Below, in pieces: positions 1 to 64,000 of a stretch of 64,000 nucleotides of DNA. The stretch covers positions 24,786 to 88,785 of the forward strand of contig JACPHP010000009.1 of assembly GCA_016188605.1 (NCBI GenBank), given 5' to 3'. Origin of the DNA: Candidatus Spechtbacteria bacterium. GTDB lineage: Bacteria; Patescibacteriota; Minisyncoccia; Spechtbacterales; JACPHP01. The position numbers and the translations under genes are program-made. The notes under the pieces were generated by a model. It saw only the letters and a list, made by a program, of their open reading frames with translations. It had not been told where the DNA came from and ran no database searches. The stretch's first letter is position 1. Each line of letters opens with the position of its first letter.

Positions 1-909
1 TTCAATGGCGACTCCTTTTTCCTCTAATGTGTCTAAAAATAAATTCATACCAATTGAGTCGGAGCTCATATGTCCAGCTACTATCACGTTGATATGCGCT
101 TGATCGGCGAACTCACGATGCTTTTCTGATTGATGCATCGCGATCACCGTACCCACGCCCGCCTGCGCCATTTTTTCGTAAATATCAGGCGCGCCCTCGG
201 TGCCTCCAGTTATTTCCGTAACCGCGATAATGCCAGCGCGATTTTCTCTATTGCCCGCAAAAAGTTGCGGACCAAAACCCATACGCGTTGCCTGCTTGTA
301 TTCGGGAACTTCCATCAGCATATCAAAAACCTCACCAACACGATAAGGCTTTTTTGTTTCAACAAGATTTTTCAAGAATTGAAACGCCATGTTGTCGGTC
401 ACGGTGTGCGTGCACATAAATGGCATGTCTGCCAAGCGCGCAATTTCCACCACGCGGTAATGATTGCCGGGAGAAAGATTGCGTGTAACTTCTAAAATAC
501 GCTTGTTGAGCATCGCCTCGGCAACATTGATTGGCACGCCATAATCGTTCAGCACGTCTGCCTGCATGTGCATCACGTCGTCAAGCCCGGCAAGCGCGAT
601 GCCCTCTGGGTGATGGGCAATACACGCCTCTACGTTTCCTAGCTGCTTTGCAATAATAAGCTCGCCGTCATCAATATCAATGCCGACCATCACTTTTTTT
701 ATTTCGCGATCACTCCCGCCGTACAATATGCGCGTATCAGAATAAGGGTTTTCCAAGCGCTCCATGTCGTAATACGCTTTATCTTTTTCTTTCATCGCCT
801 CATATGCCTTGCGATTTTCTTCCAAAACACGACGAGCTCCCTGCTCTCCTCGCGGGTCAGCTTTCATTCCTAGATCCACTGCTTGCTTGTATATATCTTG
901 TAGTTTCAT
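1..909 (-). CDS. Nif3-family (DUF34, YqfO/YbgI-like) metal-binding protein, partial; its C-terminus runs off the window start
   Basis: Minus-strand ORF with ATG at 909..907, open to position 1. It is absent from the ORF track because no stop lies inside the window. The translation MKLQDIYKQAVDLG...CIAHHPEG...AGHMSSDSIGMNLFLDTLEEKGVAIE has the two His-containing motifs I associate with Nif3. This is a motif-recall call only. Confidence 0.35.
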   Translation of the reverse strand, partial: MKLQDIYKQAVDLGMKADPRGEQGARRVLEENRKAYEAMKEKDKAYYDMERLENPYSDTRILYGGSDREIKKVMVGIDIDDGELIIAKQLGNVEACIAHHPEGIALAGLDDVMHMQADVLNDYGVPINVAEAMLNKRILEVTRNLSPGNHYRVVEIARLADMPFMCTHTVTDNMAFQFLKNLVETKKPYRVGEVFDMLMEVPEYKQATRMGFGPQLFAGNRENRAGIIAVTEITGGTEGAPDIYEKMAQAGVGTVIAMHQSEKHREFADQAHINVIVAGHMSSDSIGMNLFLDTLEEKGVAIE

Positions 910-942
910 AAGTGAAGATTGGTTTTATTGAATAATTAGTAT

Positions 943-1010
943 TTGTCATCTCGAATCCCGCCGTAGCGGGTGAGAGATCTCTCGTCGTTGCGACGACTTC
1001 GAGATGACAA
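943..1010. repeat. Copy 1 of a three-copy intergenic hairpin element: a variable GC mini-hairpin plus the conserved 39-nt core gagagatctctcgtcgttgcgacgacttcgagatgacaa
   Basis: The core at 972-1010 recurs almost identically at 10502-10540 and 14113-14151. The core folds as a bulged stem-loop (ATCTC/GAGAT and GTCGT/ACGAC). It is preceded by cccgc-cgta-gcggg (957-970). The flank ttgtcatctcgaa (943-955) is the reverse complement of the core's 3' end. Confidence 0.6.
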
Positions 1011-1052
1011 CACAAATAAAGTATTAAATTACTCAACAATAACCATTGCTAA

Positions 1053-1601
1053 TTATAATTGCACCACTAATTCCGCTCGTATCGGAAAATCGTGTTTAAC
1101 ATGACCGCTCTTGAACGGCGCCGAAAAACGATCGGCCACATTAGATGCCGCGGCAGATTCTGGCTTGATAAACACATCAAACCCAAGTCCGCGCGCCATG
1201 CCCACCACTTCTTTAATCATACTTTTAGTTGGCCCGCCCTCGCCAACGTCAATATGAATTTCAATGTTGTGGCGTAAAATCGCATCACCGCACTCAAGCT
1301 CCGCCGCGCGCTTCTTTAATAGCATACCCATCTCACAAGCGAGCCACGCTTCGGTGTGAATTTTCTGCTGCATAGTATTAATATTTTCTCTGCGCACGCG
1401 GGTAATAAAAAAACGCCCGCCTTGACCCACGCGATGAATGGTTATTGCGACTGGAAAATCTATCACGTTATAACCTTCTCCATCAGATCCAACCGCAATC
1501 CGATATTGGCGCTCCGGCGCGTCATTGATGTATGAGCTTAACTCAAAAATTACTTCATCAATACTGGTTAAAACGCCTTTTGTTTGATTAAAAAACCGCA
1601 T
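1053..1601 (-). CDS. YkuK-family protein (DUF458, RNase H-like fold)
   Basis: The ORF-track frame 1053..1676 begins at a GTG. The ATG at 1601 (MRFFNQTKG...) is the more plausible start. Motifs YRIAVGSDGEG, ITIHRVGQGG and ESAAASNVADRFS match my recall of B. subtilis YkuK (IGTDSQ / IHRKGKG / AASGYADKY). Confidence 0.5.
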   Translation of the reverse strand: MRFFNQTKGVLTSIDEVIFELSSYINDAPERQYRIAVGSDGEGYNVIDFPVAITIHRVGQGGRFFITRVRRENINTMQQKIHTEAWLACEMGMLLKKRAAELECGDAILRHNIEIHIDVGEGGPTKSMIKEVVGMARGLGFDVFIKPESAAASNVADRFSAPFKSGHVKHDFPIRAELVVQL

Positions 1602-1691
1602 AATGAATACTTCCACCCTACCACGAGATGCTGTCTTTTTCCAGCCCGCCGCCAAAGCAAAACAAAATCCCGACACGATACCGTATCGGGA

Positions 1692-2672
1692 TTATATATT
1701 TCTTCTCCATAAAAGAACAAAAAACGAAATGCCTAGGGGAATGAAGAATATCCATCCCAAGTCTTGTTTTTGAGGTGCGGTAACGAACGCCTGGCCTGTA
1801 TCTTTCAGCTCGCTGCGCAAAATATTGACTAGCTCGTCGTCCTGATACTGTTCAAGGTAAATTCCGTTTGTCTGCGCGGCAAGGTTGCGAAGCCACTCGC
1901 TCTGTAAAAAAGAAAAATATTCCTTACCGTTTGATGTGGCATAAGAACCAGTAAAGATACCATCCTCGTCAACCAAGGGAATTGGCGCGCCGTTTTTAGA
2001 ACCAACACCCATAACAACAAGTTTTAAATGTTGAGCTTGAAATTCGTCTATCATTTGATCTATTGCGCCAGATGAATATCCAGAACCTCCGTCTGTCAGA
2101 AGAATTATATGGGACACGTCCTTGTACATCTCTGATGAGAAAATTCTTTTGGCTGCAACCCTGAGAGCATTTATAATATCAGATCCGCGTTCCGGAATCC
2201 TGTCTACCACCATTTCATGGGTTATAACTTCCCACAGTATATCCCTATCACACGTAACAGAACTAACAGGAAAAGTTAATTTGGAAAAAAGAAACACTCC
2301 GAAGCATGCCTCTGGAACACCATCAATTATTTTTTGCATGACACTTTTTGCTCTATCAAGCTGCGAGGGAGAACTTGGCCCTTCTCGAGCAGCCATACTC
2401 GTGGAAGTATCTACGACAAACACATATTGTCCGCTAATCCCTTTTTGCGCCGCGACACCGATAAAGTATGGCTGTGCCATAATTATTATCAGCGAAACCA
2501 GGGCAACACAACTCAAAATAAACTTTAATAAAGCGTCTCTCTCCACCCTTTCGTGGTCTTCGTGCAAAGCCTTGCGCACATCTCGTTGTTTTCGCGCCTC
2601 TCGCGCGATAAATACAGCAATAAGCGGCAATACCATCAAACCGATAACTGCATAGGGAAACTCTACTTCCAT
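1692..2672 (-). CDS. vWA-domain protein, BatB-like (Bat/MoxR aerotolerance-type operon)
   Basis: N- and C-terminal transmembrane segments. MIDAS-type motif VFVVDTSTSM (DxSxS). Last gene of a co-directional, overlapping gene series with moxR, DUF58 and a second vWA gene. Confidence 0.7.
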   Translation of the reverse strand: MEVEFPYAVIGLMVLPLIAVFIAREARKQRDVRKALHEDHERVERDALLKFILSCVALVSLIIIMAQPYFIGVAAQKGISGQYVFVVDTSTSMAAREGPSSPSQLDRAKSVMQKIIDGVPEACFGVFLFSKLTFPVSSVTCDRDILWEVITHEMVVDRIPERGSDIINALRVAAKRIFSSEMYKDVSHIILLTDGGSGYSSGAIDQMIDEFQAQHLKLVVMGVGSKNGAPIPLVDEDGIFTGSYATSNGKEYFSFLQSEWLRNLAAQTNGIYLEQYQDDELVNILRSELKDTGQAFVTAPQKQDLGWIFFIPLGISFFVLLWRRNI

Positions 2673-3182
2673 TTAATAATCCTTGGGAGATTCGCCGCGT
2701 CCATAACCATCTCCTTTATCATTTCCTTGGCTCGACTGATCCGATTGTTGTTGAGCGGGCGACGACAAGTCCTTCTTATCGGTTTCGTTCTGATGCCTTA
2801 GAGAAAGTAAAATTTCTAGATTCAGTTTGGCGTCTTCGTCCCGCGAATCCAGACGCACTGCTTGCTTCAAGGCTTCTTCTGCCGCCCGCGACGGGCCATA
2901 GTCTTTGTTTTGAGCGAGTCCCGTGCCAAAATTATACGCGCTTGCCTCGCGTACCTTTTTATCTTTCGCGTCTGACGCGAGTCTAGAAAAAATCTTCAAC
3001 CCGTCTACTTGTTCTTGTTCGTTTTTCATTGCCCTACTCGCATTGTTGTATAATTCCATGTCATAAGAGAATGGATATGGCCAAAACCACACAACGACAG
3101 CTAGCGCGCATCCTGCGACAAAAATCTTTTTCCCCAACCCAAGCGGCCATATAAAGCGTCTTAGCTTGCGCAAAATTTTCAT
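2673..3182 (-). CDS. TPR-like membrane-anchored protein, BatC-like
   Basis: N-terminal hydrophobic segment, a helical repeat-like region and an acidic low-complexity tail. It sits between two vWA genes and shares 1 bp with the upstream gene (3182), consistent with translational coupling. Confidence 0.4.
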   Translation of the reverse strand: MKILRKLRRFIWPLGLGKKIFVAGCALAVVVWFWPYPFSYDMELYNNASRAMKNEQEQVDGLKIFSRLASDAKDKKVREASAYNFGTGLAQNKDYGPSRAAEEALKQAVRLDSRDEDAKLNLEILLSLRHQNETDKKDLSSPAQQQSDQSSQGNDKGDGYGRGESPKDY

Positions 3183-4210
3183 TACGCTCTCCTTTCGCTG
3201 TTATAACGATTGGCGACCATAAAGAAAATGTTTTCGGAAAGAAAAATCAAAAGCAACAGCGCGAAGAAAAAAGATGCCGCGGCATAGAATCTTAGGCTTG
3301 TATCATATGCGCGATTCGGTGTGTTGAGATCGCGTTGGTATTCCGTATTCTCAATAAGAGAAAAAGCTTCTTTAGTGTCTGCTGGTGATGTTGCGGAGAA
3401 AACGCGCACATCATCATCTTCAACGAATACTCGCTGAATATCTTTGGCAACCTCCTGATTTGTGGCAATGCCTAACACATAAATACGAACTCCTTTGGCG
3501 CGCAATCGCTTTATTGAATTAATTAACTCTTTGGGATTATCAAAAAGGTCTGTGATTAACAAAAATACTTTGTCGTTCGCGTATTCCGCTTCTTGAAGTA
3601 TTTTTTCTCCTGCCAAAAATGCTTTTGGCGTATTTGTGCCGCCGGAGAACGAATATAGCTGCGATAGATCATTCTTTGCGGAGATATCATCTTGGAAAAG
3701 CACATTTTCCAAAAACACCATATCGCGTGAAGGATATGTGACTATAAAGGAATCATTGCTAAAAAGAATCAGGCTAATGCGTTCGTTCTTTTGACTCCTT
3801 ACGATTTCTCTAAATGATTCGCGCGCTAATTGATAAGGTGTTAATCCTTCCTCTTTGTCATAACCCACTGATACGCTCATGCTGTATGAAACATCCAACA
3901 GCACGATAAAATGCTTGAATAATTCCTTGCGATTTGTTTGGGTAATGTCCTGGGTCGTAATAATCCTAGGATCGGCCAATGCAACAGTAAAAACAAATAT
4001 ACCAAAAACAAGGAGTATCGTTCGAAGGTTTTTCATAAAACCAGCTCTACTGCCGCGCGGCAACAAATCAATATCGCTTACGCTAAATGCATATTGTTTT
4101 TTTCGTCCCAGTGATTGATATACCAGCGCCGCAAGATACGGCACGGCTATCAAAAGCAACCAGGGGGAGGAAAAATAAAAAGTTCGCAAAATATCAAACA
4201 ATGCGCTCAT
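3182..4210 (-). CDS. vWA-domain membrane protein, BatA-like
   Basis: Two N-terminal transmembrane segments, MIDAS motif VLLDVSYSMS, and a C-terminal transmembrane segment. Overlaps the upstream ORF by 4 bp. Confidence 0.7.
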   Translation of the reverse strand: MSALFDILRTFYFSSPWLLLIAVPYLAALVYQSLGRKKQYAFSVSDIDLLPRGSRAGFMKNLRTILLVFGIFVFTVALADPRIITTQDITQTNRKELFKHFIVLLDVSYSMSVSVGYDKEEGLTPYQLARESFREIVRSQKNERISLILFSNDSFIVTYPSRDMVFLENVLFQDDISAKNDLSQLYSFSGGTNTPKAFLAGEKILQEAEYANDKVFLLITDLFDNPKELINSIKRLRAKGVRIYVLGIATNQEVAKDIQRVFVEDDDVRVFSATSPADTKEAFSLIENTEYQRDLNTPNRAYDTSLRFYAAASFFFALLLLIFLSENIFFMVANRYNSERRA

Positions 4211-5169
4211 TGTTTTTCCCCCCTTCTTTCAAAGTATCGCCGCAAAATTATCCCTAGTAGTTGATAAGCAAGCACCGCATCGCTCTCTTTGGGATCGTAT
4301 CTGGCGTACGCTATCTCGATCAACGCCCACAAATTCCCCCATACCGCGCGTTGTTCTTTAGGGAAATACTTCCCCCAAATCTGGATCGATGTAAAGCCCT
4401 CGTCTTTTGCAAGACCGTGCGCAAATAACTCAATCTCAAACAGCGCTCTTCGCGAATCATGTAATGTTTTTCCAATTTCTTGATATCGCAGCCGCAAAAG
4501 ATCATTTTGTGACATAGACGATATTATGCGATTCCGATGCCTCAATTTTCTTTCTATGAAAACAATAATTGGCGCACTAACTAGTGAGATGGCAATAACT
4601 GCCGCGTAAATTCTTGTGAGCCATCGCCAATTAAAAATTTCTTTCTTGAGCGGGGCGAAATCAGCTTCTTCGGCGTTCACGCGACGTTCAATTTTTATAA
4701 TAGTCCGCGGCACACCAATTGTATTCCTTTGAGAAGTTGCTGGGTCTAGAAAGCTAATTTTCGACGGGCCAATCGCATAACTCTCTCCTGGAATTATTTC
4801 TACCGCCTGCAAAAGATATTTTCGCGAATAACTTACAATATCGCCCTTCATGCTTTTCTCTTGCGCGTAAGCAATAATATTATCAAACGGTTTAAGAGAA
4901 ATAGAATTATTTAACTCCTGCTTATCTAGTTCTACAAGCGAAGGCCGGTATGTCACTGTCGCCACAAACCAAAATTCATTACCTGCGTATATGGTTGTCG
5001 GATTAGTATCCGCGGTAAAAGAAAATTTTTCTCCGGCGTTTAGATTGCCTACACTAATATTGGCACTATCATATGGCACAAGTACACACGCCGCCAAAGC
5101 AATTAGGAGGGCCGCAAGAATGCGCGCGCTCCTACCTTTTACTGTGATTAGTCTGACAAATATTTCCAT
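4207..5169 (-). CDS. Hypothetical membrane protein in the Bat/MoxR operon (BatD/DUF4381-like position)
   Basis: N-terminal signal/TM segment (ILAALLIALAACVL) and a central TM segment (IYAAVIAISLVSAPIIVFI). No catalytic motif recognised. The assignment rests on operon context only. Confidence 0.3.
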   Translation of the reverse strand: MEIFVRLITVKGRSARILAALLIALAACVLVPYDSANISVGNLNAGEKFSFTADTNPTTIYAGNEFWFVATVTYRPSLVELDKQELNNSISLKPFDNIIAYAQEKSMKGDIVSYSRKYLLQAVEIIPGESYAIGPSKISFLDPATSQRNTIGVPRTIIKIERRVNAEEADFAPLKKEIFNWRWLTRIYAAVIAISLVSAPIIVFIERKLRHRNRIISSMSQNDLLRLRYQEIGKTLHDSRRALFEIELFAHGLAKDEGFTSIQIWGKYFPKEQRAVWGNLWALIEIAYARYDPKESDAVLAYQLLGIILRRYFERRGEKQ

Positions 5170-5186
5170 CTTGCGCCCTCCTTTCT

Positions 5187-6095
5187 TTAACCAGAGTGAA
5201 GTCTTTGCCTAGTTTTGCGACTAAGAAAAAAGTTAGAAAAAACCCCGAATAACCCCCCAAGACTATAGTCGTCAATGTGTATCGACTCAATGCCCGCATT
5301 GCGAAAAGCGGCTTGCAGCTCTGTAAATCTTTTTTCATTAGCCGTTTTGATTTCACGCTGATCTTCCGGGGTTAACCACAATTCCCGCTGACGTTCTGCT
5401 TCTTCGTCGTATAAGACAAAACTAATGGGAAAGTCAAAGACGGGAAAAGTGTATTCCAGATCGTCTTGCACGATGACTGGAATAATATCGTAGCGATGAG
5501 CCAGTTGCTTAAGAACCTTTTCTCTTTCGTCACCCGAAACATACAAACCGAGAAAATCAGAAATAACAAACACGATACTGTGTGGCTCAATTGTTCTGTG
5601 CAGATGTTGATATAGCGCTAGAAGAAAATCTTGTTTGCTCGATTTCTTATCTTGCCCGCTCCCCAGCCTCCGATAAAGAGAAAGGAATTGTTGTTCTCCG
5701 CGTCGAGGATTAAGATGATTTTTCCAATCGCCTAGAAAGGCAAGCTCAAACGAGCTTTCGTGTTTATAAGCAGAAAAAAGCAACGTGGCAGCAGCGTTAA
5801 TCTGAATAACTTTTTTACTTCTTAATCTCATAGACGCCGTTGCATCGCCATAGATTACAACAGTCAAATCGCGCAGCGTTACGCGATCAACGATCGTCTG
5901 AACGCCGCGTTTTGCGCTAATGCGCGGGTTTACGCGCCTGATATTATCCCCGATACGATAATCGCGAAGAGAATCGATATCAAACCCCTCGCCGTGATAC
6001 ACGCTATCCCACTCGCCGGGCAAAATGCTTACCACTGGATGCAACGGGACCAGTGGAACGCGATATCTTTCCAAGGCTACTAAGAATTTATCCAT
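5187..6095 (-). CDS. DUF58 family protein (MoxR partner)
   Basis: Motif RDYRIGDNIRRVNPRISAKRG is typical of DUF58. The gene lies immediately downstream of the MoxR ATPase. Confidence 0.65.
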   Translation of the reverse strand: MDKFLVALERYRVPLVPLHPVVSILPGEWDSVYHGEGFDIDSLRDYRIGDNIRRVNPRISAKRGVQTIVDRVTLRDLTVVIYGDATASMRLRSKKVIQINAAATLLFSAYKHESSFELAFLGDWKNHLNPRRGEQQFLSLYRRLGSGQDKKSSKQDFLLALYQHLHRTIEPHSIVFVISDFLGLYVSGDEREKVLKQLAHRYDIIPVIVQDDLEYTFPVFDFPISFVLYDEEAERQRELWLTPEDQREIKTANEKRFTELQAAFRNAGIESIHIDDYSLGGLFGVFSNFFLSRKTRQRLHSG

Positions 6096-7079
6096 CTATT
6101 TTTCCCCTCTAATCACTTCATCGCAAACCTTTTGCACAAAATTTTGGATTGCTTTTTCGTCCTCCTCCACGCCTAGTTCAAATACTAAACGGTGACGAAG
6201 AATACGCAGAGCAACACCTTGAAGATCTGCTGGCGATACATAATTACGTGAATTAAGCGCGGCATGAACCCGCGCCGCCTCAACTAGCGCAATCGGTACA
6301 CGAGGAGAAGCGCCACCAAAATGGGCAATAATACCCTCTCCGCATTGATCTTGCTCCGGACGCGTTGCCTGTGCAATTCGCGCGGCAAGTTCATAGATAC
6401 GCCGTTCAGCATGAAGGGAACGAATAGTATCGCAAATTTCCAATACGGTTTGCGCGTCCATTACTTGGGAAATAGCGATGTCTTCTTGTTTTTGCGTAGA
6501 ATAGCGCCTAGCAATTTCTATCTCATCCTCAAGTGAAGGATATTGCACAAGAACTTTCATTAAAAATCTATCAAGCTCCGCTCTGCCCAGAGGATATGTG
6601 CCTTCTGCTTCAAGAGGATTTTGTGTAGCCATAACCATAAATGGTTGCGGCAATGCGAGTGTTTCTCCTCCCACCGTAACTTGCTGCTCCTGCATCGGCT
6701 CCAAAATCCTGCTCTTTGATTTTGTACTAGCGCGGTTAAGTTCATCACACAGAAAAAGATTGGTGAATACGGGCCCTCTTTCTACAAGTTTGGTACGTTG
6801 ATTTTCACTATCAAATACCTCCACGCCCACAATATCCCCGGGCAAAATGTCAGATGCAAACGAAACACGCCTGCAATCCAAAGACATTGCCCTTCCCAAG
6901 GTTTTTAGCAAAAGAGTCTTCCCAAGCCCCGGTGCGCCTTCAAGCAACACATGCCCGTTGCAAAACAAACATATAAGCACTGATTCTACCACATCATCCA
7001 TGCCAACAATAACCTTGCGAATCTCTTTCTGAAGCATGGATATTTCCCGCACCGCCTCACTAATTGTCATGACGCTCAT
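6096..7079 (-). CDS. moxR: MoxR-family AAA+ ATPase
   Basis: Walker A GAPGLGKT and Walker B region FLCDELNRAST. Length about 327 aa. First gene of the Bat-like operon. Confidence 0.8.
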   Translation of the reverse strand: MSVMTISEAVREISMLQKEIRKVIVGMDDVVESVLICLFCNGHVLLEGAPGLGKTLLLKTLGRAMSLDCRRVSFASDILPGDIVGVEVFDSENQRTKLVERGPVFTNLFLCDELNRASTKSKSRILEPMQEQQVTVGGETLALPQPFMVMATQNPLEAEGTYPLGRAELDRFLMKVLVQYPSLEDEIEIARRYSTQKQEDIAISQVMDAQTVLEICDTIRSLHAERRIYELAARIAQATRPEQDQCGEGIIAHFGGASPRVPIALVEAARVHAALNSRNYVSPADLQGVALRILRHRLVFELGVEEDEKAIQNFVQKVCDEVIRGEK

Positions 7080-7135
7080 TTTGTTCCTCGCTTTCTTTAT
7101 ATATTGTCAAAGTACGCTCGCCCCTCTCTTTTTAC

Positions 7136-7195
7136 AGAAAAAGGACAATTCCTCTGCACGAATTAATATCGCATGCAGAAAAATTGTCCTTTTAG
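7136..7195. terminator. Imperfect 18-bp-stem hairpin (aaaaggacaatt...aattgtcctttt) with T-runs on both strands
   Basis: Inverted repeat around the loop acgaattaatatcgcat. It lies downstream of the minus-strand Mur ligase gene and upstream of moxR. Candidate bidirectional intrinsic terminator. Confidence 0.35.
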
Positions 7196-7307
7196 GGATA
7201 GAGTCGGCGTTGCCTGCCATAATGGAAGCAGCTTGCCCTTTCCTTTCCGAAGGAATCGCGCATCATATTGTTACTTGAATGGTTTATCGTTTTTCGTACC
7301 ACAAAAC

Positions 7308-8690
7308 CTAGCTGGGGTCAACTGTTTTCAGCTTTCTGTATTCTTCTCTGACAACCGTGCGATCGTCCCAAGGAATCCTTCCATCTTTCACCATCATCCA
7401 CGGCTCGCATCCCTTGCCGGTGACAATGACCACATCGTCTTGCTTGGCTATGTTTAGGGCATGTCTTATTGCTTCCCGACGGTCTAAAATTTCATTCGGT
7501 TTCGAAATTCGAAATGCAAAATTCGAAATTCCAAATTTTATTTCCGATAAAATCTGGCTGGGGTTTTCGTTGTAGGGATCCTCATCTGTCAAAATAATTT
7601 CGTCGCAATGTTGCGCCGCAATTTTGCCCATCTCCGGCCGCTTCCATTTATCTCGCCCTCCGCCGGCGGAACCTAGCACGCAAATTAATCTGCTGCTAAC
7701 TGCTGACAGTCGACCGTCTACCGCTGACCGCTGACCGCCCTCGTAAGCAGTTGTCTGTTGTCTGTTGTCGATTGTCTGTTGTCGGTAGACTTCGAGCGTT
7801 TTATAAACATTTTCCAACGCGTCTGGCGTATGCGCGTAATCTACAAATACTGTAAACGGATCCTTAATTACTATTTCCATACGTCCTGGCTCGCCTTGCA
7901 CTTCCGCAAGCGCCTCTTTTATTGTTTCTAATTTCACGCCCTGTGCTTTTGCCGCGCATATTGCCGCCATCGCGTTTTGTACATTAAACTCGCCGAAAAG
8001 ATTAAGACCAATTCTAGTACCCAGTACATCGAATGAAGTTCCGTTTTTTCCAAGTATTGTATTTTCAGCTTCTATAGTTTTGAATTGCGAATCATGAATT
8101 GTGAGTTGTGAATCTTTATGACTTAATTTATAAACCAACTTTCTCTCCGCGTTAAACTTCAAAAAGTAATCCGCGCTGGGATCATCGCCGTTCACCACCA
8201 TTGTTTTTACGCTCTTGAATAGTTCGCTTTTTGCCTTGCGATAGTTTTCAAATCCGCCGTGACTCTCAATGTGCTCGGGCGTAACATTGGTAAGCACCGC
8301 TGTATCAAAATTAATAAACTTATGACGATGCTGCGCGATCCCCTCTGACGTCACTTCCACCACAGCGTACTTGCAGCCGGCATCCACTGCCTCGCGCAAA
8401 AACCTCTGCGTCATCATTCGCCCGGGCATAGTCATTTTTAAAGTATTCAAAGATTCTTTTCCCGCGACGCGAAATCTAATAGAAGAAGCGGATGCCACAA
8501 GTTGATTGTCTTTTTCCAAAATACGCGCGATTAAATCAACGGTTGTTGACTTGCCATTAGTGCCAGTAACCCCAATTAGCACCATCTTTCGCCCAGGAAA
8601 ACCGTAATAAGCCGCGGCAAAAAAAGCCGTAGCCCAGTAATACCAGTCCAGCAAAAACCGCGGGATGAGTTTTTTTAGTATACTTTTCAT
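7308..8690 (-). CDS. Mur ligase family protein, MurE-like, with a short N-terminus and in-frame low-complexity insertions
   Basis: P-loop LIGVTGTNGKSTT. DYAHTPDAL is the MurE-type motif; TDEDPYNENP resembles MurE DNPR. Only about 35 aa precede the P-loop. Degenerate heptamer arrays at 7691-7740, 7751-7785 and 8060-8100 encode QQTIDNRQQTT..., SAVDGRLSAVSSRL and HDSQLTIHDSQFKT. Confidence 0.55.
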   Translation of the reverse strand: MKSILKKLIPRFLLDWYYWATAFFAAAYYGFPGRKMVLIGVTGTNGKSTTVDLIARILEKDNQLVASASSIRFRVAGKESLNTLKMTMPGRMMTQRFLREAVDAGCKYAVVEVTSEGIAQHRHKFINFDTAVLTNVTPEHIESHGGFENYRKAKSELFKSVKTMVVNGDDPSADYFLKFNAERKLVYKLSHKDSQLTIHDSQFKTIEAENTILGKNGTSFDVLGTRIGLNLFGEFNVQNAMAAICAAKAQGVKLETIKEALAEVQGEPGRMEIVIKDPFTVFVDYAHTPDALENVYKTLEVYRQQTIDNRQQTTAYEGGQRSAVDGRLSAVSSRLICVLGSAGGGRDKWKRPEMGKIAAQHCDEIILTDEDPYNENPSQILSEIKFGISNFAFRISKPNEILDRREAIRHALNIAKQDDVVIVTGKGCEPWMMVKDGRIPWDDRTVVREEYRKLKTVDPS

Positions 8691-8702
8691 TATCTCTACA
8701 TT

Positions 8703-9593
8703 CTATATCTTACCTTTCAATGTGTAAAAAAAGTAAGATATTTTGTTTAAAACAAAGTCGTATGAACCAATATAGTTCACTTCCCGCCCGCCGAACCCTC
8801 GCTTGAATCTTGTCACGCCTGGCCATTTTTTCTCATCAATACCCCAAAAATCATAGGTCTCATAATTTTGCTTTTTTGCCTCTTTTATGATTTCCCAGTG
8901 CAATTGATATGGCGCCATTAAGTTTCTATGTCCGTAATCGGACGCGCCGTGAAGATAGTAGGCTTGATTTTCAAAAAATAATACTATTGCTCCAGCTAAT
9001 ATCTTGCCATTCTGTTCCGCTAAAAATATTTTGCACGCCGCTCTGCTTTCTACCCCATCCCCCATACCAAAAAATGAAAGTAAAACACGGTAGTATTCTT
9101 TTTCATGTGTAAAAAATTTATCTCGCTCCGCGGTTTTTTGAAGAAGATTCCAAAAAATTTCGTAGTCCTCTTCTATATTTTCCAACTGCCTTATTTGCAC
9201 GCCATTTTTTTGCGCTACACGGATGTTGTAGCGAGTTTTAGGATGCATGCCGACCAGCAATTCTTCTTCGGTCTTTTTTAGATCCATTACAATCGTTGAC
9301 TGTGGTTGAATAAACTTGGCTGATTTCTTAAATCCAACTTTCTCCAGTACATCAACTTGCCTGGCATCTTCCATCATCGGCTCAAATTTAAAAAACATCG
9401 CCTTTATTTCTTGGGCGATTTCTTTTACTTCACTTAGTATCTGTGGGTTGTAGCTTGCGCCAGCCGCGTACAACGACTTTTGCCCAAACGGCATTACTCT
9501 TTCCAATACCAGCATGCCATCACTTGTCCGCCAAGTTTTTCGTTGAAGCGCCTTTTGAAATTGCTCCCACTCTTTTGATTGTAAGAAGTGCAT
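8703..9593 (-). CDS. FemAB-family peptidoglycan interpeptide-bridge aminoacyltransferase
   Basis: Motifs MHPKTRYNIR and YYLHGASDYGHRNLMAPY, length about 296 aa, next to the Mur ligase. Family recall only (PF02388-like). Confidence 0.55.
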   Translation of the reverse strand: MHFLQSKEWEQFQKALQRKTWRTSDGMLVLERVMPFGQKSLYAAGASYNPQILSEVKEIAQEIKAMFFKFEPMMEDARQVDVLEKVGFKKSAKFIQPQSTIVMDLKKTEEELLVGMHPKTRYNIRVAQKNGVQIRQLENIEEDYEIFWNLLQKTAERDKFFTHEKEYYRVLLSFFGMGDGVESRAACKIFLAEQNGKILAGAIVLFFENQAYYLHGASDYGHRNLMAPYQLHWEIIKEAKKQNYETYDFWGIDEKKWPGVTRFKRGFGGREVNYIGSYDFVLNKISYFFYTLKGKI

Positions 9594-9796
9594 AGTGTGT
9601 GTAAAAAATTTTCAATTTTCAATGATCAATTTTCAATCAATGACCTAATGTCCTAATTTTCTCCGCCTGAGGCGGATCAGCCTATGGCTGAAAACACACG
9701 ATTAGAAATTGAAACATTGAAAATTTATTGCGTAGAGCAACGTGGTTGCCACGCAACTCTACGTTGTAAATTGAAAATTGATCATTGAAAATTCAG
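9594..9796. repeat. Palindromic intergenic element, 'ttttcaa' heptamer family, with a central double GC hairpin
   Basis: The left arm has degenerate 7-mer tandems (ttttcaa ttttcaa tgatcaa ttttcaa tcaatga). The centre at 9661-9695 holds ccgcc-tga-ggcgg plus tcagcc-tat-ggctga, and a nested hairpin cgtagag...gttgc-cac-gcaac...ctctacg. The right arm is the inverted array (attgaaaattgatcattgaaaatt). It belongs to the same family as 62630-62770. Confidence 0.6.
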
Positions 9797-10375
9797 TTAT
9801 CGTCCCCCTAAAATCTTCAGCGCCGCTTTAATTTTCTCTTCGGGCGTCACAGGGCCTTCGGGAAGCGCTCGCAAAACTTTTTGCGCATCGCCTCTGGAAT
9901 AGCCAAGAGTGGCTAGCGCCTCCAGCACATCAGTTTCTTCTTTAATATTTCCTGGTAACGTGCCCCACTCTTCGCCGTACTTATCTTTTAATTCCAACAC
10001 CACTTTTTGCGCGATTTTATTGCCAATGCCAGACACACGCGTCAGCATCGTAGTATCACCCGAAGCAATGGCGCGTTGAAGCGTATCAACCGGCGCGGCA
10101 TTCAAAATCCCCATCGCGCCCTTCGGCCCGATACCCGAAACTGTCAGCAAAATTCTAAACATCTGCTCGTCCGCCTTAGTCGGAAAGCCGTAAAGCTCCA
10201 TCACTGTTTCGCGAATATAGTGAAAGGTATAAAGAGTTTTGTCTTGGCCTATTTCGCGCGCAAATTGCGGAATATCGCGCGGCACGCAAAAAATCCGATA
10301 GCCAACACCCTGCACGTCACAAAGCACGGCGTTGTCCTCTACTTCTAGTATTTTACCTCGTAGGAATCCTATCAT
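9797..10375 (-). CDS. ruvA: Holliday junction branch migration protein RuvA
   Basis: MIGFLRGKI..., HhH motifs GIGPKGAMGILN and VSGIGNKIAQKVVLELKDK, 192 aa. Confidence 0.9.
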   Translation of the reverse strand: MIGFLRGKILEVEDNAVLCDVQGVGYRIFCVPRDIPQFAREIGQDKTLYTFHYIRETVMELYGFPTKADEQMFRILLTVSGIGPKGAMGILNAAPVDTLQRAIASGDTTMLTRVSGIGNKIAQKVVLELKDKYGEEWGTLPGNIKEETDVLEALATLGYSRGDAQKVLRALPEGPVTPEEKIKAALKILGGR

Positions 10376-10393
10376 AAGCCAATTATGGCACTA

Positions 10394-10423
10394 TTTACCC
10401 TAACCCTCAAGTTATGCTATAAT
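10394..10423 (+). promoter_or_regulatory. Candidate sigma70-type promoter for uvrB with an extended -10 (TGcTATAAT)
   Basis: tgctataat at 10415-10423. Weak -35 tttacc at 10394-10399 with an 18-bp spacer. It lies about 150 bp upstream of uvrB, with the hairpin repeat in the leader. Confidence 0.35.
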
Positions 10424-10469
10424 AGTGTGCTTTGGAAAGTAACAATGAATATGCGTACGTAAGTAAGAG

Positions 10470-10540
10470 TGTCATCTAGAACGCCCTGCCGTTGCGGGGC
10501 GGAGAGATCTCTCGTCGTTGCTACGACTTCGAGATGACAA
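10470..10540. repeat. Copy 2 of the 39-nt-core hairpin element, in the uvrB 5' leader
   Basis: gagagatctctcgtcgttgctacgacttcgagatgacaa at 10502-10540. It is preceded by the GC mini-hairpin ccctgccgttgcgggg and the flank gtcatctaga. Confidence 0.6.
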
Positions 10541-10575
10541 AATTAGGGAAATAGATAAGCTAGGTAAGTAACTTT

Positions 10576-12615
10576 ATGAAATTCAAACTTGTCTCCCCAT
10601 TTAGTCCCACCGGCGACCAACCCCAAGCAATCAAACAATTGTCCGAGGGCGTTTTGACTGGAAAGAAACATCAGGTTCTGCTTGGCGTTACAGGATCAGG
10701 TAAAACATTTACCGTGGCTTCGGTGATTGAAAAAGTACAAAAACCGACGCTGGTTATGTCACCCAACAAAACTCTCGCGTGGCAGCTGTATCAGGAGTTC
10801 AAGGAATTTTTTCCGGACAACGCTGTGGAATATTTTGTCAGCTATTACGACTATTATCAGCCGGAAGCATATATACCCCAGAGCGATACATACATAGAAA
10901 AGGACGCGCGTGTTAACGAAAAAATCGACCAGATGCGCCACCAGTCAGTGCAAAGTCTTTTAACTCGCAATGATGTTATAGTCATCGCTTCTGTGTCGTG
11001 CATCTATAACCTTGGCTCTCCCAAAGAATATCAAGCTGTTAGCGTGCGCATCGCGCAGGGGCAAAATATATCACGCCAACAATTCTTGCACGAGCTGGTG
11101 CGTTTAGGATACACGCGAAATGACATTGCTCCGGGCCCGGGAAATTTCAGCGCTAAAGGCGCGCAAGTAAAAGTGCATCCTTCAACCGGCCTTAATGTAG
11201 TACAGATAGAATTTGATAAGAATACTGTAAGTAAAATCGCGATGGTAGATGATACGAAGATGTTGAAGCTTAGCTTCAACGAGCTCGTTGAAGCTAAGCT
11301 TCAACATCTTGTGGACACAGTATCAATCTTCCCAGCGCACTTTTGGATAACGCCGGAAGAAAAACTGCGTATTGCAATTGTAAATATAAAACAAGAATTG
11401 CAAACAGCTCTGGCGAATTTGCGCGCGCAAGGAAAACTGCTTGAAGCGCAACGCCTGGAAAGCCGCACCAATTACGACATTGAGCTGATTGAGCAAACAG
11501 GCTGGTGCCACGGCATTGAAAACTATTCTTCGCACTTGGAGTTCCGCCCGGAAGGTTCTTCGCCCTACACTTTGCTTGATTATCTCGCCGAGTCACAAAA
11601 AGATTTTCTCACGATTATAGACGAATCACATCTTGCAGTCCCGCAGGTTGGCGGCATGTATTTTGGTGACAAAGCTAGAAAAACGACATTGGTTGATTAT
11701 GGCTTTCGATTGCCTTCAGCCAAAGACAATCGACCGCTTAAGTTTAGCGAATTTGAGGATCGTATTGGCCAGAGAGTATATGTAAGCGCCACGCCCGGGC
11801 ACTACGAATACGACGAAATAAAAATACAGGACGAGGAACAGTCTCTTTTAGGAAGGACCGACCCTCCTAATGCCTCGCTGGTGGAACAGGTCATCCGCCC
11901 GACCGGCCTTGTTGACCCATCGATAGAAATTCGCCCCACAGAAAACCAGATGAGAGACGCGATTGCGGAAATTGAAAAGCGTATCGCCAAAGGCCAGCGT
12001 TCTCTCGTAGTTACTATTACAAAGCGCCTCGCTGAAGATATTGCGGAATACTTGGCAGAGGAAAATATTACGGCCGCCTATCTGCACTCGGAAATCCACA
12101 CGCTGGAACGGCCAAAAATTTTGCGCGATTTACGCCTTGGCGTGTATGACGTTTTGGTGGGAATAAATCTTTTGCGCGAGGGATTGGACTTACCAGAAAC
12201 CTCTCTTGTAGTTATTTTTGACGCGGATAAAGAAGGATTTTTGCGCAACGAAACAACGCTTGTGCAAACTATGGGTCGCGCCGCGCGCCATCTTGAGGGG
12301 CACGTAATTATGTACGCCGACCAAGTCACCGGCTCCATGAAACGCGCTATATCCGAAGTTGACCGCAGACGAAAAATCCAGATTGCCTACAACGAAGAAC
12401 ACAACATCACCCCTAGAGGAGTAGAAAAGAAGATATATGATATGCCGGACGGGCTTAATCAAGAGGAAGAAAATGAAGAAGATTACTCCCCTGTCCAGAA
12501 ACTAGATGCCGGCGCGCAAAAGGAGATTGAAAAGCAAATGAAAATAGCGGCCAAAAATTTGGACTTTGAGAAGGCGGCGAAGTTAAGAGACAAACTCAAT
12601 AGAACCGCTTTATAA
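10576..12615 (+). CDS. uvrB: Excinuclease ABC subunit B (UvrB)
   Basis: GVTGSGKTF, helicase motifs, and a C-terminal UVR domain (FEKAAKLRDKLN), 679 aa. Confidence 0.9.
   Translation: MKFKLVSPFSPTGDQPQAIKQLSEGVLTGKKHQVLLGVTGSGKTFTVASVIEKVQKPTLVMSPNKTLAWQLYQEFKEFFPDNAVEYFVSYYDYYQPEAYIPQSDTYIEKDARVNEKIDQMRHQSVQSLLTRNDVIVIASVSCIYNLGSPKEYQAVSVRIAQGQNISRQQFLHELVRLGYTRNDIAPGPGNFSAKGAQVKVHPSTGLNVVQIEFDKNTVSKIAMVDDTKMLKLSFNELVEAKLQHLVDTVSIFPAHFWITPEEKLRIAIVNIKQELQTALANLRAQGKLLEAQRLESRTNYDIELIEQTGWCHGIENYSSHLEFRPEGSSPYTLLDYLAESQKDFLTIIDESHLAVPQVGGMYFGDKARKTTLVDYGFRLPSAKDNRPLKFSEFEDRIGQRVYVSATPGHYEYDEIKIQDEEQSLLGRTDPPNASLVEQVIRPTGLVDPSIEIRPTENQMRDAIAEIEKRIAKGQRSLVVTITKRLAEDIAEYLAEENITAAYLHSEIHTLERPKILRDLRLGVYDVLVGINLLREGLDLPETSLVVIFDADKEGFLRNETTLVQTMGRAARHLEGHVIMYADQVTGSMKRAISEVDRRRKIQIAYNEEHNITPRGVEKKIYDMPDGLNQEEENEEDYSPVQKLDAGAQKEIEKQMKIAAKNLDFEKAAKLRDKLNRTAL
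11257..11310. repeat. 54-bp perfect palindrome centred on GAGCTC inside the uvrB coding sequence
   Basis: aagatgttgaagcttagcttcaacgagctcgttgaagctaagcttcaacatctt is its own reverse complement. It is in frame and encodes KMLKLSFNELVEAKLQHL. Confidence 0.85.
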
Positions 12616-12655
12616 ATACTTGCTTAGAATTAAAAACTATGCTAACGTAGCCCAT

Positions 12656-12913
12656 ATGCCTATTACTAAATCAGCTAAAAAAGCTTTGCGACAAAGCGCC
12701 AAGCGACGCGAGCACAATTCGTCTGCCAAAAAAGCGATGAAAAACGCTATTAAGGACCTAAAGAAGCTCGTCCGCGAAGGCAAAACAGAAGAAGCTAGAA
12801 AACAGCTTCCGGCAGTATACAAAGTGCTTGATAAGTCGGCTAAAACCAATCTTATTAAGAAAAATACTGCGGCGCGCTACAAGTCACGCATTGCAAAATC
12901 CGTGGCAAAATAG
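12656..12913 (+). CDS. rpsT: 30S ribosomal protein S20
   Basis: MPITKSAKKALRQSAKRREHN... is a typical S20 N-terminus. The ORF-track start at 12620 is probably too far upstream, so I chose the internal ATG at 12656. Confidence 0.8.
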   Translation: MPITKSAKKALRQSAKRREHNSSAKKAMKNAIKDLKKLVREGKTEEARKQLPAVYKVLDKSAKTNLIKKNTAARYKSRIAKSVAK

Positions 12914-12943
12914 CCACTGCTGTGGCTCGCAGAATAACGCAGA

Positions 12944-13969
12944 CTAAACGCGGAAAAACGCAGACAATTTCTGCGACTGTCCGCGTGTGTCAGCGAGTGC
13001 CCCGCTAAAGGCACTGGCGACACGAAGCGCAAGGAGCTCTACACCCAACTGCGGGTCTAGAGCTCCTTGTTTTATTAACACGTCTGTTTCATGCACCGCC
13101 TGCATTAAATCTTGAGCAGACTGCCACGAAATGCGCCTTGCCATATGAGATGTTTTGCGAAGAACAAATGGATGAACGCCAGCCAAAAACCCTTTCTTGT
13201 TGAAAGGGTTTTTGGCTACCCCCTCACTCTGCGATTTTAGCGCAGTGACAACACGCATCTGCCGCGCGATCATGGCAAGCAGGTAAAGAGGATCATCCCC
13301 TGCTTTAATATGGCTTTCAATTTGCGACAAACTATTCTTTACATCACCCGCAAAAAGAGCGTCTATTGTTGAAAAAATTTGTACTTGTTGGGGCGGTGGG
13401 GCAAGCATCTCCACGTCAGATTGTTTTATAGTCCCACCCTCAGCATAGGCACGAAGTTTTTGAATGTCGTTAGCCGTCTGCCATGAATCACCTTCACGCC
13501 ACTGGCTAAATAGCGTTAACGCTTTTGGCTCAAACAAAATACCGTGCGCCTCGGCAAGCTTTAACACCCATGCGCGAAACGCGGGACCGCGTAAAAAAGA
13601 AAATTCCTGTTTTTTTTCAGCTATCTTTTCTATCACAGAGGATTCCTTCACCGAGCTTGCCAGCGCTTCATCCCAGAAAACAATAAATGCCTGCGTGTCA
13701 TCGGCAATGGCGGCGTGGTTTTTATTCGCCCCCAAGTCGCGCAAGAAATCCTTGCTTTCAAGCGCGCGCTCCACAACAATAAGACGCTTTGGCGCAAATA
13801 AAGATCTGTCGCCGAAACGCTCCCAAAAAATACCAAAACCGTCTTGCGGCGCATAGATAGTGGACTCTGCGAGACCGCTGCCATATTTACTCCTATATGC
13901 CCCAACAAACTCACGCATTTTAGCTCGCGAGCGATATGTGTCTGGTCCGTGCAGAAAGATAATCATCAC
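12944..13969 (-). CDS. holA: DNA polymerase III delta subunit (HolA)
   Basis: N-terminal MIIFLHGPDTY..., length 341 aa, helical C-terminus typical of delta. Confidence 0.65.
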   Translation of the reverse strand: MMIIFLHGPDTYRSRAKMREFVGAYRSKYGSGLAESTIYAPQDGFGIFWERFGDRSLFAPKRLIVVERALESKDFLRDLGANKNHAAIADDTQAFIVFWDEALASSVKESSVIEKIAEKKQEFSFLRGPAFRAWVLKLAEAHGILFEPKALTLFSQWREGDSWQTANDIQKLRAYAEGGTIKQSDVEMLAPPPQQVQIFSTIDALFAGDVKNSLSQIESHIKAGDDPLYLLAMIARQMRVVTALKSQSEGVAKNPFNKKGFLAGVHPFVLRKTSHMARRISWQSAQDLMQAVHETDVLIKQGALDPQLGVELLALRVASAFSGALADTRGQSQKLSAFFRV

Positions 13970-14032
13970 TGCAATACTAGCACGAAAATCGCTTGAGGAT
14001 TAGGACTTACGCTTTTGCCTGTCATCTTTAAT

Positions 14033-14094
14033 GTAGAAATACATTCTCTTGTATTTCTTGTTAAACGTAGAAATACATTCTCTTGTATTTCTTG
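14033..14094. repeat. Two tandem copies of the 28-bp hairpin unit gtagaaatacattctcttgtatttcttg, separated by ttaaac
   Basis: Units at 14033-14060 and 14067-14094. Each is agaaataca-ttctct-tgtatttct. The same unit (ctg variant) is embedded in the composite elements at 24936-24966 and 28896-28925. Confidence 0.7.
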
Positions 14095-14112
14095 TCGAGG
14101 AGTAGAAACTCC

Positions 14113-14151
14113 GAGAGATCTCTCGTCGTTGTTACGACTTCGAGATGACAA
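14113..14151. repeat. Copy 3 of the 39-nt-core hairpin element
   Basis: gagagatctctcgtcgttgttacgacttcgagatgacaa, preceded by the mini-hairpin ggag-tagaaa-ctcc. Confidence 0.6.
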
Positions 14152-14249
14152 ACTATCTATATCCAAATGCATTCAAACGCGCAAATCCTAAGAATAAAAA
14201 ATTTGCTTGTGTTTTCCTTGTTTATTCTACTGTTGATTATTTTTAGAAA

Positions 14250-14475
14250 CATTGTGTATACACGCCATATCTTATTGTATACAAAAATACACAGTTTGTA
14301 ATGAAAAATAATCAGACATAGGGCGGGGTGTTGTTTTTGCTTTATTTAAGCCAAAATACAAACTGTGTATAACTTTTGTGAGCAAACATTTTCGTGTATT
14401 TTAAGATTGCAGTTGTTTCTTTTTATACACATTGGTATAATAAAAGATGTCCCCATTGTTATACACAGGTCTTTA
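14250..14475. promoter_or_regulatory. AT-rich regulatory region with at least five TGTATACA-like palindromic motifs and a -10-like TATAAT, upstream of the XRE regulator
   Basis: tgtgtatacac (14253-14263), ttgtatacaaaaatacacagtttgta (about 14275-14300), tacaaactgtgtataac (14356-14374), ttatacacattggtataat (14422-14440) and ttatacacag (about 14460). The 14287-14301 and 14356-14370 segments are reverse complements of each other. Confidence 0.45.
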
Positions 14476-14491
14476 GAATAAACTTACTGCA

Positions 14492-14570
14492 GTGGGTTAG
14501 ACGAATAATTACTATTTCTCTGTGGCCCAGACCCCCGCCCAGCCACCACAAAGAAATAGTAATTATTCGG
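14492..14570. other. Long hairpin (24-bp stem, 1 mismatch; C-rich 17-nt loop) 20 bp upstream of the XRE regulator start
   Basis: cgaataattactatttctctgtgg ... ccacaaagaaatagtaattattcg. No downstream U-tract, so this is not a classical terminator. Confidence 0.5.
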
Positions 14571-14590
14571 CTCTTCATTGATGCAATACT

Positions 14591-14971
14591 ATGAAACCTT
14601 TTGAAAAACCATCACGAAACATGCAGTTATTGGGCCAGTATCTTAAATCCTTGCGCCTTGATTTTGGGCTAAGCATGCACGAGATAGCACGCCGCACTTC
14701 TCTCACTCCAAGCTATATATCTAAAATTGAATCTGGCGCGGTATTTCAATCAATCACAGTGCAAACACTTCAAGAGTTTGCTAAGGCATACAACTTGCCC
14801 GTGCAGCTCATTTTGGAGCGCGCTGGTTTTATCGAAGAATCTGCCGATGGCCTGCCAGCCCTCGGCGCATACCTTAAATCCAAACACCGTGCGCCGCACC
14901 AGGCGGTGCAGGAAATGGAATTGGCGTGGGAAATAATCAAGAAGAAATATTTATTGGATCGTACTCAATAA
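14591..14971 (+). CDS. XRE-family helix-turn-helix transcriptional regulator
   Basis: HTH segment LSMHEIARRTSLTPSYISKIESG (Cro/C1-type), 126 aa. Confidence 0.7.
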   Translation: MKPFEKPSRNMQLLGQYLKSLRLDFGLSMHEIARRTSLTPSYISKIESGAVFQSITVQTLQEFAKAYNLPVQLILERAGFIEESADGLPALGAYLKSKHRAPHQAVQEMELAWEIIKKKYLLDRTQ

Positions 14972-15017
14972 GCAATACAAAAGCCTCCACAATTGTGGAG
15001 GCTTTTGTATTGCTTAT
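14968..15017. terminator. 50-bp perfect palindrome; bidirectional intrinsic terminator between the convergent XRE and DUF3048 genes
   Basis: aataagcaatacaaaagcctccacaattgtggaggcttttgtattgcttat. GC-rich stem gcctccaca/tgtggaggc followed by T-runs on both strands. Confidence 0.7.
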
Positions 15018-15018
15018 A

Positions 15019-16068
15019 TTATTCTCCTATCCAATCAACCCTAGTCCCGGGATCGGCAATTTGAATCCACATAGTACCCCTTACTAAAAATACTTGTTTG
15101 CCATCTTTATCTAAAAACTCTAACGGGCTTGAAAGTTTTCTGGCATCTTTACGCCATTTAGCTTCCTGCCTTATTCCTTTCTGAAAAACCAGCGCGTCTC
15201 CCTCGCCCGTCACCGCCACCGTATTGTAATCTTTCTCTAGTTGGTGTGACGGCGCGAACATCACAACCACAACATCCGCGCTAACTTGTTGCTGCGTCAA
15301 CGCGTCAACTTCTTTCATATTACTGCGTGAACGTAAATATTTACCCGAGGATGGATCATAGGCGTAATCAACGCGGGCGGGATAATAAATCTTCAGTGTG
15401 CCGCTTTTATCGTTTCTCCCTTCGTTTGAGATACGGGCATATCCTGCAAATGTAGATGTTAGACTATAATCCAATCCCTGCGCCGCACGCAACATATTAT
15501 CAACCGACGTAAAGCCGTTATGCGGCGCTCTCACATATGATTTACGCCAGAATGTGTTAAATGGGTTCACTAAAGCATCGATACGATCTATAACATTCAA
15601 TTTTAATTCGTCTAACGCGTAGTGCGACCCTCCCCAATGAACAAATATCGCGTCAAAACCCGCGGCAAGCGGAATAAAATCGTGGCGCGCGGAACGAACA
15701 GACCCTATTTCTGACGACAAACTACATTGAAAAAGCGCCATCATGCGGTTAATGCCATTTGTAATCACCGGCATTTCAATAACAACATCAGCCAACCCAA
15801 TACCTGAAAGCGGACGAGCGACCTGATCTTCGGCCATCATCACGGCAAACGGCCTGCGTCCCGCGCTCTCGCCTTGCCCTTCCGTAGCTTTAGGCGAAGG
15901 AGGGCACGGCTCGCCGCGTAGAGAACTTATTGGTAAAATTATTTCTGGCACATCTTTTGCTACGGGCGCATTATTTTTTTCTTCCAGCGCCTTGTCAAAC
16001 ACCATAATCCTGTTGGGAATAATAAAAATACCCGCCGCGCCGATAAGCCCCGCGCCTATTGTTGCCAA
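15019..16068 (-). CDS. DUF3048-family secreted protein (YerB-like)
   Basis: N-terminal TM/signal segment. Motifs RPFAVMMAEDQVARPLSGIGLADVVIEMPV and IGSVRSARHDFIPLAAGFDAIFVHWGGS match my recall of DUF3048. Confidence 0.55.
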   Translation of the reverse strand: MATIGAGLIGAAGIFIIPNRIMVFDKALEEKNNAPVAKDVPEIILPISSLRGEPCPPSPKATEGQGESAGRRPFAVMMAEDQVARPLSGIGLADVVIEMPVITNGINRMMALFQCSLSSEIGSVRSARHDFIPLAAGFDAIFVHWGGSHYALDELKLNVIDRIDALVNPFNTFWRKSYVRAPHNGFTSVDNMLRAAQGLDYSLTSTFAGYARISNEGRNDKSGTLKIYYPARVDYAYDPSSGKYLRSRSNMKEVDALTQQQVSADVVVVMFAPSHQLEKDYNTVAVTGEGDALVFQKGIRQEAKWRKDARKLSSPLEFLDKDGKQVFLVRGTMWIQIADPGTRVDWIGE

Positions 16069-16137
16069 AAAAACCGCCTTTTTGCGGTTTTTTATCTGTA
16101 TTAGAATATTATCTATCGAAAAAATAAAAATAAAGAT

Positions 16138-16698
16138 TTAATAAATAACCCTTCCTTCGAGATGGTCTTTTGCGACAAACCCGAACCGTCGCGAATCAAA
16201 GGAGCTAGCATCAATCTCGTCTCCTAAAATTAAATACAAATCATTCTGGACTTTGCCGTCTTGAAGTTGTTTGGAGAGAATGTTTGAAGAAATTGAAGAA
16301 AAAACGTATTTTTGACCAGCCGAATTTACAAGCGGCGTGCCGTTGAGAAGCGCATTCTCTCCTTGGAAAGAAATTTCATCGCCTGGCACCGCGCCAATCT
16401 TTTTAATCAATAAGTCATCTCGCGTAGCGAATGCAAGAATAGCCACATCTCCTCTTTGTACTGGATTGCACGAATAGTAACCATAAAGCGAGTGTACTTT
16501 CTGCCCATCTTTTAATAACGGGACCATGGAAACACCTTTAACGTTATCGCTTGCCTCTCTGGTTATGCATGCGGTTTCATGGCTCTTCTTCGTCAACAAA
16601 AACCCCCCTGCGGCTAGGATAATAGCGGCTGTAATGATTAGATACAGAAGCCTTCTATCGCGCAATGCGTTAAGCATTTTTTCGCTAATATATTGCAT
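16138..16698 (-). CDS. lepB: Signal peptidase I
   Basis: S26 motifs GVSMVPLL (SM box), KKIGAVPGDEI and GDEIDASSFDSRRFGFV. The ORF-track start at 16737 would overlap the upstream gene, so I chose the ATG at 16698. Confidence 0.75.
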   Translation of the reverse strand: MQYISEKMLNALRDRRLLYLIITAAIILAAGGFLLTKKSHETACITREASDNVKGVSMVPLLKDGQKVHSLYGYYSCNPVQRGDVAILAFATRDDLLIKKIGAVPGDEISFQGENALLNGTPLVNSAGQKYVFSSISSNILSKQLQDGKVQNDLYLILGDEIDASSFDSRRFGFVAKDHLEGRVIY

Positions 16699-16711
16699 AT
16701 AGAGGCTATTC

Positions 16712-17140
16712 CTATAAATCTTTTTTAATTTTTTCAATGATTTCAGCCGGTGTGAACTGTGCCTTAACTAGATAATCTTTAGCGCCCAGCGCTCGAGCGC
16801 GCTCAACGTCATCTTCTTGTCCCAAATTAGAAAGCACAATGACGGGAATGTTCTCTGTCTCTTTTTTCTGTTTAAGCTGGCGAAGAACCTCGAAACCGTC
16901 AATGCCCGGCAAAATTATATCAAGCAAAATAATCTGCGGCTTGTTGTTGAGCGCCTTATTTAATCCCTCCTCCCCATCAATCGCCTCGAAGACAGTAAAA
17001 CCCTCTTCAATAAGCTTATGAACAATAAGATCTCTAAGAAATTGATCGTCTTCAACAACAAGAACTGCTGTAGATTTGGTTGTATCAAAACTATCTGTTT
17101 TTTCACTCATCTCTTGATTGTTTATTTTATTATCTTTCAT
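16712..17140 (-). CDS. Single-domain response regulator (CheY-like receiver)
   Basis: VLVVEDD...LLDIILPGIDGFEV...IPVIVLSN...AKDYLVK receiver-domain signature. No output domain. Confidence 0.75.
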   Translation of the reverse strand: MKDNKINNQEMSEKTDSFDTTKSTAVLVVEDDQFLRDLIVHKLIEEGFTVFEAIDGEEGLNKALNNKPQIILLDIILPGIDGFEVLRQLKQKKETENIPVIVLSNLGQEDDVERARALGAKDYLVKAQFTPAEIIEKIKKDL

Positions 17141-17160
17141 AAATATTATGGCTCTTAATT

Positions 17161-19413
17161 TTAAGAGATGCTTTGCATCTCTCCCCAGGATTCTCCAACT
17201 TTAAGATCGACGGTCAACGGAACAGATAATTCAACAATACTTTCTAAAAGCAATCGTATCTCCTGCGCCCTTTTCTGTATTATATCATCATCAGCTTCCC
17301 ACAACAATTCGTCGTGCACCTGCAAGAGTAATGCTAGGCCCGGAAACTCTTTCTCCGCGCGCACCATTGCTAGTTTTACAATATCAGCGGAAGTCCCTTG
17401 CACTGGCATATTAATTGCCGCGCGCTCCGCGGATTTGCGTATGCGCGGATCGCGCGAGTCAATATCGGGGATAAATCTCTTGCGACCCCACAGTGTTTCC
17501 ACGTATCCGTGTTGGCGCACAAATCTCTTGGTATTCTCCATGTATGCGGTAACGCCTTTAAAAACAAGCATATATTTATCTACAAAATCGCTGGCATCCT
17601 TGTTAGAAATTTTTGCGCGGCGAGCAAATGCCCGAACACCCATACCATATATAAGGCCAAAGTTTAGGGATTTGGCGCGAAACCTCATCTCTTTTGTCAC
17701 GTCTTTTTCGTCAACTCCAAACACGCGGGCGGCCGTGTGCGTGTGGATATCCTCTCCCCTGCCAAACGCTGCGATCATTTCCTCGTCGTGCGCCAAATGC
17801 GCGATGACGCGCAATTCCATTTGCGAATAATCCGCGGATAAAAATTTCTTTCCCTGCGCGGGAATAAACGCGCTGCGTATCCCAGCACCTATATTCGTAT
17901 GAAGCGGAATATTCTGTAAATTCGGATTAGAAGAAGAGATTCTGCCGGTCGTGGTGCCAAGTTGATTAAAAGTTGTATGAATGCGCCCATCTTTTGCCAT
18001 TAGCGTTGGCAGTGGCAGTAGATATGTTGAAAGCAACTTTTGAAGCTCGCGATATTCTAGCACAAGCGCGATTATAGGATTCCCGTCGCTGATACGTTCA
18101 AGCTCCGGCGCGGATGTAGAGATTTCACCGCCGGGAGTTTTGCCCACGCCCTTGGAGGATATGCCTAGCTTTTCAAATAAGGTGTTTGATAATTGTTGAG
18201 GCGAATTGATATTGAACTCACCGCCTGCCATATCAAAAATCTTTTTTTCAAGCTGCCCAATATTTGCAGATATATCCTTCTCTATCTTCTGCAGGGCGCT
18301 GACATCAAGCCTTATTCCCCTTTTTTGCATCGCCTGTAGAACCGGCGTTATATTAATCTCCAAATCATAAATCTGTTTCGAGAAAACTCCCTGCTTAAAC
18401 TCTTCTTCTATTTTTTCTTGTATAGTCGGTTCTTTCTCTACGCCAAACAGACTGCCTTGTTTGGTCTTTTTTACTTGCGCCGACGCGAGTGTGATTGCTT
18501 GGCCATCAACCCCAAGCTCTGTGATTCTGCGAAATAATGTGGAAAAACCTAGCTGTTTAAATAAATCTTGAATCTGATTTGCGTCAAAATTCTTCCAGCG
18601 CGAAGCCGGAAGTGAAAATTTTACTGGCGCGTCTATGCGAATTGTCGCGAGCATCTTACTAAAAAACGCATCGTCCTTATGGGTTCGCAACAACTCTAAT
18701 ATGCGCGGCTTAATAGACGCGGGACTATCTTCTTTAATAGCCTCATATAAACCCTCTAGGGTTATAAATTCGTGCAACAACTTCATGGCTGTCTTCTCTC
18801 CGATACCGGGCACGCCAATAATATTGTCCGAAGGATCACCGCGCAGACCGCGATAATCTGCTAGTTGATCCGGCTTTAATCCATAGCGCTCAAATACTTC
18901 TTTCTCTCCATACAACACCGTGTCGTTTATTCCCTTCCGCATGGTAAACACACGAGTGTATTTATTCACCAACTGCAAGGCGTCCATATCGCCCGTAACA
19001 ATAATAATTTCTAGATCAGTAAACTGGTGTTTCTTTGGAGCTTGAGCTACTAATGTGCCAATAATATCATCTCCTTCAAAGCCCTCGTGCTCATATACGG
19101 GTATATGAAAAGCTGACAATACATCTTTTACTCGAGGTATTTGATTATAAAGCTCATCTGGAGCTTTAACGCGTTTTGCTTTGTATTCGCGGTATTCTTT
19201 GCTGCGGAACGTCGGAGCTGCCATGTCAAAAGCAGCCGCGACATAGTCTGGATTAAACTCCTTTAGTACTTTTAAGAGTATTGCAGTAAACCCATAGACT
19301 GCGTTGACCAGCTCCCCATCCGGCGCCGTTAGGGGTGGCAACGCGTGATAGGCGCGATGCACAAGCGCGTTTGAATCTAATATTACAAATTCTTTATGTT
19401 GATTTTTGTTCAT
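17161..19413 (-). CDS. polA: DNA polymerase I (5'-3' exonuclease plus polymerase domains; short form)
   Basis: Family A motifs DYSQMELRVIAHLA, NFGLIYGMG and QVHDELL. N-terminal 5' nuclease domain. 750 aa. Confidence 0.9.
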   Translation of the reverse strand: MNKNQHKEFVILDSNALVHRAYHALPPLTAPDGELVNAVYGFTAILLKVLKEFNPDYVAAAFDMAAPTFRSKEYREYKAKRVKAPDELYNQIPRVKDVLSAFHIPVYEHEGFEGDDIIGTLVAQAPKKHQFTDLEIIIVTGDMDALQLVNKYTRVFTMRKGINDTVLYGEKEVFERYGLKPDQLADYRGLRGDPSDNIIGVPGIGEKTAMKLLHEFITLEGLYEAIKEDSPASIKPRILELLRTHKDDAFFSKMLATIRIDAPVKFSLPASRWKNFDANQIQDLFKQLGFSTLFRRITELGVDGQAITLASAQVKKTKQGSLFGVEKEPTIQEKIEEEFKQGVFSKQIYDLEINITPVLQAMQKRGIRLDVSALQKIEKDISANIGQLEKKIFDMAGGEFNINSPQQLSNTLFEKLGISSKGVGKTPGGEISTSAPELERISDGNPIIALVLEYRELQKLLSTYLLPLPTLMAKDGRIHTTFNQLGTTTGRISSSNPNLQNIPLHTNIGAGIRSAFIPAQGKKFLSADYSQMELRVIAHLAHDEEMIAAFGRGEDIHTHTAARVFGVDEKDVTKEMRFRAKSLNFGLIYGMGVRAFARRAKISNKDASDFVDKYMLVFKGVTAYMENTKRFVRQHGYVETLWGRKRFIPDIDSRDPRIRKSAERAAINMPVQGTSADIVKLAMVRAEKEFPGLALLLQVHDELLWEADDDIIQKRAQEIRLLLESIVELSVPLTVDLKVGESWGEMQSIS

Positions 19414-19419
19414 TACTTA

Positions 19420-19860
19420 TTACAAAAATGATATTTTCCTAGCGCTATCCTTAATAGAAAAATAAATTTGTATCATTCCCTCGGGGTAAAGCGAAGGAAA
19501 TTTATCTGCCCACTCAACCAACACAAGATGTGAAGTATTACTAATAATTTCATCCCACTCAAGAATTTTGATATCTGATGGGCTAGAAAGTCTATACCAA
19601 TCAAAGTGATAAAACGTGGAAATACCGTGTAGTGTTTTTGGCAGTACAAGAGGCCTCATAATAATAAAAGTTGGGCTCTGGACGATCCTCGTAATACCGA
19701 GTCCTTTTGCTATGCCTTGCGTGAAGGTTGTTTTACCTGCTCCAAGCTCCCCCTCAAGTCCAACACAAAGAGCGCCTGACCTAGGACGCTTAATAGCATC
19801 TATAATAAACCTTGCGGCAATCTTCTGTGTTTCTAGCGGACTATTCGATATATATTCCAT
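19420..19860 (-). CDS. tsaE: tRNA threonylcarbamoyladenosine biosynthesis protein TsaE
   Basis: P-loop GELGAGKTTF. The ORF-track start is a TTG at 19881; the ATG at 19860 (MEYISNSP...) is more likely. Confidence 0.7.
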   Translation of the reverse strand: MEYISNSPLETQKIAARFIIDAIKRPRSGALCVGLEGELGAGKTTFTQGIAKGLGITRIVQSPTFIIMRPLVLPKTLHGISTFYHFDWYRLSSPSDIKILEWDEIISNTSHLVLVEWADKFPSLYPEGMIQIYFSIKDSARKISFL

Positions 19861-20092
19861 AGCGAATATCTCAAAACGCAAATCTTAAATCGCAAAACTA
19901 CAACTCAAATCTAAAAACTACAAGAGGCTTATGGCGAAGATTTTAGATTTAAGATTTAGTAAAAGATTTTCCGCCCGAGGCGGATCAGCCTCTGGCTGAG
20001 AGTTTTACGATTTAGATTTAAGATTTGCCATTTGAGATTTGAGATAAATAATCGAATGTGAGACAATAATCTATTACACATCTAGCAACCCT
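19861..20092. repeat. Palindromic intergenic element, 'tctcaaa' heptamer family, with a short GC double hairpin at its centre
   Basis: Left arm of degenerate 7-mers (tctcaaa acgcaaa tcttaaa tcgcaaa actacaa ctcaaat...). Centre at 19955-19996: agtaaaagattttccgcccgaggcggatcagcctctggctgagag. The right arm is the inverted array (agatttaagatttgccatttgagatttgaga). Confidence 0.6.
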
Positions 20093-20656
20093 ATGAACAC
20101 TGAGGCTGCAACCGACCTACTTACCGACATTATTGCACAGACAAACAAGTTTCAACACCCCAAAGTCAGCTCGCAATCACTAAAGATTGCATCGATTCTT
20201 GTTGAGAAGGGGGCCGATTATCAGAAAGCCTCACAAAAACAAAATAACCAAAGATCTCTATCTTCACTATATTTATGGGGTGAGGTACTTAGTAATCTAA
20301 CGTGTGATAATGAGGTTGGTACATGCTGGAGCGTGCTAGCAGAATCTTGCTTTATTAAGACCAAAACTACACCGATGCAAATCCCACGTCTTCTTTTGCA
20401 ACTTCGCAATTATATTTATCCCAAAGAAACAGTTATAATTCTCTGGAGCGATCCGCCGCAAACAAAATCCCGCTCCCTTTTTGGAAATCGCGCTCTTATT
20501 TTAAGTTCCCGTACCAATTTCAGTGCTTATCTACAACCTATTGAATTTGTACAGAAGAATATTTTTCTAGCTACATATCTTCAGGATAAAGAAATATTTG
20601 AAGCATCAAACGACCTGATAGAGCACTTGGGATTCGCTCTGTCAAAAAAAAGCTAA
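20093..20656 (+). CDS. Hypothetical protein upstream of the PilB/GspE ATPase
   Basis: 187-aa ORF with no recognisable motifs. It is co-directional with the following ATPase, 4 bp away. Confidence 0.35.
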   Translation: MNTEAATDLLTDIIAQTNKFQHPKVSSQSLKIASILVEKGADYQKASQKQNNQRSLSSLYLWGEVLSNLTCDNEVGTCWSVLAESCFIKTKTTPMQIPRLLLQLRNYIYPKETVIILWSDPPQTKSRSLFGNRALILSSRTNFSAYLQPIEFVQKNIFLATYLQDKEIFEASNDLIEHLGFALSKKS

Positions 20657-20660
20657 TTGC

Positions 20661-22382
20661 TTGCAATTGGCTAAAATGCATAATTTAGGTACGATACAAA
20701 ATATGGAATCTCCGTTTGTAATACCAAAAGAACAACAACGCGAACAAGAGCATGAAATAACCTCTTTACGCGCCAAGGAAGAGGAAGAATTTGCAAAAAA
20801 ACTTGCGGAAGATTTGAATCTGCCTTATATCAATCTTTCTTTTGTCCCCATTCAGCAGGAAGCGGTACAAATTATTCCTAAAGACGAAGCGCGAGAAGCT
20901 GAAATTGCTATCATCCAAAAAACCGGACGTGTAATTCAGATAGTCGCTCGAGACCCGCGCAATAAAAACGCGAAAAATATTATTGACTCACTAAAAAACC
21001 AATATATTCGCGTTACTATATTTGTTGTCTCCGAAACAAGTCTTAAAAAGGCGTGGGGGCAATATCCAAAATCAACAGGGAAAACAAAGATTACCGGCGA
21101 AGTAAGCATCTCCCCCAATGCGGTCAAAAGCCTGCGAGAATCAATTCATTCCTGGGATGATTTGCGCCAAAACCTCTCAACGCTTTCCGAAGAGCGGGTA
21201 TCTAGTGTTCTTGAGATGATTCTTGCTGGGGCGCTTAACTTACGAGCGTCGGATGTGCATATTGAGACACAAGATAAAGATCGCTCCGTCCTACGCTTGC
21301 GCATCGATGGAATCCTTCACAATATCACGGAGATATCCCCTCACGCCCAACGACTATTGCTTTCTCGTGTTAAATTATTATCTGGCATGAAATTAAATAT
21401 CAAGAACACATCGCAGGATGGACGCTTTTCTCTAGCGTCTGGTGAGGATCAAATAGAAATTAGATCTTCCGCGCTTCCCGGAGAATATGGAGAAAATATA
21501 GTCTTGAGAGTACTAGATCCGGCTTCACTAAAATCTGTGGCTGATTTAGGCTTCCGCCAAAATTTATTTGAACTTATAGATTCTCAAATCCACCAGCCAA
21601 ACGGCATGATACTTGTAACAGGCCCGACGGGATCAGGAAAAACTACCACGCTATATGCTTTTTTAAAAACACTAGCTACTCCTGAGGTAAAAATCATTAC
21701 GCTTGAAGATCCCGTAGAATACCATTTGGAAGGAATTACTCAGACACAGGTTGACCCAAAACACAATTATACGTTTGCTAGCGGTCTGCGTTCCATACTG
21801 CGCCAAGATCCGGATATTATTCTTGTTGGAGAAATTCGTGACGACGAGACGGCCGATACTGCAATTCACGCCTCGCTTACAGGCCACCTTGTTTTTTCAA
21901 CACTGCACACAAACGATGCTGCTGGCGCTATTCCCCGCCTTATGTCGCTTGGCGGAGACCCCGCCGTTTTAGGATCTGCGCTTCATATGATTATCGCTCA
22001 ACGATTAGTACGCGTGCTTTGCGCGGCTTGCAAAAAATCATATACGCCGACTAAAGAGGAGATGGCATATATTCAAGACGTTATCAATTCGCTTCCTATA
22101 CAATTTCCCAAGCCGGTTTTCTCGGTAACAGATTCGCTGTATATACCGGTAGGTTGTGAGGAATGTACGGCAACTGGTTATCGCGGAAGAATTGGTGTTT
22201 TTGAAATTTTGCCGATGACACCAGAACTTGAACAACTAATTCAAAAACATCCTACAATCGCACAAATTAAAGATTTAGCTTATTCTATTGGCGTTACAAC
22301 TATGGAACAAGATGGAGTGCTTAATGTGATTGCCGGTAATACAACTATTGAAGAAGTTAAGAGAGTTATGGGAGAGGAATAG
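20661..22382 (+). CDS. Type II secretion / type IV pilus assembly ATPase (GspE/PilB family)
   Basis: Walker A VTGPTGSGKTTTLYA, GEIRD, His box, and a C-terminal tetracysteine motif (CAACKK...GCEECTATGYRGRIGVFEIL). 573 aa. Confidence 0.85.
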   Translation: MQLAKMHNLGTIQNMESPFVIPKEQQREQEHEITSLRAKEEEEFAKKLAEDLNLPYINLSFVPIQQEAVQIIPKDEAREAEIAIIQKTGRVIQIVARDPRNKNAKNIIDSLKNQYIRVTIFVVSETSLKKAWGQYPKSTGKTKITGEVSISPNAVKSLRESIHSWDDLRQNLSTLSEERVSSVLEMILAGALNLRASDVHIETQDKDRSVLRLRIDGILHNITEISPHAQRLLLSRVKLLSGMKLNIKNTSQDGRFSLASGEDQIEIRSSALPGEYGENIVLRVLDPASLKSVADLGFRQNLFELIDSQIHQPNGMILVTGPTGSGKTTTLYAFLKTLATPEVKIITLEDPVEYHLEGITQTQVDPKHNYTFASGLRSILRQDPDIILVGEIRDDETADTAIHASLTGHLVFSTLHTNDAAGAIPRLMSLGGDPAVLGSALHMIIAQRLVRVLCAACKKSYTPTKEEMAYIQDVINSLPIQFPKPVFSVTDSLYIPVGCEECTATGYRGRIGVFEILPMTPELEQLIQKHPTIAQIKDLAYSIGVTTMEQDGVLNVIAGNTTIEEVKRVMGEE

Positions 22383-22888
22383 ATATATAGAGAGCACCCT
22401 CCTTCGCTCTGATAAGATCAGGGCTTCGAAAGGGTTGTTTTAATAAGTCCACAACCATGGACTTATTAAAACAAAAACCCCTCGACAAGCTCGGGGCAAG
22501 ACATCCACAAAGATGTAGGCAACTCCTGGCATGGGAACCGAGGATTTAGGATTTTTCCGAGGAACGCCTCAGTCGGAACCAAAACGCCCGGTGTCTAAGA
22601 AAAATCCCGTGTCTATCATAGGACAGACGTGTTGCCCACATCCTTATGGATGTATCGATACATGTTAGCAAATTAAGAACTATTTGTCAAGGAAGACGGA
22701 ATAACATATCATTATCTCAAAAATCAAATCGCAAATTGCAAATCTAAATCTCAAATCTTCAGCCCGAGGCTGATCCCCGCCAAAGGCGGGCAGGCGTCTC
22801 TGGCGGAAAAATACCGTAGTTTGTAGTTTCAAGATTTGAGTTGTAATTTTGAGTTTTGCGATTTCAGATTTGAGATTTAAATTTTACT
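22383..22888. other. Non-coding region of about 500 bp with several perfect hairpins; candidate structured ncRNA or leader that I could not identify
   Basis: No ORF of 60 aa or more. Hairpins tttaataagtcca-caacca-tggacttattaaa (about 22440-22475), acatcc-ttat-ggatgt and palindrome atgtatcgatacat (about 22650-22680). Mixed GC composition, unlike the AT-rich heptamer elements. The heptamer palindromic element occupies 22690-22888. Confidence 0.3.
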
Positions 22889-23986
22889 ATGTCCGACGAT
22901 CCATTATTATCAAAAAATCACCTATCTGAAGACGTGACCCTCGATCTGGCTCTCCGCCCTCACTCTTGGGACGACTATATCGGCCAAACAAACACTAAAA
23001 ACAATTTGCGCGTGTTTATTGAGGCCGCCAAAAAAAGAAGCGATCCTCTTGATCATGTGCTTATTTACGGGCCCCCGGGTCTTGGCAAAACGACCCTGGC
23101 CCATCTTATCGCTAGAGAATTAGGTACATCGATTAAACTAACCTCTGGCCCGGCAATTGAGCGTGTTGGCGACCTTGCTTCAATCCTCACCAATCTTACG
23201 CCCGGCGAAGTTCTTTTTATTGATGAAGCGCACCGTCTAAATAAAACAATTGAAGAGGTGTTGTACCCCGCGATGGAAAATCGCACGCTTGATATTATTC
23301 TCGGAAAGGGTCCCTCTGCGCGAACAATTCAACTTGAGCTCCCCCCGTTTACGCTCATTGCGGCAACAACACGCATCGGCCTGCTCTCATCTCCCTTACG
23401 ATCTCGCTTTGGCATAACGCTGCATGTAGAATACTACAGCCATGAGGATATTGGCCAGATACTTACTAGGTCAGCGCGAATGCTGGGCATACAGAGCAGG
23501 GGCAATGCACTGCCTTTAATTGCTAGATCTAGCAGATCCACTCCTCGCGTAGCAAATAGACTTATTAAAAGAGTGCGTGATTATGCTGATGTGCGCGGCG
23601 AAGGTATTATTACACCAGAAATTGTAAAGCACTCGCTTAATATGCTTGAAGTAGACGAGCTGGGGCTTGAAACAACAGATAGACGAATTTTGGAAATTAT
23701 TATAAACAAATTTCGCGGCGGGCCTGTTGGCATCTCTACTCTTGCCGCAGGCACCTCGGAAGAAGAGGATACAATTGAAGAAGTATACGAGCCATACCTT
23801 CTCCAACTCGGATTTATCGAACGCACGCCGCGCGGACGCATCGCCACCCCCCTCGCCTATCAACACCTCGGTATTGACCCAGTTAGAAACAACTCCGCGG
23901 AAACCTTGCAGACTCGTGTTAGTAATGCTAATGAAACTTCTAATGAGGTTGACATTACAAACCAAAACCAACAAAATCTGTTCTAG
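22889..23986 (+). CDS. ruvB: Holliday junction DNA helicase RuvB (with a C-terminal low-complexity extension of about 30 aa)
   Basis: [11 protein letters not shown], Walker B FIDEAHRL, 365 aa. Tail ...[31 protein letters not shown]. Confidence 0.9.
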
Positions 23987-24057
23987 ATAGAGATATACAC
24001 ATCCCGCTTGCGGGATTCCGTAATTTTTCAATTTTCGCTTTTAATTTTTAATTAGGT

Positions 24058-24786
24058 ATGTCTGGACACTCCCATTGGGCAGGTATTAAACACAAAAAAG
24101 AAGCTAACGACAAAAAACGAGCTCAGGTCTTTGCTAAAGCCGCTCGCTTAATTACTGTCGCCGCGCGTGTTGGCGGGGGTGATGTTAATATGAACGCCAC
24201 ACTTCGTACTGCGATTGAAAAAGCGCGAAGTCTTAACATGCCTAAAGACAACATTGATCGCGCTATTAAAAAAGGCGTTGGAGGTATTGATGGTGAGCAA
24301 TTCGAAGAAACAACTATGGAGGCATACGGACCTGCTGGAACCGCCCTTCTTATTAAGGTTATTACCGACAACAAGAACAGAACCCTTGCCGACGTAAGAC
24401 ACGTGCTTAATCAGCACCAAGGCAAAATAGCAGAGGGGGGAAGCGTGCAGTGGTTGTTTGATAGAACGATTGTATTTTCACTTCAATTGCCAGCCGGTCA
24501 ATCTAAAGATGATTTTGAATTGTCGGTTATAGATGCCGGAGCAACAGACACGGAGTGGGACGAGGATACGCTTTTTGCATACTGCGCTCCAGATCATGCG
24601 GAAACCTTGCGAGTTAATCTTGAAAAACAGGGTGTAATAATTCAATCTTCAGAGCTTGAGATGCGCGCTAAAACAGAGACTGCCGTAGACACCCCTACTG
24701 AAGAACAGTTGCGCAAACTTTTGGAAGCGCTTGATGATTTGGATGATGTACAGAGCGTTTACAGTAATGTAGCTTTTACTGAATAA
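24058..24786 (+). CDS. yebC: YebC/PmpR-family DNA-binding regulatory protein
   Basis: N-terminus MSGHSHWAGIKHKKEANDKKRAQVFAK... 242 aa. Confidence 0.9.
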   Translation: MSGHSHWAGIKHKKEANDKKRAQVFAKAARLITVAARVGGGDVNMNATLRTAIEKARSLNMPKDNIDRAIKKGVGGIDGEQFEETTMEAYGPAGTALLIKVITDNKNRTLADVRHVLNQHQGKIAEGGSVQWLFDRTIVFSLQLPAGQSKDDFELSVIDAGATDTEWDEDTLFAYCAPDHAETLRVNLEKQGVIIQSSELEMRAKTETAVDTPTEEQLRKLLEALDDLDDVQSVYSNVAFTE

Positions 24787-24998
24787 CCTCAAAACTTAAA
24801 TAGTAAATCTAATCCTTAAATCTTCGCTGTAGTTTTCAGATTTGAGTTTTAGTAAAAGATTTTCCGCCCGAGGCGCCTGCCCGCCTCTGGCGGGGATCAG
24901 CCTTAGCGTAAAATTACATTTTGTTGTAATTTTTGTTAAACGTAGAAATACATTCTGTTGTATTTCTTGCTCTGGCTGAGAGTTTTGCGATTTGAAAT
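24787..24998. repeat. Composite palindromic intergenic element with a core of about 140 bp (24842-24980) that recurs inverted at 28875-29013
   Basis: Core agtaaaagattttccgcccgaggcgcctgcccgcctctggcggggatcagccttagcgtaaaattacattttgttgtaatttttgttaaacgtagaaatacattctgttgtatttcttgctctggctgagag, flanked by 'agatttgag' heptamer arrays. Confidence 0.7.
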
Positions 24999-25490
24999 TT
25001 GAGATTTATTTCTATGAACATTAGAGTACTCGGAATTGATCCTGGCACCGCGCGCGTAGGTTTTGGTGTTGTAGAAAAAAGCACTAGAGGCGCTGTTCAT
25101 ATTGCGTCTGGATGCATTACCACATCCGCCAAAACAGATCCGACTGAACGCCTGGCAACGATATTTACCCAAACTCAACAACTTATTGAAACTTACAAAC
25201 CTCAATTATTCGGAATTGAAGATTTATTTTACTTTAAAAATCAAAAAACTATCATTCAGGTAGGACAAGCGCGCGGCGTTCTGCTCCTTGCCGCCACTCT
25301 TGCAAAAATCCCTGTTTGTTCGTATACTCCCCTGCAGATTAAACAGGCTGTCACCGGCTATGGCCAGGCTGATAAGAACCAGGTCCAAAAGATGGTTCAA
25401 AAACTCCTGGGGCTTGAAAGCATACCTCGTCCCGATGATGCGGCCGATGGTCTTGCGATTGCAATATGCTGTCTCCATTCTTGTTTATAG
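24999..25490 (+). CDS. ruvC: Crossover junction endodeoxyribonuclease RuvC
   Basis: RVLGIDPGTARVGFGVVEK... The start may be the ATG at 25014 (MNIRVLGIDPG). Confidence 0.85.
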   Translation: MRFISMNIRVLGIDPGTARVGFGVVEKSTRGAVHIASGCITTSAKTDPTERLATIFTQTQQLIETYKPQLFGIEDLFYFKNQKTIIQVGQARGVLLLAATLAKIPVCSYTPLQIKQAVTGYGQADKNQVQKMVQKLLGLESIPRPDDAADGLAIAICCLHSCL

Positions 25491-26119
25491 AAAATCTAAT
25501 TTCATACGCACCAGGCGCAACAGCCGCGGGATTTACAAACGCAACACTGCATTTTGTTTTATTTGCGCCAATTTTAATTGTTTTTGTTGTTGCCGCAAGA
25601 CAAATCATCGGACTGCGTGGTGTCGGAATCGCGGCGCCTCTTGTTTCAATATATCTGGTTGCCCAAACGGGTGTTGCTCTTGGATTTATTGTTGTCTCGT
25701 CTGTGATTGCGGCTGGTTTTATAACGCGCCTTTTTCTAAAATATACCCATCTTCTGTTTCTTCCTCGTATCGGACTATTTATACTCGTTGCCATAGGCTC
25801 TACGCTGCCTTTCGTATTTATTGATATAAACAACCGATCAACAATTCCTTTTATAACGCCGCTTATAGTTATCACCGCCCTTGTGCTCACAGAAAGGCTA
25901 TTTGAGGGCAATAGACCGCCAGTTTTTGCCGCGGCAGAATTTTTATCTATTCTTCTGGCTGGTGTAATTATTATACGCATAGAAATTCTTGATTATATAT
26001 TCTTGGTTTATCCTTGGCTATCATTTGCACTCGGGGTTATTTTATTGGTATTTTTAGGACGTTGGACCGGACTGCGCCTGACCGAATATTTTCGTTTCAG
26101 GTCGTCTCTTGACCAATAA
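25466..26119 (+). CDS. Polytopic membrane protein (about 6-7 TM helices); candidate 7TM partner of the adjacent ATP-grasp/retropepsin protein
   Basis: Highly hydrophobic ORF of 217 aa. The opposite-strand ORF 25351..25980 is R/T-rich and was judged a shadow. Its position directly upstream of the ATP-grasp gene matches the described 7TM-ATPgrasp-protease neighbourhood. Confidence 0.5.
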   Translation: MLSPFLFIENLISYAPGATAAGFTNATLHFVLFAPILIVFVVAARQIIGLRGVGIAAPLVSIYLVAQTGVALGFIVVSSVIAAGFITRLFLKYTHLLFLPRIGLFILVAIGSTLPFVFIDINNRSTIPFITPLIVITALVLTERLFEGNRPPVFAAAEFLSILLAGVIIIRIEILDYIFLVYPWLSFALGVILLVFLGRWTGLRLTEYFRFRSSLDQ

Positions 26120-26184
26120 TGTGGGGTATCGGATACCCCGCATAAGATGTCTCACATAAACACTCTGCTATTCTCTTCTTAATT

Positions 26185-27531
26185 ATGAATCCTTTTTTTA
26201 ATGGCCTGCTTGGCATTAACGCGCGCAATTTGCTGTTTATACAGCGGTCAACTTCGCCGTACACGCGCGTATTAATAGACAATAAACTTAAAACAAAAGA
26301 GATTTTAGAAAAAAACAATATTCCCACGCCAAAAACATTCGCTGTTATTCGATCGGCTGACGAAGCTCTTAATTTTAACTGGTCGTCGCTTCCTTTGAGT
26401 TTTGCTCTTAAACCAAATAAAGGATTTGGTGGCGCGGGTATTGTGGTGGCATATGGAGAGTGTAAAAAAAATCACTCGCGAGCTGTAGGCTCGCCCCACA
26501 TACCCACTCGCACATGGATCGGTTTACGCCGTACTCATCTGGACACCAATTTTCTCTCAAAACATATTATAGACATCCTTGATGGAAAATATTCCATAAA
26601 TGGAACGCAAGACACCGCGTATTTTGAGGAAAGGATTAAACTACTCAAAGAATTTCGCATATTTACATCCAAAGGAATGCCTGATATTAGGGTTGTGGTT
26701 TACAACAGCATTCCTGTTATGGCGGAGTTGCGCTTGCCGACAACAGAATCTGACGGAAGGGCAAACCTGCACTTGGGCGGAGTTGGCGTGGGCATAGATA
26801 TCTCTACTGGTAAAACTACTTTTGCAATTCACCACGACAAACCAATAACATTTCATCCCGACAACTTAAGGATTCCATTGGCAGGCCTCGCCATCCCTTA
26901 TTGGGAAGAAATACTTGAGCTTGCGATTGCTTCTCAACAAGCTATTGGATCAAATTTCCTGGGGGTTGATATAAGCATTGATAAGTATAGAGGGCCTATG
27001 ATCTTGGAGTGCAACGCGCGCCCTGGACTCGCTATTCAGCTTGCCAATAGGGCACCACTTTATTCACGCCTTCAGCGCGTAGAGGGGTTAAAAATACATT
27101 CTATAAAACAAGGGGTACAAATTGCAAAAAATATATTTTGTGACGACAATTCGCATGAACAGGAGGGGTTACAGCGCACTGATATTATTGGTATAAGAGA
27201 AAATATTTCTATAATCACGCCTAATGGTATCACACACCCTACCGTGGCCAAGATAGACACCGGCGCCTATCGCACAACGCTTGATGTAAAAATAGCGGAA
27301 CAATTAAATCTAACTGGGATAAAAAAGTACAAACATGTTCGCGGTGTGCTAGGAAAAGAAAATAGACCAATTATTGATCTTGTTTTTGAATTACGAAATA
27401 AAAAAATAAGCACAGAAGCATTTGTGGCTGATCGAGAGGAAATGAAACACGATATTATTATAGGCAGAAGAGATCTTAAACGATTTTTAGTCGATCCCGC
27501 AAAAAATGTTAGAATTCCTTACAGTGAATAG
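26185..27531 (+). CDS. RimK-like ATP-grasp ligase fused to a C-terminal retropepsin-like domain (DUF785, formerly 'putative ATP-dependent zinc protease')
   Basis: N-terminal ATP-grasp region (IRSADEALNFNW..., GFGGAGIVVAYGE, ...). C-terminal AKIDTGAYRTTLDVKIAEQLNL is the hallmark DTGA aspartyl-protease-like motif of PF05618-type domains. Confidence 0.55.
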   Translation: MNPFFNGLLGINARNLLFIQRSTSPYTRVLIDNKLKTKEILEKNNIPTPKTFAVIRSADEALNFNWSSLPLSFALKPNKGFGGAGIVVAYGECKKNHSRAVGSPHIPTRTWIGLRRTHLDTNFLSKHIIDILDGKYSINGTQDTAYFEERIKLLKEFRIFTSKGMPDIRVVVYNSIPVMAELRLPTTESDGRANLHLGGVGVGIDISTGKTTFAIHHDKPITFHPDNLRIPLAGLAIPYWEEILELAIASQQAIGSNFLGVDISIDKYRGPMILECNARPGLAIQLANRAPLYSRLQRVEGLKIHSIKQGVQIAKNIFCDDNSHEQEGLQRTDIIGIRENISIITPNGITHPTVAKIDTGAYRTTLDVKIAEQLNLTGIKKYKHVRGVLGKENRPIIDLVFELRNKKISTEAFVADREEMKHDIIIGRRDLKRFLVDPAKNVRIPYSE

Positions 27532-27571
27532 CAAAAACTCCCCGCCGCGGCGGGGAGTTTTTGCTATTCAC

Positions 27572-28780
27572 TTATTTTATGCGCACCCTTGCAAATTTTC
27601 TTCTTCCAACCCTAACAACACTTCCGTCGCTAGGTGTAATGGTTTGCCGCCAGTCTTCAATTATTTCATCATTAATAAATACCGCCCTTTGCTCCACCAT
27701 GCGCTTTGCTTCGCTTTTTGAAGGCACGAGGTTAAGCGCAACAAGAAAGTCCATTATATTTATCTCTTTTTTGGATATAGTGATGGCTGGTATATCTGAA
27801 GGTATTTGATGTTGCGCAAAAACCCTATCAAATTCTTCCGCCGCTTCATCAGCGTCTTTTTTACCCCAATAAAATTCAGTGATTATGTGTGCTAGTAGGG
27901 CTTTGGTAGCGCGAGGATTGCCTCCCTCTACAAGGTTTTGTATTTCTTCCTTAGATAATTCTGTTAAGTAGGTGAAATAATCTCTTACTAAAGCGTCTGG
28001 TATGCTCATTAATTTTCCGTACATAGAGTTTGGCTCCTCTGAAAGTCCAATATAATTACCCAAACTCTTGCTCATTTTTTGTGCGCCGTCCGTGCCGATA
28101 AGGTATGGGGTTAAAACAACGTCTTGCGGCTCCATGCCGGCTTGTTTTTGCAAAACGCGCCCCGTAAGAATATTAAATTTCTGCTCGCTTGCCCCAACTT
28201 CCACATCCGCCTTAACCATTACAGAATCGTACCCTTGAAGGAGCGGATATAACATTTCGTGTGCCATAAACGGCCGCTCGTTTTCCAAGCGCTTGCGAAA
28301 TGTTTCATGACTCAAAAGATAAGATACTGACAGCCGTGATGTTAGTTCCAAGATGTCTTTTAGGCGAAATTTGTTAAACCACTCGCTCTGAAAATGGAGT
28401 TCTGTCTGATCTTTTTTAAGAATTTTTAAGATTTGATTTTTATACAAAGCGCTGTTATTTTTAATCTCTTTTAGAGATAACGAATGGCGCGTAGTATCTT
28501 TACCCGACGGGTCCCCTATAGAAGCCGTGTAGTCTCCAATTATAATAACCGCGGTATGACCAAGCTCCTGGAAATGTCGCAATTTCCACAAGGGTATAGT
28601 GTGGCCAAGGTGAATATCTGGCGCTGTTGGATCAATCCCAAACTTAACACGCAATTTTTTGCCCCCTCTAAGGGCTTCTAACAGGTGGTCCTTCTCGATA
28701 ATCTCTACTACGCCACGCTCTATAACCTGAATAACAAGTTCTTGAGTGGCCTGTGTATCGCTTGTTTTTTTTATTGACAT
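27572..28780 (-). CDS. tyrS: Tyrosyl-tRNA synthetase
   Basis: HIGH motif in GIDPTAPDIHLGHTIPL. KMSKS present (KMSKSLGN). C-terminal S4-like region. I chose the ATG at 28780; the ORF-track maximal start is 28834. Confidence 0.85.
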   Translation of the reverse strand: MSIKKTSDTQATQELVIQVIERGVVEIIEKDHLLEALRGGKKLRVKFGIDPTAPDIHLGHTIPLWKLRHFQELGHTAVIIIGDYTASIGDPSGKDTTRHSLSLKEIKNNSALYKNQILKILKKDQTELHFQSEWFNKFRLKDILELTSRLSVSYLLSHETFRKRLENERPFMAHEMLYPLLQGYDSVMVKADVEVGASEQKFNILTGRVLQKQAGMEPQDVVLTPYLIGTDGAQKMSKSLGNYIGLSEEPNSMYGKLMSIPDALVRDYFTYLTELSKEEIQNLVEGGNPRATKALLAHIITEFYWGKKDADEAAEEFDRVFAQHQIPSDIPAITISKKEINIMDFLVALNLVPSKSEAKRMVEQRAVFINDEIIEDWRQTITPSDGSVVRVGRRKFARVRIK

Positions 28781-28834
28781 ATAATATAAAGGTGAGGCTA
28801 ATATAAATCTGTCTCGAAAATAAATTTTAAGCAC

Positions 28835-29125
28835 TAAATTTATTTTGAAATTTTATTATCTTAAATCTCAAATGGCAAATCTCTCAGCCAGAGCAAGAAA
28901 TACAACAGAATGTATTTCTACGTTTAACAAAAATTACAACAAAATGTAATTTTACGCTAAGGCTGATCCCCGCCAGAGGCGGGCAGGCGCCTCGGGCGGA
29001 AAATCTTTTACTGAATCTAAAATTTCAAAATTTCTTCCGTAGATTTAAGATTTGAGTTTTAGTTTTGCGATTTTAGATTTGAGTTTTGAGATAACCATAA
29101 TTAATCTAAATATAACATAACGCCC
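28835..29125. repeat. Composite palindromic intergenic element; its inverted core (28875-29013) matches 24842-24980
   Basis: ctctcagccagagcaagaaatacaacagaatgtatttctacgtttaacaaaaattacaacaaaatgtaattttacgctaaggctgatccccgccagaggcgggcaggcgcctcgggcggaaaatcttttact is the reverse complement of the 24.8-kb core. Flanked by 'agatttgag' heptamer arrays. Confidence 0.7.
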
Positions 29126-31618
29126 ATGACTGGTCTATTAAAAAAACTTCGTACTATCCTCCTTTATTTCATAGCTTTAATCATGGGGCTTTTTCTTGTT
29201 GGCGGCGGAGTAGTCGCCTACTATGTTAAAACCCTCCCCTCTCCTCAAGACTTAACAAATATGCGCGTAGTTGAGTCCACAAAAATATATGATCGCACGG
29301 GTACTGTGCTTTTATATGATATTTATGATGAACAGAAAAGAACAATTATTTCTCAAGATCAAATTCCTAATTTTATTAAATGGGCGACAATTTCCGCTGA
29401 AGATGATTCTTTTTATACTAATTTTGGCATAGATGTTAAGGGAATAATCCGCGCTATGTTTAAGAACATTCAAAGCGGAGGCATGCAACTTCAAGGAGGT
29501 TCAACAATAACCCAGCAGTTTGTAAAGAATGCATTTTTAACTCGCGAGCAGACAATACCTAGAAAAATAAAAGAGCTAATATTAACGCTTGAAATTGAAT
29601 GGCGCTACCCCAAAGATCAAATTCTTACATGGTATCTTAATCAAATTCCTTATGGCTCAAACACTTACGGAATTGAGGCTGCTTCCGAATTTTATTTTAA
29701 CAAACACGCGCAAGATCTAACTATAGCGGAATCCGCCCTCCTTGCCGCGATTCCCCGCGCGCCAACATATTACTCTCCTCATGGTAATCATCCTGATGAG
29801 CTTATAGCGCGCCAACAATATATTTTGGATCGCATGCGAAAATTTGATTATATCACGCAAGAAGATTACGATAATGCGCTGAAAGAAAAACTTACTTTCC
29901 AAAAAAATCAAGGGGGTTTTAAAGCGCCTCATTTTGTGCTTTACGTAAAAGAACAGCTTGAAACAATATATGGACCTAACTATCTCCAGTCATCAGGTCT
30001 TGTTGTGCGCACAACACTTGATTGGGATCTGCAAAAAAAAGCTGAGGAGATTATTAAAGAAGAGGCGCTTAAAAATCTCAAAAATAAAGGGCAGAATGCC
30101 GCCCTTGTTACTATCGACCCTAAAACTGGCCAAATTTTAACGATGGTGGGGTCTCGCGACTACTTCGCCGACCCATCTCCGGCCGGTTGTATCTCGGGAA
30201 AAAATTGCGCCTTTGACCCTAATGTTAATGTTGCTATTCGTCCGCGCCAACCAGGATCGTCGTTCAAGCCTTTTGCATACTCAGAAGCCTTTAATAAAGG
30301 ATACACTCCTGATACTATTATTTTTGACATACCTACAGAATTTAACGCCTACTGCGCTCCTGATGGGTCGCAAGATAAAGATCAATATGGCTTAAAATGT
30401 TATCACCCGCAAAACTACACAGGAACTTTCCGCGGCCCCGTAACAATGAAAGAAGCGTTGGCGCAATCAATTAATATTCCTGCCATTAAAACCCTTTACC
30501 TTGCTGGCGTATCGGAAACAATTAGTCTTGCTAAAAAAATGGGTATTACGTCTTTGCGCGATCCAAGCCGGTATGGATTGTCTTTAGTTTTAGGTGGCGG
30601 CGAGGTAACTCTTCTTGAAGAAACGTCCGCGTATGGAGTGTTCGCGACAAGTGGGAGTTATATGCCCACAACATCCATTATATCTATCACGGATACTGAA
30701 GGAAATGTTGTTCAAAAACACAACGAAACACCACAGCTAGTGCTTGATAAATCAGTCACTGATTTAATTAGCGGCATTCTCTCTTCTGACGATCTAAGAG
30801 CGCCTGTTTTTGGTAGGCATGGAAATCTTTACACTCCCAATATATCAACTGCCGTAAAAACCGGCACAACGCAAAACTATCGCGATGCGTGGACTGTGGG
30901 ATACACGCCCGATATTGTTGTTGGTGTATGGGTTGGCAATAACGATGGCACGTTTATGACGCAAGGGGGGGTTAATGCCGCAGCTCCTATTTGGAATAAA
31001 ATAATAACATATATCTATAATCGCCCTAAATCAAATAGTGATTTTATAGTTTCTCGCGCTTCTACTCTACCAGTATTATCACCATCGCAGACAGGAAACC
31101 TTATTCTCGATGGTAATATAGCCGGACTTGAAACCGTAGATGGGGTATTTCATACAATCTTATATTTCCTTGACAAGGACAATCCTCGCGGACAAGGAAA
31201 CTCTCAAGGCGACGCTCAATTTTCTCAATGGGAGGCTGCTATATCAAACTGGATTAAAACTAACCCTATTTTAATTCCGCCGCCGCCAACAGCGCCGCAA
31301 CCTAATAATCCAACACAACCAATACCGCCCATATCTATTGATTTACTATCTCCAACGCAATACCAACTCCAAAAAAATTCTCAAAATATTGCTGAGATTA
31401 TTTTAATATCAACCACGCCAATCTCTACTCTTCGCATAACGCAAGATGATAGGATTATTTTGGTAAAGGATTTATCTGATCAAAACACATTGTCTTTTAC
31501 TGCGGATATTTATCTTAATAAACCTATTAAAGACAGTAAAACCTCTACTGTAAGAATAGAGGTTGGTAATAAGTCGGGAGAATCTTTGTCTAAATCATTT
31601 CCTTTTATATCTAACTAA
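29126..31618 (+). CDS. Class A penicillin-binding protein (PBP1A; glycosyltransferase plus transpeptidase)
   Basis: GT51 motifs ISAEDDSFYTNFGID and QGGSTITQQ. Transpeptidase SSFKPF (SxxK) and KTGTT. N-terminal TM anchor. Pro-rich C-terminal extension. Confidence 0.9.
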   Translation: MTGLLKKLRTILLYFIALIMGLFLVGGGVVAYYVKTLPSPQDLTNMRVVESTKIYDRTGTVLLYDIYDEQKRTIISQDQIPNFIKWATISAEDDSFYTNFGIDVKGIIRAMFKNIQSGGMQLQGGSTITQQFVKNAFLTREQTIPRKIKELILTLEIEWRYPKDQILTWYLNQIPYGSNTYGIEAASEFYFNKHAQDLTIAESALLAAIPRAPTYYSPHGNHPDELIARQQYILDRMRKFDYITQEDYDNALKEKLTFQKNQGGFKAPHFVLYVKEQLETIYGPNYLQSSGLVVRTTLDWDLQKKAEEIIKEEALKNLKNKGQNAALVTIDPKTGQILTMVGSRDYFADPSPAGCISGKNCAFDPNVNVAIRPRQPGSSFKPFAYSEAFNKGYTPDTIIFDIPTEFNAYCAPDGSQDKDQYGLKCYHPQNYTGTFRGPVTMKEALAQSINIPAIKTLYLAGVSETISLAKKMGITSLRDPSRYGLSLVLGGGEVTLLEETSAYGVFATSGSYMPTTSIISITDTEGNVVQKHNETPQLVLDKSVTDLISGILSSDDLRAPVFGRHGNLYTPNISTAVKTGTTQNYRDAWTVGYTPDIVVGVWVGNNDGTFMTQGGVNAAAPIWNKIITYIYNRPKSNSDFIVSRASTLPVLSPSQTGNLILDGNIAGLETVDGVFHTILYFLDKDNPRGQGNSQGDAQFSQWEAAISNWIKTNPILIPPPPTAPQPNNPTQPIPPISIDLLSPTQYQLQKNSQNIAEIILISTTPISTLRITQDDRIILVKDLSDQNTLSFTADIYLNKPIKDSKTSTVRIEVGNKSGESLSKSFPFISN

Positions 31619-31662
31619 TTATTGAAGGTGATAAATGATTTGTTTTGGCGCAATAACTATTA

Positions 31663-31971
31663 TTAATTTTTAGGCACAGGGTGGTTATATATAAATAAAA
31701 TATTCTGAATCGGAAATCGCGTTTTTACAACAATTTTTTCAATCAATGCTTTTTTATTACCCTCAAATTCACTCACCCAGATCGGTTGGCTAACAAAAAC
31801 TTTCAATATGTTATTTTGCACGCCCACTGCCTTGCTGTATATACTAGAACTAGGGTATAACTCCTCCACAACACTCTTCCATACTACACACACTTCATTC
31901 TCTTTAAATGGAGCTTCTAGACCCTTTTTTTTAATATAATCGGCAATAGTAAAAGAAAGCTTACTCCACAT
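31663..31971 (-). CDS. DUF721 (DciA-like) protein downstream of dnaN
   Basis: About 100 aa. VCVVWKSVVEELYPSSSIYSKAVGVQNNILKVFVSQPIWVSEF fits my recall of DUF721. Conserved position in the dnaA-dnaN neighbourhood. Confidence 0.45.
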   Translation of the reverse strand: MWSKLSFTIADYIKKKGLEAPFKENEVCVVWKSVVEELYPSSSIYSKAVGVQNNILKVFVSQPIWVSEFEGNKKALIEKIVVKTRFPIQNILFIYNHPVPKN

Positions 31972-31980
31972 AAAACATAA

Positions 31981-33120
31981 TTATTTCCTTAGTGGCATCA
32001 CAATATAACGATATTCTTGTTTTGAAGACGGCTCAAACACTATCGGGCCGTCTTTTTGTTTTATTTTAACTATAACATCAGAATCCTCTAGGGGTTGCAA
32101 GCCGTCAAGCAAATATTGATAATTAAACACAATATCTTGATCTTCACCTCCCTCAATATTGCAAGACACGCGAGATTTAAATGACCCCCTGTCGTAATCT
32201 TCTGTTGATATTTCAACGCATTTCTGCGCTGGTAATACACGAATACCTATTTCTCTTAGCTTATTTGCGAACAATCCGGCGCTTTTTATTGTATTTAATA
32301 ATTCTGATTTAGAAATAATTACTTTTGTCTTCCATTCTTTGGGAATAATTTGTATATAATCAGGATAATCACCATCAATAAGACGAGAGATAAGTGTTAG
32401 TGCCGGAATATTTGATTGTTCGTTGGGATTATATTCAAACAATACCTGGCCCTGGCCCAAATAACAAACTAGCGGTGAAATTGATTCATCTTGCTGAAAA
32501 ATACGTATAATTTCCTGAGCTGCCCTCATTGGTAAAATAAAATTTATATCATCATCTGATTTTGACTTATATAGATCTGTATTTTCTGCTAAACGAAAAC
32601 TATCTGTAGCAACGCAAATAATTGAGTTGGGTGTAAATTTTACTAATATGCCCGTTAACTCTGGCTTAGTATCAACAACGGATAAAGAGTGTATAACGCG
32701 TTCGAGCGAATGCGCAAATTTATTCGCCTCTATATTAAAACCGTTATCGCGAGAAAGTTTAGGTAAAAGAGGATAGTTTGTCGGGTCATCGCCTTTTATT
32801 TGAGCCACAACGCCTTCATTTACTCCTGTAATAATAAGTGTTTGTTTTTTTTCAGCTCCTATAATTGAATCATCTGACATTGTCCGTATAAGACCGCTTA
32901 ATGTATGCGCTGGTAAGGCCAATACGCCTTCTTTCTGCACTTTAGCGGAAACCCACGCGGAAATACCAACCTCTAAATCAGTAGCAATAAACACTAATCT
33001 ATTCTGCTCTGCTCTAATAAGAATATTTTGAAGAATGGGCAGTGTGGTATTACGACCGCATACACGCTCAACTAACTGTATTCCTTGAAAAAATTTATTT
33101 TTAGTACAGGTGAATTCCAT
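31981..33120 (-). CDS. dnaN: DNA polymerase III beta sliding clamp
   Basis: 379 aa, N-terminus MEFTCTKNKFFQGIQLVERV..., immediately downstream of dnaA. Confidence 0.85.
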   Translation of the reverse strand: MEFTCTKNKFFQGIQLVERVCGRNTTLPILQNILIRAEQNRLVFIATDLEVGISAWVSAKVQKEGVLALPAHTLSGLIRTMSDDSIIGAEKKQTLIITGVNEGVVAQIKGDDPTNYPLLPKLSRDNGFNIEANKFAHSLERVIHSLSVVDTKPELTGILVKFTPNSIICVATDSFRLAENTDLYKSKSDDDINFILPMRAAQEIIRIFQQDESISPLVCYLGQGQVLFEYNPNEQSNIPALTLISRLIDGDYPDYIQIIPKEWKTKVIISKSELLNTIKSAGLFANKLREIGIRVLPAQKCVEISTEDYDRGSFKSRVSCNIEGGEDQDIVFNYQYLLDGLQPLEDSDVIVKIKQKDGPIVFEPSSKQEYRYIVMPLRK

Positions 33121-33342
33121 AATCTAATTATTATATTTATTTATAGTGTAATAGTTGTTAGTGTCTCAACAATTCTGGGGATAAGTAAATTTAACCTTTT
33201 ATTTATCAGTAGAATAGATATGCATATCTATGTGTATAAACAAGGCGCAATATAGTGTATTACTAGGCGCTTTTAGAAATATTCGTACTTGTGTTCAGTT
33301 CTACCACAACTTATCCATATGGTTTTCCACACGTTGTACACC
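33121..33342. promoter_or_regulatory. AT-rich dnaA-dnaN intergenic region with DnaA-box-like 9-mers (candidate oriC part or DUE)
   Basis: ttatccata, ttttccaca, ggggataag and tgtgtataa are 0-2 mismatches from TTATCCACA or its complement. Very AT-rich. Confidence 0.4.
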
Positions 33343-34713
33343 CTACAATTGTAGTATTTTTTGTTTTATTATCTCAAATTCCTCTCTAAAAAATTCATCT
33401 TTTTTTAATTTTTCCGCAATTTTATTACAAGCATGCATAACTGTGGTATGATCTCTTCCCCCAAGTGTTTTGCCAATTAATGGATAGGAGGTGTGAATAA
33501 CTTCGCGCATGGCATACATAATAACCTGACGCGCGTGAGCGAGCTCTTTTCTTCTGTTTTTGCTTAATATTTCCTTTTCTTTAATATTATAAAACCCAGA
33601 CACTGCGGCAGTAATAACCTTGTGTGTTATGAGAGGACGAGAGTTTTTAACAATACCCCTTAATGCTTTTTTAGTATCTTCTAATGTGATTTGCCGATCT
33701 GGCTCATTTGCTTTAGATGTAAGCAGAATATTAAGAGCGCCTTCTAGCTCCCTCATATTTCTTTGTATTTGTTCCGCGATAAATTGAAGGATACTTAGGT
33801 GTAAATTAAGGTTTTTTTCTTTACATTTTGCTTGTAAAATGGCTAGTCGCATTTCATATTCTGGGTAACTGATATCAGCGATCATTCCTCCCTCGAAACG
33901 AGATCGCAATCTCTCCTCAAGTGTTGCAATTGATTGTGGCGGTCTGTCAGAGCTTAAAATAATTTGTTTATTGTTTTCGTAAAGAGTATTAAATGTGTGG
34001 AAAAACTCCTCTTGTGTTGTTACTTTACCGGCTATAAATTGAATATCATCAATGATTAGCGCGTCAATTTTCCTATAGCGCGCCTTAAATTCATCCATTT
34101 TTTTGTTGCGCATTGACACAACAAGATCGTTTAAAAAATGTTCAGAAGAAAGGTATCTAATTTTTTTTCCTTTTTGGAAAAATTCATTTCCTATGGCTTG
34201 CAAAAGATGTGTTTTACCAAGCCCCACCCCCCCGTATATAAATAAGGGGTTATAAAGTGTTCCGGGTTGTTTAATAATAGCTTGGGCTGCCGCATGAGCT
34301 ATTACATTTGAAGATCCCACTATAAATGAGTCAAAAGTATATTTTGAATTAAGTCCTGTCTCTTTATTTACCACTATGCGTTCCAAGGGCAGTTCGTATA
34401 AATTTGTTTTTTGCATCTGTTGTGGGGTAATCAAACGAACCCTAGTATTTTGAGTTAAGGGATTTTTTCGCGCGTTTATTATATAGCTTATTTCTTTTAT
34501 TTCAGGGGCAAGCGTTCTTATTGCCTTAAGTATATGTTTATGATATTTATTTTCTAACCATTCTTTAGCAAAGCCGCTAGGAACAGCAATAATAACCTCC
34601 CCATCATTTTTTGCAGTGATAGAAGTATTACGAAACCACGTTATGTAATTTGCGGGAGAAATTTGAAGCTCTATGTCGGCCAAAGCCGCTTGCCATAGTT
34701 CGTTCGGGTTCAT
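33343..34713 (-). CDS. dnaA: Chromosomal replication initiator DnaA
   Basis: Walker A GGVGLGKTHLLQAIGN, DDIQFIAGK, and C-terminal DNA-binding helix HTTVMHACNKI. 456 aa. Confidence 0.95.
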   Translation of the reverse strand: MNPNELWQAALADIELQISPANYITWFRNTSITAKNDGEVIIAVPSGFAKEWLENKYHKHILKAIRTLAPEIKEISYIINARKNPLTQNTRVRLITPQQMQKTNLYELPLERIVVNKETGLNSKYTFDSFIVGSSNVIAHAAAQAIIKQPGTLYNPLFIYGGVGLGKTHLLQAIGNEFFQKGKKIRYLSSEHFLNDLVVSMRNKKMDEFKARYRKIDALIIDDIQFIAGKVTTQEEFFHTFNTLYENNKQIILSSDRPPQSIATLEERLRSRFEGGMIADISYPEYEMRLAILQAKCKEKNLNLHLSILQFIAEQIQRNMRELEGALNILLTSKANEPDRQITLEDTKKALRGIVKNSRPLITHKVITAAVSGFYNIKEKEILSKNRRKELAHARQVIMYAMREVIHTSYPLIGKTLGGRDHTTVMHACNKIAEKLKKDEFFREEFEIIKQKILQL

Positions 34714-35123
34714 TGCAAAAAAATTTAACTTGCTAATTCCAACACAGGTTATATTGGTTGGTTACTTTATTGGAAGGTGTCGGAAACCGCGGGTTTCTGA
34801 CTATAAAATTTTTCATTCAATACCGACCCGCTTGCTAGTCAGAGGTTCATTCCAGGTGTGATTAATTATATCACAAGGTACTTTATAAAAGTAAAATAAC
34901 GGTAAAGAGCGGAAAAATCATTAAAAACTGTTAATAAGTCTGTGGATTAACGGTGGATAACTTTTTTAATAGATTAAACTAGAAAAAATTATACTTCTAT
35001 TTTTAAATTAGCATAGAAAAAATTTTTTGTATTGTCCAACAAACAGATATTAAACATTTAATATTAAATTTGACCAACAAACTAATCTCTGCTACAAAAA
35101 GAATGAGCGCTAATAATATCATT
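34714..35123. promoter_or_regulatory. Divergent dnaA / rpmH intergenic region with adjacent DnaA boxes (candidate oriC and dnaA promoter)
   Basis: tgtggatta (34941-34949) and ggtggataa (34953-34961) lie in an AT-rich stretch of about 400 bp between divergent dnaA and rpmH. Confidence 0.5.
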
Positions 35124-35258
35124 ATGTCGGTTACATACCAAAAAAAGACCAAAAAAAGAAATCGCAAGCATGGTTTTATGGAAAGGAGTTCAACTCCCAG
35201 TGGAAGAAGGGTTTTAGCTAGGAGAAGGACTAAGCAAAGAAAGAATTTATCAGTATAA
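35124..35258 (+). CDS. rpmH: 50S ribosomal protein L34
   Basis: [44 protein letters not shown] (44 aa) is L34-like. The ORF track extended it to an upstream ATG at 35070. Confidence 0.85.
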
Positions 35259-35259
35259 T

Positions 35260-35607
35260 ATGCCTACAAAGCGCCTTTTGGCGTTGCGCGGTTCGTATAA
35301 TATTCAAAATCTTTTCTCTAAAGGAAGGGTTATAAAAACACCACACTTCCTTATTAGGTATAAGGAAAAAAAAGATGATAGCGTGAGGGCGGGTGTTATT
35401 GTGACTAAAAAGATAGCTAAGAAAGCCGTTCAAAGAAATAAAATTAAGAGGCAGGTTCGCGAATGTCTTCGCAGTGTCGCGGATTTTTTTATTGGAGGAG
35501 TAGATGTTATTGTAATACCAAATTCAATAGATATGGAGTTTCAAGATATGAAAAACGAGATTATATTAGCTCTCAAAACAAGCAGACTTATTATTATAAA
35601 AGAATAG
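35260..35607 (+). CDS. rnpA: RNase P protein component
   Basis: 115 aa, basic. Position rpmH-rnpA. Motif KKAVQRNKIKRQVRE. Confidence 0.8.
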   Translation: MPTKRLLALRGSYNIQNLFSKGRVIKTPHFLIRYKEKKDDSVRAGVIVTKKIAKKAVQRNKIKRQVRECLRSVADFFIGGVDVIVIPNSIDMEFQDMKNEIILALKTSRLIIIKE

Positions 35608-35611
35608 ATTT

Positions 35612-35836
35612 ATGCTCAGTTTTATTAATGTTATTATATCAAGAATCTTCCTGGTGTGTATTAAATTGTATCAGTATACATTATCCCCCGACCACGGTTT
35701 AGCGTCTTATTATACAGTGGGCGTATGCCGCTCCCGTCCAACATGCTCAGAATTTGCGTATTTAGAAATTAAAAAAAGAGGCATTAAAGCAATCCCAGCA
35801 GTTTTTATAAAGATAAAGAATTGCCAGCCTTTTTAA
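35612..35836 (+). CDS. yidD: Membrane protein insertion efficiency factor YidD
   Basis: YQYTLSPDHG...CRSRPTCSEFA matches YidD (CRFxPSCSxYA-type). Confidence 0.75.
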   Translation: MLSFINVIISRIFLVCIKLYQYTLSPDHGLASYYTVGVCRSRPTCSEFAYLEIKKRGIKAIPAVFIKIKNCQPF

Positions 35837-36600
35837 TATATATGTGGTCAACGATTACAAATACATTATATGGCTTCTTTCATCCTGTTCTAATACAGCC
35901 GCTTTTTAATCTTCTCATTGTAATTTATATTGTTTTTCCAATAAAAGATCTTGGCATCGCTATTATTTTAATGACATTATTTGTGCGCGCTGTGACATAC
36001 CCCCTCTCTCAGAAGGTTGCCGTTTCACAAAAAAAACTTTCCTTACTTCAGCCCCAAATAAAGGAAATTGAAAAAAAATACGCGCACGACAATGAGGTAA
36101 AAACTAAGGCGATGATGAATTTTTATAAAGAGAACGATGCCAATCCATTTAGCGGCTGTTTTCCAACAATAATACAACTTGTTTTATTTATAGGTTTATA
36201 TTATATGCTGCAGGAGAGTATGGCGCCCCAAAATACTTTTGGTGATTTATATTCATTTATTCCCGCGCCTACAACGCTAAATACCAATTTTCTTGGGATT
36301 ATAGACATAACTCATTCAAACAAAGTGCTTGCCATTCTTGTTGGTGTAGCAACATATCTACAATCAAAAGTGACATTTAATCAAAAGAAACACATTGGCG
36401 CGCAAGAGACAAAGAGTAGCGAACCAGATATTCAAAAAATTATTGGAATGCAAATGGTGTATTTTCTTCCTATTTTTATAGGTTTTATTGCATGGACTCT
36501 TCCGGCGGGGCTGTCATTGTATTGGATAACAACAACGCTATTTTCTTTTATTCAACAATATAGTATAAATAAGAGATTCAATGTAGGGTTGGGTGCGTAA
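35821..36600 (+). CDS. yidC: YidC/Oxa1-family membrane protein insertase (short form)
   Basis: 259 aa with 5 TM helices, directly after yidD. Conserved ...LLQPQIKEIEKKY... region. Confidence 0.8.
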   Translation: MPAFLIYMWSTITNTLYGFFHPVLIQPLFNLLIVIYIVFPIKDLGIAIILMTLFVRAVTYPLSQKVAVSQKKLSLLQPQIKEIEKKYAHDNEVKTKAMMNFYKENDANPFSGCFPTIIQLVLFIGLYYMLQESMAPQNTFGDLYSFIPAPTTLNTNFLGIIDITHSNKVLAILVGVATYLQSKVTFNQKKHIGAQETKSSEPDIQKIIGMQMVYFLPIFIGFIAWTLPAGLSLYWITTTLFSFIQQYSINKRFNVGLGA

Positions 36601-36681
36601 AGCACCACGCGGTGCGGGGCGTTTGTGCAAAGAGGGCGCGGTCCTCCACCGAGAGTTTTACACAATTAGCAATTCTGTTTT

Positions 36682-37137
36682 ATGGAGACGGATGAATTGG
36701 TAAAAAAAGAAGCACACACGCTACTTTCCCATATGGGATATGTGTGTGTTGCTCCAACGGAAGTAAAGGAGCGTGAAAATCGCGTATCTATTTCGCTTTC
36801 AATTGAGCGTCCTCACGAACTTATTGGAGAACGCGGCGCTACTCTTAACGCGCTTCAGCATATTATTCGTTTATGTGTTGTAAAGAAATATAATATTCAC
36901 ATACCCATAGACATTGATATTAATAACTATAAAAAGAAAAGAGAAGAATTTCTTCAAGAATTTGCAAAACAAATCGGGGAACGAGTTAGGATGACGAAAA
37001 ATGAGATGGAGCTTGAACCCATGTCCCCCTTTGATCGTCGGGTAATACACTGTACTCTTGCGGAGTATTCTGACTTAATAACGGAAAGCAAAGGAGAAAA
37101 CGAGAGTCGTCATATTGTCGTGCGCTTCTTTTCTTAA
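36682..37137 (+). CDS. Jag/KhpB-like RNA-binding protein (KH/R3H)
   Basis: R3H-like C-terminus FDRRVIHCTLAEYSDLITESKGENESRHIVV. Position after yidC. Confidence 0.7.
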   Translation: METDELVKKEAHTLLSHMGYVCVAPTEVKERENRVSISLSIERPHELIGERGATLNALQHIIRLCVVKKYNIHIPIDIDINNYKKKREEFLQEFAKQIGERVRMTKNEMELEPMSPFDRRVIHCTLAEYSDLITESKGENESRHIVVRFFS

Positions 37138-37155
37138 TTATGTGATACATTTTAA

Positions 37156-38628
37156 ATGCGATTCAATAATCTAAACCTAACCCAGCGCATTACTTTAAAT
37201 ACTATTGCGGCTGTCGGTGTTCGAGTTGCGGGAGGTTTTTTTGCGCTTTTAATAGTAGGCATCACAACACGCGCCCTTGGTCTTGATGGATTTGGCGAGT
37301 ATTCTACGGTAATTGCGTATCTCTCCACAGTTGGTATTTTTGTTGATCTGGGGCTTTACACCTTGATGACGCGCGAGATCTCGTCTGTAGAAGATAAAAA
37401 CGAGGAGAAGAAAATTGTAAGCTATTTTTTCACTCTGCGCCTGGCGCTCGCGGTGATTTTTTTTGTTCTGGCCGTGGCAGGATCGTTTTTATTTCCATAT
37501 ACCACCGCGGTGAAAATTGGAATTATTATTACATCAAGCGGGTATATTTTTCTTTCGCTATCGCAGGTGTTAATGGGAGTTTTTCAAAAATATCTTCATA
37601 TTGAGAAAGCAAGTATAGCGGAGCTTGTTGGGCGTGTCGTTCAGCTTATTTTTGTTTCACTTTTCTTTATACTCGGCGGCGAATTATTTGCGTATTTGTG
37701 GGCCGTGGTATTTGGAACCTTTGCGACTCTCGTGGCCAATATATTTTTTGCTAGAAAGTTTGTAGCTTTTGGGTTAGCCATATCTATTCCCTATTGGCGT
37801 AAGACACTCGTTACAACACTGCCGATCGCAATCTCTTTATTATTTATTCTGCTCTATTTTAAAATCGACGCGATTATTCTTTCTTTAATAAAATCTCCAA
37901 GAGATGTCGGAATATATAGCGTGGCATACAAAACACTGGAAACATTAATTTTTTTCCCTGCTATGTTCGTAGGAATTACAATGCCAATACTATCCCGCGC
38001 CGCGGTAAATAAGGACGAGTTTTCTCGGACGTTTCAACGTGTATTTAATGCTTTGGTTATAAGCGCGCTGCCTATTGTTGTGGGTGGCATTCTGACCGCC
38101 TCTTCAATAGTAAATATTATAGGAGGATATCAATTTTTACTTTCAACCCTGCCACTTCAAGTGCTTTTTCTTGCCGTAGGAATAATATTCTTTGGGACCC
38201 TAGCTGGAAGCAGCGTTGTTGCTCTTAACATACAAAAAAGAGCAATGTGGATTTATTTCTTAGGAATGGTTTTTAATGTAATTGCTAATTTGATACTAAT
38301 CCCATCATATTCATACATGGCAGCTGCTTGGACGACTGTGATAACCGAGCTTATTGTAACCGCAATGCTTTTCTGGCTTATTTGGAGCAATATACGCGTT
38401 TTTCCAAAGTTTCGCGTATTATGGCGTAGCGCGCCGGCGGCTATTGCGACGGGTATATTTATATATATTTTTACTAACCCCATTAGCCAGCCGATGTCGG
38501 TGTGGTATTTTATACTTATTATCGGGTTTGCTAGCGCAATCTATGGATCGTTGCTTGTTCTGTTTAGAGCAATAACAAAAGATGATTTGAGATTGCTTAA
38601 TATATACAGAAGCCCCAAATCCCAATGA
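37156..38628 (+). CDS. MOP-superfamily flippase (Wzx/MurJ-like polysaccharide biosynthesis protein)
   Basis: 490 aa with about 14 TM helices. N-terminal pattern TIAAVGVRVAGGFFALLIVGITTRALG...FGEYS typical of PF01943-type flippases. Confidence 0.6.
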   Translation: MRFNNLNLTQRITLNTIAAVGVRVAGGFFALLIVGITTRALGLDGFGEYSTVIAYLSTVGIFVDLGLYTLMTREISSVEDKNEEKKIVSYFFTLRLALAVIFFVLAVAGSFLFPYTTAVKIGIIITSSGYIFLSLSQVLMGVFQKYLHIEKASIAELVGRVVQLIFVSLFFILGGELFAYLWAVVFGTFATLVANIFFARKFVAFGLAISIPYWRKTLVTTLPIAISLLFILLYFKIDAIILSLIKSPRDVGIYSVAYKTLETLIFFPAMFVGITMPILSRAAVNKDEFSRTFQRVFNALVISALPIVVGGILTASSIVNIIGGYQFLLSTLPLQVLFLAVGIIFFGTLAGSSVVALNIQKRAMWIYFLGMVFNVIANLILIPSYSYMAAAWTTVITELIVTAMLFWLIWSNIRVFPKFRVLWRSAPAAIATGIFIYIFTNPISQPMSVWYFILIIGFASAIYGSLLVLFRAITKDDLRLLNIYRSPKSQ

Positions 38629-38692
38629 CCAATGTTGTTGCCACGCAATTTTACGTTAGGCATTTGTGTTTGGTCGCCGGGATTTATAGGTT

Positions 38693-39934
38693 ATGCTATC
38701 CATGCAAACATTTACCATTCTAATAATATTGTTTTTTTCTGCGGTCGCTTTATATAAGAGGCAGTGGGGTTTATATCTGTTTGTATTTCTATTGCCGCTA
38801 TATATTTTTCGCATTGATGTGCAGGTATTTAACACCGGAAGGATGGTAGCGTTATCTATAAGCGAAATATTATTCTACATACTTACAATCATAGTATTGA
38901 TAAGAGATTGGCGCGAAGCGGGTAGAAAAATGAGAGAATTAATTATTAGAGAGAAGCTTTTATTGTTAGGTATTTTATATCTTTTATCTGGTGTTTTTGT
39001 TGGTGTGTGGCAGAGCAACAATGCCCTACAGACGGTGGGTATCTTGCGTGGCTGGATTATAGCACCAACGGCACTGTTCTTTATATCCATAATAATCAGA
39101 GCCAATAAGGAATATATTGCAAGGGCGCTTGCGGTCAGCGCGTCGTTTGTTGCCGCGGCAAGTTTTTTTGCGCCCCACGCCTTTAATGCAGACGTAAGGC
39201 TGCAGGGTTTCCTTGGGTCTCCTAATTACTTGGCTATGTATCTCGCCCCCCTATTGCCTTTTATACTATACGAAATTTTTAAATGTATTAGAGATAAAAA
39301 ACCTTTTATAACATCTGCTTTTTGGGTGGCAGGTTGCGCGGTGACCACAACAGCAATATTTTTTTCATTTTCACAAGGGGCATGGCTTGGGATTGTTGCG
39401 GCGCTTGTTGTTGCGGCGTTGTGGTATGCTAAAAAAAGATTTTCAACAAATGCCATTATTATCGCAATGTTTTTTATAATTTTATTTAGTGAGTTTATTG
39501 GGCAGTCGTTTTTACAAGACTCCATTGCTTCTTCGTTGAAATCTCGCGCTGGGCTGTGGGAGGCCGCGTGGAACATCGGCGTCTCCCATCCCCTATTTGG
39601 TATTGGCGCCGGCATGTTCCCCGAAGCCTATAAGATTCAAAAACACATTGTGCTTTACCCCACCAGCATGGAAACAGCGTTGCACCCACATAATATTTTT
39701 CTATCTTTTTGGCTTTACGGCGGATTACTAGGAATGCTTGGTTTTGGGATTATTCTTATTTGGCTCGCTAAAAAATTATATATAAGGCTTTTAGAAAAAG
39801 AAAAAAACAGCGCTATGTTATATGGCGCTGTTGCCGCGGCGTTTATCATTATATTAGTTCACGGGCTAGTAGATACCACCTATTGGAAAAACGATCTGGC
39901 GTTTATGTGGTGGATTCTACTGGCTATGGTGTAG
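38693..39934 (+). CDS. O-antigen ligase / Wzy_C-family polytopic membrane protein
   Basis: 413 aa with about 10-12 TM helices. Central loop ...SFSQGAWLGIVAAL... as in O-antigen ligase-like proteins. Family recall only. Confidence 0.45.
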   Translation: MLSMQTFTILIILFFSAVALYKRQWGLYLFVFLLPLYIFRIDVQVFNTGRMVALSISEILFYILTIIVLIRDWREAGRKMRELIIREKLLLLGILYLLSGVFVGVWQSNNALQTVGILRGWIIAPTALFFISIIIRANKEYIARALAVSASFVAAASFFAPHAFNADVRLQGFLGSPNYLAMYLAPLLPFILYEIFKCIRDKKPFITSAFWVAGCAVTTTAIFFSFSQGAWLGIVAALVVAALWYAKKRFSTNAIIIAMFFIILFSEFIGQSFLQDSIASSLKSRAGLWEAAWNIGVSHPLFGIGAGMFPEAYKIQKHIVLYPTSMETALHPHNIFLSFWLYGGLLGMLGFGIILIWLAKKLYIRLLEKEKNSAMLYGAVAAAFIIILVHGLVDTTYWKNDLAFMWWILLAMV

Positions 39935-39936
39935 CT

Positions 39937-40689
39937 CTACGGAACTTGAATTTGATTAATATCAAGTATGGGCATGCGAATATCAAGCGTGGCAGGGTCA
40001 AATCCCTTTGAGCGAATCCAATCAAGCGCAAGACCTTCTTGCCCCTGCAGCTCGTCAAAAATCTCTTGGCGAGTTTTTAGTCGGTCTGCCGAATCAGAAG
40101 GAATATTTACTGATATAAGATAATGCGCTTTTAAGTTTGCTTCATCTGACACCCCATAATCAACATGGAATCCGTCTGATTCATGTGGTAGTAATCGTAG
40201 TAACGGATTAGCCTCCTCAAGGCGTTTTTGAAAATCTATTAATTGCGAATAACCAAGTTTATTGTACTCATAGGACTGCTTGGTATTAGAGAATCCTCTA
40301 ACTACGATTGGCGTTTGGTCTGAGGTTCTGAATTGTAGATTTCCTCGCACAGCACGGTTTAAAGGATTAAATCCTCGAGTATTTAACGAAATAGAGAAAT
40401 CTGTATTTAGTGAAAGATTTGGAACTGGAGTTATGGTAATATTGGGTCCACTTGTAGATATTCTTGCAAACTTAAGCATGTCTGGGTAATTACTTTGTAT
40501 TTGCCCGATAATATTATTCGGCAAAGAGCTACTAAATGTCATAATGATTTCAATATCGGGTGAGGTGGATACGTTTTTTGTCTCTGGAAAAGAAGAAACA
40601 AGCGTGATTGGCCACAGCAACTGTGTCAGTACGAGAGAGAGAACATATAAGAGTATCAATACCGGTAGTACTAATAAAAATCTTTTCAT
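39937..40689 (-). CDS. Hypothetical N-terminally anchored extracytoplasmic protein; last gene of the T4SS-like cluster (VirB8-like topology?)
   Basis: The ORF-track start at 40752 overlaps the upstream gene; the ATG at 40689 (MKRFLLVLPVLILLYVL...) gives a single N-terminal TM segment plus a domain of about 230 aa. No motif recognised. Confidence 0.35.
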   Translation of the reverse strand: MKRFLLVLPVLILLYVLSLVLTQLLWPITLVSSFPETKNVSTSPDIEIIMTFSSSLPNNIIGQIQSNYPDMLKFARISTSGPNITITPVPNLSLNTDFSISLNTRGFNPLNRAVRGNLQFRTSDQTPIVVRGFSNTKQSYEYNKLGYSQLIDFQKRLEEANPLLRLLPHESDGFHVDYGVSDEANLKAHYLISVNIPSDSADRLKTRQEIFDELQGQEGLALDWIRSKGFDPATLDIRMPILDINQIQVP

Positions 40690-40700
40690 AAGCGCACTAT

Positions 40701-42212
40701 TTAATTGCCAAACCCTATATAGCGATATGCATGCGTCATTCTTGATTGCCAACGATCAGGTCCGGTAGGAAGATAATTCTCTAAAGAAGCTTGCCATTCC
40801 CTTCTAACAACGCCATCAGCCCCCACTGGGTCGTCGAGCCAAATTGCAACATGTCCATCTGGCCCCCAACCATTGTTTGTAGGAAATAAAATATCACCCG
40901 GCCTTAATTGGCTAGAATCAGTTATGTTAACAAATTGAAAGTTCGGATTATTCTTAAGATAATCCTCTTGTGTTGGCGTGCCAATATCGGGAAAACTAGG
41001 ATCAATTGTTGCCTTTACAACGCTAGCTACGTAAATACCACAATCAGCACCATAGAAATTTGTTGCAGTCTTAAGGTAGAGTGGTTCTGCGTGAATATAA
41101 AGCTGGTGTTCGGGAGCGCTGGGATTAAGTGTTTGTTGGAAGGGTTTTATGGCAAATCCACGAGCAACGCGCGCGAAGTCGGTATACGTGGTTCCTCCAA
41201 CCACTCCCCCGCCAATTCCAGCACTTCCTCCAACCCCACCATAATACTGAAGCTTTATACTTGATACATCATTATCCCAATGATCAATAATACAACCATC
41301 CGTAAGGCAAATTAGATTGAAGTTAATAAATAATATTCCTGCCTTGTTTCTACTATCTCCGGTTACTTTAGATAAACAGTCCTGCGTTACGTTGCTGTCT
41401 AGAAACTTTTGTTTGCACGTATAAGTTGTGCCATGAACTGTTACTTCTATCCATCCTTTGGCCGGCTGGCCAGTATTGTTATTTGGATACTGGAAAAAAG
41501 TTGCCTTAGTATTTCCGGTAACAACTGCCATCTGAACCTTGCCATCATAATTACCCACAATGTTTCCAGCAGAATCAATAATTGGTAGGTTGTATAAATT
41601 TTCATTTCCCGGGATACTAATTGCAGTTGGGCAATTTTTTGTTATGTCAAAGGGTGGCGTGCCGTCTAATCTAGACAGGTCGTGTAATGCGTAAATGCAT
41701 ACGCCGTTTTGTAATCCTTGCGTCCCGCCTCCTACCGCGCCGGAAAGGGTTGGGAAGTCGGGATTGCTGCAAGCCGGCATGCCCGGAGCGCCGCATATTT
41801 TAAACGAACTTTCGCTCGGTGTAAGCAACTGCGGATTGATATTGGCAAGTAAAATATATGATCCGAGCAAGATTACCATGCCAACAAGAACATCGCGAAT
41901 GCGCTGCTGTGCTTTAAGCCGTTTCCACGGCGAGCCGGTTGAGGTGGCGAGCGTAAACATGGCGACCAGCAGCGCGCCCAACGCCATAAGCCCAGCAAGC
42001 CATAGCGCGCCGGCAAAAGCAAACTGCAAAATCTGCGGAATAGTTATACCGCCGGCGATTTGGTCTAGCGTGTTAAGTGTTTGGGGCAGATCTCCAAATC
42101 CGGGAATATGTGGGTATTGTAGTTCAAGAGCATTCGCCGAAGGCGAATACAAGAATCCCACAACCAAAAAAAGAGCGAAGAAAAATAGTTTTTGTAAAAT
42201 TTTTTTAATCAT
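40701..42212 (-). CDS. Secreted pilin-like (TrbC/VirB2-like two-helix) module fused to a C-terminal CHAP-type peptidoglycan peptidase domain
   Basis: Signal peptide ...SPSANA|LELQYPHIPGFGDL. Two hydrophobic helices (ILQFAFAGALWLAGLMALGALLVAMFTLA / VLVGMVILLGSYILLANINPQL). C-terminal YGADCGIYVA ... PDGHVAIWLDD, a Cys...His pair as in CHAP/NlpC-P60. Paralogous to the next two genes. Confidence 0.5.
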   Translation of the reverse strand: MIKKILQKLFFFALFLVVGFLYSPSANALELQYPHIPGFGDLPQTLNTLDQIAGGITIPQILQFAFAGALWLAGLMALGALLVAMFTLATSTGSPWKRLKAQQRIRDVLVGMVILLGSYILLANINPQLLTPSESSFKICGAPGMPACSNPDFPTLSGAVGGGTQGLQNGVCIYALHDLSRLDGTPPFDITKNCPTAISIPGNENLYNLPIIDSAGNIVGNYDGKVQMAVVTGNTKATFFQYPNNNTGQPAKGWIEVTVHGTTYTCKQKFLDSNVTQDCLSKVTGDSRNKAGILFINFNLICLTDGCIIDHWDNDVSSIKLQYYGGVGGSAGIGGGVVGGTTYTDFARVARGFAIKPFQQTLNPSAPEHQLYIHAEPLYLKTATNFYGADCGIYVASVVKATIDPSFPDIGTPTQEDYLKNNPNFQFVNITDSSQLRPGDILFPTNNGWGPDGHVAIWLDDPVGADGVVRREWQASLENYLPTGPDRWQSRMTHAYRYIGFGN

Positions 42213-43691
42213 TTATCGTGTTACCGGAGGATTCAAAGGGATTTTCGCTCCATTTGTTCCAAGAGGAACAAAACGATCATAGGTTGCTCCAAAATTTTTT
42301 ATAAAATTTGGATTATTCGCGCATATAAAATTTTGATTGGGACCGCAGAACCAACGTACCCACTCGGCAAAATCATTAGGGTGTTCGTTGTGAGTAAAGT
42401 TGATAAAACAATCAAGCGATTGTTGAAAGGGTACTGTAGATAATACACCGCCCGGAAAACATCCAAACCCGCTGGCCGCATCAACTCCCGGGCTTGATGC
42501 GCCAGACTCCTCGGCCCATATAGAAAAAGCAAAAGCCGGATTTATGGAATTAGCTATAGCGGCATCAATAACCCTTTGTCCTAGCTCTTCAACGCGATTG
42601 TCAGTGAATCCCATTGTGTCTAAAATATTTTTAGCCCTAGCAAGGTCTACTGCAACAGAAGAGTCTGTATGCGATATAGTATACGTGAGGGGCTGTGGAG
42701 GATTGATAACCGCTCCTCCTCCCAATAAACTTACCTTTATACTAGATATATCATCTTCCCAGCGGTCGCCAAAGGAACCACAGCTTGATTCTATACATAT
42801 ATTTTTAAAATTCACGTAAAGCAAACCGCCCTTATTCCTGGGGTCAGAGCCAAGATCGTTTTTACAATCATGTATATCTTGACCTGTATTAGGTTTGCGT
42901 CGGCAAGAGTAGTTGGCGCCATCTTTGATGATTTCTATCCATCCTTTGTCGTCTTGTCCTGCATTGTAGTCTCTGTATTGGTAAAAGGTGGCTTTTGTAG
43001 TAGTGCCTGTAATGATAGCGAAGTATACTTTACCATCCCAATTTAATGGTCCGCTCGATCCTGGTACAATGCGGGGATTATTAGTTAAATCTGCATCACC
43101 GGGCGGGATAATTTGAGCTGGGCAATCTTTTGTGATGTCAAAAGGTGTCCCTAGGTTTATAGGCGTTGTATCTAGCATACACACGCCTGACGTTAGGGAT
43201 AAAGTTGGGTCTATTTCGCTTCCTCCGCCCAATATGTCTGGGAAATCAGGATTCTTGCATTGAATTGTTCCTCCTCTGCCATCGGGCGCGCCACAAATAC
43301 GGAAATACTGGCCACCCAAGGTTAATAATTGGGGGTTAAGAAGGCCAAGGACGATGTATACGCCAAGCAGAATTACCACACCAATCATCACATCCCATAT
43401 TCTATTTTTTGCATTCATTTGTTTCCATGGCGCGCCTTGGGACGTGGCATACATAAATCCTGCTATAATAAGCGCCCCAAACGCCATTAGCCCCGCGATC
43501 CACAGTGAAAAAGCCAGCACGAATTGGACAAGCTGACCAATTCCAAGCGCGCCGCTATTGTAAAGCGTATTTAAATCCCCAAATCCCGGAATGGTGGGAT
43601 ATTGGAGCTCAAGAGCACGCGTGGGGGGAGCAATAACACTGAAAAGAATACTAGCTAAAAATATATATATTTTTTTATTTAGTTTAATCAT
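42213..43691 (-). CDS. Secreted pilin-like module fused to a C-terminal lysozyme-like (GH73/SLT-like) domain candidate
   Basis: Signal peptide ...PPTRA|LELQYPTIPGFGDL. Helices FVLAFSLWIAGLMAFGALIIAGFMYA / VMIGVVILLGVYIVLGLLNPQL. The central region is paralogous to 40701..42212 (TPFDITKDCPA, cysteine pattern). The C-terminal NPAFAFSIWAEESGASSPG resembles the catalytic Glu-Ser-Gly of GH73/GH23. Confidence 0.4.
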   Translation of the reverse strand: MIKLNKKIYIFLASILFSVIAPPTRALELQYPTIPGFGDLNTLYNSGALGIGQLVQFVLAFSLWIAGLMAFGALIIAGFMYATSQGAPWKQMNAKNRIWDVMIGVVILLGVYIVLGLLNPQLLTLGGQYFRICGAPDGRGGTIQCKNPDFPDILGGGSEIDPTLSLTSGVCMLDTTPINLGTPFDITKDCPAQIIPPGDADLTNNPRIVPGSSGPLNWDGKVYFAIITGTTTKATFYQYRDYNAGQDDKGWIEIIKDGANYSCRRKPNTGQDIHDCKNDLGSDPRNKGGLLYVNFKNICIESSCGSFGDRWEDDISSIKVSLLGGGAVINPPQPLTYTISHTDSSVAVDLARAKNILDTMGFTDNRVEELGQRVIDAAIANSINPAFAFSIWAEESGASSPGVDAASGFGCFPGGVLSTVPFQQSLDCFINFTHNEHPNDFAEWVRWFCGPNQNFICANNPNFIKNFGATYDRFVPLGTNGAKIPLNPPVTR

Positions 43692-43693
43692 AT

Positions 43694-46312
43694 TTAATTT
43701 ATGTTTTGTGCAAATGACTGGTAAGCTTGATATAGCGTATCCCAGTCACGATGGAATATGTGGTCCATTCCTCGGTCGCGATCACCGTCACCGTTATCAG
43801 TAGGTGTTGCCATAAATCCCCACTGACAGTAAAATCCTGTTCCTGCGGTAAAGGCTTTTTGCATGTCATCGCTGATATTTTGAGAACGGTCGTCATTTGG
43901 TCCCGCGTTAAAACCCGCCTCATCAAGTATATAGGGTTTATTTTGCTGTTGGGCAATCCATAAATCTTGATCATTAAATCCATTATAGGAGTGAGCGCCA
44001 ACGAAGTCGAAAGAATTATAAAGATCAAGCGCTTGATCTTGAGATAAGCCCGCCTGCTCTGTTTTTTCTAAACCTGTTCCTATCAAATGATATGGATCTT
44101 GTTTTCGTATTTCATCAGCCATATTTTTCATAAAGGCAACTAAATCTTCATTGTTTCCTCCCTGAAGAGTGTTGTTGCGCAACTCATTACCTACTTGCCA
44201 TGCAAATATGCCAGGATGCCTGCCGCCTCCTATTTGTTCTGTGATAAGGCGTACCCATGGCAGGTAGTTTTGTCTAAAACCTTGTTTAAACCACTGTGGA
44301 TTGAGCACCGCAGGTATGTTGGGCGAGCCATCAGATTGATAATACGCATCGTCTCCTGGTGGGGAAAAACCAGTTTGGAACCAATCGGTTAGTGCAACAA
44401 TAACTCGCATATCGTATTGATAATAGGCCTTATCGAGAAAAATTCGTACACGATCCACTGATTGTTGCGGAGTGAGAGAATTGTTCGCCCCAAACAGTCT
44501 TATGACTTTCACACCCATTGCTTTTGCAGCGGCAAGCTGGGTATCTTCTGTGCCACCCGCTTGTTGTACATATCCTACACCAGCGCCATAGTGCGCCAGT
44601 CCCCTATTGCTTATGCAGATACCTCGAAAAGGGGTTGTTCCCAGGACAAAATTTTTGCCATTACTACTAACCACTCCAGCGATAGGCGCCGACGAATTTC
44701 CTGGTGGTCTTCCATTCCCACCTCCACTCGACCCACCTCCTCCGGTGGTTCCTCCTCCCCCGGCCGCGCCTCCGCCAACTCCAAGCGCGCTTGCCCCGTC
44801 GCAAAAATAGAAATCTTCATTGCGGCAGGTTTGGGTATCTGTGCGCGTAGCTGTGTCGGGGCAGCAAAAGTCGCTGCTGCTACAGTAAACATTTTCGTGT
44901 ATCGCTGATTTTTTCTTTGTTTCGTTACAAGTGGTAAGCCAAAGGTTGTGAGGAGTAGCGGGGTCATAGTTTGCAATTGCAAGCACTCCCAGAGGATCAA
45001 TTTGTTCGGCAAGATACGCCAAGCTTGCTGTGGAGTTTGCGTCTGTGCCAAGCGCCTGAAGCCGGGCGCGAAAGGCGTTAAGCTGGGCAAGCTTCGCCCA
45101 TGTATCTGGTGAGCAGGATTTGTCGTAATTATTGTACGCGCCACCCTGCCTATTTTCGCAATTTCCAGCCGCCGTGCCAATACCCGCAGAACAGGTTGTG
45201 GACGAGGGGCATACAAACTGGGTGTTTGAACACGAGCACGCGTTGATGGCATTAGATATGGAATTGATATTATCAATAAGCGCCTGTTCTTTTTGTAATA
45301 ATTCCGGAATTTTTAGTGTCAGTCTTCTAAAAGTCGTATGGTCTGTGTTGCCGCAAAAATAATCAGTACTCTCAGCGCAGTCAGTGCAGTTTTTTGCCAA
45401 ATCAGAGAAAGGTACTGCCAGCGAATAATTTAATAGCTCGCCCGAAATAGTCACGCACGATTGAATTTGCGCACGTATTGGTTTAATCTCGTTATTCCAA
45501 AAAGTGCGAAGGTCGTTAAGAATATTAATTGTTTCTCCAAGCAATGTATTGGCTGTACCGCGAGCTGCGCATGGCTCCGGGCTTCCTCCAGATGACTGTG
45601 TGCAGGGATCTGCGACGCATGTAGACGGCGGCTGGCACTCCCAACCGCAAGAAGTGCAATCTTTCCCGCAAGACCTGCATATGTAAGCGCCCGGAGTATA
45701 GGGGGTGGGTGTTATCCCTTGGCACGCGCTTGCGGAACAGCCCGCGAGTCCATCTTTTACTTTGGTTACCAGACCGTTGTAGATTAGCCCATCCGGCAGA
45801 GAATTATACATATCTTGTATTAACACATCCGTGTTATCAAGCGCTTTCCCCAACGCGTATTTTGAAAATTGGCTGCCGGGAGCAATGGTATTGGGAATAT
45901 TAGGCGAAATTGTTGATACGGAAATATCAGGGAACGCCGGTGCTTCGCGAAAACCCAGGGTGGTCAGCTGAGGATTTATGAAATTTAAAAAAATTACCGC
46001 GCCAAGCAGCATCAGTATGCCTACGATAATGCTAATGATATGGTTACGAGCCGCAAGGCGTTTCAAGGGCGTTTGTCCGCTTGTGGCAAGCTGGAAACCG
46101 ATCATAATTATTCCCGCAACAGCCACTAAACTGCCTACGCCAAGCGATGCGTTAAAAATAATTTTAGTAATTTCGCCGATTGTAAGAGTATCTTTAATTG
46201 GTAAAAAGGAAGGATATGAAAGCTCCAGCGCTTGAGCTGGATGAACGACAAAAAGGCCGAAGATGAGCGCTGTGGCCAGGTAAGGCAATGCATCTATAAT
46301 TTTTTTAAGCAT
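43694..46312 (-). CDS. Large secreted pilin-like module / Cys-rich region / Gly-rich linker / C-terminal GH5-like (clan GH-A) glycoside hydrolase domain
   Basis: Signal ...HPAQA|LELSYPSF. Helices SLVAVAGIIMIGFQLATSG / IISIIVGILMLLGAVIFLNFINPQL. Many Cys residues; GGGAAGGGGTTGGGGSSGGGNG linker. C-terminal motifs FAWQVGNELRN (NE acid/base), VGAHSY (His-x-Tyr), ILDEAGF (nucleophile Glu) and QWGF (Trp) follow the GH5 order of conserved residues. Confidence 0.5.
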   Translation of the reverse strand: MLKKIIDALPYLATALIFGLFVVHPAQALELSYPSFLPIKDTLTIGEITKIIFNASLGVGSLVAVAGIIMIGFQLATSGQTPLKRLAARNHIISIIVGILMLLGAVIFLNFINPQLTTLGFREAPAFPDISVSTISPNIPNTIAPGSQFSKYALGKALDNTDVLIQDMYNSLPDGLIYNGLVTKVKDGLAGCSASACQGITPTPYTPGAYICRSCGKDCTSCGWECQPPSTCVADPCTQSSGGSPEPCAARGTANTLLGETINILNDLRTFWNNEIKPIRAQIQSCVTISGELLNYSLAVPFSDLAKNCTDCAESTDYFCGNTDHTTFRRLTLKIPELLQKEQALIDNINSISNAINACSCSNTQFVCPSSTTCSAGIGTAAGNCENRQGGAYNNYDKSCSPDTWAKLAQLNAFRARLQALGTDANSTASLAYLAEQIDPLGVLAIANYDPATPHNLWLTTCNETKKKSAIHENVYCSSSDFCCPDTATRTDTQTCRNEDFYFCDGASALGVGGGAAGGGGTTGGGGSSGGGNGRPPGNSSAPIAGVVSSNGKNFVLGTTPFRGICISNRGLAHYGAGVGYVQQAGGTEDTQLAAAKAMGVKVIRLFGANNSLTPQQSVDRVRIFLDKAYYQYDMRVIVALTDWFQTGFSPPGDDAYYQSDGSPNIPAVLNPQWFKQGFRQNYLPWVRLITEQIGGGRHPGIFAWQVGNELRNNTLQGGNNEDLVAFMKNMADEIRKQDPYHLIGTGLEKTEQAGLSQDQALDLYNSFDFVGAHSYNGFNDQDLWIAQQQNKPYILDEAGFNAGPNDDRSQNISDDMQKAFTAGTGFYCQWGFMATPTDNGDGDRDRGMDHIFHRDWDTLYQAYQSFAQNIN

Positions 46313-46667
46313 CGGCAGATTGCATTAAAAACATAATTACGTTTATTGTCCACAAAGGCAGCGTTGTTCCTACTAGTGGAACATATTCCGCTAGCATCAA
46401 TGGCGCGCGGCGTTTGAGAAACTTACTTAATCTTCCAGTTGTGTTTACTCCTCCCCCGCCTCGCGTGTACATCCACCCTCCTAAGACTATTGTAAATAAA
46501 ATATCTGGTATCCACGCGATGATTTCACCTATTCCAAAGAATATATTTAACGCGAGCAAAATAAATCCAATAAAATCAGCAAACATCGCGGTGGTCAACA
46601 TTAAAATTCCCTCGGGATTGAAGGGCGTTGGCCTGGAATGGCTGGATTGTTGGACTTCTTCGGGCAT
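46305..46667 (-). CDS. Small integral membrane protein (3 TM) downstream of the VirB4-like ATPase
   Basis: 120 aa with three hydrophobic helices. No motif. Overlaps the next gene by 8 bp. Confidence 0.4.
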   Translation of the reverse strand: MPEEVQQSSHSRPTPFNPEGILMLTTAMFADFIGFILLALNIFFGIGEIIAWIPDILFTIVLGGWMYTRGGGGVNTTGRLSKFLKRRAPLMLAEYVPLVGTTLPLWTINVIMFLMQSADA

Positions 46668-46821
46668 AGGACGGTACTTATCTCAAATCTCAAAACTCAA
46701 ATCGCAAAACTGAATCTCAAATCGTAAAACTACCGACCGAGTAAGATTTTAGTTTTGCGATGTAGTTTTGAGATTTACCATTTGAGATTTGAGATAATAT
46801 ATACTATTATCTCTGCACTTG
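46668..46821. repeat. Palindromic intergenic element, 'tctcaaa' heptamer family, inside the T4SS-like cluster
   Basis: Left arm tctcaaa tctcaaa actcaaa tcgcaaa actgaat ctcaaat cgtaaaa. The right arm is inverted (ttttgcgatgtagttttgagatttaccatttgagatttgaga). No GC hairpin at the centre. Confidence 0.6.
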
Positions 46822-48639
46822 CTATTGTGCAACTTCTTCTGCGGGTTCATTTTCCAACTCCTCCCTCGCTTTTTCTATCTGCAATAATTGCACCGGGTCA
46901 GATGTAATTATTTGGTCTTCAGTGTAAGAGGCAATAACCTTAATTGCCACATGTTTTGTGCCTGCAAAGAAGAGTCCCTCCCCCACCGCGCCCTCAAGCA
47001 GTAAGTATTTTTCTTCATCCGTGAGGTGAAAGGTATTTTGCACAACATCGATAGAGGCGGGCGACTGCTTTAGCAAAAGCTGTAGTGATGAGTTAGTCAC
47101 AATGGGTTTACCGTAATTAGACACCATAAAATCGCTAACATCTTGGCTGATAGTAGTAAGCCCCATGTAGTATTTGCGGCAGCGCTTGGCGATGGCATAA
47201 AGAAACGCCGCGCTATTTTCGTGTTGCATCATCCACCACGCCTCGTCAATAATTAACACGCGTTTTTTGAGAGTTCGGCGAATTGTGTCCCAAATGTAGT
47301 GCAGAATGAGAAACATGGCGACGGGGCGAAGTTCGTCTTCCATGTCGCGGATATTAAATACCACAAGCTGGCTATCAAGATTTATATTCGTCGGCTGGTT
47401 CAAGAATCCAGCGTAAATTCCTTCCACATACGGTTGTAGGCGCAGAGCAAGCGATTCCGCTCCCTCAATATTTTGTAACACCGTATAAAGATCACCCATG
47501 CGCGGCGGTACTATTCCTTCAAAATTTTCTCTTTCTGGAGTTATGTCACGCGAGGCGTATGTTTGGGTTATTGCTTGATCGAGCAAGGATTCTTCTTCTG
47601 GTGTCATGGTTCCTAGCATAACTTTCACCAGGCCCATTAGGGTTACGACGGTACTGCGCAGCACATCAGACGCATTTTCATCGGTACCAACCGGTGGCAG
47701 GTCAAAAGGATTAATATGATGTTCGGACGTTAGCGAGAGTTTGAAAAACGACCCGCCGACAGTTTCTGCAAGATATTGGTATTCGTTTTCAGGGTCAATT
47801 ACCAGTACGTCGTCGCCAAACATTAAGGAGCGCAATATTTCTAGCTTAATAGCATAGCTTTTTCCAGCACCAGATTTTCCAAAAACTACAGCGTTGGCGT
47901 TCTCCAAAGAGAATCTATCAAAAAGAATTAAACTGGAGTTGTGGCGATTAATGCCATACAATATACCCTTGTCTGCCGTTAAATCAAAAGAAACAAAGGG
48001 AAATATTGATGAAAGCGGGCTGGTATTTAAGCTGCTATATATAAGAAGCTCATCAAACAGAACCGGCAGAGAGGAATTGAATCCAGCTGTTTGCTGATAA
48101 AGAGCGGGTTTCATGTACACCATGCGGCTTTCAAGCACCGCGCGAACCTCAGACTCTATCTGCTCAAGTCCTTTTTCTGAAGTGGCATAAATAGTAATGT
48201 ATAAGCCAAACTTAAACATTTTTTCTTCCGCTTGTTGAAGCTTATCGCGCAGTTCTTCAATATTTTGGTAGGCGGCATCAAGGATAGGGTCGCGTATCAG
48301 GCCTTTTTCCGAACGCTCCATCAGGTCTGCTTCAACCGAAGTAATCTGCCGCTCAAGGGTTTTTAATATCTGTTCTGTGGACAATGGGTGGATAAACATT
48401 GAAACATCCACTGCATTACCCATGTTTATTATCGGCGAGAACCAGTTAGTGGTTAAAAAACGAGGATAGCTGAATACAAAAAGCGTTCTCGCGTAGCTGT
48501 CGCCGAGTTTTATGAAAGAGGCGTTAATTTCAAGCGCGGCAGGCGCTATAATATCGCGCAGAGTTTGCAGTTGCTGTTTGTTAGCCTCTGGGCTCTGCGC
48601 AAGCGCGTTTTCAAATTGTTGATTGGTATCTTTTGGCAT
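46822..48639 (-). CDS. VirB4/TraC/CagE-family ATPase, C-terminal (P-loop) portion; it appears to be the second half of a split VirB4
   Basis: Walker A VVFGKSGAGKSYA and the VirB4-typical Walker B LIIDEAWWMM (DEAW). Central VirB4-like region ...FVFSYPRFLTTNWFSPIINMGNAVDVSMFIHP... At 605 aa it is about 200 aa short of a typical VirB4. Confidence 0.7.
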   Translation of the reverse strand: MPKDTNQQFENALAQSPEANKQQLQTLRDIIAPAALEINASFIKLGDSYARTLFVFSYPRFLTTNWFSPIINMGNAVDVSMFIHPLSTEQILKTLERQITSVEADLMERSEKGLIRDPILDAAYQNIEELRDKLQQAEEKMFKFGLYITIYATSEKGLEQIESEVRAVLESRMVYMKPALYQQTAGFNSSLPVLFDELLIYSSLNTSPLSSIFPFVSFDLTADKGILYGINRHNSSLILFDRFSLENANAVVFGKSGAGKSYAIKLEILRSLMFGDDVLVIDPENEYQYLAETVGGSFFKLSLTSEHHINPFDLPPVGTDENASDVLRSTVVTLMGLVKVMLGTMTPEEESLLDQAITQTYASRDITPERENFEGIVPPRMGDLYTVLQNIEGAESLALRLQPYVEGIYAGFLNQPTNINLDSQLVVFNIRDMEDELRPVAMFLILHYIWDTIRRTLKKRVLIIDEAWWMMQHENSAAFLYAIAKRCRKYYMGLTTISQDVSDFMVSNYGKPIVTNSSLQLLLKQSPASIDVVQNTFHLTDEEKYLLLEGAVGEGLFFAGTKHVAIKVIASYTEDQIITSDPVQLLQIEKAREELENEPAEEVAQ

Positions 48640-48815
48640 GAGTTATATTCAAATTAACCTCATCTAACAGTTTAGGTGTTTTTTGGTTAGTAAAATAGTA
48701 TCTCAGATCTCAAATCGTAAATCTCAAAACTGAAATTTAAATCTCAAAACTACACGTGAAGATTTTAGATTTGAGTTGTAGATTTGAGATTTAAGATTTG
48801 AGTTTTGAGATAACT
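48640..48815. repeat. Palindromic intergenic element, 'tctcaaa' heptamer family, separating the two VirB4 halves
   Basis: Left arm tctcagatctcaaatcgtaaatctcaaaactgaaatttaaatctcaaaactac. Centre cacgtg. The right arm is inverted (agattttagatttgagttgtagatttgagatttaagatttgagttttgaga). Confidence 0.6.
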
Positions 48816-49481
48816 TTATTCTGGTGCGGTATAACTTTCTTCAAGAGGTTTCATCATAGCGCGTTTTTTAAGGCCTTGTGGGTTATATAGATTCCAGAAA
48901 AGGACAATCAGCTCTTCTGTTTCAAGTTGTTTGGTAAGTAAGCCCATGCGATGAAGACCAGCCGCGACAAAATCTAGGCGTTGTTCAAGCTGTGTGCGGT
49001 AATGAGCAAATTGTTGTTCCTTTAATTCTTCGCCCCCGCCGCCAATACCGAACATTCCCAGCAATCCCTTCCCTCCCCCGCTGGTTATAGCACCTTGCTC
49101 AAAAGGGTTTAGAGGAGCTACGACAAAAAAATCAGTGGAGACAATATTTGTGGTTTCAACAAATTCTTTTATAAACTTGCGATACTCTTGTGTCTGTATG
49201 CGTAAAAGGTCGTTATTTTGACGGGATTCAAGATCGGCAAGCGTGGCGATATATTCATCAATATTTAAGAATCGCGAATTGATGAATATCTGTATGTCAA
49301 AATCAAGTGAATTCAGAAAGCTTTGAAACGCGAAGATAATCGCGTCTTGCTCTTCCTGCGATTTTAACGCGAAGTTGATGCTGGACACGCGAAGCACGCC
49401 GCGCATTCCCCCGCCCTTGAGGATGAGGACGCCATCGCGGATTGCGTCAATACGGACAAAGTTTTGAGTGGAGAAAGCCAT
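48816..49481 (-). CDS. VirB4 N-terminal-domain-like protein (CagE_TrbE_VirB-type); candidate first half of the split VirB4
   Basis: MAFSTQNFVRIDAIRDGVLILKGGGMRGVLRVSSINFALKSQEEQDAIIFAFQSFLNSLDFDIQIFINSRFLNIDEY follows the VirB4 N-domain pattern as I recall it. 221 + 605 aa gives 826 aa, a typical Gram-positive VirB4 length. Confidence 0.5.
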   Translation of the reverse strand: MAFSTQNFVRIDAIRDGVLILKGGGMRGVLRVSSINFALKSQEEQDAIIFAFQSFLNSLDFDIQIFINSRFLNIDEYIATLADLESRQNNDLLRIQTQEYRKFIKEFVETTNIVSTDFFVVAPLNPFEQGAITSGGGKGLLGMFGIGGGGEELKEQQFAHYRTQLEQRLDFVAAGLHRMGLLTKQLETEELIVLFWNLYNPQGLKKRAMMKPLEESYTAPE

Positions 49482-49602
49482 AACAATTTAAATTACAAAG
49501 TCCAAATTACAAATGTCAAAGTAATGTCAAAGTTTAAAGTTTTGACATTTGGCATTTAGTCATTTGAAATTGATTTGTAATTTGACATTTGGATTTTGAA
49601 AT
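49482..49602. repeat. Palindromic intergenic element, 'tttgacattt' word family
   Basis: aaattacaaagtccaaattacaaatgtcaaagtaatgtcaaagtttaaag | ttttgacatttggcatttagtcatttgaaattgatttgtaatttgacatttgg. The arms are inverted repeats of each other. Confidence 0.6.
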
Positions 49603-50004
49603 TTATTTTTTGTCTATCCTCTGTGCCAACTGTTGTATCTGTTCTCGAGTAACCGAAGCACCCGGCCGAGCAAACTGACCCACCTCTTTTTTGATCTTAG
49701 TCGGTGTTTCCGCTTGTTTTTGCGGCGCTCTAGTCCATACGTATACGCGCGGCGAGACAGTAAAGGTAAGGAAATTCATGAAAAAATCAGCAAAGGGTTT
49801 CTCGTTTACGCGTACAAAAGCAAGCACAAGAGTCACGATTGAAATAATTATCGCGACAGGGAAGAAAAGAAAAGACTCTAGTATAAAATATAGGCCGACA
49901 ATAACCGCGCCCGCCCCGACAACCGTTAGTGTTTGGGGCAAGGTGAGCGATGCGAGAATTTTCTCCTCAAGATCAATGAATTTTGGGACTTGGAATTGCT
50001 GCAT
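49603..50004 (-). CDS. VirB3-like small two-TM membrane protein (PrgI/TcpE-like position upstream of VirB4)
   Basis: 133 aa with two adjacent TM helices (TLTVVGAGAVIVGLYFILESFLFFPVAIIISIVTLVLAFVRV). It directly precedes the VirB4 N-domain gene. Assignment by topology and position only. Confidence 0.4.
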   Translation of the reverse strand: MQQFQVPKFIDLEEKILASLTLPQTLTVVGAGAVIVGLYFILESFLFFPVAIIISIVTLVLAFVRVNEKPFADFFMNFLTFTVSPRVYVWTRAPQKQAETPTKIKKEVGQFARPGASVTREQIQQLAQRIDKK

Positions 50005-50006
50005 AC

Positions 50007-50366
50007 TTAAGATTGAGTACCCACGTCTTCTTCGGCGGCGCGGGGTATGTTATGAGTCTTCCTAAGATAGTCGCCAATTTTTACAAAAAGTTTATCGCGA
50101 ACCTCGTATGCTAATTGTCTAGCAGTAGTTTCAGGAAGTCCAAGCTCTACCTGAAGAGTTTCGCGATATTTCTGGACAGGAATTAAACCCATAATTACAT
50201 AATCGGTTATTTGCGAGAAGGTATAAACTTTATCTGGTATGTTGTATTCTCGCACTAGATAAAAAAATAGATCTGTTAGATTCTCATCCCAAAGTAAATC
50301 CTTAACTTCATCTGGAAGGTCTCTATATTGCAGCCAAAATTGTTCTTGAGAATAATTGGTAAGCAT
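50007..50366 (-). CDS. Hypothetical soluble protein in the T4SS-like cluster
   Basis: 119 aa with no TM segment and no recognisable motif. 3 bp from the downstream gene. Confidence 0.4.
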   Translation of the reverse strand: MLTNYSQEQFWLQYRDLPDEVKDLLWDENLTDLFFYLVREYNIPDKVYTFSQITDYVIMGLIPVQKYRETLQVELGLPETTARQLAYEVRDKLFVKIGDYLRKTHNIPRAAEEDVGTQS

Positions 50367-50378
50367 CGCATTATGGCA

Positions 50379-52862
50379 TTACGTTCCTCTCTTATTGTAT
50401 ATTTGTTGAAGTATCTTAATATAAGCCGCTCGTCGTGCTGGCGAAGGTTCATCTTGTATAGCATCGTTTACAGCCTTTCGATATCGTTCAAGATTTTCCG
50501 GCGTTTCGTTAAGATTGTACGTGGCTTCAGTCTGTTCTACTTGCGCGCGTAAACGATTTTGTTGTTCTTCTAACTCGGCCTTGTACTGTTCTTTTTGTGC
50601 TTGCTCCGCTTCTTTTTTAGCCGCTTCTGCTTTGGTGACAAAATTAGCGTTTTTACCACTCTCTGATGTAGGCGGAGTTGGCGCAGGCGTTGGCTTAGAA
50701 ACAAAATCTCCCTCTGGTGTTCTTGTAATATTATGTTGCTCCATTATTCTATCAAGGTCTTCCTGGCTCATAGATTCACCAGTAGTAGCCGTTGGTAGTG
50801 GAGGAGGTGTTTGTACTGAAGGGGGAGTTTGAACTGGAGTAGCGGCCGTAGGTTTTGGAGAGCTTGGTGGTGTAGGCGGCGGAGTTGGCGCGGGTGTTGG
50901 ACCAGATGGTGGTTGTTGCCATGGAGGAACAATAGTTCCAGGTTGGCTTGCGCCTCCTGCTCCAGGAGTTGCGCCGGGCGTTCCTTCACCCGCAGTCGTG
51001 CCACCACTCCCCGGAGTTGGTATATACATATTAGGTATTCTCGGGTCGATTTGTTGCGCCTGGAAAGTTGCTGTAAATTGAGCAAACTTTTTATTTTCAT
51101 TATTAAACTTCAGAAGCGCCGCAGGGTCGTTATATATTTTAATAAGCTGATCAACCACCGCATCCATAACATCCGGGTTATAGTTATCATGAATGTTTCT
51201 TAAATGCGTTGCTTGAATACCCCATACCCAATCTGCCACATTATTCTTTATTTCATCAGGAGAGATTTTATCTGGATCAAACCTGCCAGGAGTAGGGATT
51301 TTGTTTACTTTTTTCGGCGCCATTCCTCTAGCAAGACCAGCACCCATAGCCGCGCCAGCTGGACCTAGGCCAGCTAATTGTTTTTGTGCAAATGGCACAG
51401 ATCCCTTAACCGCTTCCCCTGCTTTTTTCTTGCCAGCCGTGTATCCCGCCTTGGCTTGAGATTTAACATATTTGCCAGCCGTCGTAGCGCCAGGAACTTG
51501 ACCTAATACACTACCAACTTTTCCTGCTACCGTGCTAGCCTTTGTTTTAGCGCCAGCATAAGCCCCCCCAATTTTTTGACCTACAGGAGTGCCGGCAATT
51601 CTGGTTTTTGCCGCGCGATAGCCCGTGCGGCCAACACCAACAGTAGCTCGGCCAGTTTTCTTTCCCATCCAAGTACCTGCCGCAGTTCCCCATTTTGTGC
51701 CATTGCTGACGATAAGCTTTGATCCTACCGCGCTAAATGAGAAGCTGATCATGAACCCGACGAACAGTGTGCCGATTGCAAACAGTAGCATGATGGCATT
51801 GCACATATTGGCATTCTGCAAAATGGTGAGGCCAGTTCCAGTCGTCGCATCATACGCTGTAATTGTATTGTATGATCCAGTAATGCCAGAGGGATTAGTA
51901 AAGGAAAAGTTAGTACACAGCGCGTTTCCTGATGCAATGAATCTCGCCGCCAGCCAGTAGAATAGTCCCAGTGGAATGGGTAATATTGCCCACTGGAAAA
52001 AATTACCCCACCATTGGCTAAAGTATTTTCTTGTTTCAGGAAGAATATATGCTACAAACGCAAGCGGTGAGATGATAACCAGAATCCACACAGCAAGAAT
52101 TCGTATGAGTATGAGCAGAGACATTGCTACAAACGCGGCTATTGAAAGAATATGGAAAATCACATCAACCAAAGCTTGGGCGAATACTCCAAACGCGACG
52201 CCGACGTCACCGGTAAATATTGTTTTAAGAGCCGTTAGCCATATTGAGCCAAGTGTGCTGAACGCGGGCAAGAAAAGCTTCCATCCCCCGCCAGCTCCAC
52301 CAGCATCAAAAAATATTTTTGTAAGAATGTTTGTGACATCTATAATAAAGCCAGTTATTACGGGTGTGAAGTTAATGAGTAGCGCAATTCCAATAAAGGG
52401 TATTAAAAGTTTTCGCCATCGTTCCGTTCCCAATTCCAGTATTGTGCTAACCGCAATTGCAATTAGCACAAACACAAGTCCTATATTTGCCAGATCGCGC
52501 ATCACGCCCCACGCGATTGTAATAACAGTGTTCGCAGCCGCCGGGTTTGCGGGGGTGTAGGGGACGGCAAGAGAAAAATTAATTATTGCGTCCATCACAG
52601 CGCCCATAATAATTGCAAAAACGGTAAGTATCGTACTGATGATGACAAGAATGGTTGTTACGATTGCAACAAGTAACGCAGTGAGGCGAGATGCAAAGAA
52701 CCCAACTATAGCATCGTAGAATGCATCTCCAATAACATTGGCAGAAGCTATGTGGGTTGGCATCAACAGACCAATAGAAACTAAACAAAACAAGGATAAC
52801 AAAATTACCGCAGTGCTTTGTGTGGAATGCTTGGTGAAAAATTTCACTATAGATTTCATCAC
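50379..52862 (-). CDS. VirB6/TrbL-like polytopic membrane protein with a long Pro/Thr-rich and coiled-coil C-terminal extension
   Basis: Signal/TM N-terminus and about 8 TM helices. Segment VIISPLAFVAYILPETRKYFSQWWGNFFQWAILPI resembles the TrbL/VirB6 core (PF04610-like). C-terminus PTPAPTPPPTPPSSPKP... then a charged helical region. First gene of the cluster. Confidence 0.45.
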   Translation of the reverse strand: MMKSIVKFFTKHSTQSTAVILLSLFCLVSIGLLMPTHIASANVIGDAFYDAIVGFFASRLTALLVAIVTTILVIISTILTVFAIIMGAVMDAIINFSLAVPYTPANPAAANTVITIAWGVMRDLANIGLVFVLIAIAVSTILELGTERWRKLLIPFIGIALLINFTPVITGFIIDVTNILTKIFFDAGGAGGGWKLFLPAFSTLGSIWLTALKTIFTGDVGVAFGVFAQALVDVIFHILSIAAFVAMSLLILIRILAVWILVIISPLAFVAYILPETRKYFSQWWGNFFQWAILPIPLGLFYWLAARFIASGNALCTNFSFTNPSGITGSYNTITAYDATTGTGLTILQNANMCNAIMLLFAIGTLFVGFMISFSFSAVGSKLIVSNGTKWGTAAGTWMGKKTGRATVGVGRTGYRAAKTRIAGTPVGQKIGGAYAGAKTKASTVAGKVGSVLGQVPGATTAGKYVKSQAKAGYTAGKKKAGEAVKGSVPFAQKQLAGLGPAGAAMGAGLARGMAPKKVNKIPTPGRFDPDKISPDEIKNNVADWVWGIQATHLRNIHDNYNPDVMDAVVDQLIKIYNDPAALLKFNNENKKFAQFTATFQAQQIDPRIPNMYIPTPGSGGTTAGEGTPGATPGAGGASQPGTIVPPWQQPPSGPTPAPTPPPTPPSSPKPTAATPVQTPPSVQTPPPLPTATTGESMSQEDLDRIMEQHNITRTPEGDFVSKPTPAPTPPTSESGKNANFVTKAEAAKKEAEQAQKEQYKAELEEQQNRLRAQVEQTEATYNLNETPENLERYRKAVNDAIQDEPSPARRAAYIKILQQIYNKRGT

Positions 52863-52894
52863 TATCTATTGTAGCACAAGAGTGCCTGTGCTGA

Positions 52895-53785
52895 TTACAG
52901 TGGATATCTATTGACGAGAGTTTTCCACTCGTTAAGCGATAATGTTTCGGGACGGCGAGTTTGTTCAATATCGTTTTGAGCAAGCCATATCGTTATTTTT
53001 TCTTTTGGCAGGCCGAGCCCTTGCGATAAGGTTTTTTGTAGCTGTTGGCGCGGGTGTGCAAACCCAGCTTTGGCGATTTTGAAGAACAACGGAATATCTT
53101 TTTCTGCTATGACTGGGCTAGGATAGACATCCACAACTAATAATGCGGAATCAACTGTAGGTTGCGGCCAAAAAGCGCCCTTGGAAACTATGCGTACAAT
53201 AGTAGGGTTGCCATATAATTGCACGGAAAGAGCCAAAAGATTCATCCCGTTAGAGGTAGAGCGGCGCTGTGAGCCCTCGCGACCTCTAACGGGATTCATG
53301 TCTGGGGTCTTTGCGCAAATCTTCTGCGCTACTTCTTTTTGGATAATAACAGCGATTCGACTTGGGCGAATCGGCTCTTCATCAAGGAATTTACGGAATA
53401 GACGGGCTGTTAAATAATAAGGAGGCGTTCCGACGAGTTTGTAGTCCTGTATTCTGTATTCCGTATTCTGTATTCTCAGTGCGTCGCCCTCGATAATTTC
53501 TATATTCTTATAGTTTGCCGTTTGCTCGCGCAGAATAGGAATTAATGCGCGATCTTTTTCAATTGTCACGACGCGGCCAACGTATTTTGCTATTTCTGTC
53601 GTAACCGTGCCTAGTCCGCCGCCTATCTCAAGCACTGTATCGTTTTTATCTAGCTGTGCCGCGGCGATTAGAGCGTTAAGAATATCTTGATTAACCAAAA
53701 AATTCTGCCCAAGCCGCTTGTTTGGCATTAAAATATCATGTTGCAGGTAGATTTCTTTGATTTCAGAGGGCGTTAGCATAAGCAA
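52895..53785 (-). CDS. rsmA: 16S rRNA (adenine1518/1519-N6)-dimethyltransferase KsgA/RsmA
   Basis: GQNFLVNQDILNALIAAA, SAM motif VLEIGGGLGTVT. Contains an in-frame heptamer array (53446-53479) encoding RIQNTEYRIQDYK. Confidence 0.85.
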   Translation of the reverse strand: MLMLTPSEIKEIYLQHDILMPNKRLGQNFLVNQDILNALIAAAQLDKNDTVLEIGGGLGTVTTEIAKYVGRVVTIEKDRALIPILREQTANYKNIEIIEGDALRIQNTEYRIQDYKLVGTPPYYLTARLFRKFLDEEPIRPSRIAVIIQKEVAQKICAKTPDMNPVRGREGSQRRSTSNGMNLLALSVQLYGNPTIVRIVSKGAFWPQPTVDSALLVVDVYPSPVIAEKDIPLFFKIAKAGFAHPRQQLQKTLSQGLGLPKEKITIWLAQNDIEQTRRPETLSLNEWKTLVNRYPL

Positions 53786-53870
53786 TCAACGAATAACGAA
53801 TCCTGTGCGAATATACGAATACTCCACTGTAGTCAATTCGTTTATTCGTAACGGATTCGTTATTCGTTGA
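53786..53870. repeat. MITE-like palindromic element with 18-bp terminal inverted repeats tcaacgaataacgaatcc / ggattcgttattcgttga
   Basis: It lies exactly between the uvrD-like stop (53883) and the ksgA start (53785). A second copy with the same termini is at 60933-61015. The interior is made of cgaata/tattcg heptamer-like words. Confidence 0.65.
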
Positions 53871-53882
53871 TGATTAAGATTG

Positions 53883-55841
53883 TTATCCCCACTCAATCAC
53901 CTCCTCTTCCCCACTATCGATATGGTCAATTGGGCGAAAGTCGATGAGGTGTTCCGGTATATCAAACAAGAAAGACGACGGCGGGTTAGCGTGCACCGAG
54001 CCAAACACCATGCGGGTACGGGCAAAGGTGAAGTACAGGCGCTGTTTGGCGCGTGTAATGCCTACATAGCAGAGACGGCGTTCTTCTTCAAGCTCTGATT
54101 GTGAAGTAGCGCTGCGGCTGTGCGGGAAAACTCCCTCCTCGCAGCCGGCGATAAACACTACGGAAAATTCAAGGCCCTTGGCGGCGTGAAGCGTCATAAG
54201 AGAAACGCGATCCTTGTTATAGCGACCATCCGCCTCCTGCACCAGAGCCACTTTTTCTAGAAACTGGGTTAATGCCTCTCGGGGCGGCGTGTCTTTGTAG
54301 AATTCAGCCGCGCTGATGAGTTCGCCTATGTTCTCCCAGCGCTCTTCCCCCTCTTTAGTACCATCACGTAGATACTTTTCATAACCCATTTCCTTTGCCA
54401 CCTTTGTAATTAAAAGATGTGGTGGTGTTGTTTGCATCTCACCGCGCAGAGTTTCTATCTGTTCCAAGAAGCGCGTTGCTTGCGTTGGTTCTTTGTCTGA
54501 ACCAATTTTTTCCCGCGCTACCTTGCCAATGCCGCGAGGAGGTGTGTTTATAATACGGTTCAACGCGGCAATGTCTTTAGGATTAGCCAGTAACCGCAAA
54601 TACGAGATTATATCTTTAACCTCTTTGCGCTTGTAGAACTGCACGCCGCCTATTAGCACATAAGGAAAATCGTATCGCAAAAATGCCTCTTCCAGGGCGC
54701 GCGATTGGGCGTTTGTTCGATATAGTATTGCGCATTCAGATAGCGGTACACGCAGTTCGCGCACGGCACGTTCAATCTCTGCGATTATATACCCCCCCTC
54801 TTCTTGTTCATTGTCCAACTCTTTTAGAATAATTTTTTTTCCTTCGCCATTGTTTGTCCAAAGAGTTTTTTTTGTTTTGTATTGGTTGCGATCAATTACT
54901 GCGGTTGCGGCATCAAGAATAATTTGGGTTGAGCGGTAGTTTTGGTCGAGAATAACCACTTTGGCATCGGACCAGTCTTTTTCAAAGCGCAAAATGTTGC
55001 GGAAGTCGGCTCCACGCCAAGAATAAATGCTTTGGCTGTCATCCCCAACGCAGCAGACATTATGGTGTTTTTGTGCTAGCTGGCGGATAAGTTTGTACTG
55101 CGCGCCGTTAGTGTCTTGGTATTCATCTACTAATATATATTGGAATTGATTTTGGTAGCGTTCCAGCACGTCGGGGTTTCTCTCAAATAAAAGCACGGTC
55201 TGAAACAAGAGGTCGCCAAAATCCATGGCATTGTGATCTTTGAGTGTTTGTTGATATATAGGATAAACCTTAGCCACAAGGTTTTTAGGATAATCGGTGG
55301 CTATATTTTCAAATTCAATAGGCCCCAGCAATTCGTCTTTGGCGCGGCTGATGGTATCCATAACTTTTTGAGGCGGATGTTCTTTGACCGACAGCTTTAC
55401 TCGATCCATTGCATTTTTAATAATGCGCAGCTGGTCATCATCATCATATACAGTAAAATGCGGCGTATAACCGAGTAGACTGCCGGTATCGCGCAGAATT
55501 TTAGCGCAGATACTGTGGAATGTGCCCATCGCAGGCGCGCCCCAAAGGGGCGCGCCTGCGATGCAAAGTTCATTTTGGCGCAAAAGCGCATTCACCCGTT
55601 CTTTCATTTCCCCCGCCGCTTTGTTGGTGAATGTCACCGCTAGAATGTGATGCGGGGCAATGCCTTGTTGGATAAGATGGGCAATGCGGTGCGTGATGGT
55701 TTTGGTTTTACCAGATCCAGGACCTGCAATAATAAGAAGCGGCCCGTTTATAATAGAAGCCGCTTGTTTTTGTTTGTCATTTAGGGAATCCAGGAAATTT
55801 TCCATAATTTTAATCATATCGTACTGGTGGTGTTTTTCCAA
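53883..55841 (-). CDS. UvrD/PcrA/Rep-family ATP-dependent DNA helicase
   Basis: Walker A AGPGSGKT, motifs TFHSICAKIL, VDEYQDTN, and a C-terminal helicase domain. 652 aa. Confidence 0.85.
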   Translation of the reverse strand: MEKHHQYDMIKIMENFLDSLNDKQKQAASIINGPLLIIAGPGSGKTKTITHRIAHLIQQGIAPHHILAVTFTNKAAGEMKERVNALLRQNELCIAGAPLWGAPAMGTFHSICAKILRDTGSLLGYTPHFTVYDDDDQLRIIKNAMDRVKLSVKEHPPQKVMDTISRAKDELLGPIEFENIATDYPKNLVAKVYPIYQQTLKDHNAMDFGDLLFQTVLLFERNPDVLERYQNQFQYILVDEYQDTNGAQYKLIRQLAQKHHNVCCVGDDSQSIYSWRGADFRNILRFEKDWSDAKVVILDQNYRSTQIILDAATAVIDRNQYKTKKTLWTNNGEGKKIILKELDNEQEEGGYIIAEIERAVRELRVPLSECAILYRTNAQSRALEEAFLRYDFPYVLIGGVQFYKRKEVKDIISYLRLLANPKDIAALNRIINTPPRGIGKVAREKIGSDKEPTQATRFLEQIETLRGEMQTTPPHLLITKVAKEMGYEKYLRDGTKEGEERWENIGELISAAEFYKDTPPREALTQFLEKVALVQEADGRYNKDRVSLMTLHAAKGLEFSVVFIAGCEEGVFPHSRSATSQSELEEERRLCYVGITRAKQRLYFTFARTRMVFGSVHANPPSSFLFDIPEHLIDFRPIDHIDSGEEEVIEWG

Positions 55842-56022
55842 ATTTAATAGTTTGCGATTACCTTAAAAAAGTATCTTAGGGCGCGTGCGTTCGCGCACGC
55901 GCCCCTTCGTGTTTTATCCACCCGTCCAAGGCTTGACCTACCAGCTACCAAAATGCTAGGATACTAAAGTTAAGGCAAATGCCTTTTTTGTTTGCAATTT
56001 TGTTCTTCAGTCGGTCGTTCGA

Positions 56023-57366
56023 GTGAAAGACTTAAAGCCACAAACTCCTTTAGGCGTACATATGGGCGCAAGAGGATTTTCAAGGCCTATTCGCAAAACC
56101 ATACAACATTCTGTGTCCGCGGACGCCCCTAGGGGAGCAGCAGTAAGCGCGCTACAAAGCGTGCAAGCTGTTACCACCAAGGGGATCGCATCGCGGGTAG
56201 AGAACTACATAACCATTCCACATAAAGAGTTGCCACGTTTTTTCCCAAACACTCTTAAAGGAATGATTCTTACCACAGCGCATCGTTTTTTGCGCTTTGT
56301 TGCGTATAATGCGGCGTGGTCAGGAATTGGCGCCATTGTGCTTGTTGTGGGTGTTGGTAACGTCATACAGCCGCAGTTTCCAGTAGATTTTGGATTTATT
56401 CGTGATGTTGGTCAAGAAAATTTTGTTCAAGAGGTAGAAGCCATGCCCAAGATGACCGTGGTAACACCCATACTTACGCCAAGTTTGTTTTTTGTGAGCG
56501 GATATAATTCCGTGCCCGGCGCAGATATAGAGGCTTCTATATACAGGGGCGTAGGCGGACCAGCGGATAATGAAATATTTATTTCAATAGAAGATGCCAC
56601 GGTGGTTGCCTCCTCTTCTCCGCTTACCATTGCAGCATCGGCAAATCAACGTAAGAAAATTGAAAAATACATTGTGCAAGATGGCGATACGCCCTCTAGT
56701 ATTGCGGCAGCTTTCGGTATTACCACAAATACGCTTCTATGGGCAAATAGTTTAAGGGATGGCGATTATATTCGCCAAGGGCAGGAACTTAGTATATTGC
56801 CTGTGTCGGGCGTAAGCTACCAAGTGAAGAGTGGTGATACTCTTTTATCTATATCAAAGCAATTTAATGGTAACGCAAGCGCAGTTATTGCGTATAATAA
56901 ACTTGCCTCAAGTGGCGACTTGAGCGCTGGTGAAACTATTATTATTCCCGATGGAGAGATGCCTAAACGTCAATATGCTTTGGCGTCTTCGCGAGTATAT
57001 ACTTATGGAGGGCAAGATTTGGGCGGTTACTTTTTAAAGCCAGCCGCGGGCTATATTAGTCAAGGGCTTCATCCTAATAATGCCGTTGATATCGCAAATG
57101 CTTGCTGGACTCCTGTTTATGCTGCTGCAGAGGGTACGGTTGTTATTGCTGATTCTTACGGATGGAATGGTGGATATGGGCAATATGTTCGCATTCGTCA
57201 TCCCAACGGAGTTGAAACAGTTTATTCTCATGCTATTAAGTTAGTAGTATCAGCCGGTCAAAAAGTTACGCGCGGGCAACTTATTGAATATATGGGTGAA
57301 ACGGGTCGCGCCACGGGATGCCATGTGCACTGGGAAGTTTATGGAGCAAAAAACCCCTTAAGATAA
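56023..57366 (+). CDS. LysM-domain M23-family (LytM-like) peptidoglycan endopeptidase
   Basis: Two LysM repeats (YIVQDGDTPSSIAAAFGITTNTLLWAN and YQVKSGDTLLSISKQF). M23 motifs HPNNAVDIA, GGYGQYVRIRHPNGVETVYSHA and GETGRATGCHVHWEV. N-terminal TM segment. Confidence 0.8.
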   Translation: MKDLKPQTPLGVHMGARGFSRPIRKTIQHSVSADAPRGAAVSALQSVQAVTTKGIASRVENYITIPHKELPRFFPNTLKGMILTTAHRFLRFVAYNAAWSGIGAIVLVVGVGNVIQPQFPVDFGFIRDVGQENFVQEVEAMPKMTVVTPILTPSLFFVSGYNSVPGADIEASIYRGVGGPADNEIFISIEDATVVASSSPLTIAASANQRKKIEKYIVQDGDTPSSIAAAFGITTNTLLWANSLRDGDYIRQGQELSILPVSGVSYQVKSGDTLLSISKQFNGNASAVIAYNKLASSGDLSAGETIIIPDGEMPKRQYALASSRVYTYGGQDLGGYFLKPAAGYISQGLHPNNAVDIANACWTPVYAAAEGTVVIADSYGWNGGYGQYVRIRHPNGVETVYSHAIKLVVSAGQKVTRGQLIEYMGETGRATGCHVHWEVYGAKNPLR

Positions 57367-57598
57367 GAGGTTTTTGCTCCATAAACTTGGCCGCAAAAGC
57401 GGCCGGGGTAGTTGTGGTGACCTCAGTTTTTTGCCCGAGACGACTTCATATGCTTATGAAGTCGGTGAGAAATATTTGGCGTCGCCACAACGGTACCTTG
57501 GTGTTAATATTTTATGGAGCAAAAAACCCCTTAAGATAGAACAGAATACAGAATACAGAATACAGAATACAGAATACAGAATACAGAATACCAACTGT
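57339..57598. repeat. Composite repeat region. A 27-bp direct repeat (57339-57365 / 57512-57538) duplicates the 3' end of the M23 gene. Internal hairpins, then a (acagaat)x7 heptamer array at 57541-57589.
   Basis: DR ttatggagcaaaaaaccccttaagata occurs twice, 173 bp apart. The first copy is followed by its own inverted copy (ggtttttgctccataaa), forming a hairpin. Further hairpins ggccgc-aaaa-gcggcc and cgacttcata-tgct-tatgaagtcg. The heptamer array matches the one inside ksgA. Confidence 0.7.
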
Positions 57599-59128
57599 TT
57601 AGTAGGTTTCTGCTTCTTTCCTAATATACCCCAATGCCTCTGTAAGATGCGGCACGAGTATTGCTTCTGACGCGGCAAGGTCTGCGATCGTTCGCGCAAC
57701 TTTGAGTAAATTGTGATATCCGCGGGCGGAAAGGCCAAAAGAGTTTACCGCGCGTTCAACAATGTGCTCAGAATCACCACTAAGAACGCAGTATTTTTTA
57801 ATCAAAGGCAGAGTCATTTCGCTGTTTGTTTTTGTTGCGAGTCCTGTAAAGCGCTTGTTTTGTATGTTGCGTGCTTGATTTACTCGAGTCTGTACAATAA
57901 TAGTGGATTCACCAAGTATAGTTGAGGATAGGACCTCATATGTTTGCGAAGGAACCCAGACGTGAATATCTATGCGGTCGGCAATCGGCCCAGAAAGTTT
58001 TCGTTGATACATCATAATTTGCGACGGACTGCACACGCAAGGGTGTTTGTCATCATTGCGATAGCCGCAGGGGCAAGGGTTTGCCGCCGCAACAAGCGTA
58101 AAGGAAGCGGGATAGTGTATAGTGCCCTTGCTTCGCGCCACTGTTATTTTGCGCGATTCAAGCGGTTGACGGAGACTTTCTAACACATCGCGATGAAATT
58201 CAGGGAATTCATCAAGAAACAAGACGCCGCGATGGGCCATGGTGATTTCGCCAGGTAAAAGATTGGACCCGCCGCCAAGCAAAGCCACCTCAGAAGAAGA
58301 ATGATGTGGCGAGCGGAACGGGCGATCGTAAACAAGCGGGGAATCGGGATTTAATTCTCCTTTTATGCTTGTAATTTGAGTAACTTCAAGCTGCTCCTCT
58401 CGTGACATTGCGGGCAAAATACCTGCCATGGCGCGTGCAAGAAGAGTTTTGCCGGAACCAGGGGGACCTTGCATTAATACGTTATGGCTACCAGCTGCCG
58501 CGATTTCTATAGCGCGTTTTGCTTGATGCTGGCCTTGAATCTGACCGATGTCGGGCAATGATTGCTGATACGATTGTTTGGGCGCGATGTTTTGTGGCGG
58601 CGTGAAATGCTCGTTATGCTCCAGCAGGCGTATACATTCATTGAGATTTGAGGGAGCTTCAACAACCATGTTCCCGACAAGCGATGCCTCGGCGGCGTTT
58701 TCGCGCGGAACAATAAGCCGCGCGATTTTCTTTTGTCTAGCGCAGAGGGCCATAGACAACGCGCCGCGTACAGGGCGTAATGTGCCGTCTAGACCAAGCT
58801 CGCCCATTATTAATGTGTTTGCATCAATAGGTTTTATTTGTTTAGACGACACAAGAAATCCTAAAGCCATTGGTAAATCAAAATGTGTCCCCTGTTTCTT
58901 TATATCAGCAGGCGCAAGGTTGATAATAGTGCGTTTATTAAAACTGCGAGGCGGTTTAAACTTACTGTTTTTTAAGGCGGAAGACATTCGTTCTTTTGCT
59001 TCTTCTACCGCTTTATCGGCGAGGCCAACGATATGAAAAGCATGGAGGCCGACGTGAACGTCGACCTCCGTATGAATAAGACGGGAATGAAGCCCATCAA
59101 TGGTTGCGGATAGAATAGTTGCGGGCAT
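57599..59128 (-). CDS. comM: YifB/ComM-family Mg-chelatase-like AAA+ ATPase
   Basis: N-terminal MPATILSATIDGLHSRLIHTEVDV..., Walker A GPPGSGKTLLA, 509 aa. Confidence 0.85.
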   Translation of the reverse strand: MPATILSATIDGLHSRLIHTEVDVHVGLHAFHIVGLADKAVEEAKERMSSALKNSKFKPPRSFNKRTIINLAPADIKKQGTHFDLPMALGFLVSSKQIKPIDANTLIMGELGLDGTLRPVRGALSMALCARQKKIARLIVPRENAAEASLVGNMVVEAPSNLNECIRLLEHNEHFTPPQNIAPKQSYQQSLPDIGQIQGQHQAKRAIEIAAAGSHNVLMQGPPGSGKTLLARAMAGILPAMSREEQLEVTQITSIKGELNPDSPLVYDRPFRSPHHSSSEVALLGGGSNLLPGEITMAHRGVLFLDEFPEFHRDVLESLRQPLESRKITVARSKGTIHYPASFTLVAAANPCPCGYRNDDKHPCVCSPSQIMMYQRKLSGPIADRIDIHVWVPSQTYEVLSSTILGESTIIVQTRVNQARNIQNKRFTGLATKTNSEMTLPLIKKYCVLSGDSEHIVERAVNSFGLSARGYHNLLKVARTIADLAASEAILVPHLTEALGYIRKEAETY

Positions 59129-59131
59129 GAA

Positions 59132-59509
59132 TTATGCGCGACGAGCGCTGCAATCGCGGCAAAACTTCGCCTCGGGATATGCTTGTAATCGTTTTATATC
59201 AATAGGTTTACCGCAATGCTCGCAAGCGCCATAAGTTCCTTTCTCAATTTTTTCTAGCGCGTTACTTATCGCTTGCAGGCGCAACTCCAGGCTATGCTCA
59301 ATGGGAAGATTTGTCGCGTATTCTTCAACTTCATTCGCCGCCTCTTCAAGGCTGGCATCGTTGTCGTAGCTTGGAAACCGCGCATCCCAGTCCCCTTTTA
59401 GGTTGGGATCTTGCGATGCAAAAGATTCTAAGCTCTTGCCCAGGCTAGCCTTAAGCCCAACAAGTTTTTCTTTTAATTCCGTAATGTCTTTAGTAGAAAG
59501 TATTTCCAT
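59132..59509 (-). CDS. DksA/TraR-family C4-type zinc-finger protein
   Basis: C-terminal CEHCGKPIDIKRLQAYPEAKFCRDCS (CxxC...CxxC). I chose the ATG at 59509 (MEILSTKD...) because the upstream 34 codons of the maximal ORF look like leader. Confidence 0.6.
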   Translation of the reverse strand: MEILSTKDITELKEKLVGLKASLGKSLESFASQDPNLKGDWDARFPSYDNDASLEEAANEVEEYATNLPIEHSLELRLQAISNALEKIEKGTYGACEHCGKPIDIKRLQAYPEAKFCRDCSARRA

Positions 59510-59950
59510 AATATTTATTGTACGCAAAGAGAATAAAAATACAATAGAACAGAGAACAGAGAACCATGAGCAATAACAAATGAAAAGCCACTCGTATGTT
59601 ACGGGTGGCACGGATGAAAGAACAGATATATAAGAAATTTCTCAGAGATGCAGGAGATCCCCTTGCACATAGTGTTGGGTTCGTGCATCTCTGAGAGAAA
59701 GAGTCTTTTTCGTTTCCTCTTAAAGCGAAATGACTTTATTGGTTTGCCAATTGGGGGTATGTCCCCGATTCGTCGGACAAGAGGTCAGAACAACCTGCGT
59801 CCAATGAGCAAACCAATTGAAACAAAGAACTGTTACATATACATAATAACATTTATAATAATTTACATCAAGCACCAGTTATCCACAGGGTGAATCTCTA
59901 GTACGTAGTGAGTAGTCCGCGCGTCTTCGGCGCGTTATTCTACTCACTAC

Positions 59951-60922
59951 TCATTGGTTGGAGTAAAAGTGCTCTTCTAGTAATTTACTGCGAGAAAAAG
60001 GGTAATGAAAAAGCAGGGTATTGTCGTCAATAATCATTTGTACCGGCTCCAGTTGTTTTTCATTGACACTGTGAACTATTCGCATCCTTTGGAAGTATCG
60101 CGCGCTTTGTTCAAGCATTACTCCAATTCCGCATGAGTTCATTATAAATTCAATAGTCAATTTTATTGCAAGTAATAAACGAGCTGGCTTAAATCCAAGC
60201 GCCGCGATTTTAGAGTTGTTGATTAGGGGCATATATTGAAGCATCCATTCATTTGTCTCGCCAATTTTTTTGAAATTATCTTGACCCCAATATGGCATTG
60301 CGGCTGCATAAATATGGGCAGTAGAAAGTATTTGGGGGTTGAGATGCGCGCTAGCTTTAGAAATATTGTTGCTATCTATGCTTATATAGTGGTTAAGGCA
60401 TATTTGGTCACAAATAAGGGTTTTGTGTCGGTATTTGCCAAGCAGCCATGTAAACATTCCCACAAGAAATCTTGTGAGCCAAACACGACCCGGAGCGCTT
60501 GCGATAAGAACATCAATATCGCTATCAGCCGTTGCGCTATCACGCACAACAGAGCCGGTTAACGTAACCACGCGCACGTAAGGAATATACGGATAGAAAC
60601 GCGCAATTTGTTGAAATACACGTCGTTTCTCAACGCTTATTTTTCTCGAGCGTATTCTTTGCCAGTAAGAATTTTTTGGAGATTCGATTAAAAAGAAATA
60701 ACCGTTTGATTCTATAATTTTTTTTTGCGCGATAAGTCCGTCGAGAGTTTTAAAGATTTCTTGCAGCGAAATTCTGTGTTTGTCCTGTTGATTTTTGTCT
60801 TGTGGCGCCCAAGTCAAATAACGCATCAGCTCAAGCGGAGTCAGCGCGTATAAATGAAGCGGCTTGTAGTATGTAAAAGTCGCAAGCAACGCTCTTTCGA
60901 GGTTAATTCTATCCATAACCAA
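59951..60922 (-). CDS. Nucleotidyltransferase-fold protein (pol-beta superfamily)
   Basis: NTase signature LTGSVVRDSATADSDIDVLI (GS...DxD). 323 aa. Specific family not recognised. Confidence 0.45.
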   Translation of the reverse strand: MVMDRINLERALLATFTYYKPLHLYALTPLELMRYLTWAPQDKNQQDKHRISLQEIFKTLDGLIAQKKIIESNGYFFLIESPKNSYWQRIRSRKISVEKRRVFQQIARFYPYIPYVRVVTLTGSVVRDSATADSDIDVLIASAPGRVWLTRFLVGMFTWLLGKYRHKTLICDQICLNHYISIDSNNISKASAHLNPQILSTAHIYAAAMPYWGQDNFKKIGETNEWMLQYMPLINNSKIAALGFKPARLLLAIKLTIEFIMNSCGIGVMLEQSARYFQRMRIVHSVNEKQLEPVQMIIDDNTLLFHYPFSRSKLLEEHFYSNQ

Positions 60923-60932
60923 CTAATAATCA

Positions 60933-61015
60933 TCAACGAATAACGAATCCACTACAAATAAACGAATTAACTGGTCGAGTATTCGTAAATTCGTACACGA
61001 TTCGTTATTCGTTGA
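60933..61015. repeat. Second copy of the MITE-like element with tcaacgaataacgaatcc / cgattcgttattcgttga termini
   Basis: It lies exactly between the stop of the 537-aa gene (61016) and the start of the NTase gene (60922). The interior resembles an inverted version of the interior of the 53786-53870 copy. Confidence 0.65.
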
Positions 61016-62629
61016 TTATTTACCCACCAACTGGTCAAGCGCAAAATACGCGGAGTTTTTAGATGTGGCAATGAGCAGATAATCGTTAACTAGCGCGTAA
61101 TTTAACCCCGTGGGGGAAATGGGCATATTGTTGTAGCGAACAATAATTCCAGCAGGATAGCTAATAGAAAAACCAGTGTAATTTGCTGTTTTCCAGCCCG
61201 TTGTTTGATCAAAAAGCGGAGAACCTAGAATAATAGGCATAAATAGCTGAACCAGGTTTTGTTCTTGATCGGAAATTGTATTTTGTACGGCAGTTTCGTG
61301 CGCGGGTAAAATCTTGAATATAATGCCAAGGCGCGACGAATAGCAGGAGATGTCAAAATTATTTATTTCCGTACATTTATTCTTTTCTTCCTCGCCAGGC
61401 GTATATATATAAAGCATGGGCGCGGGATCAAGAGAGTCTATAAGCGTTTGCGGGAGCTGGACATTGAGCAAGCTAAGAAGCTCTTTTGTTTGCAAGTAAG
61501 AATTATCTGTTAATTTTTTAATTGGCAAATAGGTTATTGTTTTAGGCGAGTTGATTGAATGTTCTAATGCGCGTAATTGTTCTACCAAAAACGACTCATT
61601 TCCTTTTTGTAATTCAATAATTTGTTGTGGTGTTTGGAAGAATGGACTGGGTGTTGCGGGTGCAACGGGGGTGGACGGAGCGCTCGGCGCGGCAGGCGCG
61701 GAGGGTTGCAAATAGACTCTCCAGTAAACAAATCCTCCGATTCCGCTGCCAACAATTAGTATACCGAGTAAAATTGCTACAAACTGCAAGATATTCGCGC
61801 GTCTTTTAGGAATTTCTTCGTATAATTGAGCTTCTGTTTGCGGAAATTTTCTTGTCGGCGACAATGGGGGAGCAGTAATCGGTCTTTGCGGCATTGTCAA
61901 TTGTGGCGACTGAGGCAGTGGTTTTTCTTGTAAGCGCATTGGCGTTGAAGACAATCCTAAAATTTCTTCAGGTGTTTTTAGCCCCCCCTCTTTACTAGGA
62001 ATAATTTGTCTTATCGGTCTTGTTTCTTTTTCTATACTAGGTAGGTTGGGCGGCGGAGCGGCAGTGAGGGGTTGTGGGCGAAGTGGGGGCGGAGGTAGCG
62101 CGGACGGGGGTGTTGGCGTAACAATAGGCCTTGTCGCTGTGGGTAAGGGCAAGGGTTTTTCTGCCGCAACTGAAACCGTTGGAGGTATTGCGCGTTCTTT
62201 TAAGATTTGTTCAAGCTCCTCTTCTTCTACAGGAATAAAATTTTTAGGAAGCTGAGTGGAAGGTGTTGCTGGTTTTGTCGGTGCCTGTGGACGCAAAGCA
62301 AGCTCGCCCAATTTAGGTTCACCTAGTTTTGGTTCATCTAGTTTTGGTGCGGGCTGATGCGTGTTTTGAGTTGGCTTGACTGGTATGGGTGGCGCGGGCA
62401 TAAAAGGCCTCTGTGGCGCAGGTCGTATTGGCACAGAAGGTTTTGCTGGTGATATTTGTGAAATCGGAGCAGATGGTTTTTTGAGTTGTTCCAACACACC
62501 TTCTTTTTTGTAGGGCTCTATGCCAGTAGGCAGGGGTTGTTTGAGCTGCCCTTGTTGTTTGCGTCGTGAGTCCTCAATGTCTTGAGACATTGTATGGATT
62601 CTACCGAGTGAAGACACGCTAGTGGGCAT
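61016..62629 (-). CDS. Proline-rich single-pass membrane protein with a C-terminal globular domain (hypothetical)
   Basis: About 270 aa Pro-rich, with repeats DEPKLGEPKLGEL, then TM segment ILQFVAILLGILIVGSGIGGFVYW, then a domain of about 230 aa. No motif recognised. Confidence 0.4.
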   Translation of the reverse strand: MPTSVSSLGRIHTMSQDIEDSRRKQQGQLKQPLPTGIEPYKKEGVLEQLKKPSAPISQISPAKPSVPIRPAPQRPFMPAPPIPVKPTQNTHQPAPKLDEPKLGEPKLGELALRPQAPTKPATPSTQLPKNFIPVEEEELEQILKERAIPPTVSVAAEKPLPLPTATRPIVTPTPPSALPPPPLRPQPLTAAPPPNLPSIEKETRPIRQIIPSKEGGLKTPEEILGLSSTPMRLQEKPLPQSPQLTMPQRPITAPPLSPTRKFPQTEAQLYEEIPKRRANILQFVAILLGILIVGSGIGGFVYWRVYLQPSAPAAPSAPSTPVAPATPSPFFQTPQQIIELQKGNESFLVEQLRALEHSINSPKTITYLPIKKLTDNSYLQTKELLSLLNVQLPQTLIDSLDPAPMLYIYTPGEEEKNKCTEINNFDISCYSSRLGIIFKILPAHETAVQNTISDQEQNLVQLFMPIILGSPLFDQTTGWKTANYTGFSISYPAGIIVRYNNMPISPTGLNYALVNDYLLIATSKNSAYFALDQLVGK

Positions 62630-62770
62630 AGTCTAAAATTTCCAATGATCAATTTACAATTTTCAATGAATTAACAAACTCAATTTTAATACGTATTGCG
62701 TATTTGGAAATTAGGTCATTTAGTCATTGATTGTGAATTGAAAATTGGTGCTTGAAAATTAGTTTTGTTT
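62630..62770. repeat. Palindromic intergenic element, 'ttttcaa' heptamer family (same family as 9594-9796)
   Basis: aaatttccaatgatcaatttacaattttcaatgaattaac ... tagtcattgattgtgaattgaaaattggtgcttgaaaattag, with centre acgtattgcgtat. Confidence 0.6.
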
Positions 62771-64000
62771 CTACATCGCCTGTTTTCGCGAAAGTCCAAC
62801 TTTCCCCTGCTCGTCTATTTTAACAACCTTAACGGGAATAATATCTCCTACCTTAACGATATCCTCTACGCTTTTTACGTATGTTGATGCAAGCTCTGAA
62901 ACATGCACGAGACCCTCTTGGCCAGGTAGGTATTCCACAAATGCGCCAAACTCTGCAATTTTCACTACTTTGGCTTGGAATAGCTCCCCTATCTTTGTTT
63001 CGTGAGTTAAGTTTTGGATTCTTTCAATCGCGCGCTTGCCGTCTGTTTGATTTTGCGCGGTAACAAATACCGTTCCATCATCTTCAATATCAATTTTAGT
63101 ATTTGTCTCGGCAATAATTTCATTAATAGTCTTCCCGCCAGTGCCTATTACTAATCTTATCTTACTTGGGTTAATTTTCAAAACCTGCACAAGCGGCGCG
63201 TAAGGTGAAAGTGTCGCGCGCGGCTCTTCTATTGCTTCAGATACTGTCGCAAGAATTTTCATGCGAGCTTTTTTACCATGTCGTAATGCCTCTTTTAGAA
63301 TATCAACCGTAATCCCTTCTATTTTAACATCCATCTGAATTGCAGTCACGCCATTCTTTGTGCCAGCAACTTTAAAGTCCATATCGCCATGGTGATCTTC
63401 GGGTCCTTGGATGTCGGTAAGCACTTGCGCGGATCCGTCAGAGCCCATCATTAAGCCAATAGCAATGCCCGCTACTGCTGCTTTGATTGGTACGCCAGCG
63501 TCCATCAAAGCCAGCGAGGCCGAGGTGGCGGAACCCTGTGAAGACGATCCATTTGAGGATAGTGTTTCAGAAACTATGCGAATTGTGTATGGAAAATCTT
63601 CCACGTTGGGGATAACCGCCTCCAGCGCGCGCTCCGCAAGAGCTCCATGGCCGATTTCGCGTCTGCCTGGACCGCGGTTGGGAGTTGGCTCGCCGACAGA
63701 GAAACCAGGAAAATTGTAGTGAAGCATAAAACGCTTCGTGTATTCCCCTGTCATTTCTTCCATTATTTGCGCGTCGCCAGGCGCTCCCAGCGTGCAAACA
63801 GATAGTACGTGAGTGAGTCCGCGCATGAAAAGACCAGAGCCGTGCGTGCGAGGCAAAAATCCAACATTGGCGCTAATAGAGCGTAGTTCGTCAGGCTTTC
63901 TGCCATCAACGCGTATGCCCCGCAATGCTTTTTCGTGAACAAGGCGGTTAATTTCTTCTTCAAAAAGGGCGAGAGCTGTTTCGCGGCGCATTTTGTCGTC
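62771..64000 (-). CDS. pnp: Polyribonucleotide nucleotidyltransferase (PNPase), C-terminal about 410 aa (second RNase PH domain, KH, S1); N-terminus beyond the window end
   Basis: [15 protein letters not shown] start of the second PH domain. KH region. S1 motif [33 protein letters not shown]. The reading frame stays open upstream of the ORF-track Met to position 64000. Confidence 0.8.

Follow-up and report, generated by a model that had tools for sequence, protein, structure and literature searches.

The 64,000-nucleotide stretch analyzed here (the window) includes dnaA/oriC and comes from a Patescibacteria/Parcubacteria MAG, Candidatus Spechtbacteria, an uncultured member of the candidate phyla radiation with a small genome, not from a cyanobacterium. 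Tandem Repeats Finder assigned 791 bases of the window to 22 period-7 rows, and a fixed criterion (self-match of ≥75% over 28 nt, the same for every period) yielded 10 period-7 arrays totaling 437 bases. The same stringent criterion produced zero arrays at periods 4 to 6 and 8 to 12 in the window and zero arrays in dinucleotide shuffles of it, and period 7 is the sole enriched tandem period in the window. An earlier note had described intergenic palindromes built from degenerate heptanucleotide arrays in almost every intergenic region. The elements are real, as confirmed by the period-7 enrichment, inverted-repeat arms, and folding z-scores, but "almost every" was too strong: the plan was present in 12 of 19 gaps of ≥90 nt, and no gap in the origin-proximal 30 to 46 kb had it. 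The occupied sites (A to L) lie at convergent, divergent, and co-directional junctions and also inside an operon, as had been claimed. Between most co-directional neighbors (A, D, G, H, I, K, and L), the gap is filled by the element, which begins approximately 0 to 11 nt past the stop codon of the upstream gene.

RNA folding of each locus against 100 dinucleotide shuffles gave z-scores of −2.5 to −10.5 on both strands at 11 of the 12 loci. The word family ATCTCAA/TTGAGAT recurs at six loci, B to G. Element B (positions 19867 to 20046; z, −7 to −9), between the divergent TsaE gene and a 187-amino-acid gene, has outer arms of these words, inner arms at 19897 to 19919 and 19938 to 19960, and a GC core at 19971 to 19999. 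Element C (22714 to 22876), upstream of RuvB, has 46-nt arms (78%) and carries the GC module in the opposite orientation (22760 to 22806), with a 19-nt nested insert (22776 to 22794). The arms of element D (24788 to 25008; z, −7), between YebC and RuvC, are degenerate members of the family and enclose a composite center, consisting of the GC module (24864 to 24902, with the 19-nt insert at 24876 to 24894) and a 70-nt two-hairpin insert (24903 to 24972). Element E (28856 to 29094; z, −8), between divergent TyrRS and PBP1 genes, contains this composite center inverted (28891 to 28999). Element F (46678 to 46797; z, −8 to −9) lies within a type IV secretion-like operon, between a VirB4-like gene and a 120-amino-acid gene, and has 54-nt arms (78% complementary) around a 12-nt center. 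Element G (48699 to 48812), between TraC-like and VirB4-like genes, starts 3 nt past the upstream stop codon and consists of 57-nt arms (81% complementary) with no spacer.

The remaining loci use other words. Element A (9607 to 9793; z, −10) is situated between RuvA (stop) and FemAB (start), with arms of AATTTTC/TTGAAAA words at 9607 to 9636 and 9764 to 9793, a 24-nt inverted repeat at 100%, and a center comprising a GC mini-hairpin core (9663 to 9691) and a further hairpin. Its word family is shared by element L (62644 to 62760; CAATTTT/TTGAAAA; z, −4 to −5), downstream of PNPase. Elements I (53785 to 53871; between the stop of UvrD and the start of KsgA; z, −10) and K (60928 to 61020; z, −7 to −8) form an AACGAAT/ATTCGTT family, with arms of 36 nt (89% complementary) and 40 nt (83%), respectively, and common ATCAACGAATAACGAATCC ends. 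Element H (49480 to 49611), between the PrgI and TraC-like genes, has AAATTAC/AAATGTC and TTTGACA words and the weakest hairpin (z, −2.5 to −2.8). Locus J (57541 to 57591) is a perfect ACAGAAT array of 7.3 units with no inverted partner (z, about −1 to −2); it adjoins a separate nested palindrome not built of heptamers (57362 to 57540; z, −9.35).

An inverted-repeat search recovered arms spanning exactly the coordinates given for A, B, C, F, G, I, K, and L, and those of H at 49480 to 49581. The proposed plan of array, center, and reverse-complement array held as long but imperfect hairpins at 11 of the 12 loci, J being a tandem array only, and a GC hairpin at the center was present at A to E (5 of 12) and not at the others. 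The grouping of loci by words (A/L, B to G, and I/K) was borne out by the sequence, and arm complementarity lay far above that of shuffled controls. This complementarity operates at the level of the word family and is not unit specific: noncognate and cognate arms pair equally well, which leaves selection on individual stems unsupported, and registers offset by 7 nt pair nearly as well. When both strands were folded, the transcribed strand had no consistent energy advantage and hence no G-U signature of selection at the RNA level.

Ends are conserved within families, and nonrepetitive ends and internal motifs are common to different loci, such as GATTTRCCATTTGAGATTTGAGATAA in B, E, and F. Positions 24851 to 24982 of D match a segment of E exactly over 132 nt, in reverse-complement orientation. 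Hairpin tips collect nested smaller GC hairpin modules, and the GC module is nested stepwise at fixed positions across two word families. Logan contigs, assembled independently from several runs and 100% identical to the window, fully span C, F, G, K, and L and terminate within A, B, D, H, I, and J (at 57562 in J).

Heptamer arrays, absent from the earlier description in this setting, were also found within coding genes. The MurE-type ligase gene (minus strand) contains in-frame arrays at 7499 to 7540 (TTCGAAA words) and 7702 to 7790 (ACCGCTG and GTTGTCT words; feature, 7499 to 7790). The second coincides with an insert of ~28 amino acids (~84 nt) in the linker between conserved domains, where residues 296 to 332 align to 10 residues of the PDB homologue 8w9z_N. 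In KsgA (minus strand), an in-frame array of four CTGTATT units (ACAGAAT word; 53441 to 53483) encodes IQNTEYRIQDY in a length-variable loop, which in the related genome L007 holds other heptamers and a GC hairpin. A 54-nt in-frame insertion in the same gene (minus strand, 53239 to 53299) comprises a 47-nt palindrome (CCGTTAGAGGT...ACCTCTAACGG) and a second copy of ATGAATC (a 7-nt direct repeat), and a relative with 88% identity lacks it. Both heptamer arrays and one unrelated palindrome occupy permissive protein loops in frame.

The plan recurs well beyond the window. Across 1.3 Mb from 80 related Parcubacteria loci (given L numbers here), 38 period-7 arrays were found in 19 loci, with ≤12 for every other period, and their words are genome specific and arranged as inverted pairs. 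At orthologous junctions, the presence, absence, or replacement of an element does not depend on the genes on either side; in keeping with the suggestion that sister genomes be compared, junctions were empty or held an element with different words or a different palindrome. The TraC-like/VirB4 junction, occupied by G in the window, holds in L005 an element with a PF05635 gene and AATTTCT arms, and in L006, L008, and L010 has a gap of only 0 to 47 nt by tblastn alignment ends. By the same measure, the L005 junctions corresponding to sites F (VirB4/120-amino-acid gene, ~28 nt) and I (UvrD/KsgA, ~7 nt) are short; in L007, UvrD and KsgA are separated by a different palindrome, which has terminal repeats of 26 nt. 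The position orthologous to site H is occupied in L050 by a PF05635-bearing element.

PF05635 (family name, "23S rRNA intervening sequence protein") is a four-helix bundle related to bAvd. A tblastn search of the 80 loci identified 13 PF05635-type genes (Pfam E values of 8e−14 to 2e−40 for the 4 representatives checked), and inverted heptamer arrays flank at least 11 of them. In an independent metagenome set, 55 of 78 PF05635 genes had inverted flanks above the 95th percentile of noncognate controls, and a flank array of period 7 or 8 was present in 61 of 78 loci versus 31 of 1,192 control segments, with the same period on both sides in all 19 loci where both flanks were called. Stems of the class are built of tandem 7-nt words, or 8-nt words in some other genomes, and the period stays within 7 to 8 nt across hundreds of words. 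Within the L050 and L031 genomes, ORF-less and ORF-bearing elements use common words, and the AATTTCT word that makes up the PF05635 arms in L005 reappears in that genome as direct arrays inside UvrD. The L005-type protein has >4,000 relatives, the best 120 of which are ~70 to 80% identical; the maximum for VirB4 of the host is 74%. No gene for PF05635, a transposase, a reverse transcriptase, or RNase III was found in the 64-kb window and extensions of ~7 kb, and the link to the window elements therefore rests on architecture, orthologous positions, and word sharing in other genomes.

Three possibilities had been put forward for the elements: RNA-level stems, nucleoid-protein or regulator binding arrays, and a self-propagating repeat class. 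The last is favored by the shared ends and motifs, the D/E identity, the contig breaks, the turnover at junctions, and the PF05635 arm architecture, with RNA stems as the likely level of action; protein-binding arrays are disfavored. The window elements would be ORF-less members of a dispersed class of palindromic insertions, intervening-sequence-like and with arms of the kind that surround PF05635 genes elsewhere (probability, roughly 55%). The placement of B and E between divergent genes, at sites with no expected read-through transcription, counts against an intervening-sequence reading. The heptamer elements have no clear target-site duplication at their flanks, and none of the mechanisms tested explains the 7- or 8-nt unit length.

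A possible but rather improbable alternative is local generation, with neither mobility nor function: short words in AT-rich spacers would be expanded by replication slippage that favors 7 nt, and the inverted partner would be copied from the array through intramolecular template switching (quasipalindrome correction). The persistence of word-level complementarity under 7-nt register shifts and the existence of partnerless arrays (locus J and the coding arrays) fit such a process, as do the 7- and 14-nt indels in Nostoc stems (PMC4476775) and the finding, summarized in PMC4679880, that among longer simple repeats in many bacteria the heptanucleotide class is the most abundant, for which polymerase slippage is held responsible. 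It does not readily accommodate the nonrepetitive sequences shared between loci, the D/E identity, one word family at six loci, or the close association of the arms with a single gene family in unrelated genomes. Slippage has probably molded the arrays, yet it leaves their dispersal unexplained.

It is unlikely that the elements are punctuation of benefit to the host, acting as bidirectional terminators, mRNA 3′-end stabilizers, or operon-processing sites, as proposed for REP/BIME and Correia elements. The positions just after stop codons, the strong hairpins, and an orientation-independent palindromy would suit this role, but the stems are AT rich and have neither a GC clamp nor a U-tract. 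A scan of 44 to 63 kb called 25 terminator-like sites (21.6 ± 4.4 in shuffles), and none of F to L was among them. Elements F, G, and H lie inside an operon that requires read-through, the siting of B and E between divergent genes is also unfavorable, relatives function with gaps of 0 to 50 nt at the orthologous junctions (tblastn alignment ends), and related arrays occur within coding sequence.

Slightly less plausible still are cis-acting binding arrays, in which a putative nucleic-acid-binding protein (a pentameric PF05635 protein, a cold-shock-type OB-fold protein, or a nucleoid protein) would read one 7- to 8-nt word per subunit. The restricted period is compatible with this, as is the reported binding of Bacillus subtilis CspB to heptamer repeats, one protein per unit (PMC4679880). 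Arms flanking PF05635 genes are ~4 to 5 units long in L005, L031, L041, L050, and L073 (Tandem Repeats Finder), and proteins of the S23p family form homopentamers (PMC4990558). Overlap of the 3′ arm with the ORF end is seen in Kaiserbacteria-type genes. Arm words co-vary with PF05635 protein relatedness, a pattern confounded by host relatedness. Array length, however, ranges from 3 to >10 units, and the window holds at least 4 or 5 unrelated words yet no PF05635 gene. This diversity within one genome, together with quite different words in relatives (GC-rich ones included), is why a regulator or nucleoid array is disfavored. Low-complexity joins made by the MAG assembler, or a binning artifact, would account for the short-read contig breaks in several elements but are extremely improbable, given the identical Logan assemblies from different runs that span five elements and the recurrence of the plan in dozens of independent assemblies.

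Several known systems resemble the elements in part, the nearest being the heptamer hairpins of Nostocales, together with small dispersed repeats, and the intervening sequences of rRNA. In Nostocales, STRRs (short tandemly repeated repetitive sequences) likewise form hairpins in which degenerate 7-nt repeats pair with a complementary array, as in the P6b stem of the tRNA-Leu(UAA) intron (TDNGATT or NNTGAGT repeats), with length steps of 7 or 14 nt and nonrepeat insertions that recur at one position as side stem-loops (PMC4476775). The B to G word T[G/A/T]AGATT fits the Class I motif TDNGATT, compared by motif description only. Unlike the Nostocales repeats, the present elements belong to Patescibacteria, fill most gene junctions, and enter coding loops, and no description of a PF05635 link for Nostoc repeats was found in the literature searched. 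Their small GC-rich nested units resemble the small dispersed repeats reportedly described by Elhai et al. in 2008 (Genome Res 18:1484), a paper that PMC5861425 cites. MITEs, Correia elements, and REP/REPIN sequences are also short, noncoding, palindromic, dispersed, mainly intergenic, assembly breaking, and nestable; for the heptamer elements, by contrast, neither a partner gene (transposase or RAYT) within the window nor a clear target-site duplication was found, the arms consist of internally repetitive word arrays, not unique terminal repeats, and the stems are AT rich, whereas those of REP are GC rich. Rickettsia palindromic elements (Ogata et al. 2000, Science) are said to lie in frame at permissive surface sites of proteins, and the KsgA insert (54 nt) and, as tandem arrays, that of MurE (~84 nt) are similar, although lineage and sequences are unrelated, the inserts in coding genes are shorter here, and most copies lie between genes. 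TAACTGA direct repeats of Beggiatoaceae and some cyanobacteria are also intergenic heptamer arrays, concentrated beside start codons, but they use one fixed word and are inverted in 1 of 170 sets (PMC4679880), whereas here many words occur and the inverted pair is the rule.

In rRNA intervening sequences, terminal inverted repeats make up a stem of ~28 bp that RNase III cleaves, and the loop holds an S23p ORF in some of them (PMC4990558); among the rRNA inserts of the candidate phyla radiation are 23S_rRNA_IVP ORFs and short inserts of the intervening-sequence type located at the tips of helices (PMC11270868). Shared with the present class are the long stem, the optional PF05635 ORF, the short ORF-less versions, a sporadic distribution suggesting horizontal spread, and a preference for existing helix tips (PMC4990558, PMC11270868). 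Unlike the 23S/16S rRNA forms, the elements here occupy the spaces between protein-coding genes and in some cases sit inside such genes, and stems of tandem 7-nt words are not reported for classical intervening sequences.

The evidence as a whole points to a selfish intervening-sequence-like element rather than a regulatory array. Such elements would behave like rRNA intervening sequences transferred into mRNA space: they would be transcribed along with host genes, and the long stem formed by their paired arms would be tolerated because the flanking cistrons stay functional through RNase III-type processing or plain read-through. Words whose length is not divisible by three would, if they contain a stop triplet, also close all three reading frames, and 7-nt slippage may grow and shrink the arrays while the arms stay complementary at the word level in any register. 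With RNase III processing and the mobility mechanism both putative, the elements would spread or turn over as selfish DNA.

Tandem Repeats Finder reported 22 rows of period-7 tandem arrays, covering 791 bases of the window. Under a uniform criterion (self-match of ≥75% across 28 nt), period 7 gave 10 arrays comprising 437 bases; periods 4 to 6 and 8 to 12 gave none, and none were found in dinucleotide-preserving shuffles. The inverted arms described in an earlier note were recovered by an inverted-repeat search in intergenic elements A (9607 to 9793), B (19867 to 20046), C (22714 to 22876), D (24788 to 25008), E (28856 to 29094), F (46678 to 46797), G (48699 to 48812), H (49480 to 49611), I (53785 to 53871), K (60928 to 61020), and L (62644 to 62760), with arm lengths of 24 to 57 nt and complementarity of 72 to 100%. 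The best arms were those of element G (57 nt, 81%, without a spacer) and element I (36 nt, 89%). Folded as single strands, 11 of the 12 loci were more stable than 100 dinucleotide shuffles by 2.5 to 10.5 standard deviations on both strands. The word families proposed earlier were also borne out: ATCTCAA/TTGAGAT in B to G, AATTTTC/TTGAAAA in A and L, AACGAAT/ATTCGTT in I and K, and AAATTAC/TTTGACA in H. Locus J (57541 to 57591), counted as a palindrome in that note, is instead a perfect tandem array of ACAGAAT (7.3 copies) without an inverted arm. A central GC hairpin, described as frequent, was present in 5 of the 12 loci and absent from the rest. The palindromic plan, said to occupy almost every gap, was found in 12 of the 19 gaps of ≥90 nt on a crude ORF map and not in the others; the listed gaps of that size in the 30 to 46 kb around the replication origin held no heptamer palindrome. 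An assembly artifact was excluded: Logan assemblies of several sequencing runs were 100% identical to the window and fully spanned C, F, G, K, and L, and every Logan contig carrying window proteins was likewise 100% identical. The pattern is real, statistically robust, and unusual in a reduced genome.

The genomes nearest to the window were Parcubacteria-group Patescibacteria, mostly Candidatus Spechtbacteria/Spechtbacterales, and an NCBI protein identical to its KsgA (294 amino acids) carries the label Candidatus Spechtbacteria. A cyanobacterial (Nostoc-type) origin was rejected on the strength of these relatives, the gene content, and the dnaA/dnaN-rpmH origin region. The replication origin region (31981 to 37137) carries dnaN and dnaA on the minus strand opposite rpmH-rnpA-yidD-yidC-jag on the plus strand, at the cumulative GC skew minimum (near 33 kb), with DnaA-box-like TTATCCACA variants at 33121 to 33342 and 34714 to 35259. 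Further genes encode RuvABC, UvrB, UvrD, PolA, MurE, FemAB, PBP1, TyrRS, KsgA, and PNPase, along with a type IV secretion-like operon containing PrgI, TraC-like, and VirB4-like genes. The window contained no Rfam match at the gathering score, no rRNA, and no tRNA by ARAGORN. Extensions past its two ends (~6 kb and 1.2 kb) added just a single short TTTTTCA array and a small palindrome.

Ends are shared inside families B to G (TTATCTCAAATCTCAAA...TTTGAGATTTGAGATAA), I/K (ATCAACGAATAACGAATCC), and A/L, and nonrepetitive internal motifs are common to the copies within families. These conserved ends and motifs indicate dispersed copies of a few elements rather than independent local arrays. The GC module in the centers of A to E has grown by nesting at hairpin tips, at fixed positions: A and B have the same GC core (CCGCCYGAGGCG followed by GATCAGCCTnnGGCTGA), although their word families differ; C, D, and E have an additional 19 nt (CCTGCCCGCCTYTGGCGGG); and D and E have, in the second hairpin's loop, another insert of 70 nt with two hairpins. 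Exact identity between D and E extends over 132 nt, in opposite orientation. Within family B to G, arms taken from different copies paired as well as cognate arms (−0.84 versus −0.69 kcal per nt), and a 7-nt register shift lowered ungapped complementarity only from a range of 0.76 to 0.81 to one of 0.62 to 0.74. On both strands the 5′ arm always consists of a G-poor word and the 3′ arm of a C-poor word, a pattern that is not significant because only ~4 families are independent. At most codirectional junctions, the gap is filled by an element that begins within ~0 to 11 nt of the upstream stop codon. As expected of repeats, contigs assembled from short reads terminate within A, B, D, H, I, and J (Logan contigs L085 to L100, ending at 9633/9634, 20019, 24880/24889, 49518, 49576, 53866/53872, and 57562), which makes the elements a practical cause of metagenome-assembled genome fragmentation in candidate phyla radiation bacteria.

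Other repeats and hairpins were observed in the window. A nonheptamer nested palindrome of 179 nt (57362 to 57540; outer arms AAGAGGTTTTTGCTCCATAAA and TTTATGGAGCAAAAAACCCCTT; z = −9.35) adjoins the perfect ACAGAAT array and matched no Rfam family above threshold. The hairpin unit AGAAATACATTCTnTTGTATTTCT occurs in four copies, two in tandem at 14035 to 14092 (gap 13970 to 14590) and one each in the nested inserts of D (24944 to 24967) and E (28896 to 28919), where the sister hairpin AAAATTACATTTTGTTGTAATTTT adjoins it. A separate 38-nt family, GAGAGATCTCTCGTCGTTGnnACGACTTCGAGATGACA, is found on the plus strand at 972 to 1009, 10502 to 10539, and 14113 to 14150, in gaps lacking heptamer palindromes, and a GC hairpin precedes at least the first two copies. 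Between a PilB-type ATPase gene and element C, ~300 nt (22383 to 22700) are GC-richer and contain several hairpins, with no ORF of ≥80 amino acids and no Rfam match; this segment may represent a divergent small RNA or additional elements in decay. E-value-mode Rfam scans of 22350 to 22720 and 57340 to 57620 returned only subthreshold hairpin look-alikes.

The synteny of the secretion operon is conserved across sister genomes; the contents of gene junctions vary (sizes are tblastn alignment ends unless the sequence was read base by base). Between the TraC-like and VirB4 genes, where the window has element G, related contig L005 has a 470-nt element with AATTTCT/AGAAATT arms around a small ORF (sequence read), and L006, L008, and L010 have 0 to 47 nt (alignment ends). 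The PrgI/TraC-like junction holds element H in the window and an ORF-bearing element in L050, and the junction between VirB4 and a 120-amino-acid gene holds element F in the window and ~28 nt in L005 (alignment ends). At the UvrD/KsgA junction, element I of the window corresponds to ~7 nt in L005 (alignment ends) and in L007 to another palindrome, whose terminal repeats are perfect over 26 nt (sequence read). Because orthologous junctions differ in this way, the elements are gained and lost independently of the flanking genes. Period 7 was also dominant in 1.3 Mb of related Parcubacteria, with 38 arrays in 19 of 80 loci and at most 12 arrays for each other period; the words were genome specific, formed inverted pairs, and could even be GC-rich (TAGCTTC in Kaiserbacteria). 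When the window's words were searched across all fetched loci, the single relevant match was in the KsgA gene of L007 (3620 to 3690).

The L007 match consists of AATTTTC-type words and a CCGCCnnnnGGCGG/CCGCCAACTGGCGG hairpin and lies in the same KsgA loop as the ACAGAAT words of the window, so that one loop bears different heptamer arrays in the two genomes. Beyond the intergenic regions covered by the earlier note, heptamer arrays thus sit within coding genes too. In the window, KsgA (minus strand) has a 54-nt in-frame insertion at 53239 to 53299, in which a 47-nt palindrome is joined to a second copy of a 7-nt direct repeat, ATGAATC. The insertion encodes ~18 residues (NPVRGREGSQRRSTSNG plus one repeat-derived residue) and is missing from an 88% identical relative (P0002, on L091) and from all other aligned homologues. 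The MurE-type ligase gene (minus strand) contains in-frame heptamer arrays at 7702 to 7790 and 7499 to 7540, the larger of which coincides with ~28 amino acids that, relative to solved MurE structures, are inserted between two conserved motifs, YAHTPDALE and VLGSAGGGRD. Heptamer arrays were also seen inside UvrD of L005 (2708 to 2746 and 3901 to 3971), one pair flanking a GC hairpin. The coding inserts of the window parallel the Rickettsia palindromic elements. The idea, taken from the KsgA insert, that heptamers are accumulated 7-bp target-site duplications was rejected: target-site duplications, being direct repeats, leave inverted arms unexplained, and the 19-nt GC insert has none.

Elements with the architecture of those in the window were found carrying an ORF of the PF05635 family ("23S rRNA intervening sequence protein," or S23p) in the loop, in L005, L031, L041, L050, and other loci (E values of 8e−14 to 2e−40 for four representative proteins against Pfam). 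Among PF05635-type genes detected by tblastn in related loci, at least 11 of 13 were directly flanked by inverted heptamer arrays. Words are shared as well, in genomes other than the window's own: ORF-less palindromes in L050 and L031 use the words of the ORF-bearing element of the same genome, and the AATTTCT word of the PF05635 arms in L005 recurs as direct arrays around the GC hairpin inside UvrD. An independent set of 80 PF05635 genes from metagenome contigs, 78 with flanks, gave the same association. Upstream and downstream flanks were inverted repeats of each other in 55 of 78 loci (above the 95th percentile of noncognate controls), and a period-7 or period-8 array was present in at least one 120-nt flank in 61 of 78 loci versus 31 of 1,192 control segments (2.6%). 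Both flanks had the same period in 19 of 19 cases, and periods 5, 6, 9, and 10 were essentially absent. Arm-word similarity rose with protein similarity (Spearman coefficient, 0.24), a correlation confounded by host relatedness.

The PF05635 protein of the L005 type had more than 4,000 relatives, none attributable to the window's own genome; the best 120 listed (P0121 to P0240) were ~70 to 80% identical and spread across many Patescibacteria assemblies. The host VirB4 was at most 74% identical to that of any genome found. The greater conservation of the PF05635 protein than of the host housekeeping proteins compared therefore fits horizontal mobility, and these sequence comparisons suggest that the protein may have spread horizontally in recent times. 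In Kaiserbacteria-type PF05635 genes (L031, L041, L044, and L073), the 3′ heptamer arm, of GCTAGAA words, overlaps the ORF end; read at the sequence level, this arm appears to encode the conserved C-terminal ...KLE... residues and to supply the TAG stop, which would physically interlock the arm with the gene. One arm downstream of the PF05635 gene of L140 consists of (CCCTAAA)n-like words. That word is the plant telomere unit, and the likeness is probably coincidental, though it shows how much the word arrays can resemble telomeres. A limited literature search, which leaves novelty unproven, returned neither an account of heptamer palindromes in candidate phyla radiation bacteria nor a described link between PF05635 genes and word arrays.

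With a probability of about 0.55, the window elements belong, as ORF-less members, to a class of intervening-sequence-like, palindromic insertion elements with stems of tandem 7-nt words. Pure local slippage with template switching would account for the word-level pairing, but it leaves the shared ends, the exact 132-nt identity, and the gene association unexplained and is an unlikely origin for the palindromes. As insertion elements, the palindromes would be transcribed with host genes, their stems being processed or tolerated at the RNA level, and would spread selfishly. Their arrays may lengthen and shorten by 7-nt slippage, which would leave the arms pairable in any register. Since 7 is not divisible by three, an array whose word contains a stop triplet blocks every reading frame within 21 nt; such triplets are TGA in TTGAGAT, TTGAAAA, and TTTGACA and TAA in AACGAAT. 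ACAGAAT, the word inside KsgA, has none, and its role as the coding word is suggestive only, since the same word forms the intergenic array of locus J. The insertion element reading has weak points. Folding energies showed no consistent preference for the transcribed strand and no strand-specific G-U signature, two elements lie between divergent genes, and the window contained no PF05635 gene (tblastn with four PF05635 proteins), no reverse transcriptase or RNase III gene, and no transposase domain in the ORFs scanned. No PF05635 gene was found in the ~6-kb and 1.2-kb extensions.

Terminators or processing signals selected by the host are less probable still. Intrinsic (Rho-independent) terminators have a GC-rich stem and a T-run, whereas the window stems are AT-rich and lack a T-tail, and the operon-internal and divergent positions also speak against such signals. 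In the region scanned (44 to 63 kb, containing F to L), none of these elements was among the terminator-like sites, the counts of which equaled the shuffle expectation. Consensus scans of that region, being at shuffle level, gave no support to a promoter or terminator role. Arrays binding a protein, possibly a PF05635 pentamer, would be an attractive if putative refinement, to which we give little credence.

Among known systems, rRNA intervening sequences are selfish elements. Pairing of their terminal inverted repeats gives a stem of ~28 bp, which RNase III cleaves midway; in some members the loop contains an S23p ORF, and Xanthomonas S23p is a homopentamer of four-helix bundles (PMC4990558). 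Neither their origin and spread nor the role of S23p/PF05635 is known (PMC4990558). Such ORFs, and many short inserts of the intervening sequence type at helix tips, occur in candidate phyla radiation rRNA genes (PMC11270868). Excision from the transcript by RNase III, with no religation, is a further trait of rRNA intervening sequences. The window elements likewise have terminal inverted repeats that pair into a long stem (arms of 24 to 57 nt, where ~20 to 30 bp or more is expected of such sequences), but they lie between or inside protein-coding genes rather than in a 23S or 16S helix and lack the loop ORF. The P6b stem of the Nostoc tRNA-Leu intron consists of 7-nt motifs (TDNGATT or NNTGAGT), varies by indels of 7 and 14 nt, and has side stems inserted recurrently (PMC4476775). 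The B-to-G word fits TDNGATT, and the window elements have the stem of degenerate 7-nt units pairing with a complementary array that defines these hairpins (PMC4476775); the GC modules of A to E match the nested, nonheptamer units at recurrent positions in Nostocales hairpins and small dispersed repeats. The likeness drawn here to the Nostocales repeats (named families STRR1 to -3 and SDR1 to -8) is one of architecture, and their host is a cyanobacterium, whereas that of the window is, by gene content and nearest relatives, Patescibacteria/Candidatus Spechtbacteria; convergence or a mechanism shared across very distant phyla is suggested. Like MITEs, the heptamer elements have terminal inverted repeats and occur as numerous similar copies dispersed in families. 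MITEs have a cognate autonomous element whose transposase goes with the same terminal repeats; no transposase domain was found in the window ORFs scanned. MITEs also have a target-site duplication of fixed length; no clear duplication was seen around the heptamer elements, although these start and finish with TA, and a 7-nt direct repeat (ATGAATC) flanks the unrelated KsgA palindrome. REP/REPIN sequences are GC-rich imperfect palindromes of 20 to 40 nt with a conserved tag and a RAYT gene in the genome; only the central mini-hairpins (CCGCCnnnGGCGG and CAGCCnnnGGCTG) resemble them in size and composition, and no RAYT gene was found in the window.

Candidate phyla radiation genomes are regarded as minimal and tightly packed, yet here hairpin repeats fill about two-thirds of the longer gene gaps and reach even the loops of the essential enzymes MurE and KsgA. 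The elements affect assembly and annotation: they are exactly where short-read contigs break, repeats abut gene starts, and insertions lengthen proteins. The hairpin repeats themselves are akin to known kinds; what is unexpected, and testable, is the connection with the PF05635 gene family, whose tight, statistically strong association with inverted 7- to 8-nt arrays supplies a defined cis-element for tests with the protein and RNase III. A broader reading, which we hold only tentatively and consider rather improbable, is that the 7- to 8-nt word arrays may be the cis arms of widespread, unrecognized mobile intervening-sequence-like elements. In autonomous form, these would encode a pentameric PF05635/Avd-like protein that reads about one word per subunit and mediates spread or RNA processing, and the Spechtbacteria palindromes, the classical rRNA intervening sequences, and perhaps the Nostocales hairpins would be one system. 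If true, this would at last give the S23p/PF05635 family a function.

Follow-up and report, generated by a model that had tools for sequence, protein, structure and literature searches.

The uvrB gene of a Candidatus Spechtbacteria genome contains a 54-bp perfect palindrome without any spacer, and this locus raises the question of how such a sequence arose and came to be translated inside an intact housekeeping gene. In the present study, a 64-kb stretch of DNA carrying this gene (hereafter the window) was analyzed. The reading that best accommodates the observations, to which a probability of roughly 60% is assigned, is that the palindrome is an inverted duplication that would have arisen when replication switched templates at a short palindrome and would then have been tolerated in a permissive surface loop of UvrB. 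A dedicated function, a mobile element and an assembly artefact are each considered less likely than such a template-switch scar.

Structure of the palindrome

The original prediction had described an exact palindrome that was translated without disrupting the uvrB frame, and both observations were confirmed. The arms, of 27 nt each, abut directly (0 nt spacer) and show 100% complementarity, and they are read in frame 1 of a 679-codon ORF without any stop codon (Table 1). In 64 kb, perfect zero-spacer palindromes with arms of 27 nt would be expected by chance about 64000 x 4^-27 = 4e-12 times, and the longest perfect arm recovered from shuffled coding ORFs measured 13 nt (40 + 20 shuffles); the palindrome at 11257-11310 is not explained by chance. 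Translational bypass of the type found in phage T4 gene 60 or in yeast mitochondrial bypassing elements was rejected for this segment, which is open, in frame and devoid of a take-off-site stop codon.

Table 1. Coordinates of the uvrB palindrome, its constituent parts and other palindromic features of the window
Feature	Position	Strand	Remarks
uvrB coding sequence, host gene	10576..12615	+	679 aa, intact, full length
Outer imperfect arm AGATGATAC	11247..11255	+	codons D-D-T; pairs with 11320-11329
54-bp perfect palindrome, zero spacer	11257..11310	.	18 in-frame codons, residues 228-245, KMLKLSFNELVEAKLQHL
Arm 1, 27 nt	11257..11283	+	KMLKLSFNE; weakly favored as ancestral arm
Nested 19-nt quasi-palindrome, copy 1	11262..11280	.	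GTTGAAGCT-T-AGCTTCAAC
Central 8-nt palindrome CGAGCTCG	11280..11287	.	putative strand-switch point
Arm 2, 27 nt	11284..11310	+	LVEAKLQHL; exact reverse complement of arm 1; presumed copied arm
Nested 19-nt quasi-palindrome, copy 2	11287..11305	.	GTTGAAGCT-A-AGCTTCAAC; center A, not T
Outer imperfect arm GTATCAATCT	11320..11329	+	codons V-S-I, conserved strand before FPAHFW
50-bp zero-spacer palindromes, two, terminator-like	14968-15017; 27523-27572		between convergent genes
Multi-copy intergenic palindromic repeat	53785-53871; 60928-61020

Each arm encloses a 19-nt quasi-palindrome, a detail that was absent from the original prediction. The second copy is 95% identical to the first when compared as a direct repeat and 100% identical as an inverted repeat; since its center base is inverted (T to A), the two 19-mers are related by inversion and not by tandem duplication. 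Beyond the perfect core, the outer arms share 9/10 matches with one indel, as read from the sequence, and the RNA fold predicted for 11227-11340 pairs these flanks with each other outside the core and leaves 9 nt (GTGGACACA) bulged on the 3′ side.

A very stable hairpin had been anticipated in the mRNA, and folding prediction is in agreement with this. As RNA, the 54-mer is predicted to form a 25-bp stem of -40.8 kcal/mol (z = -11.5 in comparison with shuffles), while the predicted energy is -28.4 kcal/mol for the same sequence as DNA and -8.6 kcal/mol for copy 1 of the 19-nt quasi-palindrome folded alone. This high stability favors a reading in which a selected cis-acting RNA (or DNA) hairpin would tune uvrB expression, by means of ribosome pausing between domains, RNase III cleavage or mRNA stabilization, the peptide being only a passenger. 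However, the bases of the loop are also symmetric. The symmetry running through the center favors strand copying, since selection for an RNA hairpin needs no self-complementary loop bases (a 1/16 chance per site). It also weighs against a selected hairpin that no Rfam family reached threshold for the palindrome (best match of 16.5 bits versus a threshold of 109) and that neither a terminator-like site nor a U-tract was found at 11257-11310.

The host gene and the variable loop

The product of the host gene aligns to the Bacillus caldotenax UvrB 2fdc over residues 2-673 (E = 2e-227), and the Pfam families ResIII/DEAD, UvrB_inter, Helicase_C, UvrB and UVR are all present above their cut-offs. 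An NCBI protein with 100% identity to it carries the annotation UvrB and comes from a Candidatus Spechtbacteria MAG, and the nearest homolog in the databases searched shares 63% identity. Vector or polylinker contamination, prompted by the HindIII and SacI sites, was rejected, as the NCBI record holds the same protein, including the 18 residues, and authentic UvrB is found on both sides.

In domain 2 of UvrB, the palindrome-encoded peptide occupies the tip of the final beta-hairpin, and the Pfam UvrB_inter match ends at residue 228. The surface-loop location that had been proposed is supported by the AlphaFold2 model, in which the peptide is predicted to lie between strands E217-224 and E248-251 of domain 2, its 18 residues being modelled as two short helices with pLDDT of 67-77. 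The length of this loop is fixed (DPLTGE...) in about 78 other bacterial UvrBs among the matches listed, and in relatives of the Candidate Phyla Radiation (CPR) the loop is hypervariable, ranging from 0 to about 30 residues in 60 CPR homologs. The metagenome matches listed, mostly non-CPR uvrB genes of 49-56% identity, served as a control set. Alignment with orthologs, which had been recommended as a check, indicated that the 18 residues are lineage-specific. The alternative envisaged at that time, in which they would be conserved UvrB sequence shared with palindrome-free orthologs, does not hold, since the residues are not conserved.

The proposal of an 18-codon insertion was upheld only in part, as the loop is indeed tolerant to insertions, but a family profile indicates about 9 extra codons instead of a clean 18. 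This profile was built from the 13 nearest relatives, and its score rises by 5-6 bits when any 9 loop residues are deleted and falls by 6 bits when all 18 are removed. The preference of the profile for a loop shorter by 9 suggests that the excess is probably one arm, of about 9 codons and not 18, and that the other arm stands in the place of the ancestral loop. The two arms are not separated as ancestral by the profile (1110.9 versus 1110.3 bits); arm 1 is weakly favored for this role by its resemblance to the D-K-L-K-S-L-N motif of related Spechtbacteria loops.

Searches for further copies

Several features of the locus recall a small selfish palindromic element that would have inserted in frame, in the style of Rickettsia palindromic elements or of REP/MITE sequences. 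In fact, an in-frame palindrome is found in a permissive loop of a housekeeping gene, two small inverted palindromes form one larger hairpin as in REP doublets, and at least one true multi-copy intergenic palindromic repeat is present in this genome (Table 1). However, no second copy was recovered in the window, in GTDB representatives, in plasmids or in phages. The 19-mer, allowing up to 3 mismatches, had 0 further matches in the 64-kb window versus 0.02 expected. The GTDB representative genomes, among which the source MAG is not included, held no related copy, the 17 loci matched being unrelated short hairpins, mostly terminator-like, and BLAST searches against plasmids and phages returned no match to the palindrome. 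Additionally, the borders show neither a target-site duplication nor conserved element ends, the flanks GATACG and GTGGAC not being repeats, and the ORFs annotated include neither a transposase nor a RAYT-like gene (REP-associated tyrosine transposase). Also against such an element, the other in-gene inverted repeats are unrelated in sequence, the excess length corresponds to only half of the palindrome, and 54 bp is well under the 100-150 bp of such elements. An origin by insertion of a selfish element is thus regarded as quite improbable.

The second suggestion of the original prediction, a site bound by a DNA-binding factor, was not borne out. The four GTTGAAGCT half-sites alternate in orientation and compose two 19-bp units spaced 25 bp apart, as could be expected of an operator-like site recognized by a dimeric or tetrameric protein. 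However, when 2-3 mismatches are tolerated (up to 2 for the 14-mer core), the motif is still found nowhere else in the window, all intergenic regions included. Moreover, the site is in mid-coding position, 680 nt from the start codon, the matches in other genomes are unrelated terminator-like hairpins, and the motif does not fit known LexA box patterns. An operator at this position is hardly credible, and its LexA version was rejected, given that the motif is unrepeated and the spacing unsuitable.

Inverted repeats in other genes of the window

Within the 64 kb of the genome covered, 8 in-gene inverted repeats with perfect arms of at least 10 nt were found, versus 1.7-2.0 expected from synonymous-codon shuffles of the 58 kb of coding sequence, and their arm lengths include 27, 17, 16 and 14 nt versus a shuffle maximum of 13. 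These repeats are mutually unrelated in sequence, and the reading frame is kept by all of them. The occurrence of similar inverted repeats in unrelated genes points to a genome-wide mutational cause and argues against a hairpin selected for the regulation of uvrB. No such excess was seen in three syntenic CPR segments or in 50 kb of E. coli.

The repeat of pcrA/uvrD falls in a loop that exceeds its counterpart in PcrA by 9 aa, and that of ksgA, whose outer arms are 76% matched, falls in a 15-aa insertion; as judged from distant homologs, both coincide with lineage-specific insertions in permissive loops. Two more inverted repeats are located in holA, one of which (13030-13069) overlaps a segment aligning to the DNA polymerase III delta subunit 3zh9. 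This is the only in-gene repeat overlapping such an aligned segment, the uvrB palindrome encoding a hypervariable loop. Outside the coding sequences, the palindromes at 14968-15017 and 27523-27572 share with that of uvrB the zero-spacer symmetry.

Palindromes in other CPR uvrB genes

Comparable sequences were identified in other CPR uvrB genes, the palindrome-bearing ones having been partly picked for long loops. At the same loop, the homolog P0030 carries 28-nt perfect arms, also with nested sub-palindromes, and P0027 carries 14-nt arms with one mismatch, while at a second variable loop 13-nt arms are present in P0011 and, with one mismatch, in P0006. These palindromes are independent of that of the window. 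Among 85 uvrB genes scanned, local folding deviates most strongly in P0030 and in the gene of the window, at the same alignment position. When compared with synonymous resampling, same-loop folding was stronger in 4 of 10 CPR genes (z of -2.1 to -6.2) and about 0 in the rest, in a sample biased toward long loops. A screen of 120 homologs for reverse-complement-compatible residue pairs returned P0001 and one other 9-pair match, with a shuffle null that was too noisy for the screen to be informative.

The selected-hairpin reading gains from these data, as DNA able to form hairpins is found repeatedly, in several CPR uvrB genes, at the same two variable loops, and as two paired, compensatory changes separate the loop 2 stem of P0011 from that of P0006; such a pattern could result from selection for structure instead of repeated copying. 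However, the hairpins of the CPR uvrB genes have no sequence in common, P0002 and P0006, which are the nearest relatives, lack the structure in the palindrome's loop (z about 0), and unselected CPR uvrB genes show no inverted-repeat excess. Selection for a regulatory hairpin is consequently held to be unlikely. Generalization of the inverted-repeat excess to all CPR was rejected on the basis of these unselected genes and of the three syntenic segments.

An assembly or library artefact, in which a fold-back chimera would have become fixed in the MAG consensus, was also weighed, because the source MAG is known from one contig only and the genome is an outlier in long perfect palindromes in comparison with other CPR segments. 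However, such a fold-back would run on as the reverse complement of the upstream gene, whereas here authentic UvrB resumes in frame on both sides. All in-gene repeats preserve the frame, those of pcrA/uvrD and ksgA being in permissive loops, and partly decayed repeats, such as the outer arms of ksgA and the one-mismatch arms of the homologs, are what is expected of real evolving sequence. Additionally, assemblies made by independent projects with independent assemblers contain comparable palindromes, and 79 non-CPR uvrB genes, which nearly all come from similar metagenome assemblies, show no such palindromes. An artefact therefore appears very improbable.

Proposed origin by template switching

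According to the template-switch reading, the nascent strand, having just copied the loop-coding DNA of uvrB as far as CGAGCTCG, would switch template, either onto the complementary strand or by folding back on itself. About 24-27 nt of the just-made sequence would then be copied as its reverse complement before the return to the original template. The gene would thereby gain, in frame, an inverted copy of about 27 nt (9 codons), and this copy and its template would jointly constitute the perfect 54-bp palindrome. A 3′ end finishing at the central CGAGCTCG is complementary to both strands; this is compatible with template switching but does not represent independent proof of it, since every perfect palindrome has a palindromic center. 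The 19-nt quasi-palindrome that would have pre-existed in the template arm is of a type that provokes switching of this sort, and the nested architecture would result from its having already been there. It is established that template switching creates and extends perfect inverted repeats, coding DNA included (PMC5453318, PMC8604942; discussed in PMC6649704).

The duplication would have persisted, presumably as a neutral change, because it struck a hairpin-tip loop that, in this CPR clade, has lost the conserved DPLTGE turn and tolerates any length between 0 and about 30 residues. All 18 residues would simply be translated, with all catalytic motifs of UvrB retained. Side effects, not known to be used by the cell, would be a 25-bp mRNA hairpin that ribosomes have to unwind, in principle long enough for RNase III, and cruciform-prone DNA.

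A broader proposal, advanced here only tentatively and more doubtful than the scar itself, is that some peculiarity of replication or repair in this Spechtbacteria lineage, and in a few other CPR lineages, makes strand-switch inverted duplication a main source of new loop sequence, the arms being kept identical by continued arm-to-arm copying. A candidate for this peculiarity is the loss of hairpin-surveillance nucleases, of the SbcCD or 3′-exonuclease type. Perfect palindromes of 50-54 bp are unstable in E. coli, where they are cleaved by SbcCD, and their tolerance in this genome raises the question of which hairpin-processing functions were lost in reduced CPR genomes. If the peculiarity is real, these sequences would parallel, in bacteria, the coding palindromes that are actively maintained in Nematomorpha mitochondria, and would in addition be spreading over terminators and gene ends.

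The uvrB locus would represent an unusually clean natural case of the one-step gain of a protein surface segment, in which neighboring DNA, copied as its reverse complement, yields a peptide with a second half antisense to its first half. For annotation and alignment, the palindrome-encoded insertions of UvrB, PcrA/UvrD and KsgA should not be taken as functional motifs, mobile elements or regulatory sites. Should the phenomenon prove genome-wide, it would offer a bacterial system for the origin and maintenance of coding palindromes, a subject for which full-text searches of the literature found animal mitochondria only.

Comparison with known systems

Rickettsia palindromic elements are selfish sequences of 100-150 bp that form families of many similar copies and decay with time. 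Like them, the uvrB sequence is palindromic DNA of a housekeeping gene, translated as an extra peptide in what appears to be a permissive surface region; unlike them, it is single-copy in everything searched, 54 bp long and perfect. These elements are also mentioned in the study of Nematomorpha mitochondria considered below (PMC6649704). The assembly of small palindromes into one larger hairpin is shared with REP doublets (REPINs) and with bidirectional intrinsic terminators. However, those sequences are extragenic, REPs being multi-copy and terminators provided with U-tracts, whereas the uvrB palindrome is intragenic, unique and without a U-tract.

A resemblance is also offered by template-switch mutations and quasi-palindrome correction, for which arm homogenization and arm extension have been described (Loytynoja and Goldman 2017, PMC5453318; Abraham and Hazkani-Covo 2021, PMC8604942). 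As in those mutations, an exact reverse complement of adjacent sequence, a short central palindrome and the joint change of several neighboring codons are seen in uvrB. The yeast study of this pair reports coding events that alter up to five neighboring amino acids; by comparison, uvrB has 27-nt arms and an apparent net gain of about 9 codons. Unlike the published mutations, which were reconstructed on a tree, the uvrB event is inferred.

A parallel in coding DNA comes from Nematomorpha mitochondria, in which long perfect inverted repeats were reported in 2019 within protein-coding genes, both arms being translated (PMC6649704). Each genome has many such repeats, which show no sequence relationship to one another and differ between lineages by gain and loss, and the authors of that study favor copying or conversion, template switching included, over a function. 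Those repeats differ from the present one in being up to 284 bp long and in belonging to an animal organelle, whereas here the palindrome measures 54 bp and lies on a bacterial chromosome. Their arms encode conserved regions, and those of uvrB encode a hypervariable loop of which half is extra length. Translation and protein activity were also demonstrated in Nematomorpha, whereas for the uvrB palindrome translation is predicted from the open frame. As in Nematomorpha, the uvrB palindrome is perfect and belongs to an intact ORF that reads through both of its arms in frame, and it is accompanied, here within 64 kb, by an excess of unrelated in-gene inverted repeats.

Structure of the uvrB palindrome

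The two arms of the uvrB palindrome are 100% complementary and are translated without a stop codon, so that the original prediction of an exact 54-bp palindrome embedded in-frame in uvrB was confirmed, as was that of a very stable mRNA hairpin, the 54-mer being predicted to fold into a 25-bp stem with -40.8 kcal/mol as RNA (-28.4 kcal/mol as DNA). The host ORF is a complete UvrB with the full set of UvrB Pfam domains, its residues 2-673 matching Bacillus caldotenax UvrB (E = 2e-227), and an identical protein is already recorded as UvrB from a Candidatus Spechtbacteria MAG (CPR, that is, Patescibacteria) on a 103-kb contig. The palindrome is not explained by chance: a calculation of our own gives an expectation of about 4e-12 such palindromes per 64 kb, and the longest perfect arm in shuffled coding ORFs (sets of 40 and 20 shuffles) was 13 nt.

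The whole structure is centred on the 8-nt palindrome CGAGCTCG, and each arm contains a nested 19-nt quasi-palindrome. Because these units differ at the centre base when read as direct repeats and are identical only as inverted repeats, the second is a reverse-complement copy rather than a tandem one. Together with the imperfect outer arms that pair beyond the perfect core, the nested units make the palindrome a layered one, suggesting that its arms were lengthened in two or more rounds.

Inverted repeats and palindromes of the window
Feature	Position	Host or flanking genes	Arms and spacer	Sequence or encoded peptide
uvrB palindrome	11257-11310	uvrB, 10576..12615 (+), frame 1	27-nt perfect arms, spacer 0 nt	AAGATGTTGAAGCTTAGCTTCAACGAG / CTCGTTGAAGCTAAGCTTCAACATCTT; residues 228-245, KMLKLSFNELVEAKLQHL
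Nested 19-nt quasi-palindrome, arm 1	11262-11280	uvrB		GTTGAAGCT-T-AGCTTCAAC
Nested 19-nt quasi-palindrome, arm 2	11287-11305	uvrB		GTTGAAGCT-A-AGCTTCAAC
Imperfect outer arms	11247-11255 with 11320-11329	uvrB	imperfect pairing across a 9-nt bulge	AGATGATAC / GTATCAATCT
holA repeat	13030-13069	holA, 12944..13969 (-)	12-nt arms	peptide QGALDPQLGVELLA
holA repeat	13181-13217	holA, 12944..13969 (-)	16-nt arms	AGCCAAAAACCCTTTC...GAAAGGGTTTTTGGCT; peptide VAKNPFNKKGFLA
50-bp perfect palindrome	14968-15017	convergent HTH_3 gene, 14591..14971 (+), and DUF3048 gene, 15019..16068 (-)	spacer 0	ATAAGCAATACAAAAGCCTCCACAA / TTGTGGAGGCTTTTGTATTGCTTAT
50-bp perfect palindrome	27523-27572	ATP-grasp gene, 26185..27531 (+), and tyrS, 27572..28834 (-)	spacer 0	AGTGAATAGCAAAAACTCCCCGCCG / CGGCGGGGAGTTTTTGCTATTCACT
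ksgA/rsmA repeat	53244-53295 (imperfect outer arms, 53224-53315)	ksgA/rsmA, 52895..53785 (-)	14-nt perfect arms, 24-nt spacer	peptide NPVRGREGSQRRSTSNGM
pcrA/uvrD-like repeat, 37 nt, -38.4 kcal/mol	55527-55563	pcrA/uvrD-like helicase gene, 53883..55841 (-)	17-nt perfect arms	peptide IAGAPLWGAPAM
Multi-copy intergenic palindromic element, ~90 bp	53785-53871 and 60928-61020			ATCAACGAATAACGAATCC ... GGATTCGTTATTCGTTGAT

The UvrB loop that carries the palindrome

The Pfam match to UvrB_inter (domain 2) stops at residue 228. In an AlphaFold2 model (mean pLDDT 83.6) the palindrome-encoded residues cap the final beta-hairpin of domain 2, residues 226-243 being predicted at moderate confidence as two short helices that follow strand 217-224 and precede strand 248-251. 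The same turn is constant in length in some 78 UvrBs of other bacteria, where it bears the motif D-P-L-T-G-E; this motif is lost in 60 CPR homologs, in which the loop varies from 0 to about 30 residues and is unconserved; the encoded residues are therefore not conserved orthologous sequence. The window loop exceeds that of B. caldotenax by 11 residues. When scored against a profile of the 13 nearest relatives, deletion of any 9 loop residues raised the score by 5-6 bits, whereas deletion of all 18 lowered it by 6 bits, and since the profile favours the shorter deletion, the extra sequence would correspond to about one arm (9 codons, 27 nt). Thus, of the proposed 18-codon insertion into a surface loop, the location in a loop was upheld but the length was not. 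The profile does not discriminate between the arms as to which is ancestral; arm 1 is, as judged by eye, similar to the D-K-L-K-S-L-N motif of related loops.

Palindromes in other CPR uvrB genes

Palindromes independent of that of the window are found, in-frame, in two variable loops of CPR uvrB genes. The strongest local-folding outliers among 85 uvrB genes were those of the CPR homolog P0030 (z = -6.2) and of the window (z = -5.0), both at the same alignment position. In this loop, P0030 has 28-nt perfect arms with a 22-nt spacer (locus L018, ENA k141_943458, CDS 659-736), each arm containing a nested quasi-palindrome wholly different in sequence from that of the window, and a further homolog, P0027, has GATACAGCGGTACC-G-GATACCGCTGTATC, with 14-nt arms and one mismatch (locus L103, CDS 691-719). 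Homolog P0011 carries a 10-residue insertion with respect to its relative P0004, built of G5/C5 hairpins (loci L019/L109, CDS 704-733). The second of the variable loops, bounded by SATPxxYE and IVEQ, holds a perfect 13+1+13 palindrome in P0011 (L019/L109, CDS 1264-1290) and a homologous one in P0006, with 13-nt arms, a 3-nt spacer and one mismatch (locus L020, CDS 1224-1252).

Inverted repeats numbered 14 against 3.6 expected in 13 CPR uvrB genes and 22 against 23.9 in 79 other uvrB genes, the CPR excess being confined to long-loop genes, several of them picked for loop length, with none in unselected CPR genes. What can be defended is that, in these CPR UvrBs, inverted repeats often encode the long loop insertions. 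In the 12-kb locus L109 (JGI Ga0255806_1000858), uvrB (10001-12067) accounts for four of the six inverted repeats found inside genes; two of the four cover the conserved motifs KIDALVGINL and VIMYADIMT, and nearby variable residues appear to have been converted to the reverse complement of conserved codons.

Other inverted repeats in the window

The 53-54 ORFs of the window contain eight perfect inverted repeats (arms of at least 10 nt, spacer of at most 30 nt), against 1.7-2.0 under synonymous-codon shuffling, and their longest arms (27, 17, 16 and 14 nt) are unrelated in sequence to each other. Neither an excess nor any arm above 13 nt was found in 50 kb of E. coli or in three syntenic segments, 22 kb each, from other CPR genomes, which argues for a propensity specific to the Spechtbacteria source genome rather than CPR-wide. 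The pcrA/uvrD-like repeat is translated in a loop 9 aa longer than that of PcrA (1pjr), and the ksgA repeat as a 15-aa insertion with respect to B. subtilis KsgA (6ifs). Compared with the delta subunit of 3zh9, the 16-nt-arm repeat of holA makes little net length difference, and the 12-nt-arm repeat overlaps an alignable segment. Both lie in the 3' part of this DNA polymerase III delta gene, the former with A- and T-tracts as in a bidirectional terminator. Since rpsT is convergent with holA, with 30 nt between the two stop codons, the holA repeats might terminate the transcript of uvrB and rpsT within holA, which is read in the opposite direction.

Both 50-bp intergenic palindromes, each between convergent genes, look like bidirectional terminators with arms extended out to stop codons, the first reaching the stop codon of the HTH_3 gene and the second taking in the final two codons of the ATP-grasp gene together with its stop. 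All three long palindromes, that of uvrB included, are symmetric through the exact centre, which favours strand copying, because an RNA hairpin needs no such symmetry while copying at the DNA level provides it automatically.

A selected RNA hairpin, which could account for the recurrence of hairpins at the same UvrB loops and for the two paired, compensatory stem changes between the second-loop palindromes of P0006 and P0011, is unlikely: in the loop of the window's palindrome the nearest relatives have no hairpin, no sequence is common to the hairpins, the symmetry extends into the bases of the hairpin loop, and what is seen across the genome points to a mutational cause. An assembly artefact is very improbable, considering that authentic UvrB resumes in frame on each side, that all in-gene repeats keep the reading frame and some are partly decayed, and that like cases occur in independent assemblies.

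Search for further copies and known elements

The nested 19-mer (up to 3 mismatches) and its 14-mer core (up to 2 mismatches) had no second occurrence in the window. In the GTDB representative genomes, which do not include the source genome, the exact 19-mer GTTGAAGCTWAGCTTCAAC was found at 17 loci (L001-L017), against roughly 4-9 expected by our own estimate. These were unrelated short hairpins, many bordered by A- and T-tracts in a terminator-like manner, and four of them lay in the single MAG DRR093005_bin.42; in three Vibrio species and one Shewanella the context was terminator-like. Plasmid and phage collections yielded no match to the palindrome, Rfam yielded no family near threshold, and neither a terminator or promoter pattern at the site nor a target-site duplication at its borders was found. 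In the collections searched, the palindrome is thus neither a member of a repeat family nor a known element. A selfish palindromic element, which should be multi-copy, is accordingly improbable, and a site bound by a DNA-binding factor, as had also been proposed, found no support in the window and is hardly credible.

The window contains a true multi-copy intergenic palindromic element; it has internal CGAAT(A/T)A sub-repeats, and its sequence bears no relation to that of the uvrB palindrome. Large (-) ORFs without Pfam match (40701..42212, 42213..43691, 43694..46312 and 50379..52862) flank a TraG-like P-loop ATPase (46822..48639), and this region, 40701-52862, may represent an integrated module for conjugation or secretion.

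Proposed origin by template switching

The simplest account of the uvrB palindrome is an inverted duplication by replication template switching, to which we assign a probability of roughly 0.6, and for which we infer the switch, its polarity and its neutrality. The 3' end of the nascent strand, finishing in a short palindrome, would re-anneal either with the opposite strand or by folding back on itself, copy back the newly made sequence and then return to the original template. Template switching is known to create, perfect and extend inverted repeats, with documented cases in coding DNA (PMC5453318, PMC8604942), and PMC6649704 discusses it as a mechanism for coding palindromes in Nematomorpha mitochondria. 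Template switching fits the exact reverse-complement identity, asymmetric bases included, the absence of a spacer, the nested and layered build, the one-arm excess in length and the single copy in the sequence searched, as well as the coincidence of other inverted repeats of the window with loop insertions and the tolerance of the uvrB loop to any sequence.

dnaN (31981..33120, -) and dnaA (33343..34713, -) are located at the cumulative GC-skew minimum, at about 34 kb, so that the chromosomal replication origin is probably inside the window; uvrB (+), to the left of such an origin, would therefore be transcribed head-on to the fork, and the same would hold for pcrA and ksgA beyond the origin.

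The uvrB palindrome is real and unusual, but in all likelihood without a function of its own. It is conceivable, if doubtful, that the lineage lost hairpin surveillance, which would make strand-switch duplication a regular source of loop sequence, with arms actively homogenised. A full-text literature search returned no report of such coding palindromes for CPR bacteria. The uvrB palindrome would be a variant, in a bacterium and at a loop insertion, of the coding palindromes and template-switch events known from mitochondria and yeast.

Follow-up and report, generated by a model that had tools for sequence, protein, structure and literature searches.

Two inverted 132-nt sequences that enclose the genes from ruvC to tyrS in a genome of Candidatus Spechtbacteria probably represent a single selfish, non-coding hairpin repeat, comparable in kind to REP or Ssn/NTS sequences, that was copied recently, and not the arms of a switch. 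The anatomy of the repeat, an empty site in a relative, a cross-phylum family built on the same basic unit, covariation within that unit and a link to small GIY-YIG genes were each demonstrated. To our knowledge, short bacterial hairpin repeats are poorly understood, and for most families we know of no agent by which they are spread.

Two identical cores in dissimilar surroundings

The window (the whole stretch of DNA analysed, 64 kb in length) is bacterial chromosome, located next to dnaA and dnaN in a Candidatus Spechtbacteria MAG. A preliminary description of it had reported near-identical inverted cores of about 140 bp with differing flanks. Pairwise alignment bore this out, the two cores being exact reverse complements over 132 of 132 positions (Table 1), with the earlier coordinates off by no more than about 10 nt. 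The exact blocks are 3898 bp apart, and a repeat finder placed them within inverted arms of 173 nt (24833-25005 and 28858-29030) showing 95% complementarity. Alignment of the cores also confirmed that the flanks differ, identity in the adjoining 40 nt being only 23/40 and 25/40 (about 60%), and the identity block has sharp edges, every copy breaking off at the same bases. Three matches to the 25-nt 5' part of the core were found in the window, compared with none in 100 shuffles.

An assembly artefact, in which a single repeat was placed twice or a contig was misjoined at the repeat, is extremely improbable. Short-read assemblies do break within the core, as such an error would lead one to expect; however, independent Logan assemblies of several runs enter both copies from outside, breaking about 30 nt inside, and their junctions from the yebC flank into the core, from the core into ruvC and from the core into the PBP flank all match the window. 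The outer junction of copy 2 is likewise present in an independent Logan contig. Because independent assemblies reach into both copies, the cores are not the artefact of one assembly, and the gene order also agrees with that of relatives.

The enclosed segment is bordered by the genes for YebC and a class A PBP. Copy 1 ends 32 nt short of the ruvC ATG (25015), or 16 nt short of the TTG (24999) given as the ORF start. As it lies between the co-directional yebC and ruvC, it is probably located inside a transcription unit, so that the suggested position of both cores at operon boundaries holds for copy 2, between the divergent tyrS and PBP genes, but probably not for copy 1.

Table 1. Positions in the window of the two cores, their parts, the simpler forms and the adjoining arrays and genes.
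Feature	Position	Strand	Remarks
Core copy 1, 132-nt composite hairpin repeat	24851-24982	+	between yebC and ruvC; exact match to copy 2
Leader AGTAAAAGATTT	24851-24862	+	common to three copies, at 19958, 24851 and 29012
Hairpin module 1, TCCGCC CGA GGCG	24863-24875	+	final GA moved to 24895-24896
Inserted GC hairpin, CCTG-CCCGCC-TCT-GGCGGG (CCTGCCCGCCTCTGGCGGG)	24876-24894	+	within core copy 1
GA and TCAGCC, 5' arm of hairpin module 2	24895-24902	+	
68-nt insert, two 34-nt AT hairpin units	24903-24970	+	in module 2 loop
TCT loop, GGCTGA 3' arm of module 2, terminal GAG	24971-24982	+	
Core copy 2, 132-nt repeat	28881-29012	-	between tyrS (-) and PBP gene (+); 132/132
Short form: leader, intact 30-nt DHE (19970-19999), GAG	19958-20002	+	
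Intermediate form: DHE and third GC hairpin, without AT pair	22759-22807	-	other flanks
Intact 30-nt DHE	9662-9691	+	inside a different heptamer palindrome (AATTTTC unit)
Free tandem pair of 34-nt AT hairpin	14030-14094	+	in unrelated cloverleaf-like repeat 14020-14150
Heptamer array upstream of copy 1	24787-24850		AAATCTN-like, then switches to AGATTTN-like
Heptamer array (AGATTTN) downstream of copy 1	24983-25010		ends at ruvC start
Heptamer array, inner side of copy 2	28858-28880		promoter-like TTGCCA-N17-TAAAAT facing tyrS
Heptamer array (AGATTTG, 7.6 copies), outer side of copy 2	29013-29094		
ruvC, 7TM_transglut and ATP-grasp/Zn_protease genes of enclosed segment	24999-27531	+	Pfam
tyrS (tyrosine-tRNA ligase)	27572-28771	-	100% identical to Candidatus Spechtbacteria MAG protein

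Composite anatomy of the repeat

The basic unit of the core is a 30-nt double hairpin (DHE) in which two 6-bp hairpins, each with a 3-nt loop, abut: TCCGCCnnnGGCGGA followed by TCAGCCnnnGGCTGA. Five DHE-derived copies are present in the window, and their forms constitute a nested series: the short form, the short form with a GC hairpin, and the latter with a pair of AT hairpins. The short form, which the preliminary description had placed at 19934-19996, does exist but lies further along, in a heptamer array with tsaE (-) on one side and a + strand gene on the other; as DNA it folds into two 6-bp hairpins (z = -4.3). Both of the extra inserts that had been noticed in the long form are real, although the second is not one 28-nt unit but the pair of 34-nt AT units, between which there are two compensatory base-pair differences. 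The complete core (copy 1) folds as DNA into nested hairpins (-29 kcal/mol, z = -6.3). The intermediate form, a 93% repeat-finder match reversed between two + strand genes, has the same GC hairpin insert at the same point, and this third GC hairpin also occurs by itself at locus L109 of another MAG. The related GC double hairpins and the free tandem AT pair of the earlier account were found again at or very near their reported positions, the DHE at 9662 being antisense between two - strand genes.

A nested, insertion-like build-up, as first proposed, is therefore borne out by the series in the window, by the AT pair in an unrelated host element and by a relative that is without the core between yebC and ruvC. 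The comparison with MITEs did not stand, since the 132-nt unit begins AGTAAAAG.. and ends ..CTGAGAG, which are not inverted repeats, and has no related IS. A check for target-site duplications at the insert ends found only an ambiguous AG common to both ends, and two bases are too few to be taken as such a duplication.

Empty sites and orientation in relatives

The relative represented by contig L127 (80% TyrS identity) has the gene order of the window and also its heptamer arrays. Its yebC-ruvC site holds a heptamer palindrome and no core, and its tyrS-side site continues as array sequence, again with no core, over the 22 nt reached by the contig. Its sequence just before tyrS, on the upstream side, is ..GATTTTAG/TTTTGCC.. 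(the slash marking the insertion point), a context equal to that of the 132-nt block in the window, ..TTTAG/NTTTGC... When compared with this empty site the leader forms the left insertion boundary, and the AG found at both ends of the Spechtbacteria unit is present once. Mobility in this genome is thus indicated by one comparison, with a single short contig of a fairly distant relative and 22 nt on the tyrS side. In more distant Spechtbacterales regions (20 kb each), no hairpin modules, AGATTTG-type arrays or GIY-YIG gene were found.

Homologous recombination can act on perfect inverted repeats at a distance of 3.9 kb, and it was considered whether the 132-bp repeats flip the ruvC-7TM-ATP-grasp-tyrS block, changing the genes that are read from the yebC and PBP sides. 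The first inner gene on either side, ruvC or tyrS, has a core upstream of it in the same orientation, so that either orientation of the segment would keep a core ahead of both. Local rearrangement does occur in the neighbourhood, as ruvC alone is inverted in one Spechtbacteria relative (the L221/L222 lineage); with ruvC alone flipped and no 7TM gene call, this arrangement is neither the window layout nor an inversion of the whole segment, and the inverted ruvC of L221 has no flanking inverted repeat and no DHE modules at its locus. The segment has the window orientation both in L127, which is without cores, and in L219/L220, two records of one protein from one Spechtbacterales lineage. Judged from gene order, short-read contigs breaking inside the core, whole-segment inversion was not found in L127, L219/L220 or L221/L222. 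Furthermore, neither the segment nor its neighbours gave a Pfam match to a recombinase or invertase, the genes it holds have housekeeping functions and are not phase-variable cargo, and the other copies and simpler forms in the window enclose nothing. A dedicated switch is therefore very unlikely. The inverted orientation of the pair is probably incidental and the window has the ancestral orientation, although RecA could now and then invert the 3.9 kb between the copies.

A structure conserved across phyla

A search of 596 Gb with the DHE pattern, whose 23 specified bases would by our own estimate give about 0.02 matches by chance, yielded matches in at least 120 stretches of MAGs. These were labelled Patescibacteria, Ignavibacteria, Omnitrophota, Bacteroidota, Delta- and Gammaproteobacteria, Planctomycetota, Verrucomicrobiota, Binatia and Elusimicrobia, among others, and the GC content of the loci ranged from 31 to 61%. 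The stems are conserved at the sequence level beside unrelated genes and the loops are variable. The DHE is kept as a structure across phyla: among 56 distinct double hairpins from loci chosen by protein similarity, each of the six unconstrained pairs varies at both of its positions and 99.6% of cells pair, a covariation score reached in none of 500 shuffles. Of 124 DHE copies examined in other genomes, about 80% are not within long ORFs. Within tRNA genes, precise 30-nt insertions occur in the D-, anticodon- and T-loops, with no target duplication, and at locus L071 an NTS-like hairpin carries a DHE in its own loop.

An alternative is that the core acts in cis as RNA, as a structured leader or intercistronic element controlling the processing, stability or translation of the ruvC and tyrS messages. 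Both cores are indeed in the same orientation relative to the downstream gene, copy 1 is very likely co-transcribed with yebC and ruvC, and RNA of the yebC-ruvC spacer folds strongly (-73.8 kcal/mol, z = -7.6) with no T-run terminator after it. Nevertheless, DHE orientation matched that of flanking co-directional genes in 27 of 51 contexts and opposed it in 24, and this lack of bias argues against a strand-specific RNA role, as do the antisense copy at 9662 and the reversed copy at 22759. The absence of the core from both L127 sites (as far as sequenced), of any Rfam family and of a T-box upstream of tyrS, together with the conservation of the stems beside unrelated genes, also speaks against this explanation, which we consider unlikely.

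Association with small GIY-YIG genes

When ORFs within 3 kb of 120 DHE copies were clustered, the only recurrent neighbour family was a GIY-YIG protein of 80-90 aa, the gene being adjacent in 12 of these 120 DHE-selected loci (about 10%). The reverse test used 80 metagenome loci picked by GIY-YIG protein similarity alone; a DHE module was located within 200 nt of the gene in 50 of them, and 77 perfect double hairpins were counted in all. Module density was 2.9 per kb near the GIY-YIG gene versus 0.078 per kb elsewhere, a 37-fold difference. The basic double hairpin is thus a family that spans phyla and is associated with genes for small GIY-YIG nucleases. A tRNA gene stands next to the end of the GIY-YIG ORF in 54 of the 80 loci, and the nearby modules usually lie within a duplicated tRNA fragment, with the DHE in a loop; the link could come in part from a common preference for tRNA remnants. 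PF01541 (GIY-YIG) was the sole Pfam assignment of the proteins, NCBIfam gave only a weak match to a group I intron endonuclease model, and the nearest PDB entries were UPF0213 (1zg2, 1ywl) and SLX1. No GIY-YIG gene was detected by tblastn in the 64-kb window.

An explanation free of element-specific machinery would invoke only replication slippage, template switching and gene conversion between similar heptamer arrays, with conversion homogenising the cores. The arrays provide homology all through the window, the three leader-bearing copies are set in an AGATTTN context with some common array sequence, and direct repeats of at least 9 nt are enriched in DHE flanks elsewhere (16.7% of elements versus 0.75% of shuffled flank pairs). 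Such processes do not seem likely to be sufficient, however, given the identical stems in MAGs labelled as many phyla with unrelated flanks, the precise insertions in tRNA loops, the 37-fold concentration beside GIY-YIG genes and the abrupt ends shared by all copies of the identity block.

Proposed origin of the cores

For the selfish repeat that we favour, the starting point would be a 30-nt DHE inside degenerate heptamer arrays (AGATTTN). One DHE lineage may then have gained the third GC hairpin at the junction of its two modules, as well as the pair of 34-nt AT hairpins in the loop of the second, after which the 132-nt block would have been copied whole into like heptamer context at two intergenic sites. 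This copying would be later than the split from the relative with about 80% TyrS identity, which would explain why the copies are identical and their flanks are not. Spread may be driven by a GIY-YIG nuclease, encoded elsewhere in the genome, that recognises the hairpins in single-stranded DNA; the role of the enzyme is suggested by analogy with Ssn/NTS and RAYT/REP, and its action in trans is an assumption. The last step could alternatively have been gene conversion between similar heptamer arrays, since with three leader-bearing copies in similar contexts homology-driven conversion would give the same picture without an enzyme.

A bolder proposal, which we put forward tentatively and think less likely to be right than wrong, is that the DHE and the small GIY-YIG nuclease form an undescribed class of single-stranded-DNA mobile element present in more than ten bacterial phyla. 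The nuclease cassette would lodge in tRNA gene loops and rebuild the gene from a carried copy, and its 30-nt hairpin end would spread alone, without target duplication, into T-Y/R-A sites lying in hairpin loops and tandem heptamer arrays. Serial insertion of hairpin into loop would then build composites such as the 132-nt core, and the lineage-specific heptamer arrays around the element might be its targets or its footprints.

What began as a single intergenic oddity in a CPR genome has led to a 30-nt element with cross-phylum stems, a kept structure and a 37-fold concentration at GIY-YIG genes, and so to a concrete candidate enzyme-substrate pair distinct from the published Ssn/NTS motif. If true, this would give a wider choice of tool nucleases that act sequence-specifically on single-stranded DNA. 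The mitochondrial GC clusters and double-hairpin elements, long unexplained, also gain a counterpart in bacteria, and nested repeats in heptamer arrays a possible explanation. For genomes of uncultured bacteria, it accounts for the breaks in short-read assemblies at these sites.

Comparison with known systems

The repeat resembles MITEs in being small, non-coding, multi-copy and intergenic in its insertion, and differs from them in having no terminal inverted repeats, parent IS or clear target duplication for the 132-nt unit. The small dispersed repeats (SDR) of Nostoc that Elhai et al. are said to have described in 2008 are reportedly hairpins of 21-27 nt, nested in heptamer STRR arrays and in each other; we know of no nuclease associated with them. 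By this description they share with the present repeat the habit of very small hairpin elements lying in tandem heptamers and in one another, although the phylum and the sequences are different.

Mitochondrial GC clusters and double-hairpin or repetitive hairpin-forming elements are found in fungi and sponges (PMC4478555, PMC2800124). Like the DHE, these are GC-rich hairpins (15-50 nt), often double or triple, in AT-rich spacers, with conserved stems and variable loops, and their units merge and shuffle into composites. Yeast clusters are moreover flanked by AG, which the Spechtbacteria unit has at both ends. The mitochondrial elements are confined to organelle genomes and close relatives, with no associated nuclease gene reported, whereas the DHE family is chromosomal, occurs in many bacterial phyla and has a GIY-YIG gene linked to it.

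REP, BIME and REPIN repeats are associated with RAYT (Y1 HUH) transposases (PMC3116915, PMC2817692). They too are short, GC-rich extragenic palindromes of many copies that combine into mosaics and go with a single domesticated gene of nuclease type that has its own repeats on either side, and recognition as single-stranded hairpins is proposed in both cases. The DHE-associated gene, however, is of the GIY-YIG and not the Y1 (HUH) type, and DHE stems are the same across phyla, whereas REPs are lineage-specific. A REPIN also consists of two inverted REPs in one long hairpin, unlike the DHE modules, which fold separately side by side.

A precedent is that of the Ssn GIY-YIG nucleases (cd10448), which cut single-stranded DNA beside hairpin repeats flanking their own genes (Chenal et al. 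2025, PMC11893778). In both systems the gene for a small GIY-YIG protein (single-domain, about 80-95 aa) is flanked by short hairpin repeats, and the same repeats are scattered in intergenic DNA and conserved as hairpins across phyla. The DHE differs in its two abutting 6-bp triloop hairpins, in lacking the GTCWY leader and in containing no GTC; the SRM consensus (HGTCWY N0-2 YYVSBRH N0-5 WNVSBRG N0-2 RNCYNB) was nowhere matched in the window, and across about 0.9 Mb of DHE loci it was matched 18 times. The main text of the Ssn paper makes no mention of tRNA, Patescibacteria or Bacteroidetes (PMC11893778). The nearest solved structures of the DHE-linked proteins are UPF0213 and SLX1, and the GIY-YIG genes described here are distinguished from those of Ssn by being lodged at tRNA genes, where a duplicated tRNA fragment carries the DHE in a loop.

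Inverted Cores and Their Gene Setting

The window derives from a Candidatus Spechtbacteria MAG (Patescibacteria/CPR), and its TyrS is 100% identical to the NCBI Candidatus Spechtbacteria protein of the same name. A repeat finder placed inverted arms at 24833-25005 and 28858-29030 (173 nt, 95%), and pairwise alignment identified within them an exact block in which 24851-24982 is the reverse complement of 28881-29012 at 132 of 132 positions (the cores, copy 1 and copy 2). In the 40 nt beyond this block only 23/40 and 25/40 positions matched on the two sides, in agreement with the preliminary description of near-identical inverted cores with differing flanks. Copy 1 lies between yebC and ruvC, and copy 2 between tyrS and the class A PBP gene. 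An assembly artefact was ruled out by the recurrence of the junctions in Logan assemblies of several sequencing runs, from which the yebC-to-core, core-to-ruvC and core-to-PBP junctions were all recovered; the Logan contigs stop some 30 nt into the core, the behaviour expected of a k-mer assembler meeting a repeat.

Table. Features of the window discussed in the text
Feature	Position (nt)	Strand	Detail
ruvB	22889-23986	+	Pfam
yebC	24058-24786	+	Pfam
yebC-ruvC spacer			212 nt
ruvC	24999-25490	+	Pfam
7TM_transglut gene	25466-26119	+	Pfam
ATP-grasp/Zn_protease gene	26185-27531	+	Pfam
tyrS	27572-28771	-	Pfam
Spacer, tyrS to class A PBP gene			291 nt
Class A PBP gene	29126-31618	+	Pfam
dnaN	31981-33120	-	
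dnaA	33343-34713	-	
rnpA	35260-35607	+	
KH/R3H jag-like gene	36682-37137		
Intact DHE	9662-9691		
Intact DHE	19970-19999		
Short form	19958-20002		leader AGTAAAAGATTT + DHE + trailing GAG
Intermediate form	22759-22807	reverse	DHE + third hairpin
Cloverleaf-like repeat	944-1009, 10470-10539, 14020-14150		TGTCATCTCGAA...TTCGAGATGACA
Core-less heptamer palindromes	46678-46797, 48699-48812		AAATCTN/AGATTTN kind
Palindromes with other heptamers	9607-9793, 49490-49600, 53786-53876, 57541-57591, 60927-61020, 62636-62760		AATTTTC, AAATTAC, ACGAATA; group includes the ACAGAAT array

Several further features of the region were recorded. A perfect 50-nt palindrome (27523-27572), located where the ATP-grasp gene and tyrS converge, resembles a two-way terminator, and Logan contigs also break there. 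The pilB-ruvB gap (22383-22700), about 320 nt of non-coding DNA, has several GC-rich stems and no Rfam match and could be an unannotated RNA. The replication-origin neighbourhood (31981-37137) comprises dnaN, dnaA, 546 nt of non-coding DNA, rnpA and the jag-like gene (KH/R3H), with the cumulative GC skew minimum at about 32-34 kb; the inverted cores are 5-10 kb away from the origin, and gene order around it is conserved throughout in Spechtbacterales relatives. A tRNA scan found no tRNA genes in the window.

Composite Structure of the Core

The core consists of stacked hairpins built on a 30-nt double-hairpin element (DHE), in which module 1, TCCGCC-nnn-GGCGGA, is directly abutted by module 2, TCAGCC-nnn-GGCTGA. 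The short form had been recognised correctly in the preliminary description but placed about 20 nt off its actual position, and the related GC double hairpins reported elsewhere in the window were found as an intact DHE (9662-9691) and as the intermediate form. In the latter, a third hairpin, CCTG-CCCGCC-TTT-GGCGGG, separates GGCG from GA in module 1. Both cores carry this third hairpin at the identical point, together with a 68-nt insert within the loop of module 2 that is made up of two 34-nt AT hairpin units differing by two compensatory pairs (AGAAATACA/TGTATTTCT versus AAAATTACA/TGTAATTTT). The AT hairpin pair was found again at 14030-14094, where it lies within an unrelated repeat that is cloverleaf-like; it does occur as a free tandem pair, as first read, with units of 34 nt rather than 28 bp.

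The cloverleaf-like repeat itself measures 66 nt; its 12-bp outer stem (TGTCATCTCGAA / TTCGAGATGACA) surrounds three hairpins, and its DNA fold is cloverleaf-shaped (z = -6.0). Its first inner hairpin differs from copy to copy, the third copy holding the AT pair.

None of the hairpins matched an Rfam family, and no T-box was detected upstream of tyrS, either at the gathering threshold across the whole window or at E up to 10 in the 19.8-29.2 kb region. The literal DHE sequence gave unrelated primer matches only in the searchable literature. A metagenome scan with the 28-nt AT hairpin gave 0 hits, indicating that the window population is missing from the scanned collection.

Host Arrays and Timing of Insertion

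All DHE copies of the window lie within degenerate heptamer arrays, which form long imperfect palindromes with AAATCTN in the left arm and AGATTTN in the right arm; palindromes of the same kind also occur without a core. Palindromes of other heptamers occupy intergenic spacers, and a perfect (ACAGAAT) x 7.3 array is among these sites. Heptamer palindromes are general in the window genome, occur also in its relative with 80% TyrS identity and are absent from more distant Spechtbacterales. Further arrays (TTCGAAA, ACCGCTG, GTTGTCT, TGAATTG) lie at 7501-7537, 7720-7783 and 8081-8113, inside a mechanically called ORF (7308-8690, minus strand), part of which may be intergenic. The last units of two right-hand arms, 20025-20052 (+) and 28878-28850 (-), contain TTGCCA, a spacing of 16-17 nt and AATAAT or TAAAAT, a promoter-like arrangement facing the downstream genes (a gene at 20093, and tyrS) and conserved upstream of tyrS in the 80% relative; the heptamer arrays may double as promoters.

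This relative, a Logan contig (L127), has the order yebC-ruvC-7TM-ATP-grasp followed by tyrS on the opposite strand, as in the window, and its yebC-ruvC spacer is a 132-nt heptamer palindrome without the GC core. At this site L127 reads AAGTTTTAG joined directly to TTTTGCGTTTT, whereas the window reads GAGTTTTAG, a unit running from TAAAAGATTTT to GGCTGAGAG, and then TTTTGCGATTT. Upstream of tyrS, L127 reads GATTTTAG joined to TTTTGCCATTTGAG exactly where the window holds a core, the contig extending only 22 nt beyond. The short form at 19958 stands between GATTTAG and TTTTACG, a context matching that of the core sites, and as all three sites share it, the leader-bearing unit was placed three times in one heptamer context. 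On comparison of these sequences, the 132-nt version appears to have reached its two sites after the L127 split. The dinucleotide AG is present at both unit ends and once at the empty site; this is suggestive, though AG is too short to count as a target-site duplication.

In three distant Spechtbacterales lineages (TyrS 52-55% identical), neither DHE modules nor AGATTTG-type arrays nor a GIY-YIG gene were found in the regions examined (20 kb for L219-L222, shorter for L223/L224), suggesting that hairpins and arrays are both recent in the window lineage. The nested insertion proposed at the outset is thus backed by the series of short form, intermediate form and core within the window and by the core-free site of L127.

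It had also been suggested that the inverted pair could invert the 3.9-kb segment between its copies. As the arms of such an invertible switch, the cores would offer RecA a 132-bp substrate; however, the enclosed genes are housekeeping genes, no recombinase is encoded in the segment, and the window orientation is the same as in L127 and in the L219/L220 lineage. The L221/L222 lineage flips ruvC only, with the 7TM gene uncalled, and the core-free L127 indicates that the gene arrangement predates the repeats. The switch is therefore unsupported, and the two cores are best read as a composite selfish hairpin repeat that was copied recently. The core block would have been copied by whatever machinery mobilises the DHE or, alternatively, by conversion between similar heptamer arrays.

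In the L221/L222 locus (Candidatus Spechtbacteria SB0662_bin_43), ruvC alone (12503-13006) has its orientation reversed with respect to yebC, and gene calling gave no 7TM gene in the interval from ruvC to the ATP-grasp gene. The flipped ruvC of L221 is not flanked by inverted repeats, and DHE modules and AGATTTG-type heptamer arrays are absent from this locus.

A Cross-Phylum DHE Family

The DHE pattern CCGCCNNNGGCGGATCAGCCNNNGGCTGA, with 23 fixed bases and a chance expectation, by our own estimate, of about 0.02 matches, matched at least 120 stretches in a 596-Gb genome collection. All 120 matches listed came from uncultivated genomes (MAGs or single-cell assemblies), labelled as many Patescibacteria classes, Ignavibacteria, Bacteroidota, Omnitrophota, Delta- and Gammaproteobacteria, Planctomycetota, Verrucomicrobiota, Binatia, Elusimicrobia, Stahlbacteria, Bdellovibrionota and Thermodesulfobacteriota. 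As locus GC among them ranged from 31 to 61%, mis-binning of one lineage cannot account for this breadth.

The loops vary freely, although on either strand loop 1 is rich in purines and loop 2 in pyrimidines. Among the matches listed, the base preceding CCGCC was T in 118/120 copies, the flanks preferred T-Y to the left of the element and R-R to its right, and direct repeats of at least 9 nt were common to both flanks in 16.7% of copies versus 0.75% of shuffled flank pairs. Together with a lag-7 periodicity (average signal 0.33 versus 0.26), these shared repeats suggest that the DHE often lies within tandem arrays of a lineage-specific unit; strong heptamer periodicity around every DHE was dropped as a proposal, clean arrays being seen in few flanks. 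Insertion into the loop of a host hairpin was likewise not retained as a general rule, since enrichment was marginal and the cases anecdotal (perfect flank stems of at least 6 bp in 7.5% of the elements listed versus 3% of shuffled flank pairs).

The orientation of the DHE relative to co-directional neighbouring genes was 27 to 24 among the matches listed, showing no bias, which disfavours a strand-specific RNA role. Copy 1 is probably transcribed and folds stably, and its functioning as an RNA element is possible; as the reason for the existence of the element, however, an RNA role is unlikely given this lack of bias and the absence of the core from L127.

Ten IMG/VR contigs classed as viral (L128-L137) carry the exact DHE pattern, in some cases within GAAAGTN arrays resembling those of Ignavibacteria loci, and in none does a GIY-YIG gene adjoin the DHE; they could be a vehicle for spread from host to host, or misclassified contigs. 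Another palindrome of 20 nt, CCTGCCTRCCGGYAGGCAGG, is found repeatedly across MAGs of several phyla and in one viral contig (L046, L069, L091, L092, L133, L043, L064 and L120), sometimes adjoining a DHE. Neisseria NTS/SRM-style hairpins (GTCATTCCCGCG...GCGGGAATCTAG) share genomes with the DHE at L071, L032, L093, L092, L031 and L102, and as one of them holds a DHE in its loop (L071, about 4350-4420), the two families of hairpin repeats are nested one within the other.

Association with GIY-YIG Genes and tRNA Genes

When all ORFs lying up to 3 kb from the 120 DHE copies listed were clustered, a single small family recurred. Its members are GIY-YIG proteins (PF01541) with one domain and a length of about 80-90 aa, and in 12 of the loci listed their ORF lay no more than 130 nt from the DHE. 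The reverse test used 80 metagenome loci chosen by protein similarity alone with four GIY-YIG query sequences. The module TC[CA]GCC-N3-4-GGC[GT]GA was present within 200 nt of the ORF in 50/80 loci and the exact DHE pattern in 12/80, and the looser module NNNGCC-N3-4-GGCNNN occurred 191 times in 66 kb near the genes versus 15 times in the other 192 kb (2.9 versus 0.078 per kb). These loci contained 77 perfect abutting double hairpins. Among 56 distinct ones, anchored on the top three base pairs only, six of six free pairs covaried, 99.6% of cells paired and 0/500 shuffles reached the observed score; the stem variants, each with its complement, were TCC, TGC, TCA, CTC, TGA, CCC, CCA and TTC.

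The architecture of tRNA, GIY-YIG gene and DHE was regular across the GIY-YIG-selected loci, a tRNA gene standing at the ORF end in 54/80. In type 1, a tRNA 5' fragment (mostly tRNA-Ser) holds the DHE precisely in the D-loop (GGTTT/AACTGG); next comes the GIY-YIG ORF, and an intact tRNA gene starts within the last codons of this ORF. In type 2, an intact tRNA gene and the ORF are followed by GGTTC-DHE-GAATCC, a 3' fragment broken in the T-loop. Anticodon loops, too, were found to carry insertions, and the inserts in tRNA loops are exactly 30 nt, without duplication.

Variants of this arrangement were noted. At L011 (6910-7005) and L057 (2860-2950, minus strand), tRNA-like fragments upstream of intact tRNA genes have the anticodon arm swapped for a GC hairpin whose loop is 3 nt long (GTCGCC TCA GGCGAC; CCCCGCC ACG GCGGGG), besides a DHE in the D-arm. 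The whole unit of tRNA fragment, DHE and GIY-YIG ORF is tandemly duplicated at L067 (1061-1653), L058 (1358-1975), L140, L143 and L161, and the first ORF of L067 reads through the DHE.

The best reading of these associations is that the DHE belongs with the hairpin repeats that are linked with small GIY-YIG nucleases. As tblastn found no GIY-YIG gene in the 64-kb window, we infer that such an enzyme would act there in trans; the small ORFs checked in the window likewise included no transposase or GIY-YIG gene.

Comparison with Known Systems

Neither the phylum breadth of the DHE nor its tRNA-loop architecture was found described in searchable papers and family libraries. An analogue of the window repeats is provided by the small dispersed repeats (SDR) of Nostoc, which are reported to be nested in heptamer arrays. 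The Ssn proteins are single-domain GIY-YIG proteins (CDD family cd10448) that cut single-stranded DNA beside NTS/SRM hairpin repeats, which flank ssn genes and are scattered genome-wide, and Ssn-NTS has been likened to insertion sequences and RAYT/REP (Chenal et al. 2025, PMC11893778). The DHE-GIY-YIG system is similar in manner, yet distinct from the one described: the Ssn SRM consensus gave 0 hits in the window, the DHE lacks the SRM leader, and the main text of that paper mentions neither tRNA genes nor the phyla of the DHE. The nearest solved relatives of the GIY-YIG proteins at the DHE are UPF0213 proteins and SLX1. The closest structural analogues of the DHE repeats are the mitochondrial GC clusters and double-hairpin elements (PMC4478555, PMC2800124), in which, as in the DHE, stems are conserved, loops are variable and units merge into composites, and the yeast mitochondrial clusters have AG flanks, as does the Spechtbacteria unit.
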